From the NCBI GenBank assembly GCA_035288385.1, contig DATEAM010000130.1, positions 1 to 57,265 on the forward strand: a stretch of DNA of 57,265 nucleotides. The letters are read 5' to 3'. Below the pieces are notes generated by a model. It was given only the letters and a program-made list of their open reading frames with translations. It searched no databases and was not told the origin of the DNA. A program made the translations under genes and the position numbers. The stretch comes from Thermodesulfobacteriota bacterium. GTDB taxonomy: Bacteria; Desulfobacterota; GWC2-55-46; JADFVP01. This document shows, in pieces, positions 1-57,265 of the stretch (its first letter is position 1; each line of letters begins with the position of its first letter).

Positions 1-1659
1 GGCTTCTCCATAGCTATTAAGCCCTCCGTCTCCTTTTACTGCCCTTCGGCCAGGGGGGGCTGGGGGGCTGAGGGGGCCGGGGGGGGCGAGGGGGGCGATG
101 GAGGCTTTGAATTCCTCAAAAAACTCCTCGAGGACGAAGGGATTCGAAAGAACACGGACGACTCCAAGGCCCTTTACCTCTACTCGCGAGACAAGGGGGT
201 CTCCCCCAGGGGCCTCGATATAGATACCTCTCTCGCCTCCTATCTGCTGAACCCCTCGAGGGCGGACCACGGCATAGAGGCCCTCGTCTACGAGTTTTTG
301 GGAAGGCTTGAGAAACAGGGCGCCCTGACCGGGAAAGACATTAACGCCCATGCTATTGTTGCGTGCAGAAAAGCACGCAATATCTATGAGGTGGCTCAAA
401 AACTTAAGAAAGAGCTTGACGTTCATAAACTCGAGCCCCTCTACCGCACCATAGAGCTCCCCTTATCGGAGGTGCTCGCCTCGATGGAGTGTTACGGGAT
501 AAAGGTGGACTCCGCCATCTTAAGGAGCCTGTCCAGGGAACTCGAGGTGGACCTCGCGGAGCTGGAAAAATCCGTCTACCTCTCGGCCGGGATGGAGTTC
601 AACATAAACTCCCCAAAGCAGCTCTCCGAGGTGCTTTTCAAGAGGCTCGGCTTAAAACCCTTAAAGAAGACTAAGACAGGCTTTTCCACCGACGAGGAGG
701 TCCTTACAAGGCTCGCTACGGAGCACGATGTGCCCCGCCTCATACTCGGCTTCAGGGGCCTCTCGAAGATGAAGTCCACCTATGTGGACGCACTCCTGGG
801 GCTCATAAACCCTTCAACCGGACGGATCCATACCTCCTTCAACCAGACCGTTACGTCCACCGGCAGGCTCTCGAGCTCAAGGCCCAACCTCCAGAACATA
901 CCCGTTCGCGGAGAGACGGCGGCGCGCATAAGGGAGGCCTTTGTCGCAGAGAAGGGTTTCGCCTTCATCTGCGCCGATTACTCCCAGATAGAGCTCCGCA
1001 TAGTAGCCCACATGTCAGAAGACCCGAGCCTCATAGAGTCCTTCGCCAGGGGCGAGGACGTCCACTCGAGGACCGCCTGCCAGGTCTTCGGCATAAAGGA
1101 CCCGGTGGATGTCACCCCGGAGCAGAGGAGGAGGGCCAAGGCCATCAACTTCGGCATCATCTACGGCATGGGGCCCTATGGGCTCTCCACAGAGCTCGGC
1201 ATAACGGTAAACGAGGCCCGGGAGTACATAGAGAGCTACTTCGAGCACTACAGCTCTGTCAAGGGGTTCATAGACAGGACCGTAGAAGAGGCCGCGAACA
1301 AGGGGTATACTGAGACCCTCTTCGGCAGACGCCGCTACATCCCGGAACTTGAGAGCCCCTATGAGCCCACGAGGAGGTTCGGGGAGCGACTTGCCATAAA
1401 CACCCCGGTGCAGGGCTCGGCCGCCGACATCATAAAGGCCGCGATGATAAGGATTTACGAGGCCCTCGAAAAAGGCGGCTTGTCCTCGAGGATGATACTC
1501 CAGATACATGACGAACTCGTCCTCGAGGTCGCCTCCTCCGAGACGGAAGTGGTGGCGGAGACGGTGAGAAGAGAGATGGAGGGGGCCGTAAGGCTCAAGG
1601 TCCCCGTGGTGGTAAACCTCAAGTTCGGCGCCAACTGGCGCGCCGTCGAGCCCTTTTAG
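1..1659 (+). CDS. polA: DNA polymerase I, 5'-truncated by the window edge (3'-5' exo-like region plus family-A polymerase domain)
   Basis: Frame 1 is open from nt 1, with no stop before the listed 298 start. It carries the exo-region motif DTSLASYLLNP and polymerase motifs RRRAKAINFGIIYG, TPVQGSAADIIK and QIHDELVLE. Stop at 1657-1659. Confidence 0.95.
   Translation, partial: GFSIAIKPSVSFYCPSARGGWGAEGAGGGEGGDGGFEFLKKLLEDEGIRKNTDDSKALYLYSRDKGVSPRGLDIDTSLASYLLNPSRADHGIEALVYEFLGRLEKQGALTGKDINAHAIVACRKARNIYEVAQKLKKELDVHKLEPLYRTIELPLSEVLASMECYGIKVDSAILRSLSRELEVDLAELEKSVYLSAGMEFNINSPKQLSEVLFKRLGLKPLKKTKTGFSTDEEVLTRLATEHDVPRLILGFRGLSKMKSTYVDALLGLINPSTGRIHTSFNQTVTSTGRLSSSRPNLQNIPVRGETAARIREAFVAEKGFAFICADYSQIELRIVAHMSEDPSLIESFARGEDVHSRTACQVFGIKDPVDVTPEQRRRAKAINFGIIYGMGPYGLSTELGITVNEAREYIESYFEHYSSVKGFIDRTVEEAANKGYTETLFGRRRYIPELESPYEPTRRFGERLAINTPVQGSAADIIKAAMIRIYEALEKGGLSSRMILQIHDELVLEVASSETEVVAETVRREMEGAVRLKVPVVVNLKFGANWRAVEPF
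51..96 (+). repeat. G-run block (G7,G6,G5,G8,G6) in-frame within polA, encoding GGWGAEGAGGGEGG
   Basis: Direct reading: cagggggggc tggggggc tgagggggcc ggggggggc gaggggggc. Confidence 0.9.
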
Positions 1660-1957
1660 CAGGAACTACCCTGAAAAAGGGGGACGACTTTATGCGATAA
1701 CCCCTCTCTCAAAAGCTTCGGCTCTTCCCCCCTGCGCCTCAAAGCCCTCCCCTACAGAAATCTCTTGACGAGACAGGGCGTTAGATATAAGATAAATAAT
1801 ATAACTAATATAAAAAATATAACTTCCCATGCTCGTCCCACATTCGACTTAACGTTCAGAAATCAACAAGTTGTAAAATTCCCTTTTCCCCTTAGCCCGG
1901 AACATTAAATCAAGCACTTTTTAAACCCGTGCAACCGTTCACTCAGAGGATGCAGTT

Positions 1958-2527
1958 ATGGTTGATAACAAGAAACCCTATACAACAGGCGAGATAGCCA
2001 GTTTCTGCAACGTTACGATAAACGCCGTTAAGAAATGGATAGCCGCGGGAAAACTCGATGCCTTCAGGACCCCCGGCGGCCATTACAGGGTAAACCGCGA
2101 TGACTTCTTAAGCTTTGTGGGTCGCTACAAGCTCGACATAAAGGAGAGGATTTTCCCGGTAAAGAAGAAGATTCTCATAATAGACGACGAGAGGGAGGTC
2201 ATCGAGTTCATAAAGGGCGCGCTCGAGGCCATGGGCGACGAATTTTCCGTAGAGACGGCGGGCGACGGCTACGAGGCCCTTATAAAGGTCGGGGACTTCA
2301 AGCCCGAGCTCCTCATACTCGACATAAGGATGCCCAAGATAGACGGTTTCGAGGTCTGCCGGCGCATAAAGGGGGACGAGTCCACCTGCGACATAAAGGT
2401 GCTCGCCGTCACGGCATACGGAAAGGAGGATATGGATAATATCCTCAAGTGCGGCGCCGACTACTGTCTTTTGAAACCCATAAAATTGAAAGAGCTGCAG
2501 AAGAAGGTTCAGAAACTATTAAAATGA
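1958..2527 (+). CDS. Response regulator with N-terminal excisionase/MerR-type HTH and C-terminal receiver domain
   Basis: The N-terminus YTTGEIASFCNVTINAVKKWIAAGKLDAFRTPGGHYRV is an HTH of the excisionase type. Receiver motifs are ILIIDDE, LLILDIRMPKIDG, VLAVTAY and LLKP. Confidence 0.8.
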   Translation: MVDNKKPYTTGEIASFCNVTINAVKKWIAAGKLDAFRTPGGHYRVNRDDFLSFVGRYKLDIKERIFPVKKKILIIDDEREVIEFIKGALEAMGDEFSVETAGDGYEALIKVGDFKPELLILDIRMPKIDGFEVCRRIKGDESTCDIKVLAVTAYGKEDMDNILKCGADYCLLKPIKLKELQKKVQKLLK

Positions 2528-2573
2528 CCCGGACTGACCCCGCGCGGGTAAAAGCCCGGGCCCGGGATGCCCC

Positions 2574-4307
2574 ATGGCCCGGCCAATGGGGACTCACTTA
2601 TTCAAGATGAAGCCGCCATCAAAAAGCCTCGCCACGGGCATAAAGCTGTTCTTGGCCTTCGCCGTCATCTCCCTGGTAGCCTTCTGGGACTACAGGCTGT
2701 TCCTCGACAAGGCCGGCAGGATAGAGCTCTACGACGAGCTCACCTACCACATCAACTCCATAAAGGTATCGATAACCAGGCTCGAGTACACCCTCGACAT
2801 GTTCGTGGTGGCGAGGAGATTCGAGGACACGACGGTAGGCCTCATAAAAAAGGACGTGCAGAAGCTCGACAGCGCCGTAATGAGGGTCGTGGAGAACCCC
2901 GCCTACATGAGCCTCTTCGAAGCAGACGCCTTCGCCTACGACGAGGTCATCTCCGTTTCCGAGGACTGGCAGAGGGTCAAGGACGAGATAGCGGCCCTCG
3001 ACGAGGCGATGAACCAGTCGGAGGTCATCCTCATTCACAACGCCGTGGACGTGAACACCATACTCATTAACGAGAAGTCCGACAGGCTTCTTGGCGTTAT
3101 AGCGGAGTCGAGGGGGAGGGTCTTCGCAGAGACGAGGTCCCTTGCCGTAATGAGCTTAGGCGGTTTTGTCTTCATCTGCTTCTTTGCGGCCCTTGTCTTC
3201 TACAATAAGGTCATATCCCCGTTGAACTCGGTGGCGGCTACGGCCGAGGGCATAGCTTCCGGTGGCCGCTCGGCGAGGTTCGGCGAGAGCTCCGCCGGAG
3301 TTACCGGGAGGCTCGCGAGGTCTCTCAATAAAATGCTCGACGCCATGGACGGTCTCGTCACGCTCAGGGATGATGAGGCCGGGAGGCTCGCCGGGGAGAT
3401 GTCGAGAAAGAACGCCGCCATCGAGGCCCTGAACGTCTTCTCCGCGCTCGCGGGAAAGTCCATCTCACTAAGCGATATGTACGGGGCCGCAGTTACAGAG
3501 GCGGTGGGGGCGGGCATAGCCGACGCGGCCGTTATCTATCTCAGGGAGAAGGGCGACTTGAGGCTCAAGGCCTCGGAGGGTTTTGACGATTTTTTCCTCG
3601 CCGAGGGCTCAGAGATACCGGCAGGGGCCTTGAAGGGCTCTGAAGAGGAGCGCGAGGCTCACCTTTACGCGGACCTCGAGGACTTCCCCTACGAGAGGTT
3701 CGGCAAGGTCCTTAAGTCCTGCGGCTTTTCAGCGCTCCTGAGCCTGCCCATTTGCTCAAGGGACATGGTCCTCGGCTACCTTTACGCCCTTTCCAAAGAC
3801 AAAAACCTCACTATGGAGAACACGTCGTTACTCAAGGCCATGGCCGCCAGCCTGGGCTCTTACACATGTTATATAGACCTCTTTCAGAGAGAACACGGCC
3901 TCAAGAAGTTCCTCGAGCGCCTCATAAACCAGGTCCCCTTCGGGCTCGCGGTCTTCGACAAGGCCGGAAGGTGCGTGGTCCTGAACAACGTGCTGAAGAA
4001 GTTCCTCGGGACTGACCCCAAGTTCGACTTCCCGGGGAAATACTGCATATTCGAAGACGAGGTCCTCAAGTCCCAGGGGATGGTAACCTCCATAAAGAAG
4101 TCCTACGAGGGGTTCGCCACCGAGTTCATAATAAAATACGACCCCTCGCTCGTTAAGAGGTTCCGTTTGAGCGGCAAGCCCAGGAGGCTCAAGATAAAGG
4201 CCTTCCCCCTCTACGACGCGGGCGGGGAGATATCCAACATCTCGCTCATATATGAGGACGTGTCCATGTCCGAAGGCTCGGTGAGCGAGTCAGGAGAGAG
4301 AGGCTGA
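2574..4307 (+). CDS. Membrane sensor module (2 TM, HAMP, GAF-like, PAS-like) without a recognisable output domain
   Basis: Two hydrophobic helices (IKLFLAFAVISLVAFW; LAVMSLGGFVFICFFAALVFY) are followed by a HAMP-like linker. A GAF-like block (AAVIYLREKGDLRLKASEGF ... VLGYLYALSKD) and a PAS-like block (LINQVPFGLAVFDKAGRCVVLNN) follow. No HisKA, HATPase, GGDEF or similar output domain is present. The stop TGA overlaps the next ATG (tgATG at 4305-4309). Confidence 0.7.
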   Translation: MARPMGTHLFKMKPPSKSLATGIKLFLAFAVISLVAFWDYRLFLDKAGRIELYDELTYHINSIKVSITRLEYTLDMFVVARRFEDTTVGLIKKDVQKLDSAVMRVVENPAYMSLFEADAFAYDEVISVSEDWQRVKDEIAALDEAMNQSEVILIHNAVDVNTILINEKSDRLLGVIAESRGRVFAETRSLAVMSLGGFVFICFFAALVFYNKVISPLNSVAATAEGIASGGRSARFGESSAGVTGRLARSLNKMLDAMDGLVTLRDDEAGRLAGEMSRKNAAIEALNVFSALAGKSISLSDMYGAAVTEAVGAGIADAAVIYLREKGDLRLKASEGFDDFFLAEGSEIPAGALKGSEEEREAHLYADLEDFPYERFGKVLKSCGFSALLSLPICSRDMVLGYLYALSKDKNLTMENTSLLKAMAASLGSYTCYIDLFQREHGLKKFLERLINQVPFGLAVFDKAGRCVVLNNVLKKFLGTDPKFDFPGKYCIFEDEVLKSQGMVTSIKKSYEGFATEFIIKYDPSLVKRFRLSGKPRRLKIKAFPLYDAGGEISNISLIYEDVSMSEGSVSESGERG

Positions 4308-6730
4308 TGGACGGGTTGTTTAAGAGACTCAGCATATCCAACAAGCTCGCGGCAGTCTTCCTCTTCCTTCTTTTCATGATGGGGATGGGGGGGGTCGTGG
4401 GCCTCTACAACGCCGGACAGATAGCGAGCGTTACGGAGAAGCTCTACCTCCATTCCTTCAAGAGAGTTGAGACGCTCTCCTCGGTGGAGAACGAGCTGCT
4501 CTCGGCCCGCCAGGAGATGTTCCTCCATACTATTATAGTAGACCAGGCCTCCAAGGCCTTCCTCGAGGTCTCCGTGGGGGAGCACAAGAAGAAGATAGAC
4601 CAACTCCTCGTCCAGTACAAGATCATGGGGGTGGCCGAGGGTAACAAAGAACACTATGACGGGCTGCTCGCCAACCTCGGCGGCTACTGGCACGTGCACA
4701 GCAACGTCATGGAACACTCCAGGGCCGGAGACAGGGGCTCGGCCCTCAGCATGATAAGGATGGAGGGCAACAAGAGCTTTACCGACACGATAGACTCGCT
4801 GAGGATGCTCATACAGCATGAGCGCGACACCGCCTTTGCCGCCTACCAGAGGTCCGATTATTTCGCGAAGGTGATAATAGGGGTGACCTCGGCCTTTACC
4901 CTCCTGGCCATACTTGTGGCAGGGGGGCTATGGCTCGCCCTCATCCGTTCCATAGTGAAGCCCATAATCGCCATAGAGGACTCCGCAAGGAACATCGCCC
5001 GCGGGGACTTCATGCACAGGGTCCCCGTCATGACGGAGGACGAGATAGGCAACCTCGCCGTGGAGTTCAACAAGATGGCGGAAAGCCTCCATGAATACTA
5101 TTCCACCCTCGAGAAGAAGGTCGAGGAGAGGACCGAGGAACTCAAGAGAGCCAACGAGGAGCTCTCCAGGAAGGGTAAAGAGCTCGAGCTCGCCAACATC
5201 GAGCTCCTGGACGCGAACCGCATGAAGAGCCAGTTCCTCGCCAACGTCTCCCACGAGCTGAGAACGCCTCTTAACTCCATTATAGGTTTCTCCGAGCTCC
5301 TCGGCGAGAGGGCCTTCGGGGACCTTAACGAGCGCCAGAGCCAGTACGTGGACTTCGTCCACTCGAGCGGCGAGCACCTCCTGAGGCTCATAAACAACAT
5401 CCTCGACCTCTCCAAGATAGAGGCCGGCAGGATGGACATGAGCTACGAGGAGTTCTCCATAATGGAGGTCCTCTCCGAGGTCCTCGGCATCATAAGGCCG
5501 CTCGCCCACGAGAAGAACGTCGCAATCGAGGCGAAGACCGTGCCCGCCTCCCCGAAGCTACGGGCCGACAAGGCGAAGTTCAAGCAGATAATGATGAACA
5601 TCCTTTCGAACGCGGTGAAGTTCAACAGGAAGGACGGCAAGGTGGACATAGACTGGAACATAGTCGAGGAGCCCAGCGGCATGGACATCGAGAGGTTCCT
5701 CGTTTTTAGCGTCAAGGACACGGGCATCGGGATAAGGGACGAGGACAAGGGCAAGCTCTTCAAGGAGTTCGAGCAGATAGACTCTTCTCTTACGAGGGAG
5801 TACGAGGGCACGGGCCTGGGGCTCGTCCTTACCAGGAGGCTCGTCGAGCTCCACAACGGCGCCATCTGGTTCGAGAGCACCTCCGGCAGGGGCTCCACAT
5901 TCTTTGTAAAGCTCCCCCAGGGCACCGAGGAGATAGACGTCCCGGAGACCACCGAGTACGCGATGGCCGCGCCGGCCTCGGAGCACAGGCTCTCCGTACT
6001 CCTTGCGAGCGAAAGCACGGACATAGGCCATCTGATCGAGATATACCTCGCTGACGGCCCCTATGAGGTCACGACCGCCCTGGACGGGCTCGATCTCCTT
6101 AAAAAGGTCAAGGAGCTAAAACCCTTCGCCATAATCACGGGCATAACGATATCCAAAAAGGACGGCTGGGAGGTCTTGAAGGAATTGAAGCAGGACCCGG
6201 AGACGACGCATATCCCGGTGATCATAATCTCTTCGGTGGACAACAAGGACCTCGGGCTCGCCTTGGGCGCCGTGGAGTACATGGAAAAACCCATAGACAG
6301 GGAAAAGCTCCTGAGGATACTCGGGCGCCTCAGGGGCACAGCAAAGCCCACCCGGGGGCTCTCGAGGGTCCTTATAGTCGACAGGGCCATCTACGAATTG
6401 AAGGACGCCGTCGATTTCCTCGAAAAGGACGGGATGCTCGTCTTCAAGTCCGAGCCAGGCAAGAGGGCGGAGGACCTCGCCTCCTGCTGCAACCCGGACT
6501 GCATTATCATGAGGATGGCTGGCGACAAAGAGGAGGTCTTGAACTTCGTACGGAACGTGAACGAGCACGCGCCCACAAAGGGCATACCCGTTATCATCTT
6601 CACCCCCGACGGGCTTACCGACGACGAGAAGAAGAGATTGAACGGCATGAACGTGAAGGCCGTCAGCTACGAAGGCGTCCCCCTGAGCGAAAACATAATA
6701 GACGTCATAAGGAGCATCCAGGTCGGATGA
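4307..6730 (+). CDS. Sensor histidine kinase (N-terminal four-helix-bundle type sensor, HAMP, HisKA, HATPase_c, two degenerate receiver-like domains)
   Basis: H-box FLANVSHELRTPLNSIIGF, N-box LSNAVKF, G-boxes DTGIGI and GTGLGLVLTRRLV. Two C-terminal CheY-like folds lack the phospho-acceptor Asp: AIITGITISKKDG with Gly at 6140-6142, and CIIMRMAGD with Arg at 6512-6514. Confidence 0.85.
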   Translation: MDGLFKRLSISNKLAAVFLFLLFMMGMGGVVGLYNAGQIASVTEKLYLHSFKRVETLSSVENELLSARQEMFLHTIIVDQASKAFLEVSVGEHKKKIDQLLVQYKIMGVAEGNKEHYDGLLANLGGYWHVHSNVMEHSRAGDRGSALSMIRMEGNKSFTDTIDSLRMLIQHERDTAFAAYQRSDYFAKVIIGVTSAFTLLAILVAGGLWLALIRSIVKPIIAIEDSARNIARGDFMHRVPVMTEDEIGNLAVEFNKMAESLHEYYSTLEKKVEERTEELKRANEELSRKGKELELANIELLDANRMKSQFLANVSHELRTPLNSIIGFSELLGERAFGDLNERQSQYVDFVHSSGEHLLRLINNILDLSKIEAGRMDMSYEEFSIMEVLSEVLGIIRPLAHEKNVAIEAKTVPASPKLRADKAKFKQIMMNILSNAVKFNRKDGKVDIDWNIVEEPSGMDIERFLVFSVKDTGIGIRDEDKGKLFKEFEQIDSSLTREYEGTGLGLVLTRRLVELHNGAIWFESTSGRGSTFFVKLPQGTEEIDVPETTEYAMAAPASEHRLSVLLASESTDIGHLIEIYLADGPYEVTTALDGLDLLKKVKELKPFAIITGITISKKDGWEVLKELKQDPETTHIPVIIISSVDNKDLGLALGAVEYMEKPIDREKLLRILGRLRGTAKPTRGLSRVLIVDRAIYELKDAVDFLEKDGMLVFKSEPGKRAEDLASCCNPDCIIMRMAGDKEEVLNFVRNVNEHAPTKGIPVIIFTPDGLTDDEKKRLNGMNVKAVSYEGVPLSENIIDVIRSIQVG

Positions 6731-6755
6731 GAGGCCGTCCGGGCGGAGGTGGTGC

Positions 6756-7142
6756 GTGCGGGAACCGAGGGCGAGGATACTCCTCGTTGAAGACAACTAC
6801 ATGAACAGGGTTCTCATAAAGGAGATACTCACCCTGAGCGGCTACGAGACCGTGGAGGCGGAGAACGGCGCGGAGGCCATAAGGAAGATCGCCGAGAGTG
6901 ATCCGGACCTCGTGTTGATGGACCTCCACCTGCCCGGCATGGACGGCGTTACCGCCACGAGGATAATAAAGGCCAACGACAGGTTCAAGCTCACCCCCGT
7001 ACTCGCGCTCACCGCGTCGGCGTCAAAGGGCGACGAGGAGGATATGCTGAACATGGGTTTTGACGGCTGCGTGACAAAGCCGGTGGACAGGAAAAGACTT
7101 ATCGATACGATCTCGGAGAGCCTTAAAAAGAGGGGCGGATGA
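6756..7142 (+). CDS. Single-domain (CheY-like) response regulator
   Basis: RILLVEDN, DLVLMDLHLPGMDG, VLALTAS and VTKP form a complete acid pocket with phospho-acceptor Asp, Thr/Ser and Lys. GTG start. Confidence 0.9.
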   Translation: MREPRARILLVEDNYMNRVLIKEILTLSGYETVEAENGAEAIRKIAESDPDLVLMDLHLPGMDGVTATRIIKANDRFKLTPVLALTASASKGDEEDMLNMGFDGCVTKPVDRKRLIDTISESLKKRGG

Positions 7143-7200
7143 GACGACCCCGCAGATGGCGGTAGTCGGGGATGGACCGGGGCGGGACCCCTTGAAAGGT

Positions 7201-9198
7201 TCAGGAAGGGAGCGCCCTTTTCGGGCCCTTCAGCGTCTCGAGCTGTCCCCTGACCCTCGAGGCCTCCTCCCCGCCGAGCTTCCTGCCGCCGTATCTCTCC
7301 ACCTCGTAGGCGTGCGTCACAGCCCGTACCTCGGGGTCTCCGACCCTTAAAGCGAACTCCATCGGGGTCTCGGCCTTCCCCCTTCTGATCCCCTTTTTCT
7401 CGAGTATCCTCAGCATCTCGATATAGAACCACGGCACCCTCGAGGCGGTCCCGGCCAGACGGTGCCCCCTCGTCTTCATGAATACCGCGGCGACGAGGAG
7501 CGCTATCCCCCCGAAGAGCATAAGGGCGCGCGCAGGCAGTTCGGGCGGCGTGGAGAACCTCGATTTGAACTCCCTCATGAGCCTGGCGGAGTGGCCCTCG
7601 AGGTTTTCGGCGATCCTCTTCTGGTCCATGAAGGTAAAGCTTATTATGTACCTGCTCCACTTGAGGCGCATGAGGTCGAGGTAGAGGAAGGCGCTCGAGC
7701 GGCTTGCCGGGGGGGCGAGACCCACGGGCGGCGTGGGGTCAAAGGTCTTCCAGCCTTCGCCCTCCACGTAGACCTCGGCCCAGCTGTGCGCGTCGCTCTG
7801 GCGGACGATGTAGTAGTCGCCCAGAGAGTTCCACTCGCCCTGGAGGAACCCGGTGACGAGCCTCGCGGGAACCCCGGCGGCCCTCAAGAGAAGGACGAAG
7901 GACGAGGCGAAGTGCTCGCAGTACCCCTCCTTCGTATAGAAGAGGAAGTCGTCTATCGGGTTTACCCCGTCGCCTTCCCCTGGATCGAGGGTGTAGGAGT
8001 AGTTTTTCTCGAGATACCTCTTCACGGCCTCGGCCTTATCGACGGCCGAGGCCATGCCGTCGGTTACATCCAGTGAAAGCTTTTTCAACCTGGCCCCGGC
8101 GGGTCCGTTTTCGATGTATGACAGGTCCGTATGCACGGGCGTTACGCCCTCGGGGCCCGGGGGGAGGGCCGCATCAGAGGACCACACCCTGTACTCGATC
8201 CTGGAGAGCGGAGGCGAGGGCAGGTGCACGGAGCCCGAGCCGTCGGTCCATAGGTTGGGGAATGTCACCGATATCCTCACCGGGTGCGTGGCACCGAAGA
8301 GGACGTCGGTGGAGAGAGGCTCCAAAAGTATCTTCTGCTCCAATACGGACCCTGAGGGCCTGCCCACGTTGAAGACGCCGGAAGGAGTCTTCCTCAGCAA
8401 AAAATTCCTCCTCGTCGTCCTCTTCCACCTCATGCCGTCGTACTCCTCGAGGGCCATCCCCCTAAGATAGAGCGGCCCCCCGCCCGTCGTGGCGGTACTC
8501 TTCACCTCGACCCTCATTACGATCGTCGAGTCCCTCTTTACGCTGCCTATGGAGCCTATCTCCACGGTGTCTGAAAAACCGCTCACCTTTACGGTGTCGA
8601 GGGTCTTGCCCTCGAAGAACCCCACGCCCATCCTCGGGATAAGGAAGAAGAGGGCGAAGGTTATCGTAAGGGAGACGACGGAGACCGTTACCACGGAAGC
8701 GAGGAAGGGGAGGTCGAAGACCCCCGAAGGCGGGTCTTCCTCGGGGTTGACCTGGAGAAAATCCTTCTTGAGGTTCAAGATTATCATCGCGAAGATGGAG
8801 CCTATGATGAAGAGCACGAGCAGCGGGAAGAAAACGAGGCTCACGGTGGAGGCCGCGGCCGCGAGCATCTGGAAAAATACTATGGCGTAGATGATGAAGT
8901 GGTCCCTGTGGGTGTTAAGGTCGAAGAGCTTCATGGCAAGGAGTATGGTCAGGAACCTCGAGGCCGAGACGATGAGGCTCTGGGAGGCGAGCATGTGGTT
9001 GGCGATGAAAAAGACGAGCACCGCCACTGCCATCAGGTTCCAGAGCCTGCCGGGTATGGAGCGCTTCCTGTATAAGTTGAGGACAAGGCTTATGACGAGC
9101 ACCACGCCGAGGAGCGAGAAAAAGGCCGGCTCTATCGCCTCCACGAGCGTGCCCGAGTAAAAACCGAGGGCGGCCATGAAATACGTGACTATGAGCAT
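7201..9198 (-). CDS. Transglutaminase-like membrane protein (TgpA-like: N-terminal multi-TM region plus transglutaminase core)
   Basis: Multiple N-terminal TM helices. Cys-His-Asp core: EGYCEHFASSFVLLLRAAGVPARLVTGF ... SDAHSWAEVY ... GWKTFDPT. Last gene of a moxR-DUF58 operon; its start overlaps the DUF58 stop by 10 nt. Confidence 0.85.
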   Translation of the reverse strand: MLIVTYFMAALGFYSGTLVEAIEPAFFSLLGVVLVISLVLNLYRKRSIPGRLWNLMAVAVLVFFIANHMLASQSLIVSASRFLTILLAMKLFDLNTHRDHFIIYAIVFFQMLAAAASTVSLVFFPLLVLFIIGSIFAMIILNLKKDFLQVNPEEDPPSGVFDLPFLASVVTVSVVSLTITFALFFLIPRMGVGFFEGKTLDTVKVSGFSDTVEIGSIGSVKRDSTIVMRVEVKSTATTGGGPLYLRGMALEEYDGMRWKRTTRRNFLLRKTPSGVFNVGRPSGSVLEQKILLEPLSTDVLFGATHPVRISVTFPNLWTDGSGSVHLPSPPLSRIEYRVWSSDAALPPGPEGVTPVHTDLSYIENGPAGARLKKLSLDVTDGMASAVDKAEAVKRYLEKNYSYTLDPGEGDGVNPIDDFLFYTKEGYCEHFASSFVLLLRAAGVPARLVTGFLQGEWNSLGDYYIVRQSDAHSWAEVYVEGEGWKTFDPTPPVGLAPPASRSSAFLYLDLMRLKWSRYIISFTFMDQKRIAENLEGHSARLMREFKSRFSTPPELPARALMLFGGIALLVAAVFMKTRGHRLAGTASRVPWFYIEMLRILEKKGIRRGKAETPMEFALRVGDPEVRAVTHAYEVERYGGRKLGGEEASRVRGQLETLKGPKRALPS

Positions 9199-10313
9199 GT
9201 AGTAGGAAAACTTCGTAGGTATATTATCCTGTAGCGCGGAGCGCCGGTCATGGCGCCGCGCACGGGCACCCGCCCCTTCCGGCCCCCCCCCTCCCCGGCG
9301 GGGCTTATGAGGGCGAGGACGTTTTGGAGCCTGTAGAACTGGTTTTTGCCCGGCCCGGGGGCTATATTCTCTGAAAGGGTCTTTAACCCAACGTGATAGC
9401 CCCTCTCTATGAAGTGGCTTACGACCCCCGAGACCTCGTCCACCATGTCCTCGAAGAGATCCTCTGCGCCGGGGGAGGAATAATTTTCAAAGTTTATGAG
9501 GACCCTTCTTTCGCTCTCCGCATCGAACTCCTTGACCTTGAGACCGCCGCCGGAGGCGGCCGACCTCCAGTATATGAAGCGGGAGTCGTCCTGAAAGGTA
9601 TAGTCCCGGAGGTTATGGAGCTGTGTGCCGTCGCCCTTTCTCCTCGACGACCTCTGCCCGGTTGACCGTACGGGCGGCGGGGCGGCGGGCACGCGCACGC
9701 TCTTCGGCCTCGGATAGACGGTAACCTCGGCCTCCACAGACTCCTCCTTGCCCTTGCAAAAGAGCCCGAAGGGGAACCTCGTTGAGACCTTTATGGCGGT
9801 GAGCGTAAACCTGCCTCGCCTTTTGAAGACGTATCTCGCGTTTATCTGCTCTCTGTGACGGGGGGCGAGTCTTACGATGTAAGCCGGCTCGGAGCAGACA
9901 CCCTCGGCGCGGACCTCCTCAAGTCTGAAGGATATGGAGGCGAGCCGTGTTTTTTTGTTCTCGATGAAGTACTTCACCGCCGAGGGCTCGCCCTTGTAGA
10001 CGTGCCTGGGCACGCGTCTTCGGACCTTTACGCCCTTTAAGGTGACCTCGGACATGATCCCGGAGATGATTATGAGGGAAAGCAGGGTGGCTACCACAAG
10101 GTAGAGGAGGTTGTTCCCGGTGTTTATGGCGGCAAGCCCGATGAAGAAAAGAACGGCGAGAAACCACCAACCCTCGCGCGTGACCCTTAAAGACCTGGGA
10201 AGGAGAGACCCGCGCCTGCCCGACTGCGTTAAACCCCCGCGCTTCTCAAAAATCCTCCCGACGAGGACCGTGAGCCAGGGTAGTGGTACCGATATGGCGG
10301 GCCTTATGCTCAT
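9189..10313 (-). CDS. DUF58 family protein (MoxR-associated, vWA-like)
   Basis: N-terminal TM pair and the DUF58-type motif LRDYTFQDDSRFIYWRSAA. Sits between the MoxR ATPase and the transglutaminase, which is the classical triad. The C-terminal tail contains a G9 run on the coding strand (9283-9291). Confidence 0.75.
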   Translation of the reverse strand: MSIRPAISVPLPWLTVLVGRIFEKRGGLTQSGRRGSLLPRSLRVTREGWWFLAVLFFIGLAAINTGNNLLYLVVATLLSLIIISGIMSEVTLKGVKVRRRVPRHVYKGEPSAVKYFIENKKTRLASISFRLEEVRAEGVCSEPAYIVRLAPRHREQINARYVFKRRGRFTLTAIKVSTRFPFGLFCKGKEESVEAEVTVYPRPKSVRVPAAPPPVRSTGQRSSRRKGDGTQLHNLRDYTFQDDSRFIYWRSAASGGGLKVKEFDAESERRVLINFENYSSPGAEDLFEDMVDEVSGVVSHFIERGYHVGLKTLSENIAPGPGKNQFYRLQNVLALISPAGEGGGRKGRVPVRGAMTGAPRYRIIYLRSFPTTCS

Positions 10314-10342
10314 AACCTACGCTTGAAGATGGTTTATATTGT

Positions 10343-10520
10343 GGGGAACTTTCTGTAGAAAGTTCCCCCCAAACCCCCTTCAAAGACTTTTAGCTGATTA
10401 CCCTTTGGAGGTAGACCCCCTTCTACGCGAATTTCATCTCCCGGGGGTCTACCTCCAAAGGACAGCCAAAAATTTTTGGAAGGAGTTTGAGGAAACCTTT
10501 TTATAAAAAGGTTTCCTCAA
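10343..10520. repeat. Nested-palindrome intergenic element, copy A (three hairpins; ERIC/MITE-like)
   Basis: Hairpin 1 is ggggaacttt/aaagttcccc. The central hairpin has a 19-bp stem, cctttggaggtagaccccc/gggggtctacctccaaagg, with a 22-nt loop. Hairpin 3 is gaggaaaccttttt/aaaaaggtttcctc. Alignable to 20809-20994 along both arms. Confidence 0.75.
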
Positions 10521-10548
10521 TAAAATCCGTCTTCAATCGTCGGCCCGG

Positions 10549-11493
10549 TCATACCGGCACGTTCAGGGTAGAGAGTATTTCCTCCACGAGCATGGTGGAG
10601 TCGTTCAGGTCTTCTTCGGATCCCTGTGCCAGCGGGATTATCCTGTGGGCGAAGACGCTTGGCGCGAGTTTCTTGATGTCGTCGGGCGTTGTGTACTCGC
10701 GACCCGATACGAGGGCATGGGCCTGGGCGGCGCGGTAAAGGGCCATGGTGCCGCGGGGGCTCACGCCGAGTCTTATGTCCCTGTGGCCTCTGGTGGCCTT
10801 TCCTATGGCGAGTATGTAGCCGACGAGGTCTTCGTCGACTCTTACCTTTTCGGCGAGGTCCTGGATTTTGAGGACCTCTTCGGCGGAGAGAGCGGGTTTA
10901 AGGTCCCTTATGATCTGCACGGTGGATATGGACTGTATTATCTTTTTCTCCTCGGCCTCCTCGGGGTATCCCAGGCGTATGCACATGGTGAACCTGTCGA
11001 GCTGGGATTCGGGCAGGGGAAAGGTGCCGGAGAACTCGATGGGGTTCTGGGTGGCAAGGAGCATGAAGGGCTCAGGAAGGGGATATGAAATCCTGTCCAC
11101 CGAGACCTGGCGGTCGTTCATGGCCTCGAGGAGCGCGCTCTGGGTCTTGGGGGTCGCCCTGTTTATCTCGTCGGCGAGCACTATGTTGGCGAATATGGGG
11201 CCCTTGCGGAAGCCGAACTTGTGTTCGTTCTGGTTGTATACCGTAACGCCTATGCAGTCCGAGGGGAGGAGGTCGCTCGTGAACTGGATCCTCTGGAAGG
11301 TGCAGTTTATGCTCCGGGCGAGTCCGTGGGCGAGGGTGGTCTTCCCCACTCCCGGCACGTCCTCTATCAGGAGGTGGCCACGGGCGAAGAGGGACGTCAC
11401 CGCGAGCTCGATAGCCTCGGATTTGCCGCGTATGACCTTCTCGAGGTTTTCGGTGAGACCCTTTATCTTCTCGTATGCCCCGGAGAATTCCAT
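10549..11493 (-). CDS. moxR: MoxR-like AAA+ ATPase
   Basis: Walker A VPGVGKT, Walker B LADEINR, and the LLEAMNDRQVS and ATQNPIE motifs typical of the MoxR/RavA family. I prefer the ATG at 11493 (MEFSGAYEKI...); the track start at 11532 is a TTG 13 codons upstream. Confidence 0.9.
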   Translation of the reverse strand: MEFSGAYEKIKGLTENLEKVIRGKSEAIELAVTSLFARGHLLIEDVPGVGKTTLAHGLARSINCTFQRIQFTSDLLPSDCIGVTVYNQNEHKFGFRKGPIFANIVLADEINRATPKTQSALLEAMNDRQVSVDRISYPLPEPFMLLATQNPIEFSGTFPLPESQLDRFTMCIRLGYPEEAEEKKIIQSISTVQIIRDLKPALSAEEVLKIQDLAEKVRVDEDLVGYILAIGKATRGHRDIRLGVSPRGTMALYRAAQAHALVSGREYTTPDDIKKLAPSVFAHRIIPLAQGSEEDLNDSTMLVEEILSTLNVPV

Positions 11494-11650
11494 ACCATCA
11501 CTAATATAACAGATGCAAGGCCCTTTCGTCAATTAAATGCAACACTATCCGGGGCTTAGTTGTTTCAGTCTTTTGCCAGTATAAAAATTTTTCGGTTTTT
11601 TTAAAGTCCTCCCGAGTATAATATCTATTTCAATCTCCTGTCTGTGACCT

Positions 11651-11673
11651 GGGGGGCGGGGGGCGGGGGGCGG
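11651..11673 (+). repeat. (GGGGGGC)x3 perfect tandem repeat in the divergent moxR / pilin control region
   Basis: Direct reading: ggggggc ggggggc ggggggc gg. Confidence 0.9.
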
Positions 11674-11816
11674 ATTTGCCCGATGCGGCTCGGACAAAAA
11701 AATGTCCGAAAATTTTGCGTATTAATGAAAAAAGTAGAAAGCCCAGTATCCCTTGAGCATCCATCGGAGCGTTGAAATTTGCACTGAAAACATGGTGTTA
11801 GCCAGACGTTTCTTTA

Positions 11817-11832
11817 TGGCACGCTTTGTGCA
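11817..11832 (+). promoter_or_regulatory. Sigma54-like -24/-12 element upstream of the major pilin gene
   Basis: TGGCACGCTTTGTGCA versus the consensus TGGCACG-N4-TTGCW. The GG-N10-GC spacing is kept, with one mismatch in the -12 TT. It lies 53 nt upstream of the ATG at 11870. A TATAAT hexamer (11837-11842) overlaps, so a sigma70 alternative cannot be excluded. Confidence 0.4.
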
Positions 11833-11869
11833 GTTATATAATCTCAGAAAAACTTTCAGGGAGGTGGAG

Positions 11870-12349
11870 ATGAGCAGGTTATCCAGAATAGTAGTTCTCG
11901 CCGCCGTTGTAGCAGTAGCTCTTGCGATCACGTCCGGTTCCGTGTACGCGGCCACGGCTACCGACACTCTCACCGTCTCGGCCACGGTCAGCGACCAGTG
12001 CAGGGTAAAGAGCGTTACGGACATCAACTTCGGCGTCTACGACCCAACGGAGGAGACAACCCCCACTGACGCGGACGGGGACTTTACCTTCAAGTGCACG
12101 AAGGACACCGGTTACGACCTCTACATAACGGGGGCCAGGTCCATGACCGACGGAACAAACACGATATCTTACGAGCTTTACACGAATTCGGGAAGGACCA
12201 CCGCCTGGTCGACGACAAGTCCCGGGGTGACGGGCACCTCGGCGAGCAACGCCGACGACACGAGGGGCATCTACGGGAGGATAACACCGGCCCAGGACGT
12301 GCCCGCCGGTTCCTACTCGGGTACGGTCACAATAACGGTAGAGTATTGA
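11870..12349 (+). CDS. Spore-coat-protein-U (SCPU)/Csu-type fimbrial major subunit
   Basis: Signal peptide MSRLSRIVVLAAVVAVALAITSGSVYA, then ATDTLTVSATVSDQCRV ... the C-terminal SCPU signature AGSYSGTVTITVEY. A GGAGG RBS lies 6 nt upstream of the ATG at 11870. The track start at 11753 adds 39 implausible residues. Confidence 0.85.
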   Translation: MSRLSRIVVLAAVVAVALAITSGSVYAATATDTLTVSATVSDQCRVKSVTDINFGVYDPTEETTPTDADGDFTFKCTKDTGYDLYITGARSMTDGTNTISYELYTNSGRTTAWSTTSPGVTGTSASNADDTRGIYGRITPAQDVPAGSYSGTVTITVEY

Positions 12350-12385
12350 CGCCGGGCCGTTTATTAGTTAATTAAAGGTCGCAAT

Positions 12386-12415
12386 AAAAAAAGGGGGCGA
12401 GGGCCCCCTTTTTTT
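12386..12415 (+). terminator. Rho-independent (bidirectional-looking) terminator after the pilin gene
   Basis: A7 - gggggc GAGG gccccc - T7. Confidence 0.7.
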
Positions 12416-12451
12416 ATTGAATTACACGGCGAATGCTACTATTATTCACTC

Positions 12452-13204
12452 ATGCAGAGTCTGCCCGCGCTCCTTCTCCTTTTGCTGACCTTCATACTCA
12501 CGCCATCCGCCGTCATTGCGGCCGACTTCTCCGTAAACCCCGTAAGGATATTCTTCCTGCCGGGAAAGACCACTGACACGATATCCATAAAGAACCTCTC
12601 CGATGAGACCCTCACGTTGCAGCTCACCGTGTTCTCCTGGGACCAGGGCGGCGACGGGGAGGACGTCTATGCCCCGACGGAAGAGATAATATCCTTCCCG
12701 AAGATATTGAAGGCGGAAAAGGGCCAGGAGCGCATCATAAGGGTGGGCTCACGGGTCCCCGCGGGAGAGAGGGAGAGGACCTACAGGATCTACCTGGAGG
12801 AGATATATGAACCCGGCGCCGTGCCCCCTGAGACCACGGAGTTGAAAACGCTCCTGCGCGTGGGGGTCCCTGTTTTTATCATGCCCGCGAAGGTCGAGAC
12901 CGCCGCCGAGATAGAGGGGGCCTCCCTTGAAGCGGGCGAGCTCAGGTTCACGCTCTCGAACATGGGCAACCATCACTTCATTATCAGGGGCGTATTTGTG
13001 GAGGGCGTGGGGGCCGGAGGGGAGGCCGTTTTCGAAAGGGAGCTTGCCGGCAGGTATCTGCACGGCGGCCGAAAAAAGGCCTTTGCCGTCGCCTTGCAGG
13101 AGAATGAATGCGTCGGGATAAGGAGCCTCAGGATAGACATAAAAACCGATAGACTCTCGTTAACCAGGACACTGGATGTCGAAGCAGGCATGTGCGCCCC
13201 TTAA
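12452..13204 (+). CDS. Periplasmic fimbrial chaperone (PapD/CsuC-like)
   Basis: Signal peptide, then FSVNPVRIFF ... TISIKNLSDETLTLQL ... YRIYLEEI. About 250 aa, two-domain size, positioned between pilin and usher. Confidence 0.85.
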   Translation: MQSLPALLLLLLTFILTPSAVIAADFSVNPVRIFFLPGKTTDTISIKNLSDETLTLQLTVFSWDQGGDGEDVYAPTEEIISFPKILKAEKGQERIIRVGSRVPAGERERTYRIYLEEIYEPGAVPPETTELKTLLRVGVPVFIMPAKVETAAEIEGASLEAGELRFTLSNMGNHHFIIRGVFVEGVGAGGEAVFERELAGRYLHGGRKKAFAVALQENECVGIRSLRIDIKTDRLSLTRTLDVEAGMCAP

Positions 13205-15545
13205 GTTAATTTTCCTCTTTCTCTTTGCAGTCCTCGCCTTTTCACCCGCCGTGGTCTCCTCTCAGGAGATTATCGTCCTGAGGATAATAGTCAACGCCGT
13301 GGACCTTGGCGACAGCTTCGTCGTCCTGACCCCCGAGGGCGACGTATGGGTGGAGAGGGAGGTATTAACCAGGGCTCGCCTCAGGGACGGGGTGGGCTCT
13401 ACGGCGACCTTCGAGGAGAAGAGGTACGTCTCCCTCTCTTCCGTCCCCGGCCTCGAGTTCAACCTTAACGAAGAGGAAGTGTCCCTCGAGATAGAGGCCT
13501 CGGCCGGGCTTTTCGAGGAGCAGAAGATAGACGTGGCGCATAAAAGGCCCTACGAAATAGTCTATACGCGGGAGAACTCCGCTTTTTTCAACTACTCCCT
13601 CAACTACCACCCCGACGACTCGGCCGCAGACCTTTCCACCGAGCTCGGGGCGAGGGTGGGGGACTGGCTCGGCACGTCGACCTTCGGCTACGAAATCAAC
13701 TCTGAGCGCGACAGGTTCGTAAGGTTACTCACGACCCTTTCCATGGACGACAGACCGGGGCTCAGGAGGGTCAGCCTCGGGGACTTCAACTCCGCCTCGG
13801 GGGTCCTCGGCACGGGCACGATCCTCGGCGGGATAAATTTTTCTAAGGACTTCTCCATCAACCCCTATTTCCTCCAGTACCCGGCCCTCTCCTTGAGCGG
13901 CGCCCTCAAGACCCCCTCCGAGGTGGAGGTATATGTTAACGGGGTGCTCGTGAGGAGGGAAAAGCTCCTTCCCGGCGAGTTCGAGCTCTCAAACGTCCCG
14001 GCGAGCATAGGGCTCGGGTCCTCAGAGATAGTCATACGCGACGCCTACGGCGCCGAAGAGGTGGTGTCCGAAAGCTTCTTCTATACAGACAGGCTCTTGA
14101 AGCGCGGGCTCCACGAATACTCCTTAAGCCTCGGTTTCCTGAGAGAGGACCTCGGGGAGGAGAGCTTTTCCTACGGCGACCCCGTGGTCCAGGCCTTCCA
14201 TAACGTGGGCCTGACACGCGCCCTCAAGGGCGGGTACTCCCTCGAGGCGTCCCCCGAGCTTGTAAGCGCCGGGCCGACGGCCTCATTAAGGGTCATGAAC
14301 ATCGGGGTGGTGGACGCGGCGCTCTCGGTGAGCGGCTCAAGGAACAGGGGGGGCGTCGGGGGGTTTCTCGGATACTTTTTCAGGGGCCACCGGGTAAACG
14401 TGGCTCTCTCGCTAAGGTATCTTTCGAGGCACTACTCAAACCTCGCCATAGACGCCCTCGAGGATAAGCCGCGTTTGCAGTTCACCGGCTCGGCCGGAGT
14501 AAACCTCCCGAGAGTCGGCTCCTTTTCCGTGGATTACTCGACGACGGACTATTATACAGGCGAGGGGAGCGGGGGGGGAGGGGGGGGAGGGGACACGGAC
14601 CGTTATGCCCTCCTCTATACGAGGAACATTACGACCAGAGCGAACCTCTTCGCCACCGCATCGAGAACGGAGGTGGATAACGGGGAAGACACGGACGAGG
14701 TCTTCCTCGGCCTCCACGTTTATTTCGGAGGCGACGTCTCCGGGAGCCTCGGCTATACCGGGGGCGACGACGGGGAGGTAAAGAGGGCCTCGGTGCAAAG
14801 GAGCCTGCCCGTAGGCACGGGCCTTGGCTTCAGGGCCCAGGCCGAGGACCTGGGAGACGGGACTGACCTCCTTGCCGACGCCGACTATCAGACGGACTAC
14901 GGCACATTCGGCGCCGGCTACAGGGAGACGGGCCCGGATAAGGACTACTTCCTCTCAGCCTCGGGAGGAGTCGGCTACATAGACGGCTCCGTCTTTTTAA
15001 GCAGGCCCGTAACGGACAGCTTCGCCAAGGTGAAGGCTGGCGAAGTGGAGGACGTAAGGGTATATTACTTCGGAGAAGAGGCGGGCAGGACCGACTCCAG
15101 GGGCGAGTTGATAATCCCGGTATTGCGCTCATGGCGAGACAACAGGGTCGACATAGAAAAGCAGGACATCCCCATAAACTACTCCATCCCTTCGTCTACC
15201 ATGTACGTGAACCCGCCCCTGAGGAGCGGTTCCCTCGTGGAGTTCGACGTGACGAGGGTCCAGGGCCTCTCGGGCCATGTCTACGTCGTTTTAGAGGGCG
15301 AAAAGGTTCCTGTTGAATTTTCGAGGATGCTCGTTATACTTAAGGAGAGGGCGGTGGAGGGGCTTGTGGGCAGGCACGGAGAATTTTACGTGGAGAACGT
15401 CCCAGAGGGCACTCACCCGGCAAAGGTCTTTTTAAAGGAGAGGGCGTGCGTCTTCGTTATAACCGCCCCGGGAGGCGATGAGGCATGGGTGGACCTGGGG
15501 GACATGGTCTGCGAGTTGGGTGCAGAGGAGGTCACGGGGCAATGA
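13176..15545 (+). CDS. Outer-membrane fimbrial usher (CsuD-like)
   Basis: A 789-aa beta-rich protein with a signal peptide (LIFLFLFAVLAFSPAVVSSQE). It overlaps the chaperone 3' end and is followed by a second SCPU gene through an ATGA overlap. Contains in-frame G-run blocks at 14345-14363 and 14564-14592. Confidence 0.85.
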   Translation: MSKQACAPLKLIFLFLFAVLAFSPAVVSSQEIIVLRIIVNAVDLGDSFVVLTPEGDVWVEREVLTRARLRDGVGSTATFEEKRYVSLSSVPGLEFNLNEEEVSLEIEASAGLFEEQKIDVAHKRPYEIVYTRENSAFFNYSLNYHPDDSAADLSTELGARVGDWLGTSTFGYEINSERDRFVRLLTTLSMDDRPGLRRVSLGDFNSASGVLGTGTILGGINFSKDFSINPYFLQYPALSLSGALKTPSEVEVYVNGVLVRREKLLPGEFELSNVPASIGLGSSEIVIRDAYGAEEVVSESFFYTDRLLKRGLHEYSLSLGFLREDLGEESFSYGDPVVQAFHNVGLTRALKGGYSLEASPELVSAGPTASLRVMNIGVVDAALSVSGSRNRGGVGGFLGYFFRGHRVNVALSLRYLSRHYSNLAIDALEDKPRLQFTGSAGVNLPRVGSFSVDYSTTDYYTGEGSGGGGGGGDTDRYALLYTRNITTRANLFATASRTEVDNGEDTDEVFLGLHVYFGGDVSGSLGYTGGDDGEVKRASVQRSLPVGTGLGFRAQAEDLGDGTDLLADADYQTDYGTFGAGYRETGPDKDYFLSASGGVGYIDGSVFLSRPVTDSFAKVKAGEVEDVRVYYFGEEAGRTDSRGELIIPVLRSWRDNRVDIEKQDIPINYSIPSSTMYVNPPLRSGSLVEFDVTRVQGLSGHVYVVLEGEKVPVEFSRMLVILKERAVEGLVGRHGEFYVENVPEGTHPAKVFLKERACVFVITAPGGDEAWVDLGDMVCELGAEEVTGQ
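14564..14592 (+). repeat. G4-AGC-G8-A-G8-A-G4 block in-frame in the usher (encodes GSGGGGGGGD)
   Basis: Direct reading: ggggagcggggggggaggggggggagggg. Confidence 0.9.
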
Positions 15546-16003
15546 GGGTCCTAAGAGCGATAACTCTCGCGTCACTACTCATATTATTGCTGCCGGGACC
15601 GGCCAGGGGCGCCTGCAGCGTCTCTTCGACCCCGATAAACTTCCTCGGCTACGACGTCTTTCTTGCGAGCCCTCTGGACTCCACGGGCACGGTAACCCTC
15701 GACTGCGACGAGACGCCCACACCCGATGTAACGGTATCCATAAGCCAGAGCCCCAACTCCGGGGGGTTCTCCCCGAGGCGGATGAAGCACGCCGCGCTTC
15801 CCGACCTCCTTGACTACAACCTTTACACCGAGTCCACGAGGGTGAATATATGGGGCGACGGCACCGGGGGGACCTCTACGGTCTCGAGAAGGGTGCCGAG
15901 GAATGCGCCAAAGGCCCTTACCATATACGGCAGGGTCCCACCCCTTCAGGACGCCCCGGCGGGAGGTTATCTCGACACCCTTACGGTGACCATTACCTGG
16001 TAG
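15542..16003 (+). CDS. Second SCPU-domain fimbrial subunit (minor/tip subunit candidate)
   Basis: Signal peptide MRVLRAITLASLLILLLPGPARGA, then CSVSSTPINF ... the C-terminal GGYLDTLTVTITW. The ATG at 15542 overlaps the usher stop (ATGA). The track start at 15485 lies inside the usher. Confidence 0.8.
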   Translation: MRVLRAITLASLLILLLPGPARGACSVSSTPINFLGYDVFLASPLDSTGTVTLDCDETPTPDVTVSISQSPNSGGFSPRRMKHAALPDLLDYNLYTESTRVNIWGDGTGGTSTVSRRVPRNAPKALTIYGRVPPLQDAPAGGYLDTLTVTITW

Positions 16004-16373
16004 CGGGTCTTTTTACCGTAACCCGGCCCCCCAGAGGCCCCTCGGCTTTTTTTCCGCACTGCAGAGAACCCCATCTTTTTTTAAAACCCCCCCCCTGGGA
16101 AAGGCCCCTTATACCTCCATAAACGCACACCCCGTGGAAAGCGCACACTTGATGAACTTTTTTAACTCCCTACGGGAACTCGACGTTTTTTAAAGAAAAA
16201 ACCCACCCTTTTTTGATCATATCGAACCTCCCCCCTTCACATATGCCGAAAACGCGCATATAATTAGAATACAGGTTAAAGGCGTTTTGATTTTTACATT
16301 TAAAATCATGGGCTTTGCGAAGATGCCTCGTGGCACGGTTCTTTCTATGTATATGTATCAGGAGGAAGGGACC

Positions 16374-16847
16374 ATGAGATACGCTCTGTACATTATGATG
16401 ATATTCCTCCTTTCGCTCCTCCTTTTCACGAAGGACAAGGCGGTCTCCGGCAACGCCTCCGCCTCCATGTCAGTCACTACCGAGGTCAGGAGCTTTGTCT
16501 CGAAGGAGCTTATCCGCCAGGCCCTGGAGGTAAACGTAACCGAGGCCGACGCGAGGAAGGGGTACGTCGATGTTGCAGGGGGGACGGTTATACGCATAAC
16601 GACGAACTCGGGCCGCGGCTATACCCTCTCGTTCAACAACGACTCCACGGCCTTCGGGGAGATTTGGGTAATAGACGGGGAGAGGACTACAGTGATAACG
16701 GGCCCTGTCGGCCTTATCCATCAGGGCGCGAAAACGGATGAGACAACCGACGTGACCAAGGAGCTTAGCTACCGGTTCTTCCTCGCCGGGCACACCGGGC
16801 CCGGCTCATACCCGTGGCCCCTTACCCTTGACGTTATGGTCCTGTAG
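16374..16847 (+). CDS. Secreted beta-rich hypothetical protein, possibly a divergent pilin-like subunit
   Basis: A GGAGGA RBS lies 7 nt before the ATG at 16374. Signal peptide MRYALYIMMIFLLSLLLFTKDKAVSG. The C-terminus PGSYPWPLTLDVMVL echoes the G-x-Y...(L/V)T(L/V) endings of the two SCPU proteins. Confidence 0.55.
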   Translation: MRYALYIMMIFLLSLLLFTKDKAVSGNASASMSVTTEVRSFVSKELIRQALEVNVTEADARKGYVDVAGGTVIRITTNSGRGYTLSFNNDSTAFGEIWVIDGERTTVITGPVGLIHQGAKTDETTDVTKELSYRFFLAGHTGPGSYPWPLTLDVMVL

Positions 16848-16903
16848 GGACCGGGGAAGCTGAGGCTCTTGGCGCCTTTTTCCCCGGGGAGCTTTCCCGC
16901 AGC

Positions 16904-17135
16904 CACACGACCGTCAGCGAAGAGGGATTTTCCTGCAGGCCGTGGCAGAGGCCAGGCTCCCGGTTTACGGGCCCGACCGCCTGAGCCCGCCTGAGAAGCG
17001 AGGGCCCCTCGAGAGGTTTTTCCCGCACTTCAAAAGCGTCCTGATATACGTGCCCCTGGCGGCCGCCGGAGGTAACTCTTCTTCTCGGGCACCGGGTGGA
17101 CGGTGGAGCCATCGTGGGAGTTGTCTTTGTCAACG
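16904..17135 (+). pseudogene. Decayed N-terminal fragment of a cation-transporting P-type ATPase (at least two frameshifts, body of the gene missing)
   Basis: Read across frames 2 -> 1 -> 2: HTTVSEEGF / AEARLPVYGPDRLSPPEKRGPLERFFPHFKSVLIYVPLAAA / VTLLLGHRVDGGAIVGVVFVNA. This matches the Cation_ATPase_N plus TM1-TM2 pattern (..YGPN.L....R..L.RF..QFK..LIY.LLAAA.V...LGHW.D...I..VV..NA) and then breaks off. Confidence 0.6.
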
Positions 17136-17217
17136 CCTCCTCCACCGCATATGTGTCGTGCACCCGGTCACGCTTATCAATGTAACGTCCCTAGTAACGT
17201 CCCTAATCAATAATCCC

Positions 17218-17245
17218 TTGACTGCTACAACGGTTATGGTAGAAT
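17218..17245 (+). promoter_or_regulatory. Sigma70-type promoter for tRNA-Gly
   Basis: TTGACT (17218-17223), 16-nt spacer, TAGAAT (17240-17245); about 38 nt upstream of the tRNA. Confidence 0.5.
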
Positions 17246-17282
17246 TTTCGATGCGATCCTATCCTGAAAAATAGAAAAACAC

Positions 17283-17358
17283 GCGGGAGTAGCTCAGTTG
17301 GTAGAGCGCAACCTTGCCAAGGTTGAGGTCGCGGGTTCGAGACCCGTCTCCCGCTCCA
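17283..17358 (+). tRNA. tRNA-Gly (anticodon GCC), CCA encoded
   Basis: 76 nt, gcgggagtagctcagttggtagagcgcaaccttGCCaaggttgaggtcgcgggttcgagacccgtctcccgctcca. Cloverleaf with a 7-bp acceptor stem, GTTCGAG T-loop and anticodon loop cttGCCaa. Very close to E. coli tRNA-Gly(GCC) as I remember it. Confidence 0.97.
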
Positions 17359-17375
17359 TTTTTTTTTAAGCCCCA

Positions 17376-17459
17376 GGGGCCGTCTGTTGGGGGCTGACTG
17401 TCGGGGGCTGTCACTCGGGGGCTGACTGTCGGGGGCCGTCTGTCGGGGGAGACTCCCCC
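17376..17459 (+). repeat. Tandem array of six 13-15 bp G5-led units directly downstream of tRNA-Gly
   Basis: Units: ggggccgtctgtt / gggggctgactgtc / gggggctgtcactc / gggggctgactgtc / gggggccgtctgtc / gggggagactccccc. The unit order is A-B-C-B-A followed by a self-complementary unit. Confidence 0.9.
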
Positions 17460-17585
17460 TGGGCTATACCTGATGTGCCGTCCCCGGGGGTTAACTCGCG
17501 GGGCACTGTCTCCTGTCCGGGTTCTCTCTTGCAAGGGGCTTTTCATTCATGGGATGGTTCCATCCTGCTAAGGAATGTTCTCGAT

Positions 17586-18017
17586 ATGAAAGTTTCTAAA
17601 AAGATGGAGACGCTCAAGTCCTACATAGACTCAAAGGGGCTTAAGTCGACCTCGCAGAGAGACTTCATAGCCGAGACCTTTTTCAAGTCAAACACCCACA
17701 TAAGCCTCGACGAACTCCTCAAAAAGGTAAAGCGCAAGACGCCCAACATAGGGTACGCCACGGTCTACAGGACCATGAAGCTCCTGACGGAAGGCGGGCT
17801 CGCCATATCGAGGCAGTTCGGTGATGGGCAGACCAGGTACGAGAACCTGCCCGAGGACGGCCACCACGACCACCTCATCTGCATAAAGTGCTCCAGGATA
17901 ACGGAGTTTCAGAACCAGAGGATAGAGCAGCTCCAGAGCGAGACGGCCAAGAAACACGGCTTCACCGTCATAAACCACAAGCTCGAGCTCTACGGTTACT
18001 GCTCCGAGTGCATGTAA
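17586..18017 (+). CDS. fur: Ferric uptake regulator family protein
   Basis: LKSTSQRDFIAETF ... GYATVYRTMKLL ... HHDHLICIKC ... CSEC (Fur winged helix, HHDH and CxxC metal sites). The internal ATG at 17586 is preferred; the track start at 17475 runs through the G-rich repeat region. Confidence 0.9.
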   Translation: MKVSKKMETLKSYIDSKGLKSTSQRDFIAETFFKSNTHISLDELLKKVKRKTPNIGYATVYRTMKLLTEGGLAISRQFGDGQTRYENLPEDGHHDHLICIKCSRITEFQNQRIEQLQSETAKKHGFTVINHKLELYGYCSECM

Positions 18018-18048
18018 AAAGTATTTTTTTTCCTTGCAAATGAAAATG

Positions 18049-18067
18049 GATATTATTATCATTCTAT
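18049..18067 (+). promoter_or_regulatory. Candidate Fur box immediately upstream of feoB
   Basis: GATATTATTATCATTCTAT versus the consensus GATAATGATAATCATTATC (about 13/19 by eye). It ends 2 nt before the feoB ATG, in an AT-rich 51-nt spacer. Confidence 0.4.
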
Positions 18068-18068
18068 T

Positions 18069-20045
18069 ATGCACGAACACGGACGCAAAAAAAGAATACC
18101 GGTAGAGGGCGGCAGGTCCCTGGTGCTCGTGGGAAACCCGAACGTGGGCAAGTCCGTCATCTTCGGTGCCTTAACGGGCAGGTACGCCACCGTCTCCAAC
18201 TACCCGGGCACCACGGTGGAGGTGGCCCGCGGCACCGCCCGCCTCGACGGGAGGAAGACCACCGTGGTGGACAGCCCAGGGGTGAACAGCCTCGTGCCCA
18301 GGAGCGAGGACGAGAGGGTTACAAGGGACATCCTCATGAACGAGGACGTGGGCTCTGTCCTCCAGATCCTCGATGCGAAGAACCTGAGGAGGGGACTCCT
18401 TGTCACGGTTCAGCTGATGGAGATGGGCCTGCCCTTGACGCTCGCGTTGAACATGTACGACGAGGCCGGCGAGAGGGGCATAACCATAGATACGGAGAAG
18501 CTCAAGAGCGCCACGGGCCTCTCAGCCGTGCCCACCATAGCCACCCAGAGGTGGAACATCGACAAGCTCCACGACGTCTTCAACCTCCACAGGACGGTCG
18601 ACGCCGGTATAAGGTACCCCGACGCAATAGAGCTGGGGATTTCCGATATCTCGACACTCCTGCCCGGTTGCAGGGTCTCGGCAAGGTCCATAGCCATCAT
18701 GCTCCTCTCGGGAGACGAGACCATAAAGGGGTGGCTCTCCGAAAGGCTCGGCCCCGGGGAAATCGCCAGGATAGAGGAGATTAGGGCGGGGCTCCAGGCA
18801 CGGTACCCCGAGCCCCTCGGTTACAGCATAAACCGTTCGAGGCTAAAGGCCGTGGACAGGATAGTAAGGCAGGCCGTAATTCAGGAAGAGCCGGTCGGCG
18901 GCCGCATTGCCGGCTACCTTGGGGCCTGGGCCATGCACCCCCTGTGGGGCGTGCCCGTGCTCCTCGTCGTACTCTTCAGCATGTACGAGTTCGTCGGGGT
19001 CCTGGGCGCCGGGGTGAGCGTGGACTTTTTCGAGGAGACCATATTCGGCCATTACTTGAACCCCTGGGCCGCGAGAATGGTGGGCTATCTCTTTCCCTCG
19101 GGGCTTATATACGACCTCCTCGTGGGCCCCTACGGGATAATAACAATGGCCTTCACCTACGCCATAGCCATAGTCCTGCCCATAGTGGGCTTCTTCTTCA
19201 TCTTTTTCTCCATACTCGAGGACTCGGGTTACCTCCCGAGGCTCGCCCTCATGGTGGACAGGGTCTTCAAGCTCCTCGGCCTTAACGGAAAGGCGGTGTT
19301 GCCCATGGTCCTCGGCCTCGGGTGCGACACCATGGCCACGATGACGACCAGGATACTCGAGACAAGGAAGGAGCGGATAATAGTCACGTTGCTCCTCGCC
19401 CTCGGGGTTCCCTGCTCGGCCCAGCTCGGGGTAATACTCGGCATGCTCGGCTCCGTCTCCCTGGCGGCCACGATTATATGGGCGGGGGTAGTCCTCTTCG
19501 TCATGTTCGTGGTGGGGTTCATCGCCTCGAAGCTCGTGCCCGGAGAGGCCTCCGACTTCATAATAGAGATACCTCCCATAAGGCTCCCCCAGATAGGGAA
19601 CATAGTCCTTAAAACGCTCGTAAGGGTGGAGTGGTACTTGAAGGAGGCGCTGCCGCTCTTCGTCCTCGGGACCCTCCTCCTCTTCGTCCTCGACAGGACG
19701 GACGGCCTGAAGGCGGTGGAGCACGCGGCGAGCCCCTTCGTGGTAAACTTTTTAAATCTCCCCATAGAGTCCACCCAGGCCTTCATAGTCGGGTTCCTGA
19801 GGAGAGACTACGGGGCGGCCGGTCTTCTCGCCCTTCAGAGAGACGGGCTCCTTACCAGCATTCAGGTGGTCGTAAGCCTCGTTACCATAACGCTCTTCAT
19901 CCCGTGCATAGCGAACCTCTTCATGATAGTAAAGGAGAGGGGGATGTGGACGGCCGTGTGGATGACCCTGTTTATCTTCCCCTTCGCCTTCTTCATAGGC
20001 GGGGCGCTCAACTTCATACTCAGGATTCTGTCGGTGTCTTTATGA
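18069..20045 (+). CDS. feoB: Ferrous iron transporter FeoB
   Basis: N-terminal G-domain GNPNVGKS ... DSPG ... followed by a polytopic membrane domain of about 450 aa; 658 aa. Confidence 0.95.
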   Translation: MHEHGRKKRIPVEGGRSLVLVGNPNVGKSVIFGALTGRYATVSNYPGTTVEVARGTARLDGRKTTVVDSPGVNSLVPRSEDERVTRDILMNEDVGSVLQILDAKNLRRGLLVTVQLMEMGLPLTLALNMYDEAGERGITIDTEKLKSATGLSAVPTIATQRWNIDKLHDVFNLHRTVDAGIRYPDAIELGISDISTLLPGCRVSARSIAIMLLSGDETIKGWLSERLGPGEIARIEEIRAGLQARYPEPLGYSINRSRLKAVDRIVRQAVIQEEPVGGRIAGYLGAWAMHPLWGVPVLLVVLFSMYEFVGVLGAGVSVDFFEETIFGHYLNPWAARMVGYLFPSGLIYDLLVGPYGIITMAFTYAIAIVLPIVGFFFIFFSILEDSGYLPRLALMVDRVFKLLGLNGKAVLPMVLGLGCDTMATMTTRILETRKERIIVTLLLALGVPCSAQLGVILGMLGSVSLAATIIWAGVVLFVMFVVGFIASKLVPGEASDFIIEIPPIRLPQIGNIVLKTLVRVEWYLKEALPLFVLGTLLLFVLDRTDGLKAVEHAASPFVVNFLNLPIESTQAFIVGFLRRDYGAAGLLALQRDGLLTSIQVVVSLVTITLFIPCIANLFMIVKERGMWTAVWMTLFIFPFAFFIGGALNFILRILSVSL

Positions 20046-20140
20046 CCGCCGGCAAGAAACACCCCTGCGCCTTGTTTGCAGGCGGGCAGATAGATTCGAG
20101 GCGCGGCCTTTTATTGCCGGGCATATAATAAGGAGGAGAT

Positions 20141-20803
20141 ATGGCTGAAGACAGGGTCGTGGACGAGGTGCTCGAGTTCATATGGTCCGAGCGGGAGGTT
20201 GGCAACCGCTCGGTAAAGCAGTTGATGCACATAGAAGAGGTGGAAAAGGCCGAGGCTGACCGCACCACCCTGGAGGAGATGGAAGGCGACGGACTCATCA
20301 CCCTCGACGGCGACTCCGTCTTCCTGACGCCAAGGGGCGAGGAGCTCGCGCAAAACGCCATAAGAAGGCACAGGCTCGCAGAGAGGCTTCTCTCAGAGGT
20401 CCTCGCCATGGACGAGGACAAGATAGAAAAGGAGGCCTGCAGCTTCGAGCATACCCTCTCGGCGGAGGTGGCCGAGAGCATCTGCACGCTCCTCGGACAC
20501 CCCCCCACCTGCCCCCACGGGCTGCCCATACCCAAGGGGGAGTGCTGCAAGAAGACGAGCGCGGAGATGAAACCCCTGGTAGAGTCCCTCGACAAGCTCG
20601 GCGTAGGCGAGACCGGGAGGATCATCTTCATAGTCTCGAACATCCACACGAGACTCGACAAGCTCTCCGCCCTCGGCATCGTCCCGGGAAGCACCATAAG
20701 AGTACACCAGAAAAGACCCGCCTTCGTCATACAGATGGGGGAGACCACCCTCGCCCTCGACCCCCAGATAATAAGAGAGATCTACGTCAGAAGGGTAGGT
20801 TGA
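20141..20803 (+). CDS. DtxR/MntR-family metal-dependent regulator with C-terminal FeoA (SH3-like) domain
   Basis: RRHRLAERLL ... CSFEHTLS ... LLGHPPTCPHGLPIP (DtxR metal-binding/dimerisation region), then LGVGETGRIIFI ... LGIVPGSTIRV (FeoA-like). Confidence 0.85.
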   Translation: MAEDRVVDEVLEFIWSEREVGNRSVKQLMHIEEVEKAEADRTTLEEMEGDGLITLDGDSVFLTPRGEELAQNAIRRHRLAERLLSEVLAMDEDKIEKEACSFEHTLSAEVAESICTLLGHPPTCPHGLPIPKGECCKKTSAEMKPLVESLDKLGVGETGRIIFIVSNIHTRLDKLSALGIVPGSTIRVHQKRPAFVIQMGETTLALDPQIIREIYVRRVG

Positions 20804-20808
20804 TTTCT

Positions 20809-20994
20809 GGGGGGAAACCTTTCTGAAGAAAGGTTTCCCCCCAGACCCCCTTTCCAAAGACTTATGGCTATCCCATGGAGGGAGACCCCCCGGAGATGAA
20901 ATTTGCACAAGAGGGGGTCTCCCTCCATGGGATAAATAGCAAAAAGTTTTTGAGGGGAGTTTGAGGGGAACTTTTTTCAAAAAGTTCCCCTCAA
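20809..20994. repeat. Nested-palindrome intergenic element, copy B
   Basis: Hairpin 1 is ggggggaaaccttt/aaaggtttcccccc. The central stem is cccatggagggagaccccc/gggggtctccctccatggg with a 22-nt loop. Hairpin 3 is gaggggaacttttt/aaaaagttcccctc. Begins 6 nt after the stop of the dtxR-like gene. Confidence 0.75.
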
Positions 20995-21039
20995 AATCAC
21001 CCTACCAAAAACCCCTTAGATGTGGTAGATTCAGGGCCT

Positions 21040-24000
21040 ATGCATCATTCAAACTTCGTCCATCTCCACCTCCATACCCAGTACAGTCTTCTCGACGGCG
21101 CAATAAGGCCCGAGGCCCTCATAGAGAAGGCCCGGGAGTTCAAGATGCCCGCCGTGGCCGTAACCGACCACGGGAACCTCTTCGGGGCCGTGGAATTCTA
21201 CGAGAAGGCGATGGCGGGCGGGGTGAAGCCCATCATCGGCTGCGAGACCTACGTGGCCCCCGGGAGCAGGACCGACAGGACCCCGCCTTCGAGGGGAGGG
21301 GCTTCGGAGGCCGCCTACCACCTCGTCCTCCTCGTAAAGAACGCGAAGGGCTACAAGAACCTGTGCACGCTCCTCTCGAAGGCGTATCTCGAGGGCTTTT
21401 ATTACAGGCCGAGGATAGACAAGGAGCTTTTAAGGGAGCACAGCGAGGGGCTCATAGCCCTGAGCGCCTGCCTCCAGGGCGAGGTATCGCATCATATAGG
21501 AATGGGGCGCGCCGAGGCCGCTGAGAAGGCGGCCCTCGAGTACGCGGAGATATTCCCGGACCGGAGGTTTTTCTTCGAGATACAGGACAACGGCCTCGAG
21601 GAGCAGAGGAAGGTGAACAGGGCGCTCATAGAGATGGGCAAGAGGCTCGAGATACCCCTTGTGGCCACGAACGACTGCCACTACCTCGAAAGGTCGGACT
21701 CGAAGAACCACGACATACTGCTGTGCATACAGACGGGCACCACGGTGAACTCCCCGGCTCGGATGAGGTTCCCCTCGGACGAGTTCTATCTTAAGAGCCC
21801 GGAGGAGATGATGGCCGCCTTCAGGGACTTTCCCGAGGCGGTCTCGAACACCATAGAGATAGCCGAGAGGTGCAACTTCGAGATGGAGCTCGGCAAGGCC
21901 CACCTGCCGGATTTCCCCGTGCCCAGCGGAGAGACCCTTGAGAGCCTCATGGAGAAGAGGTCCCGGGCGGGGCTTGACGCGAGGCTTGCCGCCATGGCCC
22001 ACGGTGGAGCCGACGTCGAGGGCATCAGGTGGCAATACCACGAAAGGCTCGAAAAGGAGCTTAACGTCATAAAGGGGATGGGCTTTTCCGGGTACTTCCT
22101 CATAGTCGCGGACTTCATAGACTACGCCAGGGGCAGACACATCCCCGTGGGGCCCGGAAGGGGCTCCGCCGCCGGCAGCCTCGTAGCCTACAGCCTCGGC
22201 ATAACCAACCTCGACCCCATAAGGTATTCCCTCCTCTTCGAGAGGTTCCTTAACCCCGACAGGATAAGCCTGCCGGACATAGACATAGACTTCTGCTTCG
22301 AAAAACGCGACGAGGTCATAAGGTACGTCACCGAGAAGTACGGCCCCGATAACGTCACCCAGATAATAACCTTCGGGCAGATGAAGGCCAGGGCCTGCAT
22401 TAGGGACGTGGGCAGGGCCCTCGACATGCCTTACGGCGACGTGGACAGGATCGCCAAGCTCGTGCCCGCCCAGTTGAACATCACCATAGAGCAGGCCCTC
22501 GCCCAGGAGTCGAGACTCAGGAAGATGGCCGAGGAGGACTCGAAGGTGGCCGAGCTGATAGAGGCGGCCAGAGCCCTCGAGGGGCTTCCGCGCCACGCCT
22601 CCACCCACGCCGCGGGTGTCGTCATATCGAACAAACCCCTCGTGGAGTACCTCCCCCTTTACATGGGACAGAAGGACAACATAGTTACCACCCAGTACTC
22701 CATGAAGGACGTGGAGAAGATAGGGCTCGTGAAGTTCGACTTCCTGGGCTTGAAGACCCTTACCGTCGTAGACAGGACGCTCTCCCTCGTAAAGGAGAAC
22801 AAGGGCGTGGACCTGGACATGGACGCTCTCCCGCAGGACGACCGCAAGACCTTCGAGCTCGTGGCCTCCGGCACCACCAACGGCATATTCCAGCTCGAGA
22901 GCTCGGGGATGAAGGAGCTCCTGAAGAAGTTGAAACCCTCCACCTTCGAGGACATGATCGCCGCCGTGGCGCTCTACAGGCCGGGCCCCCTCCAGAGCGG
23001 CATGGTCGACGACTTCATCAAGAGGAAGAACAAGGAGGTGGACGCCAGGTACGATTTGCCCCAGCTAAGGGATATACTCGACAACACGTACGGGGTCATA
23101 GTCTACCAGGAACAGGTAATGGAGATATCGAAGGTCCTCGCCGGCTTCACCCCCGGGGACGCCGACATCCTGAGGAAGGCCATGGGCAAGAAACTCCCGG
23201 AGGAGATGGTCATCCAGAGGACTAAGTTCCTCGAGGGGGCGAAGAAGAACAAGGTCCCGGCGAAAAAGGCGGAGAGGATATTCGACCTCATGGCCAAGTT
23301 CGCCGGCTACGGCTTCAACAAGTCCCACAGCGCCGCCTACGGCCTCATAGCCTTCCATACGGCTTACCTGAAGGCCCACCACCCCGTGGAGTTCATGTCC
23401 GCGCTCTTGAGCTCCGACATGGGCGACACCGACCAGGTCGTAAAGTACATAAACGAGTGCAGGGACATGGGCATAACGGTGCTGCCTCCCGACCTGAACG
23501 AGAGCTTCAGGGAGTTTACCGTCTCTGAGGGACGCATAAGGTTCGGCCTCGAGGCGGTAAAGAACGTGGGAGGCATCGCCATTGACGACATAATATCCGT
23601 GAGGGCCGAGGAGAGGTTCTCAACCCTCCTCGACTTCCTGAGCAGGGTGGGCACGCGCAAGGTCAACAAGAAAGTGGTCGAGAGCCTCATAAAGTGCGGG
23701 GCCTTCGACTTTACGGGGATATCGAGGGCCGAGCACATGGCGTCGCTTGACACGACGATGGAGACGGCCCAGGGGGTAGCGCGCGACCGCGACCTCGGAC
23801 AGGGTTCCATCTTCGACGTCCTCGGACCCGACGACGCACGCCAGGCGGCCTTAACGCTTAAGCCCGCCGGGGTAACGCCGTGGACGGACAAGGAGACCCT
23901 TCGCTACGAGAAGGAGACCCTCGGTTTCTATTTTTCCGCGCACCCCCTTGACGGCCATATCCAGGAGCTCGAAATCTACGCCACCTGCCCCATAGAGGCC

Positions 24001-24531
24001 CTCGTAGAGAGGACCAACGGAGAAGAGGTTACTATCGGGGGGATGCCGACGGAGACCAGGGAGATAACCACCAAGAGGGGAGAGAGGATGGCCTTCATGC
24101 GCATCGAGGACCGCTCCTCGGGCTGCGAGGTAATCGTCTTCTCGGAGCTCTACAAAAAGTCCATTGAACTGATAGCCTCGGAGACCCCGCTCCTCGTTAC
24201 AGGCAGGCTCGACAAGGAGGCCGAGGAGGTGAAGGTCGTCGCCTCGGACATCTTCCCCCTTGAAGAGGCGCCCGGGGCCGGAAGAAGGATAAAGGCGAAG
24301 AACACGCATATACTGCTTACCACCGTAGGGTTGGATTCGCAGGGGCTTCTGGAGCTTAAGGACGTTATCAAGGAGAGCCCGGGCAGGTCCCCGGTCTTCC
24401 TCCACCTCGTCTATCCGGACAACCGGGAGGTGGTTTTAAGCCTGCCCGAGGAGTTGAACATAGACCCCCTGGAGAGGACCTTCGAGAGGATAAGGGGCTC
24501 CAGGGGCGTGGTGGAGATAAAACTTACGTGA
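21040..24531 (+). CDS. dnaE: DNA polymerase III alpha subunit
   Basis: PHP domain start FVHLHLHTQYSLLDG and the polymerase core (GPGRGSAAGSLVAYSLGIT, PDIDIDF, HAAGVVI); about 1163 aa. The ATG at 21040 is preferred over the listed 21022. Confidence 0.95.
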   Translation: MHHSNFVHLHLHTQYSLLDGAIRPEALIEKAREFKMPAVAVTDHGNLFGAVEFYEKAMAGGVKPIIGCETYVAPGSRTDRTPPSRGGASEAAYHLVLLVKNAKGYKNLCTLLSKAYLEGFYYRPRIDKELLREHSEGLIALSACLQGEVSHHIGMGRAEAAEKAALEYAEIFPDRRFFFEIQDNGLEEQRKVNRALIEMGKRLEIPLVATNDCHYLERSDSKNHDILLCIQTGTTVNSPARMRFPSDEFYLKSPEEMMAAFRDFPEAVSNTIEIAERCNFEMELGKAHLPDFPVPSGETLESLMEKRSRAGLDARLAAMAHGGADVEGIRWQYHERLEKELNVIKGMGFSGYFLIVADFIDYARGRHIPVGPGRGSAAGSLVAYSLGITNLDPIRYSLLFERFLNPDRISLPDIDIDFCFEKRDEVIRYVTEKYGPDNVTQIITFGQMKARACIRDVGRALDMPYGDVDRIAKLVPAQLNITIEQALAQESRLRKMAEEDSKVAELIEAARALEGLPRHASTHAAGVVISNKPLVEYLPLYMGQKDNIVTTQYSMKDVEKIGLVKFDFLGLKTLTVVDRTLSLVKENKGVDLDMDALPQDDRKTFELVASGTTNGIFQLESSGMKELLKKLKPSTFEDMIAAVALYRPGPLQSGMVDDFIKRKNKEVDARYDLPQLRDILDNTYGVIVYQEQVMEISKVLAGFTPGDADILRKAMGKKLPEEMVIQRTKFLEGAKKNKVPAKKAERIFDLMAKFAGYGFNKSHSAAYGLIAFHTAYLKAHHPVEFMSALLSSDMGDTDQVVKYINECRDMGITVLPPDLNESFREFTVSEGRIRFGLEAVKNVGGIAIDDIISVRAEERFSTLLDFLSRVGTRKVNKKVVESLIKCGAFDFTGISRAEHMASLDTTMETAQGVARDRDLGQGSIFDVLGPDDARQAALTLKPAGVTPWTDKETLRYEKETLGFYFSAHPLDGHIQELEIYATCPIEALVERTNGEEVTIGGMPTETREITTKRGERMAFMRIEDRSSGCEVIVFSELYKKSIELIASETPLLVTGRLDKEAEEVKVVASDIFPLEEAPGAGRRIKAKNTHILLTTVGLDSQGLLELKDVIKESPGRSPVFLHLVYPDNREVVLSLPEELNIDPLERTFERIRGSRGVVEIKLT

Positions 24532-24625
24532 AGGGGTCCCTTTCACCGGCGCGTTTTCTTGTTTCGGCAAGGGATTCTAAAAACCCTATAAGGTCCTGCA
24601 GGAAGTCTTGCGGGCAAATCCAGAG

Positions 24626-25594
24626 ATGATATTAAAACACTGGCTCGATTTCGAAAAATCAGTGGAAGAGGACGAAAAGAGGCTCGAGGAGCTCAAGGAC
24701 TATGCCCCTGAAGAGGGCGCGGCGCCCGATGGAGAGGCCGCGAAGCTCGAAAAGAACGTCCAGGAGAGACTCAAGGACATATACTCGAAGCTGACGCCCT
24801 GGCAGATTACCCAGGTGGCGAGACACCCTGGGCGCCCCTATACCCTCGATTACATCCAGAACATCTTCGAGGACTTCATCGAGCTCCACGGGGACAGGCG
24901 CTTCAAGGACGACCTGGCGGTAGTGGGGGGGGTCGCGAAGTTCGACGGGGAGCCCTGCGTGGTGGTCGGTCACCAGAAGGGCAGGAACACCAAGGAGAAG
25001 GTCCTTCGTAACTTCGGAATGCCCCACCCCGAGGGCTTCAGAAAGGCGCTGCGTCTGATGGAGCTCGCCGAGCGGTTCGGCAAACCCCTCTTCACCTTCA
25101 TAGACACCACGGGGGCGTACCCGGGGATAGGCGCCGAGGAGAGGGGTCAGAGCGAGGCCATAGCGGGGAACCTCATGAGGATGTCCACGCTCCGTGTCCC
25201 CATCATTTCCACGGTCATAGGCGAGGGCGGGAGCGGCGGGGCGCTCGCAATCGGGGTAGCGGATCGCGTCCTCATGCTCGAATACTCCACCTATTCGGTA
25301 ATCTCCCCGGAGGGCTGCGCCGCCATACTGTGGAAGGACGGCTCAAAGGCGGACCTGGCATCCGGGGCCTTGAAGATGGACCCTGTATCGCTCCTCAAGC
25401 TCGGCATCATAGACAAGGTGGTCAAGGAGCCCGTGGGCGGGGCCCACAGGGACCCGGAGCTGACCTACAAAAACCTCAAGTCCGCCCTCAAGACCGCCGT
25501 CAAGGGCCTTAAGACCCTTTCCGTAAAAGACCTCCTCGAGGAACGTTACAGGAAATTCCGCTCCATGGGGGTCTTCTCCGAGAAGAAGAAATAA
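24626..25594 (+). CDS. accA: Acetyl-CoA carboxylase carboxyltransferase alpha subunit
   Basis: ARHPGRPYTLDYI ... FIDTTGAYPGIGAEERGQSEAIA ... GEGGSGGALA. The ATG at 24626 is preferred; the listed 24608 is a TTG. Confidence 0.93.
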   Translation: MILKHWLDFEKSVEEDEKRLEELKDYAPEEGAAPDGEAAKLEKNVQERLKDIYSKLTPWQITQVARHPGRPYTLDYIQNIFEDFIELHGDRRFKDDLAVVGGVAKFDGEPCVVVGHQKGRNTKEKVLRNFGMPHPEGFRKALRLMELAERFGKPLFTFIDTTGAYPGIGAEERGQSEAIAGNLMRMSTLRVPIISTVIGEGGSGGALAIGVADRVLMLEYSTYSVISPEGCAAILWKDGSKADLASGALKMDPVSLLKLGIIDKVVKEPVGGAHRDPELTYKNLKSALKTAVKGLKTLSVKDLLEERYRKFRSMGVFSEKKK

Positions 25595-25748
25595 CACTTC
25601 TGCCCATAACCTCTGGAAAATTAAATATTTATTGATTTTTCCGGCCGGATAATTTACTCTGTAAAAGTTACCCTGAGGGGTCCTTTGAGGGTTTGAGCGT
25701 GCCGGTTTCCGGAAGACCGCCCGGCGGCTGCTCAGGTTGTTCCGGTTT

Positions 25749-26861
25749 ATGAATATGAAAAAGACAAGAGAGAGAAACCAGATAGAGGCCATGAGGGAGA
25801 GGATAGACTCCATAGACCTCGACATACTCAAGCTCCTTAACAGGAGGGCCGCCCTCGTAATAAAGATAGGCAAGACCAAGACGAGGGAGAATAAGGAACT
25901 TTACGCCCCGGAGCGTGAGCGTAGGATATACAGTCGGCTCATCGAGAAGAACAAGGGGCCTTTCCCGGACTCCGCCCTCAGGAACGTCTACCGCGAGATA
26001 ATGAGCGCCTCTCTATCCCTTGAGAAGCAGATAAAGGTAGCCTTTCTCGGCCCCGTGGCCACCTTCACGCACCAGGCATGCATAGAGCACTTCGGCCTTT
26101 CGGGGGTGTTCATTCCGAAAAAGGAGATCGCCGAGGTGTTTGAAGACGTTTCCAAGGGGAGGGCGGACTTCGGGGTCGTGCCCATAGAGAACACGGCCGA
26201 GGGTGTGGTGACCCACACGCTCGACATGTTCGTAACCTCGGATTTGAAGGTCTGCGCCGAGGTGATGTTGGAGGTCTCTCTCTCGCTCCTTAACAGGACG
26301 GGGAAGCTAACTGACGTCCAGAGGGTCTGCTCCCATCCCCACGCGCTCGCACAGTGCAGGAGGTGGTTGAAGGCGAACCTCCCTGATGCCGTCCTCTTCG
26401 ACGTATCCTCAACGGCCACAGCCGCCCAACGCTCCACCGAGGACTCGGCGGTGGCGGCCGTGGCAAGCACGGCGGCGGCGAACGTCTACGACCTGAGGAT
26501 CCTCGAACAGAACATAGAGGACACCGCCAACAACTACACGCGGTTCCTCGTTATAGGCAGGAACCAGGCAAAGAGGACGGGAAAGGACAAGACCTCGCTG
26601 GTCTTCGCCATAAAGGACGCCCCCGGGGCCCTTTACAAGATGCTCGAGCCCTTTGCCAGCAGGGGCATAAACCTCACCAAGATAGAGTCGAGGCCCATGA
26701 AGACCAGGGCTTGGGAGTATGTATTCTTCGCGGACCTCGACGGGCATATAAAAGAAAAACGGGTAGGGGAGGCCATAGCCGAGCTCGAAAGGACGTGCTC
26801 GTTCCTGAAGGTCCTGGGCTCGTACCCCAAGTCCCGGGTGCCGGGGGTTGACGAGAAGTGA
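25749..26861 (+). CDS. pheA: Bifunctional chorismate mutase / prephenate dehydratase (P-protein)
   Basis: CM helix RERIDSIDLDILKLLNRRAALVIKIG, PDT domain (VAFLGPVATFTHQA ... NYTRFLVIG) and a C-terminal ACT (TSLVFAIKDAPGALYKMLEPFA ... ESRP). Confidence 0.9.
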   Translation: MNMKKTRERNQIEAMRERIDSIDLDILKLLNRRAALVIKIGKTKTRENKELYAPERERRIYSRLIEKNKGPFPDSALRNVYREIMSASLSLEKQIKVAFLGPVATFTHQACIEHFGLSGVFIPKKEIAEVFEDVSKGRADFGVVPIENTAEGVVTHTLDMFVTSDLKVCAEVMLEVSLSLLNRTGKLTDVQRVCSHPHALAQCRRWLKANLPDAVLFDVSSTATAAQRSTEDSAVAAVASTAAANVYDLRILEQNIEDTANNYTRFLVIGRNQAKRTGKDKTSLVFAIKDAPGALYKMLEPFASRGINLTKIESRPMKTRAWEYVFFADLDGHIKEKRVGEAIAELERTCSFLKVLGSYPKSRVPGVDEK

Positions 26862-26960
26862 GGAGCCTTTCTGCAAGACACCCCTCGATGGATGAGGACG
26901 AAAGTTTTTGAAGGGGGGGGTGAGGGGAAAACTTTTTTCAAAAACCTTTCCTCCTGAAAA
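26862..26960. repeat. Internally deleted copy C of the nested-palindrome element
   Basis: A degenerate left arm (ggagcctttctgcaagacacccc) and the start of the central stem (gatggatgaggac) are joined to a right arm, aaagtttttgaaggggggggtgaggggaaaacttttttcaaaaacctttcctc. That arm aligns to 20939-20992. Confidence 0.5.
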
Positions 26961-26964
26961 AAAT

Positions 26965-28056
26965 ATGAAGATAAGGGTATCGGAAAACATAGCATCCCTC
27001 GTGCCCTACCCGCCTGGCAAGCCCATTGAGGAACTCGAAAGGGAGCTCGGGATCTCGGGCTCCATAAAGCTCGCCAGCAACGAGAACCCGCTGGGGCCTT
27101 CGAAGAAGGCGCTCGAGGCCATTCAGGGTTCTCTCGAGAGGCTCAACAGGTACCCGGACGGGGCGTGCTATTACCTTAAGGAGAAGTTGTCCTCCCGCCT
27201 TGGCATAGAGCCCGGGATGATAATCGTAGGCAACGGCTCGAACGAGATAATAGAGCTCCTTGTGAGGACCTTCATGGCCCCGGGGGACGAGGCCGTCATG
27301 GCAGACCCCTCCTTCGCAGTTTATCCTCTCGTGGTAAAGGCCGCGGGGTGTGTTTCGAGGAAGGTGGCCTTGAAGGACCTCACCCACGACCTCGACGCCA
27401 TGCTCGGCTCCGTTGGAGAGAAGACCAGGATGGTGTTCATAGCGAACCCTAATAACCCCACGGGAACGGTGGTCACCGCAAGGCAGTTCGCCCGCTTCAT
27501 GGAAAAGGTCCCTGAGGACGTCATCGTATGCGTCGACGAGGCCTATCGCGAGTACGTGAGGAGCACGGAGTTCCCGGACACCCTTCGGTATGTTAAGGAG
27601 GGCAAAAGGCCCGTCGTCATGCTGAGGACCTTTTCGAAGATATACGGCCTGGCTGGCCTGAGGATAGGCTACGGGGCTGCGAACGCAAAGTTGATAGATT
27701 ACATGGGCCGCGTAAGACAGCCCTTTAACGTAAATTCACTGGCTCAGGCCGCGGCCCTCGCGGCCCTCGACGACACCGAGCACCTTGAAAGGAGCATCCG
27801 AAACAACAACGAGGGGCTCGAATACCTCTTTAAAGAGGTCTCCGTTCTCGGTTACGAATGCGTGCCCACGGAGGCCAACTTCTTCCTCGTAAGGGTAGGC
27901 GACGGCAGGGCCGCCTACGAGGCCCTTTTGAGGAAGGGGGTCATCGTCAGGCCCATGGCGAGTTACGGGCTCGGTGAGTACATAAGGGTTACCGTGGGGC
28001 TCCCGGAGGAGAACAGGCGCTTTGTCGAGGCCTTCTGCGGCGTGGTAGCCCGATGA
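26965..28056 (+). CDS. hisC: Histidinol-phosphate / aromatic aminotransferase (class II)
   Basis: [20 protein letters not shown] ... [12 protein letters not shown] ... NPNNPTG ... [14 protein letters not shown] (PLP lysine). The track start at 26908 would translate the repeat element. Confidence 0.9.
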
Positions 28057-28105
28057 AAAAATCGAGCAGAGACAAACACAACTTATGAGGGAGGGGCATA
28101 TAATC

Positions 28106-29119
28106 ATGATTATCGTGATAAAGAAGGACACCACACAGGAGGCGATAGACCATGTGGTGGCGAAGATAAAAGAGGCGGGGCTTGCCGTCCACATATCCAA
28201 GGGTAAGGAGCGCACCATATTAGGGGCCATAGGGGACGAGGCGGCGCTTGCGAGCATACCGCTGGAGACTTTCCCCGGGGTCGAGAAGGTGATGCCCATA
28301 CTTAAGCCCTACAAGCTCGTAAGCCGGGAGTTCAGGAAGGAGAACACGGTCATAGAGGTCGAGGGCGTAAGGGTGGGCGACAAGGAGATCGTAGTCATAG
28401 CCGGGCCCTGCAGCGTGGAGAGCAGGGAGTCGGTAACAGAGGCGGCGATAAAGGTGAAGGAGGCGGGGGCGAAGTGCCTGAGAGGCGGGGCCTTCAAGCC
28501 CAGGACCTCCCCCTATGACTTCCAGGGCCTCGGGCACGAAGGCCTGAAGCACCTCGCTGCGGCCAAGAAGGTGACGGGGCTTCCCATAATAAGCGAGCTG
28601 ATGGACCCGAGGGACATCGAGCTCGTCTGCGAGTACGTTGACATCGTCCAGATAGGAGCGCGCAACATGCAAAACTTCATGCTCCTGAAGGAACTCGGCA
28701 AGATTGACAAGCCCGTGCTCCTGAAGAGGGGGCTCGCCGCCACCATAAAGGAGCTCCTCATGAGCGCCGAGTACATAGCCTCGCACGGAAACAACAGGAT
28801 AATACTCTGCGAGCGGGGCATAAGGACCTTTGAGACGGCCACACGCAACACCCTCGATATAAGCTCCGTGCCCGTTCTGAAGCAGGAGACCCATCTGCCG
28901 GTCTTCATAGACCCGAGCCACGCCGTGGGAAGGTGGGACCTCGTTAATCCCATTTCAAAGGCCGCGGTGGCCGTGGGCGCCGACGGGCTTCTCATAGAGG
29001 TGCACCCCGACCCGGAGAAAGCCCTCTGCGACGGCGCGCAGTCACTCAAGCCCTCCAAGTTCTCATTGTTGATGGAGGAACTGAGGGTTGTGGCGGAGGC
29101 GGTGGGAAGGACTATTTAA
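28106..29119 (+). CDS. aroF: 3-deoxy-7-phosphoheptulonate (DAHP) synthase, type I-beta with N-terminal regulatory domain
   Basis: MIIVIKKD...[17 protein letters not shown] (ferredoxin-like regulatory domain, as in the Thermotoga-type enzyme), then AGPCSVES ... [13 protein letters not shown] ... DPSH. An SD GGGAGGGG lies 9 nt before the ATG at 28106. Confidence 0.9.
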
Positions 29120-29181
29120 GGAAAGTGACGTGCTGTTACGCCGGGCCATGAGCCCAGAAAAATTATTCCTTCTCCCGGATA

Positions 29182-30081
29182 TTGATGTCTAATTCCACAA
29201 ACCCCCATTTTAAAAAGACCGCCGTCATAGGCGTCGGCCTTATCGGCGGCTCCCTTGCCGTAGAGCTCCGCTCCGAGGGGCTTACCGACGAGATAGTCGG
29301 CATAGGCAGAGGGAGAGCCAACCTCGAGACCGCTCTTAGCCTCGGGGTGGTGGACTCCGTTACGACCGACGTGGCCCAGGGGGTCGAGGGGGCCGACCTC
29401 GTGGTGGTCTCTGTTCCCGTGTTGAAGATCGCCGACGTCATAAGAATGGCGGCCCCTGTGCTGACCCCTCCGTGCATAATCATGGACGTTGGGAGCGTTA
29501 AGAAGGCGGTCATCGATGCGGTCGAGCCCCTTGTGCCCGAGGGGGTCCGCTTCGTGCCCACCCACCCCATAGCCGGCACCGAGGACTCGGGAGCTGGAGC
29601 GGCCTTCAAGGGGCTCTTCAAGGACAGGCTGTGCGTGCTCACCCCGACGGACAATACCGATAAGGAAGCCCTCGAGGCGGTAAGGTCCGTCTGGAGACTC
29701 GCGGGCTCGAACATCGTGGAGATGGACGCCGTCACCCACGACAGGATCTTTGCCGCCGTAAGCCACCTCCCCCACATGATAGCCTATACGCTCGTAAACA
29801 CCGTGGCCGCCGCCGGAGGCGACGAGACCGACATGGTGCGCTTCTCGGCAGGGGGTTTCAGGGATTTCACGCGCATCGCGTCGAGCTCCCCGGAGATGTG
29901 GACGGACATATGCGTCATGAACTCCGAGTTCATAGTCGAGATGATGGATAATTTTTCGTCGAGGCTCGAGGTCCTGAAGAGACTCATCTCCAGGGGCGAC
30001 CTCGACGGCATAAAGGAAGAGTTCAGAAAGGCGAAGAAGGTAAGGGACTCCCTGATAAGCGAGGGGTGGGACGAGGAGTGA
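29182..30081 (+). CDS. tyrA: Prephenate (arogenate) dehydrogenase
   Basis: Rossmann motif VIGVGLIGGSLA, catalytic region THPIAG, followed by DAVTHDRIFAAVSHLPH. Confidence 0.88.
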   Translation: MMSNSTNPHFKKTAVIGVGLIGGSLAVELRSEGLTDEIVGIGRGRANLETALSLGVVDSVTTDVAQGVEGADLVVVSVPVLKIADVIRMAAPVLTPPCIIMDVGSVKKAVIDAVEPLVPEGVRFVPTHPIAGTEDSGAGAAFKGLFKDRLCVLTPTDNTDKEALEAVRSVWRLAGSNIVEMDAVTHDRIFAAVSHLPHMIAYTLVNTVAAAGGDETDMVRFSAGGFRDFTRIASSSPEMWTDICVMNSEFIVEMMDNFSSRLEVLKRLISRGDLDGIKEEFRKAKKVRDSLISEGWDEE

Positions 30082-30139
30082 GACATGGAACGTCCCCGCA
30101 GGCCCGCCAGGGAAAAAATCCTCCTCAATATGACCATTC

Positions 30140-31444
30140 ATGGAAGATGACGTCATACATATAACCCCCGGCGGGAAACTCACGGGGGAGATGACCGTGC
30201 CCGGGGACAAGTCCATCTCCCACAGGGCGGTGATGCTCGGGGCCGTCTCCGAGGGCGTCACCGTGGTGAAAGGCTTCCTCGACGGCGCTGACAACCGCGC
30301 CACGGTTGACGCCTTCATGTCCATGGGGGTCGATATAAAGAGGACCGCTCCGGGAAGCCTTACCATTGAGGGCAGGGGCTTGCGCGGCCTCCGGGAGCCG
30401 GAGGACGTAATAGACGCCCACAACTCCGGCACCACGGCAAGGCTCCTTACGGGGCTCCTCTCGGCGCAAAACTTCTTTTCCGTCATAACCGGCGATAGAT
30501 CCCTCAGGTCCAGGCCCATGAGGAGGGTAGTTGACCCGCTCCTCAAGATGGGCGCGTGCGTGTGCGGCAGACGCGACTCGTCTCTCCTGCCCCTCGCCAT
30601 ACTGCCGAGAAAGCTTACCGGCATAAGCTACTCAACGCCTGTTTCGAGCGCGCAGCTTAAGTCCGCCATACTCCTTGCCGGGCTCTATGCCGAAGGGGAG
30701 ACGCGCGTTACCGAGAGGAGAAAGAGCAGGGACCACACGGAGAGGATGCTCGCCCTGTTCGGCGCCGACGTGATGGTCGAGGACCACTCGGTCATGGTAA
30801 AACCCGCCGGGGCGCTGAAGGGCTGCTCTGTAGTCGTCCCCGGGGACATCTCCTCGGCGGCTTTTTTCATGCTCGCCGCCCTCGTTACCCCGGGCTCCGA
30901 GCTCCTTATAAAGGACGTGGGGGTGAACCCCACGAGGACAGGGGTAATAGACGTCCTAAAAAAGATGGGCGGGTCCGTCGATTGTTACAACTCAAGGGTG
31001 GTAAGTGGAGAGCCCGTGGCCGACATACTCGTAAAGAGCTCTCCGCTTACGGGCGTGCACATATCCTCGGACGAGCTCCTTCCCGCCATAGACGAGTTCC
31101 CCGTACTCTGCGTGGCCGCCGCCCTTTCACGGGGCTCTACGACGATTACAGGGGCCGAGGAGCTGAGGGTCAAGGAGAGCGACAGGATAGCGGCCATGAG
31201 CCGGGCCCTTACTTCCCTCGGCGTAAAGAACGAGGAACGGAGCGACGGCATGATAATAGAGGGCATAGGTGCGGGTTTGCTTAAGGGCGCGAGGGTAAGG
31301 AGCCTGGGGGACCACCGCGTGGCCATGGCCCTCGCGATAGCCGCCATGAGGTCGGATAAGGGTGTGGAGGTAGAGGGTGGCGCATCCGTCGAGGTCTCCT
31401 TCCCCGGTTTTTTCACACAGCTTGAAAATATAAGGAAAGGATAG
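30140..31444 (+). CDS. aroA: 3-phosphoshikimate 1-carboxyvinyltransferase (EPSP synthase)
   Basis: VPGDKSISHRAVMLGA ... NSGTTARLLTGLL ... LRSRPM ... LRVKESDRI ... DHRVAMALAIAA. Confidence 0.95.
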   Translation: MEDDVIHITPGGKLTGEMTVPGDKSISHRAVMLGAVSEGVTVVKGFLDGADNRATVDAFMSMGVDIKRTAPGSLTIEGRGLRGLREPEDVIDAHNSGTTARLLTGLLSAQNFFSVITGDRSLRSRPMRRVVDPLLKMGACVCGRRDSSLLPLAILPRKLTGISYSTPVSSAQLKSAILLAGLYAEGETRVTERRKSRDHTERMLALFGADVMVEDHSVMVKPAGALKGCSVVVPGDISSAAFFMLAALVTPGSELLIKDVGVNPTRTGVIDVLKKMGGSVDCYNSRVVSGEPVADILVKSSPLTGVHISSDELLPAIDEFPVLCVAAALSRGSTTITGAEELRVKESDRIAAMSRALTSLGVKNEERSDGMIIEGIGAGLLKGARVRSLGDHRVAMALAIAAMRSDKGVEVEGGASVEVSFPGFFTQLENIRKG

Positions 31445-31462
31445 CCTACCGTCAATCAGGGC

Positions 31463-32164
31463 ATGGCAACGCAAAGGGATGAGAAGAAGGGCCCGGTAAT
31501 AGCCCTCGACGGCCCCGGAGGTGTGGGAAAAACCACGGTAAGCAGGCTCGTTGCAAGGAGACTCGGCTTAAGGTACGTGGACACCGGGGCGATGTACAGG
31601 GCGTTGGCCCTCGCGGTCCACGACTGCGGCGTAGATATTGAAAACGAAGAGGCACTTGAAAATTTTTGTGCAAGAGTTAAAATAAAATATGAAGTCCCCG
31701 CGGGAAGCGTCTCTGTAAACGACAGGGATTATACACACAGGATCCGTACCCCTGAGGCAAGCAGGCTCGCCTCCCTGGTATCGAAGAAAAGACCCGTGAG
31801 GAAAACCCTCGTAAGCTACCAGAGGACGCTCGCCGCGGCCGGCTCGGTGGTCATGGAGGGCCGCGACATCGGCACCGTTGTGTTGCCCCGCGCGGATATA
31901 AAGTTCTTCCTCGACGCAAGGCCCCATGTGAGGGCGCTGAGGAGGCACATCGAGATCAAGGGAGAAGGCGAGGCAGACTCTGTAGAGGTGGCAAGGGAAC
32001 TCGACGAAAGGGACAGGCGCGACACCGAGCGCGAGGCCTCGCCGCTGAAAAGGGCCGACGACGCCATCCTCATAGACACTACCGAGCTTGATATCGAAGG
32101 CGTCCTGGAAGAGATACTCGGTCATATCAAGGAGAGGTTGAAGGTTGGAGATACTCGTAGCTAA
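31463..32164 (+). CDS. cmk: Cytidylate kinase
   Basis: IALDGPGGVGKTTVSRLVARRLGLRYVDTGAMYRA ... MEGRDIGTVV. Confidence 0.93.
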   Translation: MATQRDEKKGPVIALDGPGGVGKTTVSRLVARRLGLRYVDTGAMYRALALAVHDCGVDIENEEALENFCARVKIKYEVPAGSVSVNDRDYTHRIRTPEASRLASLVSKKRPVRKTLVSYQRTLAAAGSVVMEGRDIGTVVLPRADIKFFLDARPHVRALRRHIEIKGEGEADSVEVARELDERDRRDTEREASPLKRADDAILIDTTELDIEGVLEEILGHIKERLKVGDTRS

Positions 32165-32987
32165 ATCAGCCGGCTTCTGCTTCGGAGTCAAGAGGGCTAT
32201 AAACGAGGCCGAGAAGACCGCCTCGGAAAAGGCATCCGACATATACACATTGGGGCCCATCATACACAACCCCCAGGTCGTCGAGAGGCTCGAGGACTCG
32301 AGGGTATTCGTAAGAGAGGGGCTCGACGAAATCGACAAGGGCACCATCATCATACGGTCCCACGGGGTAAAGCTCCAGGAGTACGAACTCGCCAGGAGCA
32401 AGGGCCTCGACATCGTGGACGCCACGTGCCCCTTCGTGAAGAAGGCCCAGGACCTCGTCTCCAGGCTCTCCGAGGAAGGTTACTCCGTCATCGTTGTGGG
32501 GCAGAAGGAGCACCCCGAGGTCAAGGGCATTATCAGCTACGGCCCTCCGGGCATAAGGGTGGTGGAGACCCCCGAGGAGCTCAAAGGCATGGCGAGGGAA
32601 AAGAAGATAGGCATAGTGGCCCAGACCACGCTCCCCATGAAAAAGCTCGAGGCCGTGGTCAGCTTCTGCGTATCGAGGGCCTCGGAGATAAAGGTCTTCA
32701 ACACCATCTGCAACGCCACTTCCATAAGGCAGGAGGAGAGCGCCTCTCTCGCCAGAGAGGTCGACGTCATGATAGTCGTCGGCGGCAGGAACAGCGCCAA
32801 CACGAAGAGGCTCGCCGAGATCTGCCGCTCCATCCAGCCCAGGACCCACCACGTGGAGGTCGCCGAGGAGCTCGAGCCCGCCTGGTTCGCCGACACGGAA
32901 AAGGTGGGCGTCACCTCGGGGGCCTCGACCCCGGACTGGATAATAGAGGACGTGGTCAGAAGAACGGCGCATCTGTGCCCGAAATAA
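32145..32987 (+). CDS. ispH: 4-hydroxy-3-methylbut-2-enyl diphosphate reductase
   Basis: MEILVAKSAGFCFGVKRAI ... GPIIHNPQVV ... DATCPFV ... NTICNAT ... VVGGRNSANTKRL. TTG start with an AAGGAGAGG RBS; overlaps the cmk 3' end by 20 nt. Confidence 0.93.
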   Translation: MEILVAKSAGFCFGVKRAINEAEKTASEKASDIYTLGPIIHNPQVVERLEDSRVFVREGLDEIDKGTIIIRSHGVKLQEYELARSKGLDIVDATCPFVKKAQDLVSRLSEEGYSVIVVGQKEHPEVKGIISYGPPGIRVVETPEELKGMAREKKIGIVAQTTLPMKKLEAVVSFCVSRASEIKVFNTICNATSIRQEESASLAREVDVMIVVGGRNSANTKRLAEICRSIQPRTHHVEVAEELEPAWFADTEKVGVTSGASTPDWIIEDVVRRTAHLCPK

Positions 32988-33058
32988 TTTGCACTTTAAC
33001 CAGCGCTATGATATCGTTTTAGGAATCCAAAAAAATAAAAACCGGGGGTATTATATTA

Positions 33059-34861
33059 ATGTTCGGAAGAGGGGCTAAGTCCGGCGCAGGGGGCGCCAAT
33101 TTAACGGATTTCGAGCAGATGTTCGACACGAAGATAAAGAAGTTTCAGGAAGGGGATATCGTTAGCGGAACGGTCATAGACATAACCGGCGATACCGTCA
33201 CGGTGGATATCGGTTACAAGTCCGAGGGGATCGTTTCCCTGAAAGAGTTTCTCGACAGCAAGGGAAAACCCACGGTCAGCGCGGGAGACGAGATAAAGGT
33301 ACTTATCGAGAAGCGCGAGGACTCAAACGGCTTCGTGGTTCTCTCCAAGGGAAGGGCCGAACAGCTCGAGTTCTGGGACGTGATAGAGGAGTCCTGCGAG
33401 AGCAAGGCCCCCGTGGAGGGCAAGGTCTCCCAGAGGATAAAGGGGGGATTTTACGTGGACATCGGGGGGCTTACGGCCTTCCTTCCCGGGTCCCAGGTCG
33501 ACTTGAAACCCGTAAGAAACCCCGACGCCCTCATCGGACAGTCCTTCGAGTTCAGGGTCCTCAAATACAACAGAAGGAAGAACAACATCATAGTATCGAG
33601 GCGCGCCATACTCGAGGAGGAGAGGGAGGAGCTCAAAAAGGTCACCCTCGAAAAACTCGAGGTGGGCGCCGTCATGGAGGGGGTCGTCAAGAACATCACA
33701 GACTACGGCGCCTTCGTGGACCTGGGCGGCATCGACGGGCTCGTGCACCTCACGGACCTCTCATGGGGCAAGATAAGCCACCCCACGCAGGTCCTTAAAA
33801 TCGGGGATACCGTATCAGTCAGGATCCTCAACTACGACAAGGAGGCAGGCAAGATTTCCCTGGGCATCAAGCAGACCAAGGCCGACCCCTGGCTCGCGGT
33901 AGCGGAAAACTACCCGGTGGGCTCAAAGGCCGCAGGCAGAGTCGTCAACATCACCGACTACGGCGCCTTCGTTGAGCTCGAGGAGGGCCTTGAGGGCCTT
34001 GTGCACATCTCCGAGATGTCATGGACGAAGATAAGGCATCCCTCGCAGAAACTCAAGGTGGACGACGAGGTCGAGGTGATGGTCCTCGATATCGACGCCG
34101 ATAACAAGAGGATATCGCTGGGCCTGAAGCAGGTGGAGCCCAACCCGTGGGACGGCGCCGAGGAGCGCTACCCCAGGGGCTCGAAGATCAGGGGGGTGGT
34201 CAAGAACATAACCGACTTCGGCATATTCATCGGCGTTGAGGATGGCATAGACGGCCTCGTACACGTCTCGGACCTGTCCTGGAGGAAGGTAAAGCACCCC
34301 ACCGAGATATTCAGGAAGGGCGAGGAGGTCGAGGCCGTGGTCTTGAATATCGACAGCGACAACAGGAGGTTCTCGCTCTCCACGAAGCTCCTCGAGAAGA
34401 ACCCCTGGGAGGGCGTAGAGGACAGGTACAAGCCAGGGCAGATAGTCGAGGGCACGGTGACGAGCATCGCCGAGTTCGGCGCCTTCGTCCTTCTCGAGGA
34501 GGGGCTCGAAGGGCTCGTTCACGTCTCGGAGCTCAACAGGGGAAAGAAAAAGGGGGTCGATCTGGAGGTTGGCGACTGCGTAGAGGTCGAGATACTCAAC
34601 GTAGACCCCAAGGACAACAAGATCGGGCTCAGCATACGGGCCATAAAAGGGAAAAGAGCCTCAGAAGAGGGCAGGGGCGGGAAGGCCGGGCAAGGGTCCA
34701 TGGCCCGGGAGGCCACAGGGGAGGAAGTGCCCCTTGAGCCCGAGGAGGCAGACTTCGAGGAAGGGGACGAGGGGGCCGAGCCCGAGCAGGCTCAACAGGC
34801 CCCGGAGGAGACCGAAGACGAAAACCCCTCCAATGAAGACGAAGGCGAGGGGCCGCGTTAA
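33059..34861 (+). CDS. rpsA: 30S ribosomal protein S1 (six S1 domains plus an acidic C-terminal tail)
   Basis: Repeated S1-domain signature (G.V..I...GAFV.L..G..GL.H.S). The tail from about residue 530 is Glu/Asp/Gly-rich. Confidence 0.95.
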   Translation: MFGRGAKSGAGGANLTDFEQMFDTKIKKFQEGDIVSGTVIDITGDTVTVDIGYKSEGIVSLKEFLDSKGKPTVSAGDEIKVLIEKREDSNGFVVLSKGRAEQLEFWDVIEESCESKAPVEGKVSQRIKGGFYVDIGGLTAFLPGSQVDLKPVRNPDALIGQSFEFRVLKYNRRKNNIIVSRRAILEEEREELKKVTLEKLEVGAVMEGVVKNITDYGAFVDLGGIDGLVHLTDLSWGKISHPTQVLKIGDTVSVRILNYDKEAGKISLGIKQTKADPWLAVAENYPVGSKAAGRVVNITDYGAFVELEEGLEGLVHISEMSWTKIRHPSQKLKVDDEVEVMVLDIDADNKRISLGLKQVEPNPWDGAEERYPRGSKIRGVVKNITDFGIFIGVEDGIDGLVHVSDLSWRKVKHPTEIFRKGEEVEAVVLNIDSDNRRFSLSTKLLEKNPWEGVEDRYKPGQIVEGTVTSIAEFGAFVLLEEGLEGLVHVSELNRGKKKGVDLEVGDCVEVEILNVDPKDNKIGLSIRAIKGKRASEEGRGGKAGQGSMAREATGEEVPLEPEEADFEEGDEGAEPEQAQQAPEETEDENPSNEDEGEGPR

Positions 34862-34935
34862 AGCCCCGGGGCCGCTGGGGGCCCGGGGCCGGACTATGAT
34901 TTCTATTATATACACCATCTTATAGAAGACCCTTA

Positions 34936-35808
34936 ATGATGTCTCTCATAAAGAACCTCTTGGCCGCCTTCGGCGCCCTTATCCTCATAATCATCGCTCT
35001 CATCCTGATAATCTCATATAATTTCTCGGGGCGTCTGAGCTACGGTGACAAGGTCGCCGTCGTCAAGGTGGAGGGCCTCATAACCGACGCCATGGAGGTG
35101 AACCTCAAACTGAAGGAGTTCGCCGAACGCGACGACGTAAAAGCGGTGGTGTTGAGGATTGACTCCCCTGGAGGGGCCGTAGGGCCTTCCCAGGAGATAC
35201 ACAGGGAGGTCAAGAGACTGAGGGAGACCAAGACGGTGGTCGCCTCCATGGGGTCCATAGCCGGCTCCGGCGGGTACTACGCCGCGGTAGCCGCCGAGAA
35301 GATAGTCGCCAACCCCGGGACCCTGACCGGCAGCATCGGCGTCATAGTGGAGTTCGTAAACGCCAGAGAGCTCCTCGATAAAATCGGCCTCAAGGGCTAC
35401 GTCATAAAGAGCGGCAGGTTCAAGGACGTGGGCTCTCCCTTCCGCGACATGGAGCCCGAGGAGAAGAGGATGCTCCAGGAACTCATTGACGACGTAAAGG
35501 GCCAGTTCATAGAGGCCGTGGCCGAGGGCAGGGGACTCACCACCGAAGAGGTGACCAGGATCGCCGACGGCAGGGTGTTCACGGGCTCCCAGGCCAAGGA
35601 CCTCGGCCTCGTCGACGAGCTCGGCAGCCTCGCAGACGCCATAGACCTGAGCGCCGAGCTCGCCGGGATAAAAGGCAAGCCGAAAGTCATATACCCGGAG
35701 AAGAAATTCGGAGGCTTCCTCCAGGCCTTTTTAGGCACCGAGTTGACCCGGAGTTTCACGGAAATCTTTTCGGGTTTGCGCATCATGTATCTTGTGCCGA
35801 CCCCATAA
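34936..35808 (+). CDS. sppA: Signal peptide peptidase SppA (36K type)
   Basis: N-terminal TM, then VVLRIDSPGGAV ... ASMGSIAGSGGYYAA ... VKGQFIEAV. Confidence 0.88.
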   Translation: MMSLIKNLLAAFGALILIIIALILIISYNFSGRLSYGDKVAVVKVEGLITDAMEVNLKLKEFAERDDVKAVVLRIDSPGGAVGPSQEIHREVKRLRETKTVVASMGSIAGSGGYYAAVAAEKIVANPGTLTGSIGVIVEFVNARELLDKIGLKGYVIKSGRFKDVGSPFRDMEPEEKRMLQELIDDVKGQFIEAVAEGRGLTTEEVTRIADGRVFTGSQAKDLGLVDELGSLADAIDLSAELAGIKGKPKVIYPEKKFGGFLQAFLGTELTRSFTEIFSGLRIMYLVPTP

Positions 35809-35832
35809 AGTTACGCAAGGAGGTTCAGGGAA

Positions 35833-36111
35833 ATGACCAAGAGCGAGCTTATCGAGGTAGTGGCCGCCAAGGTGGACAACTTCTCCAGAAAGGACGTGGA
35901 GATAATCGTCGACACGCTCTTTACGAGCATGTGCGAGAGTCTCTCGAAGGGTGAGAAGGTGGAGATCCGCGGTTTCGGGAGCTTCAAGGTGAAGAGCCGC
36001 GACGGACGCCAGGGGAGGAACCCGAAATCAGGGGAGAACATCTTTATCGAGAGCAAGAGGGTCCCCTTCTTCAAGGCCGGCAAAGAGATCCGCGAGAGAA
36101 TAAACAAGTGA
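35833..36111 (+). CDS. ihfB: Integration host factor beta subunit (HU/IHF family)
   Basis: MTKSELIEVVA ... VEIRGFGSFKVKSRDGRQGRNPKSGE...PFFKAGKEIRERIN; 92 aa, in the conserved position after rpsA. Confidence 0.85.
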   Translation: MTKSELIEVVAAKVDNFSRKDVEIIVDTLFTSMCESLSKGEKVEIRGFGSFKVKSRDGRQGRNPKSGENIFIESKRVPFFKAGKEIRERINK

Positions 36112-36112
36112 T

Positions 36113-36598
36113 ATGAAAAGCCTCTGGGCCCCGTGGCGCATGGAGTACATAGGCTCGGAGAAGCCCTCCGGATGCCTTTTGTGCGCGGCGGCGGGAAAGG
36201 GCATGTCCGACGGCTTTTACGTCCTTTTTACCGGTAAGGTCTCCACGGTGATGCTGAACAGGTACCCTTACAACTGTGGCCACCTCATGGTCTCGCCCAT
36301 CCGCCACGTGGCAAGTCTCGAGGACCTGACCGAAGAAGAGTCCGGCGACCTCTTCACTCTCCTCAGGGCCTCAACCGCCGCGCTCAAAAAAACCCTCAAC
36401 CCGGAAGGCTTCAACGTGGGCATGAACATCGGGAGGGCATCCGGCGCCGGCATAGAAGAGCACCTCCACATGCATGTCGTGCCGAGGTGGAACGGGGATA
36501 CGAACTACATGCCCGTTATCTCCTCCACAAAGGTCATGCCCGAGCACCTCGAGGAGACCTACAATAAACTAAAACCGCTCTTCGAGGGCCTCCGTTAG
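36113..36598 (+). CDS. HIT (histidine triad) family hydrolase
   Basis: The HLHMHVVPR histidine triad and NRYPYNCGHLMV. Confidence 0.88.
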   Translation: MKSLWAPWRMEYIGSEKPSGCLLCAAAGKGMSDGFYVLFTGKVSTVMLNRYPYNCGHLMVSPIRHVASLEDLTEEESGDLFTLLRASTAALKKTLNPEGFNVGMNIGRASGAGIEEHLHMHVVPRWNGDTNYMPVISSTKVMPEHLEETYNKLKPLFEGLR

Positions 36599-36648
36599 TG
36601 CCCGCGGCGCCCTCGAAAGGATTATCCCTCCCTCACGGCCAATTCCGC

Positions 36649-36677
36649 TTGACAGGGACTGCATTTTGTATTAAAAT
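36649..36677 (+). promoter_or_regulatory. Near-consensus sigma70 promoter
   Basis: TTGACA (36649-36654), 17-nt spacer, TAAAAT (36672-36677). Confidence 0.6.
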
Positions 36678-36683
36678 AAATGC

Positions 36684-36827
36684 TCTAAAAATATGTTGCT
36701 AATTCCGTGACTGACGGAATCAAGGTGGCCACCACCGGGGAACGGAATCCTTTCTCTATACTGCCGACCGTCTGGGCGAACGAGGTGTGAAAGCTCTATT
36801 CACATTCAAGTCCCGGGCGGTTTTTTT
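36684..36827 (+). ncRNA. Candidate small RNA or terminated leader of about 145 nt (class not recognised)
   Basis: Bounded by the promoter above and by a terminator: ccgtctggg (36768-36776) pairs with cccgggcgg (36812-36820), encloses a second hairpin (gtgtgaa/ttcacat) and is followed by T7 (36821-27). Internally, one ATTCCGT (36702-08) can pair with either of two ACGGAAT copies (36714-20 or 36742-48). The only ORF is a 5-codon one (36693-36710). Confidence 0.4.
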
Positions 36828-36831
36828 GTTT

Positions 36832-36885
36832 CAGGGGGATGAGGGGGGGTAGGCGGGCGGGGGGTACGGGGGGGCGGGGGGGCGG
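36832..36885 (+). repeat. Intergenic G-run block (G5,G7,G3,G6,G7,G7)
   Basis: Direct reading: cagggggatgagggggggtaggcgggcggggggtacgggggggcgggggggcgg. Confidence 0.9.
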
Positions 36886-37052
36886 AGACGACCGCAGGGC
36901 GATGGGGCGGCGCCTTGAGGCCAGGGCGTCAACAGCCCCAAAAGGCTTGACAAAAATGAGATAATCTGGCACAGTTTATGCCTCAAAAAAACTTTCAATA
37001 TAATATGAGGTAGTGGAAGCTTGCCCGGGCCCTCGGGTGATTTACGCCGTAA

Positions 37053-39314
<2,262 letters not shown>

Positions 39315-39405
39315 GGACCTGCGGAAAAAGGCCTGACAGCACGTATCAGGCAATTGCATGAACTTGTTGATTTTTTTGTGTAAAATAGACTAATGGAGGT
39401 GCCCG

Positions 39406-40692
39406 ATGCAGCTTACGGGACTACTCTGGGGCTCCAAGCTCCTTTCAAAGGTCGAGTTCCCCCATGCCGAGATCCTGGGGCCTGAGGCGAGTACAGACGA
39501 GATAAAAGACCTGATAGCAAGGCACGGCTCCGTCTTCATAAAGCCCATCTTCAAGGGAGGAGTGGGCAAGAAAGGAAAATCCGGGCTCATAGGAAGGGCC
39601 TCGGACATAACCTCCGCCCTCAAGGAAAAGGAGAGGCTCTACTTCATAGAGCACGTCCACGGCACGAGCTGCGCCAAGGCCGACGGCGTGACCTTCGAGG
39701 GCGCCGTGCCGGCGGAGCACGAGGTCTATTTCTCCATAGCCGACTCCACCGTGTACCGCGCCCCGACGATGACGATCTCTCACTGCGGCGGGGTGGACAT
39801 AGAGGAGCTTGGAAAAGACAAGATAAAGGAGGTCCCCTTCGACCCTTTAACGGGACTTAAGAGCTTCCACGTATCCAACGCCCTGGATGACCTCGGGGCG
39901 CCAAGCGGGATAATAAGCCCCCTTGTCCAGAACCTCCCCAAGCTCTGGACCCTCTTCAACAACTACGGGATGGCCACCCTGGAGCTGAACCCCATAAGGA
40001 TGATGTGCACGAAGGGCCGCCGTCTCCTGCCCGTTGCCTGCGACTTCAAGGGCGCCTTTGACATTGACAACCCCGCCTGGAAGAGGCTCGGCCTTCCTAC
40101 ACACCTCTTCGCCTCTGACTACTCGGAGTTCGAACAGGAGATAAACCAGCTCAGGACCTACCAGGGCCAGAGCGACGTATTCGTTATAAACCCGAAGGGC
40201 ACGATTACCTCGCCCACCTTCGGCGGGGGGGCCAACGCCCTCGTGACCGAGCTCCTCGGGGACAGGGCCACCATCAGCTCGGACTTCGGAGGGAACCCCC
40301 CATACGAGAAGATGTTCCAGATATCCAAGATAGTCTTCAAGTACTGGCTCAAGCAGAGTAACGTCCTCTTCATAATCGGCGGGAAGGCTAACAACACCGA
40401 CATCTTCGAGACCTTCAGGGCCATGGCCGACGCCCTTAGAGAGCACTTCAGCAAGACGGGGCCCACCCCGCTCTTCGTCGTCATAGGAAGGGGCGGCCCC
40501 AACCTCGTCAGAGGCATGGCCTACATGAGGGACACCCTCGACAACCTCCGTCTGCCCTACAGGATATTCGGCCATGACTCCGCCATGAGCGAGGTCGTGA
40601 ACTTCGCCCTGAAGGCCGACGAGTGGATGGAGCGCGAGGGTAGAAACCTGGTCGAGGCGAGCCTGAAGGGTGAGGCCGTAAAGGCCATTTAA
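39406..40692 (+). CDS. aclB: ATP-citrate lyase beta (small, ATP-grasp / succinyl-CoA-synthetase-beta-like) subunit
   Basis: ATP-grasp N-terminus (VFIKPIFKGGVGKKGKSGLIG) ... MATLELNPI ... FGGGANA ... VVIGRGGPN. 428 aa, immediately upstream of the alpha subunit. Confidence 0.8.
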   Translation: MQLTGLLWGSKLLSKVEFPHAEILGPEASTDEIKDLIARHGSVFIKPIFKGGVGKKGKSGLIGRASDITSALKEKERLYFIEHVHGTSCAKADGVTFEGAVPAEHEVYFSIADSTVYRAPTMTISHCGGVDIEELGKDKIKEVPFDPLTGLKSFHVSNALDDLGAPSGIISPLVQNLPKLWTLFNNYGMATLELNPIRMMCTKGRRLLPVACDFKGAFDIDNPAWKRLGLPTHLFASDYSEFEQEINQLRTYQGQSDVFVINPKGTITSPTFGGGANALVTELLGDRATISSDFGGNPPYEKMFQISKIVFKYWLKQSNVLFIIGGKANNTDIFETFRAMADALREHFSKTGPTPLFVVIGRGGPNLVRGMAYMRDTLDNLRLPYRIFGHDSAMSEVVNFALKADEWMEREGRNLVEASLKGEAVKAI

Positions 40693-40752
40693 TCCCGATT
40701 GTTGGCTTAATTACTTAATAAAATGCTTGAAAAATAAAAGGAAGGCACGGAC

Positions 40753-43464
40753 ATGCATAAAGCAGGCGTAAAAAAATTCCCCTATTACGTTGGAATAAAC
40801 TCACTCGACGAGGTGGCAACCCGTGATGACCGCGTCGTCGTCTTGAACATACTCGGCACCGAGAGCCACGGCGTAACCCCTGTAAGCCACGCCTTCTCCG
40901 GCGGCAACGTGGTCTTCGGCACGAGCCCCGGACGCTCCGGGCAGGTCCTCGAGACCCCGGACGGGGAGATCCCCGTATACAACTCCATTAGAGAGGGGAG
41001 AAAGGCCGGGCACAGGTTCAACACCGCCGTCATATACCTCCCGCCCTCCGGAGTCAGGGACGGTGTAGCCGAGGCAGTCAGGCACAACCCGGACCTCAGG
41101 AAGGTCATCATATTGACTGAAAAGGTCTCTGTCAACGACGCGAGAACCATACGCGCCATATGCCAGGCCAACGGAGTTGACGTCTTCGGCGCGAACTGCC
41201 TCGGTGTAGCCGACGCCTGGAACAGGGTGAGGATAGGCGGGGCCCTCGGAGGCAGCAAACCTGACGAATCGCTCGTTAAGGGCTCCATCGCCCTCTTCTC
41301 CAACTCAGGAAACTTCACCACCACCATAGCCGTGTACCTCCTTACCAGGGTCTGGGGCACGACGACGAGCATATCGAGCGGCAAGGACGTCTACATCCAC
41401 TTCGCACCCCACGAGTTCTTCAACGCCCTCGACAACGACAAAAGGTCGAAGGGCGCCGTAATATACGTGGAGCCCGGCGGGTACTACGAGCACGGCCTCG
41501 AGATAAACAAGCCCACTGTGGCCTGCGTGGTGGGGCGCTGGAAGGCCCGGCTCACAAAGGCCTGCGGCCACGCCGGAAGCCTCGCCGGCTCCGGGGACGA
41601 CGCCCGCGCGAAGGAGCAGTGGTTCATGGACGACTTCGGGGTGGACGGCATCTATACCCCGGAGAAACCCGTCTTCTCGAAGAAGGGCGCCGTGGTAACC
41701 AACATAGCCCACATACCGGAGGCCCTCTCTAAAGTAATGGAGCTTAACGGCATAAAGCCGGACTTCGAGCCCAGGGGAGACCTGTCGCTAAAGTGCTGGT
41801 TCGCCTTCAACTCCGGGGTCTCTCTTCCCGAGGAGCTCGACGTGCCCGTGATTAGGGCCGTGGAGCCTTACGGAGGCCAGATTGAGCAGGTTAACAGGCA
41901 GATAGGCGCCCAGTTCCCCCGCCAGTCCATGAAGGACGCCTCCGGGGCCTCGATGATGGACCCGAAGACACAGGTCACGAAGGTACACAACCTCTCCATA
42001 CTCGACGCATCGAAACGCACCCTTGAGGATAACCTCGTCTTCTCCCTCCTGAAGACCTACCCGGACGAGTACGGACGCACCCTCGCCAACATAGCCTTCA
42101 ACTCCTGGGTGAACCACCACGCCGACCCGGCCCTCGCCGCGGCGGACGCGTCCAGGGAGGCGGAGAACTCCCCGAACACGGCCCTAAGCGCCGCCGTGTC
42201 GATAATGGGCAGGGGCAGGGTAAAGGACTCCGTGGAGACCTCAACGCTCCTCCTCGAGCTCTTCGGGTCAACGGGACTTAAATCCCCGTCGGAGGAGTTC
42301 GACTTCTCGAAAATCTTGAAGGGGCTTAAAAAGGAAGAGAAGGGGTCGTTAACGGCGTCCAAGGACGATAAACTCGCTGCCTCTATCCTCAAGAACCTCG
42401 ACGGGCTCGACAGGAAGTCCGTCTTCGTGGAGTTCGTAAAAGAGGCCTCGGGAGGGAGACCCTCGACAGGGGCCCTTGTGTCGGCCATATGGATGACGCT
42501 CGCCTGGGAGCCCCTGATGGCCAAGAAGATATCGAAGGTAACCATTACGGAGCTTCCCTGGTACTCGAGGGTCTTTTCGGCCATCGTCGGGTGCAGCGTG
42601 CCCGCTGTGAGGCACGCCGAGGGCGAGTTCTGCGGCGTGAAGACGGACAAGCTCATAAAGGAATGGTCCTTTACCGAGACGGCCTTCCTCGCCCTTATCG
42701 GCAGGAGGCCGACGGAAAAAGAGCTCTTCGAGTTTTCCATGCTCCTCGGGCTCATCATATCCAACGGACCGGGCACCATCTCCGCCCAGGGCTCCAAGGG
42801 CGCCGTCTCGGCCGACGGCCCCGAGGACCCCGGCAGGGTCCAGATAAACAAGGCCTTCGTGGGCTTCATGACCCACACGGGTTTCGCCCACGGGGGAAAC
42901 GGCTACGAGGCCATCGCCTTCCTCATAGAGAGGTTCAAGGACACCGGCCTCAAGGACCCGGCGAGCAAGGACCACGGCATAGACCTCAAAAAGATAGCCG
43001 ACGGGTACGCGAACTGGTACAGCGGCTACAAGGCCGAGCAGAAGGCCGTGGGCAACATCGAGTACAAGAAGATACCCTGCGTGAACCACCCCGTCTTCAA
43101 GGGCAAGCCCGTCAACTTCGACCCGAGGGAGAGGTTCGTCTCCGAGCTCTTCGAGGCAAAGGGCATATACAACGTCTTCCTCGACTTCTACGGCAAGCTC
43201 GTCCTCTCGCTCTTCGAGACCGGGGTATCGAAGGACGTATACTGCGTCAACGTGGACGCCGTTATAGCGGTGATACTCCTGAAGGTCGTGTGGGACGCCT
43301 ACAGGTCTGGCAAGATGACGGATAAAGAGGTCGAATCGGCGGCCTTTACCACCTTCGTATTCGGCCGCATGATAGGCTGCGCGGCGGAGATAGACGACCA
43401 CATAAACAGGGGCCGCAACATGGACACGAGGACGGCGGCGTCCAAGTGCTCCTTTGTCGGCTGA
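40753..43464 (+). CDS. aclA: ATP-citrate lyase alpha (large) subunit, long form: SCS-alpha-like domain + about 300-aa extra region + citrate-synthase-like lyase domain
   Basis: CoA-binding/SCS-alpha part (VVVLNILG ... VFGTSPGRSGQ ... IPVYNS ... GANCLGV ... phospho-His loop ACGHAGSLAGSG, His codon 41569-71). The C-terminal citrate-synthase-like motifs are FAHGGNGYEA, IPCVNHPVFK and AEIDDH. Confidence 0.8.
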   Translation: MHKAGVKKFPYYVGINSLDEVATRDDRVVVLNILGTESHGVTPVSHAFSGGNVVFGTSPGRSGQVLETPDGEIPVYNSIREGRKAGHRFNTAVIYLPPSGVRDGVAEAVRHNPDLRKVIILTEKVSVNDARTIRAICQANGVDVFGANCLGVADAWNRVRIGGALGGSKPDESLVKGSIALFSNSGNFTTTIAVYLLTRVWGTTTSISSGKDVYIHFAPHEFFNALDNDKRSKGAVIYVEPGGYYEHGLEINKPTVACVVGRWKARLTKACGHAGSLAGSGDDARAKEQWFMDDFGVDGIYTPEKPVFSKKGAVVTNIAHIPEALSKVMELNGIKPDFEPRGDLSLKCWFAFNSGVSLPEELDVPVIRAVEPYGGQIEQVNRQIGAQFPRQSMKDASGASMMDPKTQVTKVHNLSILDASKRTLEDNLVFSLLKTYPDEYGRTLANIAFNSWVNHHADPALAAADASREAENSPNTALSAAVSIMGRGRVKDSVETSTLLLELFGSTGLKSPSEEFDFSKILKGLKKEEKGSLTASKDDKLAASILKNLDGLDRKSVFVEFVKEASGGRPSTGALVSAIWMTLAWEPLMAKKISKVTITELPWYSRVFSAIVGCSVPAVRHAEGEFCGVKTDKLIKEWSFTETAFLALIGRRPTEKELFEFSMLLGLIISNGPGTISAQGSKGAVSADGPEDPGRVQINKAFVGFMTHTGFAHGGNGYEAIAFLIERFKDTGLKDPASKDHGIDLKKIADGYANWYSGYKAEQKAVGNIEYKKIPCVNHPVFKGKPVNFDPRERFVSELFEAKGIYNVFLDFYGKLVLSLFETGVSKDVYCVNVDAVIAVILLKVVWDAYRSGKMTDKEVESAAFTTFVFGRMIGCAAEIDDHINRGRNMDTRTAASKCSFVG

Positions 43465-43490
43465 CAGACGTCAATAAAGACGCCCGGACC

Positions 43491-43527
43491 GAGAAACCCG
43501 GACCCCCTGGTCCGGGTTTCTCTTTTT
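43491..43527 (+). terminator. Strong rho-independent terminator after aclA
   Basis: 14-bp perfect stem gagaaacccggacc / ggtccgggtttctc, 4-nt loop, T5. Confidence 0.85.
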
Positions 43528-43627
43528 ACGCGAAAAAGACCGAAAAGAGACGGGTCTTTTCAATTGACAAGGTTTTTGTCATAAGATAACATTTCAAGAA
43601 CGCCATAGAAACGGGGGAAAGTGTACC

Positions 43628-44296
43628 TTGAGGCCGAGAGACCACTTTAAAGAGAGCAAGAACTTCATAACTTACAGCGTCGCAGCCGCCGTCATAGGCA
43701 CGCTCCTGGCCCTTTCCATGGGCGGGTGTGGTAGGGGCGAGGAGGGCGAGATAATATCGTCCAAGAGGGTTCAGATCGCGCTGGAGGAGACTGAGAACGA
43801 GGAGTACGGCGCCGAGGAGGACGAGACCCCCGAGGCGGTAGAAGAGGAGGCCCGGGCCATAGAGGAAAAGGCATCCGCCCCCCAGGCCCTTCCTGTCCCC
43901 GCTCCCGCTCTCACCCCTTCGGCCGAAAGGAAGGAGACCGTAAGGCCGGCCCCTCCTCCCCCCCAGGCTCCCGTAAAGACCGCCAAAAAGGAGCCGGCAA
44001 AGACCGCCACGAAGGCCGTTTCCGCCGAGAAGGTCTGGGCCGTGAACGTAGCCTCATTTTCGAAGGTCGTGGACGCATTGAAGCTCAAGGACGACCTCGA
44101 TGCCTCTGGCTATAACGCCTACGTCACCCGGTTCGACGACGGGAAAAAGACCTGGCACCGCGTGAGGGTGGGTTTTTACTCCTCCAGGGACGAGGCAGAC
44201 CGTGCGGGGGACTCCATAGCGAAAAAGTACACCTCCGTGGGGGACCCCTGGGTAGTAAAGCCTGAGAGCTCGGAGATACGCGCCAACAGAAAATAG
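43628..44296 (+). CDS. SPOR-domain (septal peptidoglycan-binding) protein
   Basis: N-terminal TM, an acidic then Pro/Ala/Lys-rich linker, and a C-terminal SPOR fold: WAVNVASFSKVVDALKLKDDLDASGYNAYV ... WHRVRVGFYSSRDEADRA. TTG start as listed. Confidence 0.75.
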   Translation: MRPRDHFKESKNFITYSVAAAVIGTLLALSMGGCGRGEEGEIISSKRVQIALEETENEEYGAEEDETPEAVEEEARAIEEKASAPQALPVPAPALTPSAERKETVRPAPPPPQAPVKTAKKEPAKTATKAVSAEKVWAVNVASFSKVVDALKLKDDLDASGYNAYVTRFDDGKKTWHRVRVGFYSSRDEADRAGDSIAKKYTSVGDPWVVKPESSEIRANRK

Positions 44297-44389
44297 CTTT
44301 TTATTAATAATCCAGGACGTTAAGGCGCAAGTCCCATGGTTTGCCAGAAGTTTTTTACGCCCCTGGGACCAAGGCCCTGAGTTAAGACC

Positions 44390-45796
44390 ATGCGCGACAA
44401 AGCCGAAAACAGCGAAAAGAAGGTCTTTCTCGAGACCTTCGGCTGCCAGATGAACGACAACGACTCCGAGAGGCTCCTCGGCTTCCTAAGCGGTATGAAC
44501 TACGTGCCTACCGGGGAGCCGCAGGGTGCAGACCTCATAATAATAAACACCTGTTCCATCCGCGACAAGGCCGAGCAGAAGGTATATTCAACCCTCGGCA
44601 GGTTCAGGGCGATGAAGGATGAGAACCCCGGGCTTATAATAGGCGTCGCCGGCTGCGTGGCACAGCAGGCCGGTGAAAAGCTCCTCAAGAGGGCCCCTTA
44701 CCTCGACATGGTGGTGGGGACCAATAACGTGCACAGGATAGAGTCCCTTATAGACGAGGTCTCCCGGAGGAAGACAAGAGTGGTGGCTACGGAGATGAAC
44801 CCGGCAATAGACGCCGGGGAATACTCCGAAAGATACTTAAACTCCGGTCCCAGGGCCTTCGTGAGCATCATGCGGGGCTGCGACAACTTCTGCTCTTACT
44901 GCATCGTGCCCTTTACGAGGGGCAGGGAGGTGAGCAGGACCTCGTCAGAGATAATCGACGAGGTGCGCCGCCTCGCCGACATGGGCGTAAGAGAGGTTAC
45001 GCTCATCGGCCAGAACGTAAACTCCTACCGCGACCCTGAGAAGGGGGGAGAGTGGGCAGGGGGGGCAGGGGGGGCAGAGGGGGTCGGTTTTACCGGGCTT
45101 CTAAGGGGGGTGGCCGCCGTGGAGGGCATAGAGAGGGTAAGGTTCATAACCTCGCACCCGAAGGACATCTCCGGCGAATTAATCGGGCTTTTCAAGGACG
45201 AGCCGAAACTCTGCCGCCATATGCACCTGCCCGTGCAGTCCGGCTCTGACGCAGTGTTAAAGAGGATGGGCAGGGGCTATACGAGGCAGGCCTACCTCGA
45301 AAAGGTCTACCAGTTGAAGGAACTCTATCCCGATATGGCCGTTACCACCGACGTAATCGTCGGTTTTCCAGGCGAGACGAAGGCCGACTTCCGACTCACC
45401 ATGGACCTTGTGGAGGCCGTAAGGTACGACGGCATATTCTCCTTCAAGTACTCGCCGAGGCCAGGCACCAGGGCCGCGGGATTTGACGGACAGGTGCCTG
45501 ATGAGGTAAAATCAGATAGACTCTCCGTTTTGCAGGAGGCCCAGAAGGGGATTGCCGCCGAGAGGAACACCTCCCTCTTGGGAAAGACCCTCGAGGTCCT
45601 CGTGGAGGGCGGTAGCAGGCTCGACGCTACGGAGCTGACGGGCAGGTCCCCCTGCAACAGGGTGGTCAACTTCCCCGCCCCCGCCGCAGAAGGGCTCGCG
45701 GCCGGGATGCTCGCATACGTCGGGATAACCGCCGCGTTCACCAACTCGCTACGCGGGATATATAAAGAAAGGAGTGAGTCATGTTCTTGGAGATGA
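44390..45796 (+). CDS. miaB: tRNA-i6A37 methylthiotransferase
   Basis: UPF0004 N-domain (FLETFGCQMN, NTCSIR, GC), radical-SAM CDNFCSYCIVP and a TRAM C-terminus. Carries an in-frame G-run block at 45043-45083. Confidence 0.93.
   Translation: MRDKAENSEKKVFLETFGCQMNDNDSERLLGFLSGMNYVPTGEPQGADLIIINTCSIRDKAEQKVYSTLGRFRAMKDENPGLIIGVAGCVAQQAGEKLLKRAPYLDMVVGTNNVHRIESLIDEVSRRKTRVVATEMNPAIDAGEYSERYLNSGPRAFVSIMRGCDNFCSYCIVPFTRGREVSRTSSEIIDEVRRLADMGVREVTLIGQNVNSYRDPEKGGEWAGGAGGAEGVGFTGLLRGVAAVEGIERVRFITSHPKDISGELIGLFKDEPKLCRHMHLPVQSGSDAVLKRMGRGYTRQAYLEKVYQLKELYPDMAVTTDVIVGFPGETKADFRLTMDLVEAVRYDGIFSFKYSPRPGTRAAGFDGQVPDEVKSDRLSVLQEAQKGIAAERNTSLLGKTLEVLVEGGSRLDATELTGRSPCNRVVNFPAPAAEGLAAGMLAYVGITAAFTNSLRGIYKERSESCSWR
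45043..45083 (+). repeat. G-run block with repeated CAGGGGGGG units, in-frame in miaB (GGEWAGGAGGAEG)
   Basis: Direct reading: ggggggagagtgggcagggggggcagggggggcagaggggg. Confidence 0.9.
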
Positions 45797-46278
45797 GGGT
45801 CTTCGGCATCACGATAGACCCCTTTACGAACGCGCCTATAGTGATACTGAAGGACCTCGAGGAAAAGAACTCGCTCCCCGTGTGGATAGGGGTCCTCGAG
45901 GCGAGCGCCATCGCGGCCGAGCTCGAAAAGATACAGTTCTCCAGGCCCATGACCCACGACCTGATGAAGAACATCCTGAGGAACCTCGATATATCGGTGG
46001 ACAGGATCGAGGTGAGCGATCTTAAGGACAACGTCTACTACGCCAGGATCCACCTCAACTCGCTCGGAAACCCGTTCGTCGTGGACGCGAGGCCCTCTGA
46101 CGCCATAGCGCTGGCCCTCAGAATGAGCTCGCCCATATTCGTCGACACCAAGGTCCTCGACAAGTCCAAGACCGTGGACATGCGCGCCGAAGATCTCAAG
46201 AAGGGGCGGGGCTCAAAGGACCTTCTCGATATGCTCGAAGAACTCTCCCCCGAGGACTTCGGTAAATATAAGATGTAA
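45781..46278 (+). CDS. Bifunctional nuclease (BFN/DUF151) family protein
   Basis: PIVILKD ... LPVWIGVLEASAIA ... RPMTHDL ... ARIHL ... DARPSDAIALALR. Overlaps the miaB 3' end by 16 nt. Confidence 0.8.
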   Translation: MFLEMRVFGITIDPFTNAPIVILKDLEEKNSLPVWIGVLEASAIAAELEKIQFSRPMTHDLMKNILRNLDISVDRIEVSDLKDNVYYARIHLNSLGNPFVVDARPSDAIALALRMSSPIFVDTKVLDKSKTVDMRAEDLKKGRGSKDLLDMLEELSPEDFGKYKM

Positions 46279-46293
46279 AGAGCCCTCGGCAGT

Positions 46294-46351
46294 GGGGCAG
46301 CGGGGGGGGTGGCGGGAGGGGGTAGGGGGCAGGGGGCAAAAAGGTCGGGGG
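46294..46351 (+). repeat. Intergenic G-run block (G4,G8,G3,G5,G5,G5,G5)
   Basis: Direct reading, starting 16 nt after the BFN stop. Confidence 0.9.
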
Positions 46352-46501
46352 TCCGACAATCACCTTCCCCTGTTCACAGGGCCGCAGAGTTTTTTCACAC
46401 GATGAGTTGATATCCAGTAAAACGCTTGCCCGTCCCCGGACCGGGGTTTTGAAATTTCCGTAAAAAATCATTTGCGAAAGCCGGGGCCCCTTTGAGGCGC
46501 C

Positions 46502-46537
46502 GGGGGGGCTGGGCGCCGGGGGGGAGGGGGGGGGAGG
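46502..46537 (+). repeat. Intergenic G-run block (G7,G3,G7,G9) abutting the RBS of the PHP gene
   Basis: Direct reading: gggggggctgggcgccgggggggagggggggggagg. Ends 14 nt before the ATG at 46551. Confidence 0.9.
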
Positions 46538-46550
46538 ACCGAGTGAATCC

Positions 46551-47204
46551 ATGATAGACTTCCATACGCATTCCCTTATAAGCGACGGGTATCTCCTGCC
46601 GAGCGAGCTCGCCAGGAGGGCGCGCGTCCTCGGGTACAAGGCCATTGCCATAACGGACCACGCCGACGAGTCCAACCTCGACACCGTCATAGCCCATCTT
46701 GCAAAGGCGGCCCTTGCACTCACAAGGAGCGCCGATATTATCGTCATCCCCGGTGTAGAGCTTACGCACATACCGCCAGGGGACATCCCGGGGATGGTAA
46801 AAAAGGCCCGCTCTCTCGGCTCAAAGGTCGTCGTGGGCCACGGGGAAACGCTCGCCGAGCCGGTGGCCCCGGGCACGAATTCGGCCTTCATAAGGGCGAA
46901 GGTCGACGTCCTCGCCCACACCGGCCTCGTCACTAAAGCCGAGGCCGGGCTTGCCGTGAAAAACTCGGTTTATTTCGAGATAACGGCCCGAAAGGGCCAC
47001 AGCCTCTCAAACGGCCACGTGGCAAAGGTGGCTCAGTCCTCGGGCGTGAAGATGCTCCTGAATACCGACGCGCACGCCCCCGAGGACCTCATCACCGTGG
47101 ATACCGCCCTCAAGGTGGCTCTCGGGGCCGGCCTTACTGAAAAAGATTTTGCGCGGATGGAGGAAGATGCACGCGAACTCGTCGACAAGGTCTCTCGCAG
47201 GTAG
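46551..47204 (+). CDS. PHP-domain metal-dependent phosphoesterase (histidinol-phosphatase-like)
   Basis: MIDFHTHSLISDG ... AIAITDHAD ... GVELTH ... GHGE ... NTDAH. Confidence 0.8.
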   Translation: MIDFHTHSLISDGYLLPSELARRARVLGYKAIAITDHADESNLDTVIAHLAKAALALTRSADIIVIPGVELTHIPPGDIPGMVKKARSLGSKVVVGHGETLAEPVAPGTNSAFIRAKVDVLAHTGLVTKAEAGLAVKNSVYFEITARKGHSLSNGHVAKVAQSSGVKMLLNTDAHAPEDLITVDTALKVALGAGLTEKDFARMEEDARELVDKVSRR

Positions 47205-48420
47205 CCTCCCTGCCCTGCTCCTCTTCGTCCCTTTCGTCCTTATTCAGGGATGCGCCTCTGTAGCGCCGACCGTGGACGGCCACGGGCCGTGGCCCACCCA
47301 CTTCCATGACGCCTCCAGGACCAACCTCTGCCCTGGCGGAGTAGTCCTGCCCGTCAAGATGGACTGGGAAAAAGAGAAATCTCCCTTCGAGTTCTTCAAG
47401 GTCTATCCCAAGGCCCAGCTCTCCGGACCCGTCGTCTCCGAAGGGGTACTATTCGTTGGCTCCACGGACCGGAGCTTCTACGCCTTCGACTACAGGACCG
47501 GAAAGGTCCTCTGGGAGTTCAAGGCGGAATATTTCATAGAGTCCACCCCCACGGTCGAGGGCGACCGTGTATGCTTCGGCTCCTCGGACGGGTTTATGAG
47601 GTGTCTGGACAGAAACACCGGTAAAGAGCTCTGGAAGTACCAGGCGCGTTCCGAGATCATATCTTCACCCCTTATCCTCGGCGAGCGCCTCTACTTCTCT
47701 TCTTCCGACGATAGAATAACCTCCCTCGACATGAATACCGGCGAAAAGGTCTGGGTCTATACGAGGGGGACCTTCAGGACCGTATCAGCCCGGGTGCTGA
47801 GCTCGCCTGCCGCGGCGGCGGATGGGGGGAAAATCTTCAATATCTTTTCCGACGGGGCCCTCGTGGCCCTCGAGGCCGAAACGGGCCGCCTCCTCTGGGA
47901 CAAAGACGTGGCCGGGGACTTTTCATCGGCTGGGAGGATACGGAGGACCCCCATGGTCGCGGGAGACAGGGTATTCGTCATCGACTCCACGGGCGCGCTC
48001 CTCGCCCTCGACGTGGAGAAGGGCACGGTCCTTGAGACCTACGACACCCTCGAAGCCCGGGACTTCGTAGCCCCGGTCGACGGAGTGCTCGTGGTCGCCG
48101 GCACGGACCGGATAGTTGCCGTCGACAGGGCCACTGGCTCCACCCTCTGGAGCCGTGAGCTCGAAAAGTCTCCCGTGGCCACGGTCTTCGCCGCCAACGG
48201 GGAGCTCTTCGTCATCTCCAACTACACGGTCCCTCGACTCGGCCTCAAGTGGCTGACGAAGACAAAGGGCTACATGGAGGTCCTCGACATGAAGGACGGC
48301 AAGCTCCTATGGGAGAAAAAATTCCCCTCGCCCGTAACGCCGAACGCGGGGTGCGCTGAAAACAGTTTCGCCCTCTTTACCGACCAGGGGGAGGTACAGG
48401 TATTCGGGCAGGACAGATGA
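47167..48420 (+). CDS. PQQ-like beta-propeller lipoprotein (BamB-like)
   Basis: Signal/lipobox-like LIQGCAS and repeated propeller blades (G.L.VGS.D...YA.D..TGK.LW). The ATG at 47167 has a GGAGGAAG RBS; the track start at 47149 is a TTG. Confidence 0.7.
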   Translation: MHANSSTRSLAGSLPALLLFVPFVLIQGCASVAPTVDGHGPWPTHFHDASRTNLCPGGVVLPVKMDWEKEKSPFEFFKVYPKAQLSGPVVSEGVLFVGSTDRSFYAFDYRTGKVLWEFKAEYFIESTPTVEGDRVCFGSSDGFMRCLDRNTGKELWKYQARSEIISSPLILGERLYFSSSDDRITSLDMNTGEKVWVYTRGTFRTVSARVLSSPAAAADGGKIFNIFSDGALVALEAETGRLLWDKDVAGDFSSAGRIRRTPMVAGDRVFVIDSTGALLALDVEKGTVLETYDTLEARDFVAPVDGVLVVAGTDRIVAVDRATGSTLWSRELEKSPVATVFAANGELFVISNYTVPRLGLKWLTKTKGYMEVLDMKDGKLLWEKKFPSPVTPNAGCAENSFALFTDQGEVQVFGQDR

Positions 48421-50642
48421 AAGGAACGCTCAATATCGCCTTTGTCTGGCACATGCACCAGCCCCTTTACAAGGACCCGTCCTCTGGAGAGTATACGATG
48501 CCCTGGGTCCTCCTCCACGCCACGAAAGACTACCTCGACATGGTCTCCATCCTCGAGGAGTTCCCCGACATACACCAGACCATAAACCTCGTGCCCTGCC
48601 TCATAGACCAGATAAAAGACTACGCCTCGGGAAAAGCCCGCGACGCCTTCCGGAACGTCGCCATGAGGCCCGCAGAGGAATTAAAGAGGGGCGAAAAGCG
48701 CTTCCTCCTCAAGAACTTCTTCCACGCGAACCGCGAGACGATGATACGGCCCATTGAGCGCTACAGAGGGCTTCTGAACAAGCGCGGGGCCACGGGAGGA
48801 GAGGACGAGCTCAACGGCGCATTGAGGTCCTTCAACGCCGGCGATTACCGCGACCTCCAGGTCCTCTTCAACCTCGTCTGGATAGACCCGGTCCTGAGAG
48901 AGAGGGACGCCTTCCTCAAGGGGCTCGTCAGAAAGGGCAGGGGCTTTACCGAGAAGGAAAAGGCGAGGCTCCTTGAAAAACAGATAGAGATAGCCGGGGC
49001 CGTTATCCCCAAGCACGCCGAGCTGCAGGAACGCGGTATAATAGAGGTCTCCACCTCCCCCTATTACCACCCCATAATGCCGCTCCTCTACGACTCCGAG
49101 GTGGCGAGGGTGTCCATGCCCGGCATAACGCTCCCCCTGGAGAGGTTCAACTTCCCAGAGGACGCCGTGGGGCAGATGAGGAGGGGGATAGAGCTTTACA
49201 AAAAGACCTTCGGCCGACCCCCGCGCGGGGTCTGGCCCTCCGAGGGGTCTTTGTCCACGGAGATACTCCAAATACTCAGGGACGAGGGGATGGAATGGAC
49301 GGCCACTGACGAGGAGATACTGACGAACACCCTCAGGAGGCCCTTGAGGAGGGACTCCTCGGGAAACTGCCTCGACGCCTTCCTCTACAAGCCCTACGCC
49401 TTTGAAAAGGAGGGCTCCAGGATTACGGTGCTCTTCAGGGACCACGTCCTCTCGGACCTTATCGGCTTCGATTACGCGAAGATGGACCCGGGCGAGGCCG
49501 CCGACGACTTCGTAAGGAGGCTCCTCAACATATACGGCTTATTCGAAAGGCCCGCGGACCACGTGGTGAACGTCATCCTGGACGGAGAGAACGCCTGGGA
49601 GTGTTACGCCAACGACGGCAGGGACTTCCTGCTTGCCCTCTATGGGAAGATATCCAGGAGCAGGCATCTTAAGTGCGTTACGGTGAGCGAGTACCTCTCC
49701 GGCAACCCCCCTGCCGAGAAGATCTCGGGGCTCTACCCGGGCTCCTGGATAAACCACAACTTCAAGATATGGATAGGCCATCCCGAGGACAACACGGCAT
49801 GGGACTACATATACGGCGCGAGGAAGGCCCTTGTCGAGCACGCCGAGGGCCTCGGCCCCGAGCCGGGCCCCGGGGAGAAGGACGCCCTCGCCGAGGCATG
49901 GGACGCCCTGTACGCGGCCGAGGGGAGCGACTGGTTCTGGTGGTACGGCGAGGAGCACTCCTCCACGAGCGACGAGCACTTCGACACGCTCTTCAGGGAG
50001 CACGTAAGGAAGGTCTACTCCGTGATAAAGAGGGAGCCCCCCGTCTCCCTCGACATACCCATAATCACCGAGGAGAAGGTCTTCTCTCCGTCGTCTCTTC
50101 CCGGGGCCTACCTCAAGCCCGTCATAGACGGAGAGATTACGAACTACTTCGAGTGGATGGCCGCGGGCAGGATCCAGTACACCTACTTCGGCACCGCCAT
50201 GCACAGGGAGGCCGCGGACGGGGGGCTCGTCGAGGGCATATCCTACGGGTTCTCCCCTGAGGAGCTCTTCCTGAGGCTCGACTACATACACACGAGGGCC
50301 CCCTTTGAAAAGGAGTGGAGCTTCACTTTGACCTTCATCCACCCCGCGAAGGTGAAGATAAAGGGCATTGTAAAGGGGAAGAAGTCAGGGGCCGTTGTCT
50401 TTGAAAAACCCTCGGACAGGGAGGAGTGGGTTGAGACGGGCCCCGTCGAGAGGATAGCCTCGGACACGGTGGTGGAGGTCGCCTTGCCCTTGAAGGCCCT
50501 CGGCGTCAGGCCCGCCGACGAAATGAGGCTCTATATAACCATAGACGCAGGAGTGCTCGGTGTGGAGAGGTGGCCCATGAAGGGTTCGCTCAGGATTGAG
50601 GCCCCGGGCGCGGACTTCGAGCAGGAGCAGTGGATGGTATGA
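48417..50642 (+). CDS. Glycoside hydrolase family 57 protein (alpha-amylase / alpha-glucan-processing enzyme)
   Basis: GH57 signatures: NIAFVWHMHQPLY, HATKDYLDM, GIIEVSTSPYYHPIMPLL, GVWPSEGS and ILDGENAWE. Confidence 0.88.
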   Translation: MKGTLNIAFVWHMHQPLYKDPSSGEYTMPWVLLHATKDYLDMVSILEEFPDIHQTINLVPCLIDQIKDYASGKARDAFRNVAMRPAEELKRGEKRFLLKNFFHANRETMIRPIERYRGLLNKRGATGGEDELNGALRSFNAGDYRDLQVLFNLVWIDPVLRERDAFLKGLVRKGRGFTEKEKARLLEKQIEIAGAVIPKHAELQERGIIEVSTSPYYHPIMPLLYDSEVARVSMPGITLPLERFNFPEDAVGQMRRGIELYKKTFGRPPRGVWPSEGSLSTEILQILRDEGMEWTATDEEILTNTLRRPLRRDSSGNCLDAFLYKPYAFEKEGSRITVLFRDHVLSDLIGFDYAKMDPGEAADDFVRRLLNIYGLFERPADHVVNVILDGENAWECYANDGRDFLLALYGKISRSRHLKCVTVSEYLSGNPPAEKISGLYPGSWINHNFKIWIGHPEDNTAWDYIYGARKALVEHAEGLGPEPGPGEKDALAEAWDALYAAEGSDWFWWYGEEHSSTSDEHFDTLFREHVRKVYSVIKREPPVSLDIPIITEEKVFSPSSLPGAYLKPVIDGEITNYFEWMAAGRIQYTYFGTAMHREAADGGLVEGISYGFSPEELFLRLDYIHTRAPFEKEWSFTLTFIHPAKVKIKGIVKGKKSGAVVFEKPSDREEWVETGPVERIASDTVVEVALPLKALGVRPADEMRLYITIDAGVLGVERWPMKGSLRIEAPGADFEQEQWMV

Positions 50643-50659
50643 TGAGCGGGCGGCGCGAG

Positions 50660-53290
50660 ATGAAAAACCTTACCCCGGCCATGCGCCAGTACATGGAGAT
50701 AAAGGGCGAGAACCCGGACGCGATCCTTTTTTTCAGGATGGGGGACTTCTACGAGATGTTCTTCGACGACGCGGTAACCGCATCGAGGATAATGGGCATA
50801 GCCCTCACATCGAGGGACCGCGACCGCGAGATCCCCATGTGCGGGGTCCCATACCACTCGGCGAGGTCTTACATAGCGAAGCTCGTGGGAGAGGGGCTCA
50901 AGGTGGCCGTATGCGAGCAGGTCGGGGACCAGGGCCAGGCAGGGGCAGGGGGGGCAGGGGGAGGAGGGGTAGGAGGGGGGGGCAAGGGCATAGTAAGGAG
51001 GAAAGTAGTCAGGGTCATAACCCCGGGCACGGCAGTCGAGGACGAGCTCCTTGAGCCAGGAGCGAACAACTTCATAGCCGCGGCGAGCGTAAACTCCAGG
51101 AAATACGGTTTCGCCTACATGGACCTCTCAACAGGGGAGTTCCTCCTTACGGAGCTCGCCTCGAAAGAGGAGCTTACCGACGAGATAAGAAGGATAAGGC
51201 CCCTCGAGCTCATAGTCGAGAGGTCGAGGCAGGCTGAGTTCTCCTCCACGGACCCGTCCGTAAAAAAACTGACCCCCCTTCCGGAATACGACTTCGAAGA
51301 GGGGGTGGCCGCCGGGAGGATGAAGGCCCACTTCAGGACCCACTCCCTCGACGGCTTCGGCTGCTCCGGGCTACCCGCCGCCGTGAGCGCGGCAGGAGCG
51401 CTCCTCCATTACATAAAGGGCACCCAGAAGACCGAGCTCGCCCACATAAGGAAGTGCACGCCCTACTTCCCGGACGACTACCTCGTCCTCGACTCCACGA
51501 CGAGGAGGAACCTCGAGATAACGGCCAACTTGAGGTACGCCACGAAGGAAGGCACGCTCCTTGAGCTCCTCGACACCACCTCGACGGCCATGGGCGCAAG
51601 GAGGCTCAAGTCCTGGCTCCTCCACCCCCTTAAGGACGCCTCAGAGATAAACCGCAGGCTCGACGCCGTCGAAGAACTCGTGGAAAAGAGGGAGGCGAGG
51701 GAGGCGCTCGCCTCCCTCTTCAAAGACGTATACGACCTCGAGAGGCTCTGCGCCAGGGTCTCTCTCGCCATGGCCGGCCCGAGGGACTTGGCGGCCTTGA
51801 GGAACTCCCTTGAGAAGCTCCCCCGGGTGGCTGAAGCCGCTTCCGATTTGAGAGCACCCATGCTCAGCGAGCTCTCATCCAACATGGACCCGGTAAGCGA
51901 GGCCGCTTATGCAATAGGAAAGGCAGTGGTGGAAAACCCCCCGGCGACGGTCAGGGATGGGGGCGTTATAAGGGAGGGCTTCGACTCCGCCCTCGACGAA
52001 CTCAGGGAGATAGGCTCCGGGGGCAAGGACTGGATAGCGAGGCTCGAGGCCGGGGAGAGGAGGAGGACGGGCATAAACTCCCTCAAGGTGGGCTATAACA
52101 GGGTCTTCGGCTACTACATAGAGGTGACGAGGACGAACCTTCAGAGCGTGCCCCCGGAGTACACGAGGAAGCAGACCCTTGTGAACGCCGAGAGGTTCGT
52201 AACAGGGGAGCTCAAGGAGTGGGAGGACAGGATACTTACGGCCGAGGAGAAGGCCACAGAGCTCGAGGGAGAGCTCTTTTCCGACCTCGTGGAAACCCTC
52301 TCTCAGTATACGGAGAGAATCAGGAGTACCGCCGCCGTGGTCTCAACGCTCGACGCCCTTATCTCGCTTGCCCGCGCCTCGGAGAGAAACGGATACGCGA
52401 AGCCCGAGGTCGTAGAGGGCACTGAGATATTCATCCGCGACGGCAGGCACCCCGTGGTGGAGGCCTCTGCCGCAGGGGACTTCGTCCCCAACGATTTGAG
52501 CGTTGACGGCTCCACGAGCCAGGTCCTCGTCATCACGGGCCCCAACATGGCTGGAAAGTCCACGTACCTGAGACAGAACGCCCTCATTGTGCTGATGGCC
52601 CAGATTGGGTGTTTCGTCCCCGCGGCCGAGGCCAGAATCGGGGTGGTGGACAGGATATTCACGAGGGTGGGCGCCTCGGACGACCTCTCGAGGGGACAGT
52701 CTACCTTCATGGTGGAGATGAACGAGACGGCTAACATCCTCAATAACGCCACCCCAGGGAGCCTCGTCATACTCGACGAGATAGGCCGCGGCACCTCCAC
52801 CTTCGACGGGCTGAGCATCGCCTGGAGCGTCGTTGAGTACATCCACGACCACCCGGGGCTTAGGGCAAAGACCCTCTTCGCCACCCACTACCACGAGCTC
52901 ACAGAGCTTAACTTGACAAAGGAAAGGGTCAAAAATTATAATATGGCTGTCAAGGAGTGGAACGGAGAGGTGATATTCCTGAGGAAGGTGGTCCCCGGGG
53001 GTTCTTCCTCAAGTTACGGCATACAGGTGGCAAAGCTCGCGGGCCTGCCCGACAGGGTAATAGAGAGGGCGGGGGAGATATTGAGGAACCTCGAGAAGGG
53101 CGAGCTTACCGAGACCGGGGCCCCGAGGCTCGCCGCCCACGCCAAGGGTGAAGAAGAGATAAAACAGCTGAGCCTTCTCGGAGCGAAGGACGAACTGAGG
53201 GAGCGATTGAAGACTATCGACATCGAAAGGACCACGCCCATAGAGGCCCTCGATTTGCTTCATAAACTGAAAATGCTGCTGGATGAGTGA
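50660..53290 (+). CDS. mutS: DNA mismatch repair protein MutS
   Basis: TPAMRQYMEIK ... FFRMGDFYEMFFDDA ... ITGPNMAGKSTYLRQ ... DEIGRGTSTFDG ... THYHEL. The ATG at 50660 is preferred; in-frame upstream ATGs exist at 50630, 50639 and 50642. Carries an in-frame G-run block at 50924-50988. Confidence 0.95.
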   Translation: MKNLTPAMRQYMEIKGENPDAILFFRMGDFYEMFFDDAVTASRIMGIALTSRDRDREIPMCGVPYHSARSYIAKLVGEGLKVAVCEQVGDQGQAGAGGAGGGGVGGGGKGIVRRKVVRVITPGTAVEDELLEPGANNFIAAASVNSRKYGFAYMDLSTGEFLLTELASKEELTDEIRRIRPLELIVERSRQAEFSSTDPSVKKLTPLPEYDFEEGVAAGRMKAHFRTHSLDGFGCSGLPAAVSAAGALLHYIKGTQKTELAHIRKCTPYFPDDYLVLDSTTRRNLEITANLRYATKEGTLLELLDTTSTAMGARRLKSWLLHPLKDASEINRRLDAVEELVEKREAREALASLFKDVYDLERLCARVSLAMAGPRDLAALRNSLEKLPRVAEAASDLRAPMLSELSSNMDPVSEAAYAIGKAVVENPPATVRDGGVIREGFDSALDELREIGSGGKDWIARLEAGERRRTGINSLKVGYNRVFGYYIEVTRTNLQSVPPEYTRKQTLVNAERFVTGELKEWEDRILTAEEKATELEGELFSDLVETLSQYTERIRSTAAVVSTLDALISLARASERNGYAKPEVVEGTEIFIRDGRHPVVEASAAGDFVPNDLSVDGSTSQVLVITGPNMAGKSTYLRQNALIVLMAQIGCFVPAAEARIGVVDRIFTRVGASDDLSRGQSTFMVEMNETANILNNATPGSLVILDEIGRGTSTFDGLSIAWSVVEYIHDHPGLRAKTLFATHYHELTELNLTKERVKNYNMAVKEWNGEVIFLRKVVPGGSSSSYGIQVAKLAGLPDRVIERAGEILRNLEKGELTETGAPRLAAHAKGEEEIKQLSLLGAKDELRERLKTIDIERTTPIEALDLLHKLKMLLDE
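50924..50988 (+). repeat. G-run block in-frame in mutS (GDQGQAGAGGAGGGGVGGGGKG), including G7 and G8 homopolymers
   Basis: Direct reading: ggggaccagggccaggcaggggcagggggggcagggggaggaggggtaggaggggggggcaaggg. Confidence 0.9.
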
Positions 53291-53292
53291 TT

Positions 53293-54549
53293 ATGAGCCC
53301 GCGCGTCCTCCCCCCCCTGCCCCCCCTGCTGCCGCAGCCCCACATTGCGGGGTCTTCCCTTAAGACCCTCTTTGTGCTCCTGCTATTCCTCATCGCGGTC
53401 TTTATCCCCGACGAGGTATACCCCCTTGCGCCCATGACTCATGTAACGAGGATAAGGCACTGGTCCAACCCCGACTATACGAGGGTGGTAATAGACCTCT
53501 CGGAAAAGACCACTTACAGCTACAGGCTCCTGAAGCAGGACCCGTCCATCAACAAGCCAAGGCGCCTCTACGTGGACATCGAAGGAGGGACGCTCGGCAA
53601 GGAGATCGACAGGTCCATACCCATATACGACGGGCTTTTGATGGAGGCGAGGGCCGGGCAGTTCGACAGAAGCACCGTGAGGGTAGTGCTCGACATAGAA
53701 AGCATCGAGGAGTACAAGGTCTTTGCGCTCCAAAACCCCTTCAGGATCATAATAGACGTCTCGGGCAAGAGAAGGGCCTCGGGCCAGAAGGCCGATAGGG
53801 CTGAGGAGGCCGGGGGGGCCGGGGGGGTCAAAAGGGATTACGAAAAACAGGCTCTCAGGAAATATAAAAAGGGGTTGAGGATAGTCATAGACCCGGGCCA
53901 CGGCGGAAAGGACCCCGGGGCCATAGGCAGGAGTGGGCTCGAGGAAAAGGAGGTAACGCTCAAGATATCGGAGCTCCTCAGGGAAAAACTCTCAAAGAAA
54001 CTCGGCTCGGCCGAGATCATAATGACGAGAGACACGGACGTCTTCATCCCCCTCGAGGAGAGGACGGCCATAGCCAACAAGGTGGACGCGGACCTCTTCG
54101 TCTCCGTGCACATAAACGCGAGCCCCCGGAGGGCGGCGAGCGGGATCGAGACCTATATACTGAGCCGCGCCAAGGACGAAGAGGCCCGCAGGCTTGCGGC
54201 CAGAGAAAACGCCACCACCGCCGGGGCCTTAAGCGACCTGGAGTTCATACTCGCCGACCTCATAAAGACCGCGAAGACCAACGACTCGATGAGGCTCGCC
54301 GCCTCGGTGCAGGAAAACCTCGTTGACGGGCTCAAGACCAGGTACAGGGGGATAAACAGCAACGGCGTAAAGGGCGCCCCCTTCTACGTGCTCGTGGGCA
54401 CGAGGATGCCGAGCATACTCGTGGAGGTCTCCTTCATAAGCAACCCCACCGAGGAGAGGAGGCTTAAAGACCCGAGGTACTTGAGTACCGTAGTGGAGGG
54501 CATAGCCTCAGGAGTCATAGCCTACATAAACGGATCCGGGCTTACATAA
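53293..54549 (+). CDS. amiC: N-acetylmuramoyl-L-alanine amidase with N-terminal AMIN domain (AmiC-like)
   Basis: AMIN domain (RIRHWSNPDYTRVVIDL ... RLYVDI ... RVVLDI ... FRIIIDV) and Amidase_3 (IVIDPGHGGKDPGA ... SVHINA ... GIETY ... VEVSFISNP). A GTG at 53287 is an alternative start. Confidence 0.88.
   Translation: MSPRVLPPLPPLLPQPHIAGSSLKTLFVLLLFLIAVFIPDEVYPLAPMTHVTRIRHWSNPDYTRVVIDLSEKTTYSYRLLKQDPSINKPRRLYVDIEGGTLGKEIDRSIPIYDGLLMEARAGQFDRSTVRVVLDIESIEEYKVFALQNPFRIIIDVSGKRRASGQKADRAEEAGGAGGVKRDYEKQALRKYKKGLRIVIDPGHGGKDPGAIGRSGLEEKEVTLKISELLREKLSKKLGSAEIIMTRDTDVFIPLEERTAIANKVDADLFVSVHINASPRRAASGIETYILSRAKDEEARRLAARENATTAGALSDLEFILADLIKTAKTNDSMRLAASVQENLVDGLKTRYRGINSNGVKGAPFYVLVGTRMPSILVEVSFISNPTEERRLKDPRYLSTVVEGIASGVIAYINGSGLT
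53307..53341 (-). repeat. G-run block in reverse orientation (C8,C7,C4 on the + strand), read as Pro-rich PPLPPLLPQP in the amidase N-terminus
   Basis: The reverse complement of cctcccccccctgccccccctgctgccgcagcccc contains cagggggggcagggggggg, the same CAGGGGGGG unit seen in miaB and mutS. Confidence 0.85.
53809..53828 (+). repeat. (CCGGGGGGG)x2 in-frame in the amidase inter-domain linker (AGGAGG)
   Basis: Direct reading: ggccgggggggccgggggggt. Confidence 0.9.
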
Positions 54550-54601
54550 GGCCCTTCTATCAGGGAGCGTCGAAGGCATGGCGCGACACCGAAAGGTTTG
54601 A

Positions 54602-57265
54602 ATGTTCCATACCGGACTGCTGGACAGACTCAGGACTTCGAGGGAGAACCTCACCTCCGCGGTGAAGGATTATCTCAAGGGGTGCGAGGAGAACCTGAGG
54701 GAGGTCCACCTCGGGGGGGAAACTGGCACGGCTGTCTGCAGGGCCTACACCCTCGTAATAGACGACCTCCTGAAGACCCTCTTCGAGATAAAAACCGCGG
54801 AGAAAAGGCCCAAGGAGCCGACGGCCCTGGTGGCCATAGGGGGGTACGGCAGGGGAGAGCTCAACATCAGGTCCGATATAGACCTCATGCTCCTCCACAG
54901 GAACAGGGTAACTCCCGAGGTGGAGGACCTTACCCAGGGGATACTCTATATACTATGGGACACGGGACTCGACCTCGGTTTCAGCATACGCACGGTGGAG
55001 GAGTGCCTGAGGCTCGCCAAGGACGACTTGAAGACAATGACTTCACTCCTCGACCTGAGGTTCCTCCACGGTGAGCGCGCCATCTACGAAAACCTCGAGG
55101 CTGGCATAAGGAAAAAGCTCTTCAACAGGAGGAGGCTCAATTCCTTCATAAAGGAGAAGCTCGACGAGAGCGCCCAGAGGCACGAAAAGTTCGGCGGCTC
55201 CGTCTATACCCTCGAGCCCAACGTCAAGGAAGGGGAGGGGGGCCTGAGGGACCTCCACACGGCGCGGTGGATCATAAAGGCCCAGAACGGAGAGCCCGTG
55301 GAGCCCTTTTCCCTCGGACTCATCTCCGAGAAGGACAAGACCACCCTGCAGGGCTCCCTCGACTTTCTCCTCTGGGTCCGCAACGACCTCCACTTCGCCA
55401 CTTCGAGGAAGAGCGACCAGCTCACCTTCGACCATCAGGAACGGATTGCAAGGCTCCTCGCCTTCGAGACCACGGAGCGGGCTCTCGCCGTGGAGAACTT
55501 CATGCGCGACTACTACACCCACGCCGTAAACATCAGCCATTACTCGAACCTCATGCTCTCCAGGTGGCTCCACAGGGACAGAGCGAAGGCCTTCGGCTGG
55601 CCGAAAAAGAGGGTGAGGATAGACAAGGACTATTTCATATCCGGAGGGATGCTCAGGTGCAGGGACGAGGAGAAGGCAATAACGGACCCCGTAACGGCTA
55701 TGAAGGCCTTCGAGTACTCCCAGAGCTTCGGCGTGGAGATAGACCGCGCGGCCGAGGACATGGTGCTCGCCTTCCTGGAGGCCCATACCGGCGACCTTAC
55801 CGTCTCAAAGGAGGCTAACAGGGTCTTCCTGAAGATACTGAAGGGAAAGAACGTCCATAAGACGCTTGCCGAAATGCACCGCCTGAGGGTCCTCGAGAGG
55901 TTTATCCCCGAGTTCGAGGGGGTAAGGTGCAGGACCCAGCACGACCTCTACCACATATACACGGTGGACGTCCACACCCTCTTCGCCGTAAGGGAGCTCG
56001 AGAGGCTCAGGGACAGATACAAGTTCGACTATCCGCTCCTCTCCACCCTCTACGAGGAGCTCCCGAACCAGGAGGTCCTCGTCCTCTCTGTCCTCCTCCA
56101 CGACATAGGCAAGGCCTTTGGAAAGGGCCATTCGGAGAAAGGCGCGAGGGTGGCGCCCGGGATTTGCGGGAGGCTCGGTCTCTCGGAGGACGACTCCTCC
56201 ACGGCGGAGTTCCTCGTCAGAAACCACCTGATACTCGCCGACACCGCTCAGTACAGGGACCTCCATGACGAGAGGCTCATCGTGGAGTTCGCCAAGAGGG
56301 TGGGGGAGATCGAGAGGCTCTCTCTGCTATACCTCCTTACCTTCGCCGACGTCCGGGCCGTGGGCCCCGACGTCTGGAACCAGTGGAAGGGTACTCTATT
56401 CCAGGAACTCTACTTCAAGGCCCTTACGGTGCTCGAAAGGGGGGTCTTTGAGATAGAGGAGGCCGAGCCCCGGGTCCGGAGGATACAGAAGAGGGTGACC
56501 GAACTCCTCACCCCCGAGGGGATAACCAAGGACGCCGTAGGGGAGTTTTTCAAGCTCCTTCCCCAGAGGTATTTCCTCTCGAACCCGCCCGAGCTCATAG
56601 CGGGGCACCTGAAGACACTGAAGGGGTTTTCAGGCGAGAGGCCCCATGCCATGGACGTAAGGCAGGATACCGCGCGGGAGTACACGGAGGTCGTAATATG
56701 CACACACGACGCCCACGGGCTCTTCTCCATGATAGCCGGCGTCATGGCCGCAAACGGGGTAAACATCCTCGGGGCCCAGATAAACACCCTCAAGAACGGC
56801 ATAGCCCTCGACATACTCCAGGTCAACAGCCCCCACGAGGGCCTTGTCAAGGACGAGTACAAGATAAAGAAGATAGACTCGGACCTCGCGGACGTCATAA
56901 CGGGAAAAGTGGCCGTGGAAAAACTCGTGGGCAGGAGAAAACCCTCCATACTCGATAAGAAGGCGCGTCCAAGGGTCCCGACAAGGATACTTGTGGACAA
57001 CGACGTATCCGACTCCTACACCGTTATAGACATAAAGACTCAAAACAGGATCGGGCTCCTCTACGACATAACCCGCACCCTCACAGGGCTCGGCCTCTAT
57101 ATCCATATATCCAAGATATCGACGAAGGGCGACGAGGCCGCCGACATATTCTACACAAGGGACATCTTCGGACAGAAGATATACTACAAGGAGCGCCTCC
57201 GAGAGATAGTGGAGACCCTCGATGGCGTACTCGCCGAGGGAGGAAATGGGATGGAGGGGGGGGAG
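54602..57265 (+). CDS. glnD: [Protein-PII] uridylyltransferase / uridylyl-removing enzyme, 3'-truncated by the window edge
   Basis: Frame 2 is open from the ATG at 54602 to the last base (888 codons, translated by hand), and this ORF is absent from the supplied track. NTase motif VAIGGYGRGELNIRSDIDLMLL, then EPNVKEGEGGLRDLHT, HD domain HDLYHIYTVDVH ... LLHDIGK, and two ACT domains (TEVVICTHDAHGLFSMIAGVMAANGVNI; TVIDIKTQNRIGLLYDITRTL). Confidence 0.92.
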   Translation, partial: MFHTGLLDRLRTSRENLTSAVKDYLKGCEENLREVHLGGETGTAVCRAYTLVIDDLLKTLFEIKTAEKRPKEPTALVAIGGYGRGELNIRSDIDLMLLHRNRVTPEVEDLTQGILYILWDTGLDLGFSIRTVEECLRLAKDDLKTMTSLLDLRFLHGERAIYENLEAGIRKKLFNRRRLNSFIKEKLDESAQRHEKFGGSVYTLEPNVKEGEGGLRDLHTARWIIKAQNGEPVEPFSLGLISEKDKTTLQGSLDFLLWVRNDLHFATSRKSDQLTFDHQERIARLLAFETTERALAVENFMRDYYTHAVNISHYSNLMLSRWLHRDRAKAFGWPKKRVRIDKDYFISGGMLRCRDEEKAITDPVTAMKAFEYSQSFGVEIDRAAEDMVLAFLEAHTGDLTVSKEANRVFLKILKGKNVHKTLAEMHRLRVLERFIPEFEGVRCRTQHDLYHIYTVDVHTLFAVRELERLRDRYKFDYPLLSTLYEELPNQEVLVLSVLLHDIGKAFGKGHSEKGARVAPGICGRLGLSEDDSSTAEFLVRNHLILADTAQYRDLHDERLIVEFAKRVGEIERLSLLYLLTFADVRAVGPDVWNQWKGTLFQELYFKALTVLERGVFEIEEAEPRVRRIQKRVTELLTPEGITKDAVGEFFKLLPQRYFLSNPPELIAGHLKTLKGFSGERPHAMDVRQDTAREYTEVVICTHDAHGLFSMIAGVMAANGVNILGAQINTLKNGIALDILQVNSPHEGLVKDEYKIKKIDSDLADVITGKVAVEKLVGRRKPSILDKKARPRVPTRILVDNDVSDSYTVIDIKTQNRIGLLYDITRTLTGLGLYIHISKISTKGDEAADIFYTRDIFGQKIYYKERLREIVETLDGVLAEGGNGMEGGE

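Follow-up and report, generated by a model that had tools for sequence, protein, structure and literature searches.

Lineage-specific tandem repeats of G runs within and between core genes of an uncultured Thermodesulfobacteriota bacterium

Why do blocks of long G runs stand between genes and also, in frame, inside conserved genes of an uncultured Thermodesulfobacteriota bacterium? The question was examined on one 57-kb contig of the genome (the window, meaning the whole stretch of DNA that was analysed). The initial annotation took the blocks for one dispersed family, made either by slippage or by insertion of a short G-rich cassette, and the blocks it listed were all found again at their positions. 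We think it likely that they are lineage-specific short tandem repeats of G runs, which would have grown by slippage or microhomology, with selection sparing only in-frame loops of Gly/Ala within genes.

When a cluster is defined as at least two G5+ or C5+ runs with spacers of at most 4 nt, the window contains 15 clusters in 57 kb (0.26/kb), compared with 9 in 1.30 Mb (0.007/kb) of mutS neighbourhoods from 80 other species, which served as the background set. Motifs of the form G3+N1-7 x4 number 19 in the window (14 on the + strand and 5 on the − strand), or 0.33/kb versus 0.045/kb in the background. The blocks are smaller than the four or more G5-G9 runs first ascribed to each; only the polA block, with five runs, is that large, the other loci having two to three, and three of the listed blocks are one long run each (DUF58 C9, C9 at 16087 and glnD G8). 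Two syntenic relatives, L087 and L088 (~65% amino acid identity, ~20 kb each, GC 58-61%, 58.2% in L087), have 0 and 1 clusters and 2 and 7 G/C6+ runs, respectively, and the same region of the window has 8 clusters and 36 such runs. Relatives at 67-98% identity were not found in the databases.

Between genes, G5+ runs (31 vs 18.2) and clusters (5 vs 0.64) exceed dinucleotide shuffles, none of the 500 shuffles reaching either observed number. Within genes, synonymous-codon shuffles fully account for the G5+ count (104 vs 106). The excess over this null is 36 vs 28.5 for G6+ (P about 0.07), 18 vs 10.7 for G7+ (P = 0.014), 12 vs 7.7 for G4 motifs (P = 0.036), and 7 vs 3.0 for clusters (P = 0.013). 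Thus the codon-shuffled null, which the initial annotation had set against its own reading, matches the run count but falls short on long runs and clustering. The same repeat type is ~5-fold denser in non-coding DNA than in genes.

Two in-gene blocks, in mutS and miaB, are lineage-specific insertions in indel-tolerant loops. The mutS block (50924..50988, +; period 9 x4.4, including G7 and G8 runs) reads GDQGQAGAGGAGGGGVGGGGKG; it adds 14-15 aa to a loop of MutS domain I, at the point between E. coli residues 101 and 102. Of 89 relatives, 72 have a segment of 12 aa at this place, which in the window measures 26 aa. AlphaFold2 predicts the insert as a disordered loop between two strands, with residues 92-110 as coil at pLDDT <50. 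The miaB block (45043..45083, +; period 9 x4.7, units of GCA GGG GGG) reads GGEWAGGAGGAEG, and its loop is 20 aa long, with a mode of 9 aa in relatives; compared with 7mjv, the insert adds 9 aa, also in a loop. When 16 orthologues were aligned over 7,203 columns, the three largest window-specific insertions were all G/C-run blocks (MiaB 10 aa, MutS 15 aa, and the amidase N-terminus 18 aa).

The in-gene blocks other than those in the MutS and MiaB loops lie in a linker or near termini. The N-terminal amidase block (53307..53329, −; C8 TG C7, period 9 x2.6) reads LPPLPPL and is the sole in-gene cluster whose G runs are antisense, and the second amidase block (53809..53828, +; GCC GGG GGG x2.2, period 9) reads AGGAGG in the linker joining the AMIN and Amidase_3 domains; both are the same in the sister contig L081. 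Usher block 2 (14564..14592, +; G4 AGC G8 A G8 A G4, period 9 x2.4) reads GEGSGGGGGGGD and is a ~9-aa insertion relative to relatives of 50-56% identity. Usher block 1 (14345..14363, +; G7 CGTC G6), reading RGGVGGF, had also been listed, but it is not an insertion, as its GGG codons stand at Gly positions conserved in relatives. In polA (51..96, +), five G5-G8 runs with period 9 x5 read ARGGWGAEGAGGGEGGDGG in a loop of the 3′-5′ exonuclease domain that exceeds its Klenow counterpart by only 3 aa, which makes the block more a replacement than an insertion. This block is 50 nt from the contig start. The DUF58 run (9283..9296, −), C9 T C4 on the + strand, is a sense-strand G run of the minus-strand gene at 9189-10313, and reads PAGEGGGRK near the C-terminus. 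The glnD G8 run (57253..57265, +) is at the C-terminal end of its gene; the window stops within the run, and L081 ends 3 nt past the window's glnD end. Incidentally, a G8 run in accA falls on conserved Gly residues. The gene labels PolA, usher, MiaB, MutS and AMIN plus Amidase_3 were confirmed by family, structure or homologue searches, and DUF58 by a weak match only; GlnD is supported by Pfam matches on the L088 orthologue and 61.5% identity to that orthologue.

Intergenic blocks are found in various surroundings. A heptanucleotide block (11651..11673, +; (GGGGGGC)x3.3, period 7) occupies the divergent region between MoxR on the minus strand and the SCPU-PapD-usher-SCPU pilus operon, and a single C9 run on the + strand (16087..16095, −) lies beyond the second SCPU gene, immediately after a T-run. 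The block GGGGGGGC (36832..36885, +; period 8 x5.2) is between a ZTP riboswitch terminator and a conserved hexamer, TTGACA, possibly the promoter upstream of IDH; L087 has just a short GC-rich stretch at this site, and two sister contigs begin within or near the block, at 36868 and 36889. Another block (46294..46351, +; periods 7 and 14) directly follows the stop codon of a BFN-domain gene, at a junction where relatives have two extra genes missing in the window, and two sister contigs stop 11-49 nt short of it. Next, a block with G7...G7 A G9 AGG (46502..46537, +; period 10 x2) ends 13 nt upstream of the ATG of the PHP gene, overlapping a GGAGG that could be its ribosome-binding site. A small C-run cluster (10365..10378, −; C6 AAA C5) is within a dispersed intergenic element. 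The repeat between tRNA-Gly(GCC) (17283-17358) and fur, GGGGCTGTCTGTCG x5.3 (17376..17459, +), had been grouped with the G-run blocks, but it is distinct from them, a tandem repeat of 14 nt whose spacers measure 9 nt.

The blocks are local head-to-tail arrays of short tandem units, as Tandem Repeats Finder periods indicate. All six in-gene arrays (polA, usher, miaB, mutS and two in the amidase gene) have period 9, against periods of 7, 8, 7, 10 and 14 in the five intergenic ones (Fisher P = 0.002). In-gene blocks do preserve the reading frame, as originally noted. The genome was said to clearly prefer GGG, but its actual Gly codon use is 47% GGC and 34% GGG. GGG makes up 39 of 58 Gly codons within blocks vs 33% elsewhere, a comparison that is partly circular because the blocks were picked for G runs. 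The rare Ala codon GCA (8% genome-wide) accounts for 6 of 12 Ala codons in blocks, and these six all lie in the miaB and mutS blocks, within the repeated unit GCAGGGGGG. Since this repetition is independent of the choice of G runs, it argues for a DNA-level rather than protein-level origin.

G-run blocks are absent at the matching sites in L087 and L088, and equivalent Gly loops are not present in distant orthologues, in line with the initial annotation. Possible seeds are seen in relatives, such as MiaB loops like GTSGGGD and the GC-rich stretch after the ZTP terminator.

Length changes were followed among strains over ~37 kb of the window's unique sequence, set against contigs of the same species that came from other samples (99.5-99.9% identity), all of them short-read metagenome assemblies; in data of this kind, indel errors are more frequent at G4 motifs (PMC10519405). 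More than 100 substitutions are spread outside blocks, but every indel falls within a block. Because blocks make up 1% of the compared sequence, the chance expectation for all indels falling there is ~1e-8. In mutS, sister strains are without 33 nt (50941-50973) flanked by AGGGG microhomology; in miaB, the sister strain L085/P0243 has 3 nt more at 45066, giving one extra Gly; and in the 17376..17459 repeat, L209 and L210 each have one 14-nt unit fewer. The 10365..10378 cluster has the sole 1-nt indel. The in-gene changes of 33 and 3 nt are not simple multiples of the local period 9, thus fitting microhomology deletion and codon-level slippage rather than clean unit slippage. The long mutS allele was seen in the window's own assembly only, but holds unique sequence that could not have arisen from the short allele. 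No length change was found in 2-5 strains at 9283, 11651, 14345, 14564 (where one variant has a G-to-E change within the run), 16087, 53307-53329 or 53809, with 9283 the same in L209, and 11651 and 16087 the same in L209 and L210; these seven blocks are therefore not hypermutable.

The blocks could be functional G-quadruplex elements under sense-strand selection, acting as RNA or DNA on transcription, translation, mRNA stability or thermal adaptation. Most blocks do satisfy the canonical G3+N1-7 x4 pattern by rule, as first claimed; peak G4Hunter window scores reach 2.0 or more in 19 regions of the window vs 29 in the 1.3-Mb background; and ViennaRNA with G4 energies gives structures roughly 10-50 kcal/mol more stable than without G4s, so a strong G-quadruplex potential is predicted. 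G4-rich bacterial genomes have precedent (PMC6539912), and the pre-PHP block covers the GGAGG close to a start codon. As to strand, G is indeed on the sense strand in 8 of 9 in-gene clusters or runs, but the codon-shuffle null matches this bias (C5+ 73 vs 80, beside the G5+ numbers above), because Gly is commoner and better tolerated than Pro. Intergenic G5+ runs counted singly are 29 vs 13 toward + (sense), but just 5 vs 3 by locus. Moreover, the blocks are scattered over unrelated loops of unrelated housekeeping proteins, vary in sequence and length among strains, are missing from the same sites in syntenic relatives, and at 36832 lie in a spacer between terminator and TTGACA, making selected G4 function improbable. 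Phase variation is still less probable. Some blocks would then be contingency switches, namely the (GGGGGGC)3 upstream of the pilus operon, the usher G8 pair, and possibly the mutS G8 as a mutator switch. A surface-pilus operon with repeats is a classic setting (PMC11868660), long G runs and a heptanucleotide repeat do lie in and upstream of this one, and the polymorphic mutS block has G7 and G8 runs. However, frameshifted or ±1-nt variants were not seen at the candidate loci in 3-6 strain sequences, pilus-region blocks are constant in length, and blocks of this kind also occur in polA, miaB, amidase and glnD, genes for which an on/off switch would be pointless. The disrupted usher allele of L209 has no indel relative to the window, so its break is most simply a point mutation rather than a G-run frameshift.

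Ordinary codon usage with protein-level selection for Gly-rich loops, without a special DNA process, would account for the G5+ number, the sense/antisense ratio, and the conserved Gly under usher block 1 and the accA run. We hold it to be very unlikely, as long runs and clusters exceed its null, non-coding DNA is enriched, GCA recurs within units, relatives have no such Gly loops, and strain indels are all in blocks. Slightly less credible again are copies of a short G-rich cassette, spread by a mobile element or by an enzyme adding G-rich filler DNA, e.g. in break repair. The blocks are loosely similar (polA and amidase 90% identical over 30 nt), and two of them stand at the junction lacking two genes. 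Yet conserved ends, inverted repeats, conserved flanks and target duplications were not found, each block has its own unit and period, and seeds already exist in relatives. The shared sub-unit CAGGGGGGG, put forward as a sign of common origin, is generic; cf. the low-complexity 20-mer CAGGGGGGGCAGGGGGGGCA, which at least 120 unrelated metagenome contigs contain, in every frame and on either strand. The proposal of one generating process thus survives as a DNA-level process, for which slippage-type expansion fits best, but not as a dispersed family. Artefacts of sequencing or assembly, for instance the poly-G of two-colour Illumina chemistry, might explain why L085 starts with G20 where the window has G7CG7C, why 7 of 12 same-species contig ends are within 50 nt of a block, and why some metagenome motif matches are obvious poly-G contig ends. 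As a general explanation they are hardly credible, for internal blocks have unique sequence on both sides, every intact gene occupied keeps its frame, blocks recur in independent assemblies (several ENA samples, JGI metagenomes and SRA runs), and the unique sequence of the long mutS allele could not result from collapsing or expanding the short one.

In the in-place growth that we favour, existing G-rich seeds, e.g. Gly-Gly codons or GC-rich spacers, would give rise to units of 7-10 nt, each with a run of G5-G9 and 1-3 further bases, besides one 14-nt repeat. Slippage during replication, or misalignment at microhomologies of neighbouring G runs, would create the arrays and change their length. 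What the sequences show is the anatomy of the repeats, their excess, their restriction to this lineage, their polymorphism among strains and the indel-permissive position of the MutS and MiaB blocks; we infer the slippage mechanism, the direction of change and any G-quadruplex folding. In genes, the 9-nt periodicity would arise because only 3n changes survive, presumably in indel-tolerant surface loops, linkers and termini, where sense-strand G makes a flexible Gly/Ala loop; between genes any period would be permitted, at the higher density. The repeat type is already familiar simple-sequence DNA, which inside core genes of this bacterium encodes floppy loops rich in glycine. In E. coli, repeats able to form G4s are hotspots for frameshifts and deletions, at rates depending on the helicases DinG and RecQ (PMC10530614).

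In prokaryotes, the simple repeats that mutate most readily are normally kept rare within coding regions (PMC3315296). Avoidance of G runs is seen in L087 (G5+ 15 vs 28.3 expected; G6+ 0 vs 5.7), and L088 is neutral. The window's lineage would have lost the G-run avoidance that is still visible in its close relative L087.

All of the G-run and C-run blocks listed in the initial annotation exist in the window. Their description as four or more runs per block holds at polA only; the others have two or three runs, and three of the listed 'blocks' consist of one long run each. The window, a 57,265-nt contig from an uncultured Thermodesulfobacteriota bacterium, has a GC content of 58.5% and a purine-rich + strand, and contains 50 G6+ and 20 C6+ runs. 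Clusters, defined as at least two G5+/C5+ runs with spacers of 4 nt or less, number 15 (0.26/kb); the mutS neighbourhoods of 80 species, 1.30 Mb in total, give a background density of 0.007/kb, or 0.008/kb in the GC-matched subset. Isolated G8 runs are also found inside genes, at 4387-4394 in a sensor kinase gene (the same in the sister-strain contigs L082 and L209), at 24925-24932 in accA, and at 26913-26920, at the very start of the coding sequence 26908-28056.

Genes were called with a home-made codon log-likelihood score. The calls were consistent with Pfam for 10 of 10 tested proteins and with the genes called on the sister and relative contigs. A second SCPU gene (15485-16003) was added to the gene set for later counts, bringing the 40 called genes to 41. 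Because 37 of the 40 lie on the + strand, orientation to transcription cannot be separated in the window from orientation to replication.

G-run density could simply follow codon usage, and a preference of this genome for the GGG codon had been proposed. The Gly codon most used in the window is GGC (47%), with GGG at 34%, so no such preference exists, and the GGG enrichment within blocks is partly circular, the blocks having been picked for G runs. When synonymous codons were shuffled within each gene, the short runs were matched (G5+, 104 observed vs 106; C5+, 73 vs 80). Therefore, amino-acid content and codon usage account for most short G runs and for the sense-strand bias within genes, the bias being an effect of coding. 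On the other hand, G7+ runs (18 vs 10.7, P = 0.014), G4 motifs (12 vs 7.7, P = 0.036) and clusters (7 vs 3.0, P = 0.013) in coding DNA all exceed this null. The shuffle proposed in the initial annotation as a refutation thus accounts for G-run number and strand bias, but not for long runs and clustering. The null is also conservative, because the Gly-rich loops, which are part of the phenomenon, stay in it.

Between genes, where dinucleotide shuffles (500) served as the null, 31 G5+ runs were observed vs 18 and 5 clusters vs 0.64, neither count being reached in any of the 500 shuffles. G/C6+ runs are ~5 times denser in intergenic than in genic DNA (4.7 vs 0.96 per kb). The strand bias outside genes is weak by locus (5 vs 3) and is 29 vs 13 by run count. 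Codon usage over the whole window CDS is itself shifted from that of two syntenic relatives, L087 and L088, with CCC at 58% vs 39-40% and GGG at 34% vs 27-31%; CCG and GCG, codons with a CpG, are rarer in the window, and its Arg codons are mostly AGG (63%).

Tandem Repeats Finder detected head-to-tail arrays at 11 blocks, with 2-5.3 copies and 75-100% matches. The six arrays inside genes all have a period of 9: polA (54-98, + strand, 5 copies), usher (14571-14592, +), miaB (45042-45083, +, 4.7 copies), mutS (50942-50981, +, 4.4 copies), the amidase linker (53808-53827, +) and the amidase N-terminus (53307-53329, C strand). The intergenic arrays have periods of 7 (11651 and 46305/46317), 8 (36843), 10 (46518) and 14 (17376-17459). 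A period divisible by three is therefore found in 6 of 6 in-gene arrays vs 0 of 5 intergenic ones (Fisher P = 0.002), and the earlier claim that blocks within genes stay in frame is borne out. The 14-nt repeat, with 5.3 units between tRNA-Gly(GCC) and fur, has 9-nt spacers and is unlike the dense G-run blocks in kind. The rare Ala codon GCA (8% genome-wide) occurs three times in succession in both miaB and mutS, as GCA GGG GGG; repeat units thus hold codons that protein-level selection would not pick.

L087 and L088 are the decisive controls for the block excess. They share the gene order of the window at ~65% protein identity and have GC contents of 58.2% and 60.7%, respectively. Over 21 kb of L087 there are 2 G/C6+ runs and zero clusters; over 18 kb of L088, 7 and 1; and over the matching 24 kb of the window, 36 and 8. 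L087 avoids G runs (G5+, 15 vs 28.3 expected; G6+, 0 vs 5.7) and L088 is neutral, whereas the window is in excess. In a census of 16 orthologues (7,203 aligned columns) against both relatives, G/C-run blocks account for each of the three largest insertions specific to the window. An exact-protein look-up with four window proteins adjoining blocks gave no match, and a search of genome contigs for MutS by conserved peptides gave no close relatives, the nearest among the matches listed being 62% identical. The blocks are a real, statistically strong and lineage-specific feature.

Same-species contigs were available from four ENA samples, two JGI metagenomes and one Logan (SRA-run) assembly, covering ~37 kb of the window at 99.5-99.9% identity. 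Over this length, indels between strains occur at only four loci, all in blocks. The mutS block differs by 33 nt in frame (50941-50973, with AGGGG at the flanks), the short form being present in two different protein variants. The miaB block has a 3-nt insertion in one strain (protein P0243), the 17376 repeat has exactly one 14-nt unit fewer in two sister strains, and the C-run cluster at 10365-10378 has a 1-nt change. Blocks make up 1% of the compared sequence, and all four indel loci would fall there by chance with a probability of ~1e-8; more than 100 substitutions lie outside blocks. The indel at 17376 is one whole unit, and those of mutS (33 nt) and miaB (3 nt) stand against a period of 9. 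Most blocks have equal length in every strain available, and no out-of-frame variant (±1 or 2 nt) that would switch a gene was found in the small sample of 2-6 strain sequences per locus. In the sister-strain contig L209, the usher gene is split at ~15070-15110 (window coordinates) into 632-aa and 145-aa products, and may be a pseudogene. Because there is no indel relative to the window at the split, a point mutation, and not a frameshift in a G run, is the simplest cause of the break.

In MutS (HLC18389.1), the segment at the block is 12 residues long in 72 of 89 relatives (55-67% identity; e.g. VEDPSKAKGIVR) and 26 in the window, the longest seen. Relative to E. coli MutS structures, an insert of 14 residues separates positions 101 and 102 in domain I. 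In an AlphaFold2 model (mean pLDDT 80.8), residues 92-110 are coil with pLDDT <50, flanked by two strands. Equivalent Gly loops in distant orthologues, raised in the initial annotation, were not found: a few other lineages have MutS insertions at the same site, but these are not Gly-rich. The MiaB loop (HLC18384.1) has 20 residues vs a mode of 9 in relatives, and 9 more than the solved Bacteroides enzyme (7mjv). In relatives, this site already has small loops with Gly (GTSGGGD, GAEGAGS), plausible seeds for expansion. In the usher (HLC18360.1), the second block is an insertion of ~9 residues; the first was rejected as an insertion, as its GGG codons lie on conserved glycines. The PolA loop is 3 residues longer than that of Klenow, more a replacement than an insertion. 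Window positions 1-330 encode the 3'-5' exonuclease domain of PolA, the N-terminus being off the contig; DSKALY aligns there with the NLKYD exonuclease motif of Klenow, and with this substitution the proofreading domain may be inactive.

Similarity among the blocks had suggested a dispersed repeat family or an inserted cassette. The blocks are indeed 73-90% alike, but through G content only; a repeat search found no common flanks, ends, target duplications or terminal repeats. A 20-mer common to blocks, CAGGGGGGGCAGGGGGGGCA, was found in at least 120 unrelated metagenome contigs, and the sub-units once taken to mark a family are hence generic to G-run repeats. In the 80 readable contigs, GC ranged from 38% to 77% and none came from the species of the window; the 20-mer occurs in all frames and on both strands, reading as (AGG)n, (QGG)n, (RGG)n, (PPL)n, (PPA)n or (PPC)n, and some matches are bare poly-G contig ends. 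This search was aimed at same-species variants, of which none was among the matches listed. Its outcome undermines the idea of a family signature and leaves the blocks themselves unaffected. A functional role of the blocks would predict conserved positions, and is disfavoured by the absence of positional conservation: L087 and L088 are without blocks at these sites, so that the G4 potential is not kept in orthologous positions.

The blocks could also be poly-G artefacts of sequencing. Of the 12 ends of same-species contigs, 7 fall no more than 50 nt from a block, the two ends of the window among them (five independent assemblies; L081, L085 and L086 are included), and L085 begins with G20, the sole case that resembles a poly-G artefact. 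G4-type motifs are known to be hard to sequence (PMC10519405), with which these ends and the G20 agree, so that some caution is due on block lengths. Artefacts were nevertheless rejected as the origin of the blocks, because the blocks are internal, always in frame and recurring across independent assemblies. The long mutS allele also has unique sequence that could not arise from the short one. Block-associated breaks would fragment metagenome-assembled genomes of this group, and further copies are probably hidden.

The best-supported account of the blocks is growth in place combined with a selective filter. G-run microsatellites would grow and remodel where they stand by slippage or microhomology-mediated misalignment; selection would leave in-frame Gly/Ala tracts located in loops of genes, and between genes the repeats would be largely unconstrained. 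This account agrees with experiments in E. coli, in which deletions and frameshifts concentrate at G4-forming repeats, at rates that depend on DinG and RecQ (PMC10530614). There too, G tracts undergo deletions, partial deletions and slippage, and transcription and strand orientation matter. Those repeats were cloned reporters with measured rates, whereas the window repeats are natural, with few polymorphisms and predicted G4 folding.

G-quadruplex formation by the blocks is strongly predicted, by sequence motifs, by G4Hunter and by an energy model. The window holds 19 canonical G4 motifs (14 on the + strand, 5 on the -). Most blocks had been said to fit the G4 pattern, and 9 of 14 do so by the regular expression G3+N1-7 x4, as does an added C-run block at 53310-53326; 14345, 16087 and 17376 do not match, nor does 11651, which has a G4Hunter score of 2.92. 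With our own implementation of G4Hunter, the density is 3.9 per kb in the window vs 1.36 per kb in the 1.3-Mb background, the bacterial mean being 1.34 per kb (PMC6539912). Regions with a peak score of at least 2.0 number 19 in the window vs 29 in the background; 86 scores >2 are reported for 1,627 genomes (PMC6539912), a count not directly comparable because our peak-window score differs from the region score used there. The Quadrupia paper gave no usable figures for Thermodesulfobacteriota.

A further proposal, which we consider improbable, is that the lineage shifted to genome-wide G-run expansion through an altered G4-resolving helicase, polymerase or mismatch repair. Indels and new protein loops would then come mainly from G4-prone repeats on the sense strand, and the polymorphic poly-Gly insert in the mismatch-binding domain of MutS (G7 and G8 tracts) would be both a product and a possible modulator, i.e. 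a mutator switch.

Prokaryotic coding regions normally suppress the most mutable simple repeats (Lin & Kussell 2012, PMC3315296). As with the simple sequence repeats and VNTRs described there, the blocks are short head-to-tail units and strain indel hotspots, genes allow only changes in multiples of three, and loops and termini are permissive. In contrast to that general suppression, the window has a surplus of long G runs and clusters in the core genes mutS, polA and miaB, while L087 still avoids G runs. Predicted G4 density is high, as in the G4-rich genomes of Deinococcus-Thermus and some Actinobacteria (PMC6539912). Those genomes have 65-70% GC and many weak motifs, whereas the window, at 58% GC, has a few very strong clustered tandem blocks of G5-G9, absent from relatives of equal GC. 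Like the phase-variable G/C tracts of Campylobacter, Neisseria and Haemophilus (PMC11868660), G7-G9 runs occur in and upstream of the pilus operon; unlike contingency loci, the blocks showed no variants frameshifted by ±1 and mostly lie in housekeeping genes, where any variation is in frame.

Simple-sequence repeats that produce low-complexity protein inserts are already known. What is unusual in the window is the G-homopolymer units, their density, and their presence in mutS, polA and miaB. The Asn-rich inserts of Plasmodium are likewise repeat-encoded low-complexity tracts in conserved proteins. In the GC-rich, Gly-rich PE_PGRS repeats of Mycobacterium (PMC13328622, PMC10801317), too, mutational bias writes homopolymer-like, length-polymorphic tracts into loops of conserved proteins. 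Compared with both, the window inserts are short (3-15 aa), consist of G homopolymers instead of GGN/GCN codon repeats, and do not belong to one gene family. The blocks would be a clear natural bacterial case in which DNA-level repeat dynamics, not protein-level selection, write loops into MutS, MiaB, PolA, an amidase and a pilus usher. The usual avoidance of long G runs has been lost in this lineage and is kept by a syntenic relative of equal GC. If the whole genome resembles the contig, the organism would lend itself to studying, in a natural setting, why G4-prone repeats stay rare in most bacteria.

Rfam explained none of the intergenic blocks, two of which adjoin a tRNA and a ZTP riboswitch. 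The ZMP/ZTP riboswitch aptamer with its intrinsic terminator lies at 36697-36784 and is conserved at 2477-2564 of L087, upstream of genes for a monomeric isocitrate dehydrogenase and citrate-lyase-like proteins, a gene set unusual for this riboswitch class. The block at 36832-36885 sits between the conserved terminator and a conserved TTGACA hexamer, a candidate promoter, where L087 has a short GC-rich stretch only. At 46279-46550, the window is without two genes, for a 322-373-aa protein of unknown type and a PatA_N response regulator, that L087 (11877-14531) and L088 (3217-5723) have between the BFN-domain and PHP genes; remnants of both were sought in this 272-nt spacer, which has two G blocks inside, and not found.

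A genuine dispersed intergenic element of ~200 nt does occur in the window, at 10314-10548 (minus strand) and 20804-21021. With one of them reverse-complemented, the two copies align at a mean column identity of 83%. Both are situated between co-transcribed genes, in equal orientation to transcription, and had no match in Rfam. Each has three hairpin palindromes, e.g. GGGGAACTTT...AAAGTTCCCC, with a long stem TGGAGG.AGACCCCC / GGGGGTCT.CCTCCA, and a partial copy of one palindrome is found at 26915. In L139 (WSSedB1CaDRAFT_10001623), an unrelated metagenome contig of 42% GC, a repeat with a C-run arm occurs three times (~1820-1925, 6192-6298 and 8098-8201). Two copies have a G-run arm ~70 nt away, making a hairpin possible, and the second arm of the third is a C run. 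This repeat appears to be a G/C-run element of another kind, dispersed in the true sense.

Follow-up and report, generated by a model that had tools for sequence, protein, structure and literature searches.

The window, which is the whole 57,265-nt stretch of DNA that was analysed, carries about 38 genes, all of them housekeeping, and the nearest relatives of its DnaE (74 to 79% identity) belong to MAGs labelled Deltaproteobacteria or Thermodesulfobacteriota. Set between these genes, at a density of 2.5 copies per 57 kb, is a palindromic element (Table 1): copy A, between moxR (11493 to 10549) and a DUF58-like gene (10313 to 9189); copy B, between a DtxR/FeoA-type gene, whose TGA stop (20801 to 20803) lies within the repeat on the left of the element, and dnaE; and the half-copy C, between pheA (stop at 26861) and an aminotransferase gene (ATG at 26966). 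A reading of the window from its sequence alone had noticed no transposase, and none was found among the roughly 38 genes, nor was a recombinase or an HUH domain (the His-hydrophobic-His nuclease motif).

Several other features were recorded in the window. Repeats of G tracts with an 8- to 9-nt period were found at 47 to 103, 14558 to 14592, 45035 to 45092, 46495 to 46538, 50924 to 50990, and 53786 to 53836, with further repeats in the intergenic stretches 36842 to 36900 and 46301 to 46338 and a C-rich mirror at 53282 to 53344. Most of the G-tract repeats lie inside predicted genes, where they give Gly/Ala-rich insertions in housekeeping proteins, the hosts being a PolA-like protein, an usher, a radical-SAM protein (UPF0004), a PHP-domain protein, MutS domain I, and an AmiC-like amidase. 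A 14-nt unit (GGGGCTGACTGTCG-like) is repeated five times in tandem at 17376 to 17449; the array is immediately 3' of the tRNA at 17283 to 17355 and precedes the fur-feoB-dtxR genes. A ZMP/ZTP riboswitch aptamer at 36697 to 36784 (54 bits against a gathering score of 39) lies ahead of a G-tract region, after which comes a monomeric isocitrate dehydrogenase gene (about 37.1 to 39.3 kb); a riboswitch of this class is more often linked to a purine or folate gene. ATP-citrate-lyase-like genes (39394 to 43464; Citrate_bind, ATP-grasp_2, and Succ_CoA_lig domains) adjoin the isocitrate dehydrogenase gene, and the pair hints at a possible reductive TCA cycle in this MAG.

Copies A and B are three-hairpin nested palindromes, and both could be read from the sequence with the layout and at the positions that the sequence-only reading had given. 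The terminal units, each about 32 to 34 nt, are of two types, x and y, which carry the diagnostic sequences TTGAGGGRAACTTTTTGAAAAAAGTTYCCCTCAAACTCCYYTCAAAAACTTTTAGCTA (x) and GGGGGGAACCTTTCTGAAGAAAGGTTCCCCCCAAACCCCCTTCCAAAGACTTTTGGCTA (y) and have the feet TTGAGG… (x) and (T)GGGGGG… (y). The two arms are inverted repeats of each other and resemble TIRs, as had been proposed. The central module of the family is a perfect 20- to 22-bp hairpin with a 22-nt loop and a 4-nt bulge, and in B a linker separates this module from the terminal hairpin on either side. The y hairpin of B has a 15-bp core stem (GGGGGGAAACCTTTC), a TGAA loop, and three outer pairs besides and shows compensated variation across copies (helix 1/6). 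The minus strand, to which A is assigned, is the strand of its flanking genes and of its forward loop. Features of REPs were present (short palindromic units, highly repeated, with all full copies seen being intergenic), as were features of MITEs (about 190 bp, multi-copy, no conserved ORF, and terminal inverted repeats). A small ORF beginning at the ATG of the loop was considered and discarded; it is not conserved and meets a stop after four codons in A and most copies.

Table 1. Coordinates of the element copies in the window, their parts and flanking repeats, and the alleles seen at locus B
Feature	Position	Strand	Description
Element A, full copy	10340-10520	-	class x…y on the minus strand
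A terminal hairpins	10343-10368 and 10487-10520		
A bulge	about 10396-10399		left side as seen on the + strand
A inner module	10400-10461	-	stems 10400-10420 / 10443-10461, loop 10421-10442
Left flanking inverted repeat of B	20794-20804	.	GGTAGGTTGAT; 10/11 complementary to 20996-21006
Element B, full copy	20805-20995	+	class y…x: y-arm, central module with loop forward, reverse-complemented x-arm; segment that occurs inverted in other strains
B y-type terminal hairpin	20806-20845	+	stems 20809-20823 / 20828-20842; RNA fold
B inner module	20870-20937	+	stem, loop, and bulge
B central stem	20870-20890 with 20913-20933		21 bp, perfect; variable 6-nt block inside
B central loop	20891-20912		22 nt; conserved AGATGAA
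B bulge	20934-20937		4 nt, AAAT, 3' of the central stem
B x-type terminal hairpin	20961-20994	+	TTGAGGGGAACTTTTT TC AAAAAGTTCCCCTCAA
Right flanking inverted repeat of B	20996-21006	.	ATCACCCTACC; 34 nt upstream of the dnaE ATG (21040)
Copy C, half element	26899-26961	+	linker and x-type terminal hairpin (26922-26954)
Locus B, allele 1			y-first, window sequence; left junction in L003, L004, L006, L008, L009, and L010, right junction in L102
Locus B, allele 2			x-first, exact reverse complement of B, junction GGTAGGTTGAT / TGAGGGG; L005, L007, and L011
Locus B, allele 3			x-first, different central hairpin with another loop; L098 (left part) and L103 (right part)

Further copies, on which the proposal of an element family depended, were found in related metagenomes. 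A scan of JGI metagenomes with a single pattern confined to the central stem returned 77 loci, and the same loop motif (GGAGATGAAATTCGCGYAAGA) was present in about 50 instances at about 35 distinct loci, all from one series of related samples. Every such match with enough flanking sequence sits within x/y arms. Mobility of the inner module as an independent unit was considered and rejected because the matches to the module-specific pattern were all inside such arms. In the fetched loci, nhmmer produced 425 alignments to two HMMs of the arms, both of which scored most of the sites; this search added copies whose arms are those of A and B and whose centres differ, including other loops, a short TTTCC…GGAAA centre, and unrelated GC hairpins. 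The design is thus modular, with conserved arms and a replaceable central palindrome.

With the strict central-stem pattern, the family was absent from 185,579 reference genomes, the sole match being an unrelated hairpin in a Dormibacteraeota MAG, and viral contigs gave zero matches to either the core pattern or the arm pattern. The element was also absent upstream of dnaE in relatives with 75 to 79% DnaE identity, including a syntenic contig (L096) that carries feoB-dtxR-dnaE without it. In close strains, it was present at A, B, and C in all cases and no empty site was seen; variants and orientations differed at B. We conclude that A and B belong to a family of multi-copy, non-coding intergenic palindromes of about 190 bp that is lineage-specific and has not been described previously.

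The junctions of about 20 full copies were searched for target-site duplications, a check that the sequence-only reading had proposed, and no direct repeat was found; flanks that do resemble each other are arranged as inverted repeats. Such locus-specific flanking inverted repeats are present at A (TTGAAGAYGG), at B, and at one of the JGI loci (L022; 30 bp). As a general feature of the family they were rejected, A, B, and L022 being the only loci that exceed or approach the cross-locus control. At L022, a 30-bp inverted duplication specific to the locus (3230 to 3259 and 3476 to 3504) encloses the copy and takes in the 3' end of the gene upstream. Two JGI contigs, L035 and L084, hold four family elements in about 6.8 to 7.0 kb, or about one per intergenic spacer, a density much above that of the window. 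A variant of the y hairpin with half of its stem replaced by ACAGATTGTG (GGGGGGAAACCTTTCTTACAGATTGTGTTTCCCCCC) was seen in L022, L053, L067, L087, L091 (about position 2140), and L074 and, being common to several loci, would represent a propagating subfamily. In addition, several contigs match another contig by one flank only (L033 against locus B, L067 against L087, and others), which may reflect rearrangement at the repeat or chimeric assembly. One public ENA contig (L101) starts, at 1 to 60, with AGATGTGTATAAGAGACAG, which we take to be a Nextera adaptor that would have been left untrimmed in the assembly.

The central claim of the sequence-only reading was that the arms of A and B are co-linear and the loop between them is reversed. 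On the + strand, both copies have the y-arm on the left and the x-arm on the right with the central module reversed, and the match of 16/22 between the loop of A and the reverse complement of that of B was read off the sequence again. Aligned directly, A and B show 82% identity with many gaps, and A aligns to the reverse complement of B with 79% identity over 151 nt, few gaps, and a higher score; both alignments are obtained because the arms are near-palindromic. The possibility that A is simply the reverse complement of B was ruled out, since the diagnostic x/y positions of the arms are co-linear and the inner module is reversed. The reversal is therefore real, but what is reversed is usually larger than the loop alone that had been proposed. 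The bulge lies 3' of the loop in all copies except three (L022, L051, and L042-35), so that the usual flipped unit comprises stem, loop, and 4-nt bulge, and a flip of the loop alone is rarer than that of the whole inner module.

Across the family, the loop does not follow the arms. Read with the loop in its forward orientation (GGAGATGAAATT), 28 copies were x…y (A-like), 14 were y…x (B-like), and 1 was y…y, and loop and arm orientation are thus uncoupled. By nearest-neighbour similarity of their arms, the two classes intermingle: half of the arms of class 2 are closest to class 1, and five types of the variable block were common to both. The classes are not two clean subfamilies. Among 16 flank matches at about nine loci, no shared locus differed between samples in the orientation of its inner module, and such flips are therefore infrequent on the timescale sampled. 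Because the bulge travels with the loop, the crossover would lie mostly in the shorter linker repeat (about 10 bp) and not in the 21-bp central stem, contrary to what simple length-dependent recombination predicts.

At locus B, the whole element is inverted between near-identical strains. Three alleles were distinguished among strains whose flanks are 99.4 to 99.9% identical (Table 1). The junction to the inverted allele comes directly after the left flanking repeat, and in the x-first allele of L103 the right flank follows the y-arm. The exact DtxR protein is encoded on 13 contigs; all 10 of the contigs shown break inside element B, one of them (L002) ends exactly at the breakpoint, and L098, which encodes a close DtxR variant, also breaks inside the element. 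The right junction was reached through contigs carrying AccA. An assembly artefact was considered as the source of the inverted allele and rejected: its junction shares about 5 to 12 nt with the other end of the element, far below assembly k-mers, and it recurs in four independent assemblies, with the opposite junction also found. Allele 3 (right junction in L103, CTCCCC / AAAATCACCCTACC) has four changed stem positions, all of them compensated, and is a different family variant at exactly the site of B in a strain 99.5% identical. Since its central hairpin differs in an almost identical strain, replacement is needed here and inversion alone would not suffice. In sample ERZ27254873, junctions of allele 1 (L003) and allele 3 (L103), which differ in sequence, co-occur. 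At locus A, a single orientation was found in nine independent contigs, seven of which are assembled through the element.

The stems of the family combine strict pairing with divergence between copies. Folded as RNA, B has an energy of -124.7 kcal/mol (z = -14.9; 200 shuffles) and, as DNA, one of -72.7 kcal/mol (z = -12.9), and no shuffle came close. A consensus from 20 distinct copies comprises 64 pairs, of which 23 are compensated, and 97.5% of the cells in the alignment are paired. Two-sided changes occupied 140 cells, compared with 49.9 ± 5.9 in shuffles (none of 500 shuffles reached 140), and sliding the partners dropped pairing to 44 to 66%. The 6-nt block in the central stem (TC-N6-GAGGGAGACCCCC) occurs as about 15 sequences that are nearly always perfectly complementary, and in that stem five pairs are doubly changed and none is changed on one side only (to G-U). 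Stems therefore differ between copies yet stay strictly Watson-Crick, with G-U pairs almost absent; the core of the loop (AGATGAA) is invariant. This stem pattern is unusual for an RNA under selection and would be the expected result of copying from one arm to the other. Template switching has been reported to invert loops, to introduce compensatory changes at several bases, and to create perfect stems (PMC8794818).

Near-identical strains appear to show such arm-to-arm copying directly, as clustered self-complementary changes. The C hairpin is imperfect in the window and in L102 to L105 and is a perfect palindrome in L106 and L108, the difference being a cluster of three or four changes together with a change of the loop from TC to GA, in strains that are 99.4 to 99.6% identical. 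In L004, from a 99.8% identical strain, the y hairpin of B differs from that of the window at three stem positions, and two of the three changes compensate each other (A to G paired with T to C).

The position of the elements relative to genes is also regular. In 25 of 28 element-facing gene ends, the stop codon either falls inside the terminal hairpin or precedes it by at most 14 nt, and 10 of these 25 stops are the TGA of the x-arm TTGAGG itself; other stops come from the TGATTT that precedes the y hairpin (example loci are L024, L027, L036, L044, L051, L071, L076, L077, and L084 and, in the window, 20801 to 20803). This closeness suggests either insertion at stop codons or strong compaction of the spacer. 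The elements fill spacers between co-directional operon genes, with downstream starts often 10 to 45 nt farther on, and at about 17 of 22 loci the forward loop points the same way as the upstream gene, with reversed cases also occurring. Sequence scans of A and B found neither a sigma-70-like promoter nor an intrinsic terminator. No Rfam family was matched at gathering score, and a permissive threshold returned generic miRNA-precursor hairpins far below threshold. No recurrent ORF family was found among about 180 ORFs neighbouring the copies, and neither the window nor about 0.3 Mb of fetched loci contained an autonomous, transposase-encoding element with the ends of the family.

Taken together, these data point with moderate confidence to a REPIN/BIME/MITE-like family in which nested inverted repeats drive both the flips and the concerted evolution of the arms by template switching or recombination. 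Two REP-like terminal hairpins, x and y, face each other, and the linkers pair and enclose the central module. Inverted repeats are thus nested at three levels, so that replication or recombination can switch template between arms. One such switch would flip the inner module relative to the arms and give the difference between A and B; occasionally a switch would flip the loop alone, and the whole element would flip between short flanking inverted repeats, as at B. A change copied from arm to arm would keep the stems Watson-Crick as they diverge between copies. For the family to reach new sites, or for one variant to take the place of another at a site, a trans-acting function encoded outside the window would be required; an HUH/RAYT-type or other transposase and ectopic gene conversion are candidates. 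We infer template switching as the mechanism, the mobility of the element, and any effects on flanking genes. Most likely, the flips themselves arise incidentally from errors in copying between inverted repeats and are not a dedicated genetic switch.

Some of the observations at locus B would fit a programmed inverton, namely a trans-encoded tyrosine or serine invertase that flips the segment of about 190 bp and thereby alters the expression of its neighbour, dnaE. Both orientations occur there at one locus between 11-nt inverted repeats that are 10/11 complementary, all of the DtxR-side contigs recovered break at the element (L002 exactly at the breakpoint), and two orientation alleles are present together in ERZ27254873 (L003 and L103). 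However, those two alleles, 1 and 3, differ in sequence and therefore represent different strains and not switching, locus A has one orientation in nine contigs, and about nine other shared loci never differ in orientation. A segment in both orientations between inverted repeats was found at locus B only; elsewhere the flanking repeats are locus-specific and mostly absent, so that there is no common recombination site outside the element. Furthermore, the element is nearly symmetric, so a flip changes little, neither copy in the window contains a detectable sigma-70-like promoter or terminator, and the window contains no recombinase. An inverton is accordingly an improbable explanation. Allele 3, another family variant at exactly the site of B in a 99.5% identical strain, would fit with transposition, in which a MITE-like element excises and re-inserts, or inserts independently, in either orientation at preferred sites. 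The preferred sites would be stop codons or palindromes, and different variants could land at one site. The flanking inverted repeats at A, B, and L022 (30 bp) would be expected from insertion into a hairpin loop, the stops of 25 of 28 gene ends are near or in the terminal hairpin (ten using the x-arm TGA), and relatives lack the element. Against this, target-site duplications were not seen, flanking repeats are confined to some loci, and neither a transposase nor a full-length parent was found in the window or among the neighbouring ORFs. In addition, although the scan was aimed at the inner module by itself, no module was seen without surrounding arms, and moves of the whole element cannot by themselves create two arm-versus-module classes. 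Transposition as the sole process is thus rather unlikely.

The stable fold and strong covariation could also be taken to mean that a structured RNA came first, acting as an mRNA 3' stabiliser, a terminator or insulator, or a translation-coupling device, with selection for RNA pairing as the cause of the covariation. The element does fill the co-directional spacer, overlap the upstream stop, and end 10 to 45 nt before the downstream start; its forward loop runs with the upstream gene at about 17 of 22 loci, and the AGATGAA core is invariant. Yet the perfect stems almost lack G-U pairs, both orientations relative to transcription occur, even at one locus, and the centre can be replaced by unrelated hairpins. 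A U-tract terminator and an Rfam match are both lacking, and the same operons in relatives are without the element, so that little weight can be given to the RNA reading. The inverton, pure transposition, and RNA-first readings are each less well supported than template switching or recombination between nested repeats. A more far-reaching reading, which we regard as a long shot, is that the nested flips are catalysed. The elements would then not be passive repeat DNA but a genome-wide set of modules with switchable orientation, or a mobile element of a new kind that recognises hairpins, and they would target stop codons and tune genes such as dnaE. In that very speculative case, the element would supply the stop, fill operon spacers, and tune expression or translational coupling.

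Whether read as template switching or as recombination, the nested-repeat account has several implications. It adds a previously undescribed family of interspersed palindromes from an uncultured lineage of deltaproteobacterial type and offers unusually clear natural data on how inverted repeats at three nested levels would produce orientation variants. Its less ordinary traits are the modular inversion, the polymorphism of the whole element in near-clonal strains, the templated evolution of the stems, and the association with stop codons. Perfect stems would be kept by templated one-step changes and not by slow compensatory mutation, which bears on the evolution of REP- and MITE-like repeats in general. 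Copying at the DNA level can mimic the covariation that is used to call functional RNA structure. For metagenome assembly, contigs break and possibly mis-join at these elements, and the tight association with stop codons provides a concrete lead on effects on gene expression.

The family was compared with known systems of short repeats. The sequence-only reading had called the element ERIC-like, and this part of its description did not hold: both ERIC core primer sequences (ERIC1R and ERIC2) had no match in the window within three mismatches. The family resembles the ERIC/IRU elements of Enterobacteriaceae in being an imperfect palindrome of comparable size that occupies transcribed intergenic regions in either orientation; it differs from them in having no sequence relationship and in its phylum, and ERIC lacks the three-hairpin layout. 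Integron attC sites were considered and rejected, since the ends, inspected by eye, lack RYYYAAC or GTTRRRY cores and the copies lie between housekeeping genes. The Correia/NEMIS elements, which are MITEs of Neisseria, are non-coding, multi-copy elements of about 100 to 200 bp near gene ends, with long imperfect terminal inverted repeats of alternative types in different combinations and a duplicated TA. Set beside the Neisseria elements, the present family is similar in size, copy number, combinable types of inverted repeat, and position at gene ends, but it lacks a target-site duplication, has no known parent insertion sequence, and has terminal units that are themselves hairpins.

Invertons, such as fimS and the invertible promoters of Bacteroides, are short segments between inverted repeats that occur in both orientations in natural populations. 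Locus B is similar in that its segment lies between inverted repeats and was seen in both orientations. In contrast to invertons, the family has no detected promoter, nearby invertase, or common flanking site, most of its loci are fixed in one orientation, and the invertible segment is almost symmetric.

The REPINs and BIMEs of Pseudomonas and Enterobacteria are mobilised by RAYT transposases of the Y1/HUH type, whose genes usually have REPs on either side. No RAYT gene was found in the window or next to the other copies. In REPINs, the REPs are conserved and the hairpin that separates them is variable and compensated (PMC3116915). The family shares with REPINs and BIMEs the short, intergenic, highly repeated palindromic units, two of them inverted and of two types (compare the Y and Z REPs), and a spacer that is variable yet forms a hairpin with compensatory changes, as described in two reports (PMC3116915; PMC3333891). 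It differs from them in its greater length (190 bp), in a discrete central module that occurs in both orientations, and in arm consensuses without a GTAG-type foot; the GTAGG beside B belongs to the end of the flanking gene. Membership in the REP/REPIN group is therefore not established, given the missing GTAG foot and a search for RAYT that covered the window and the neighbourhoods of the copies. The likeness to template switching at quasipalindromes lies in loop inversion, one-step multi-base compensation, and perfect Watson-Crick stems, as reported from microbial quasipalindrome hotspots and from non-coding hairpins of plastids (PMC8794818). Template switching is, however, a mutational mechanism and not an element family, and here it would act on a dispersed repeat at three nested levels.
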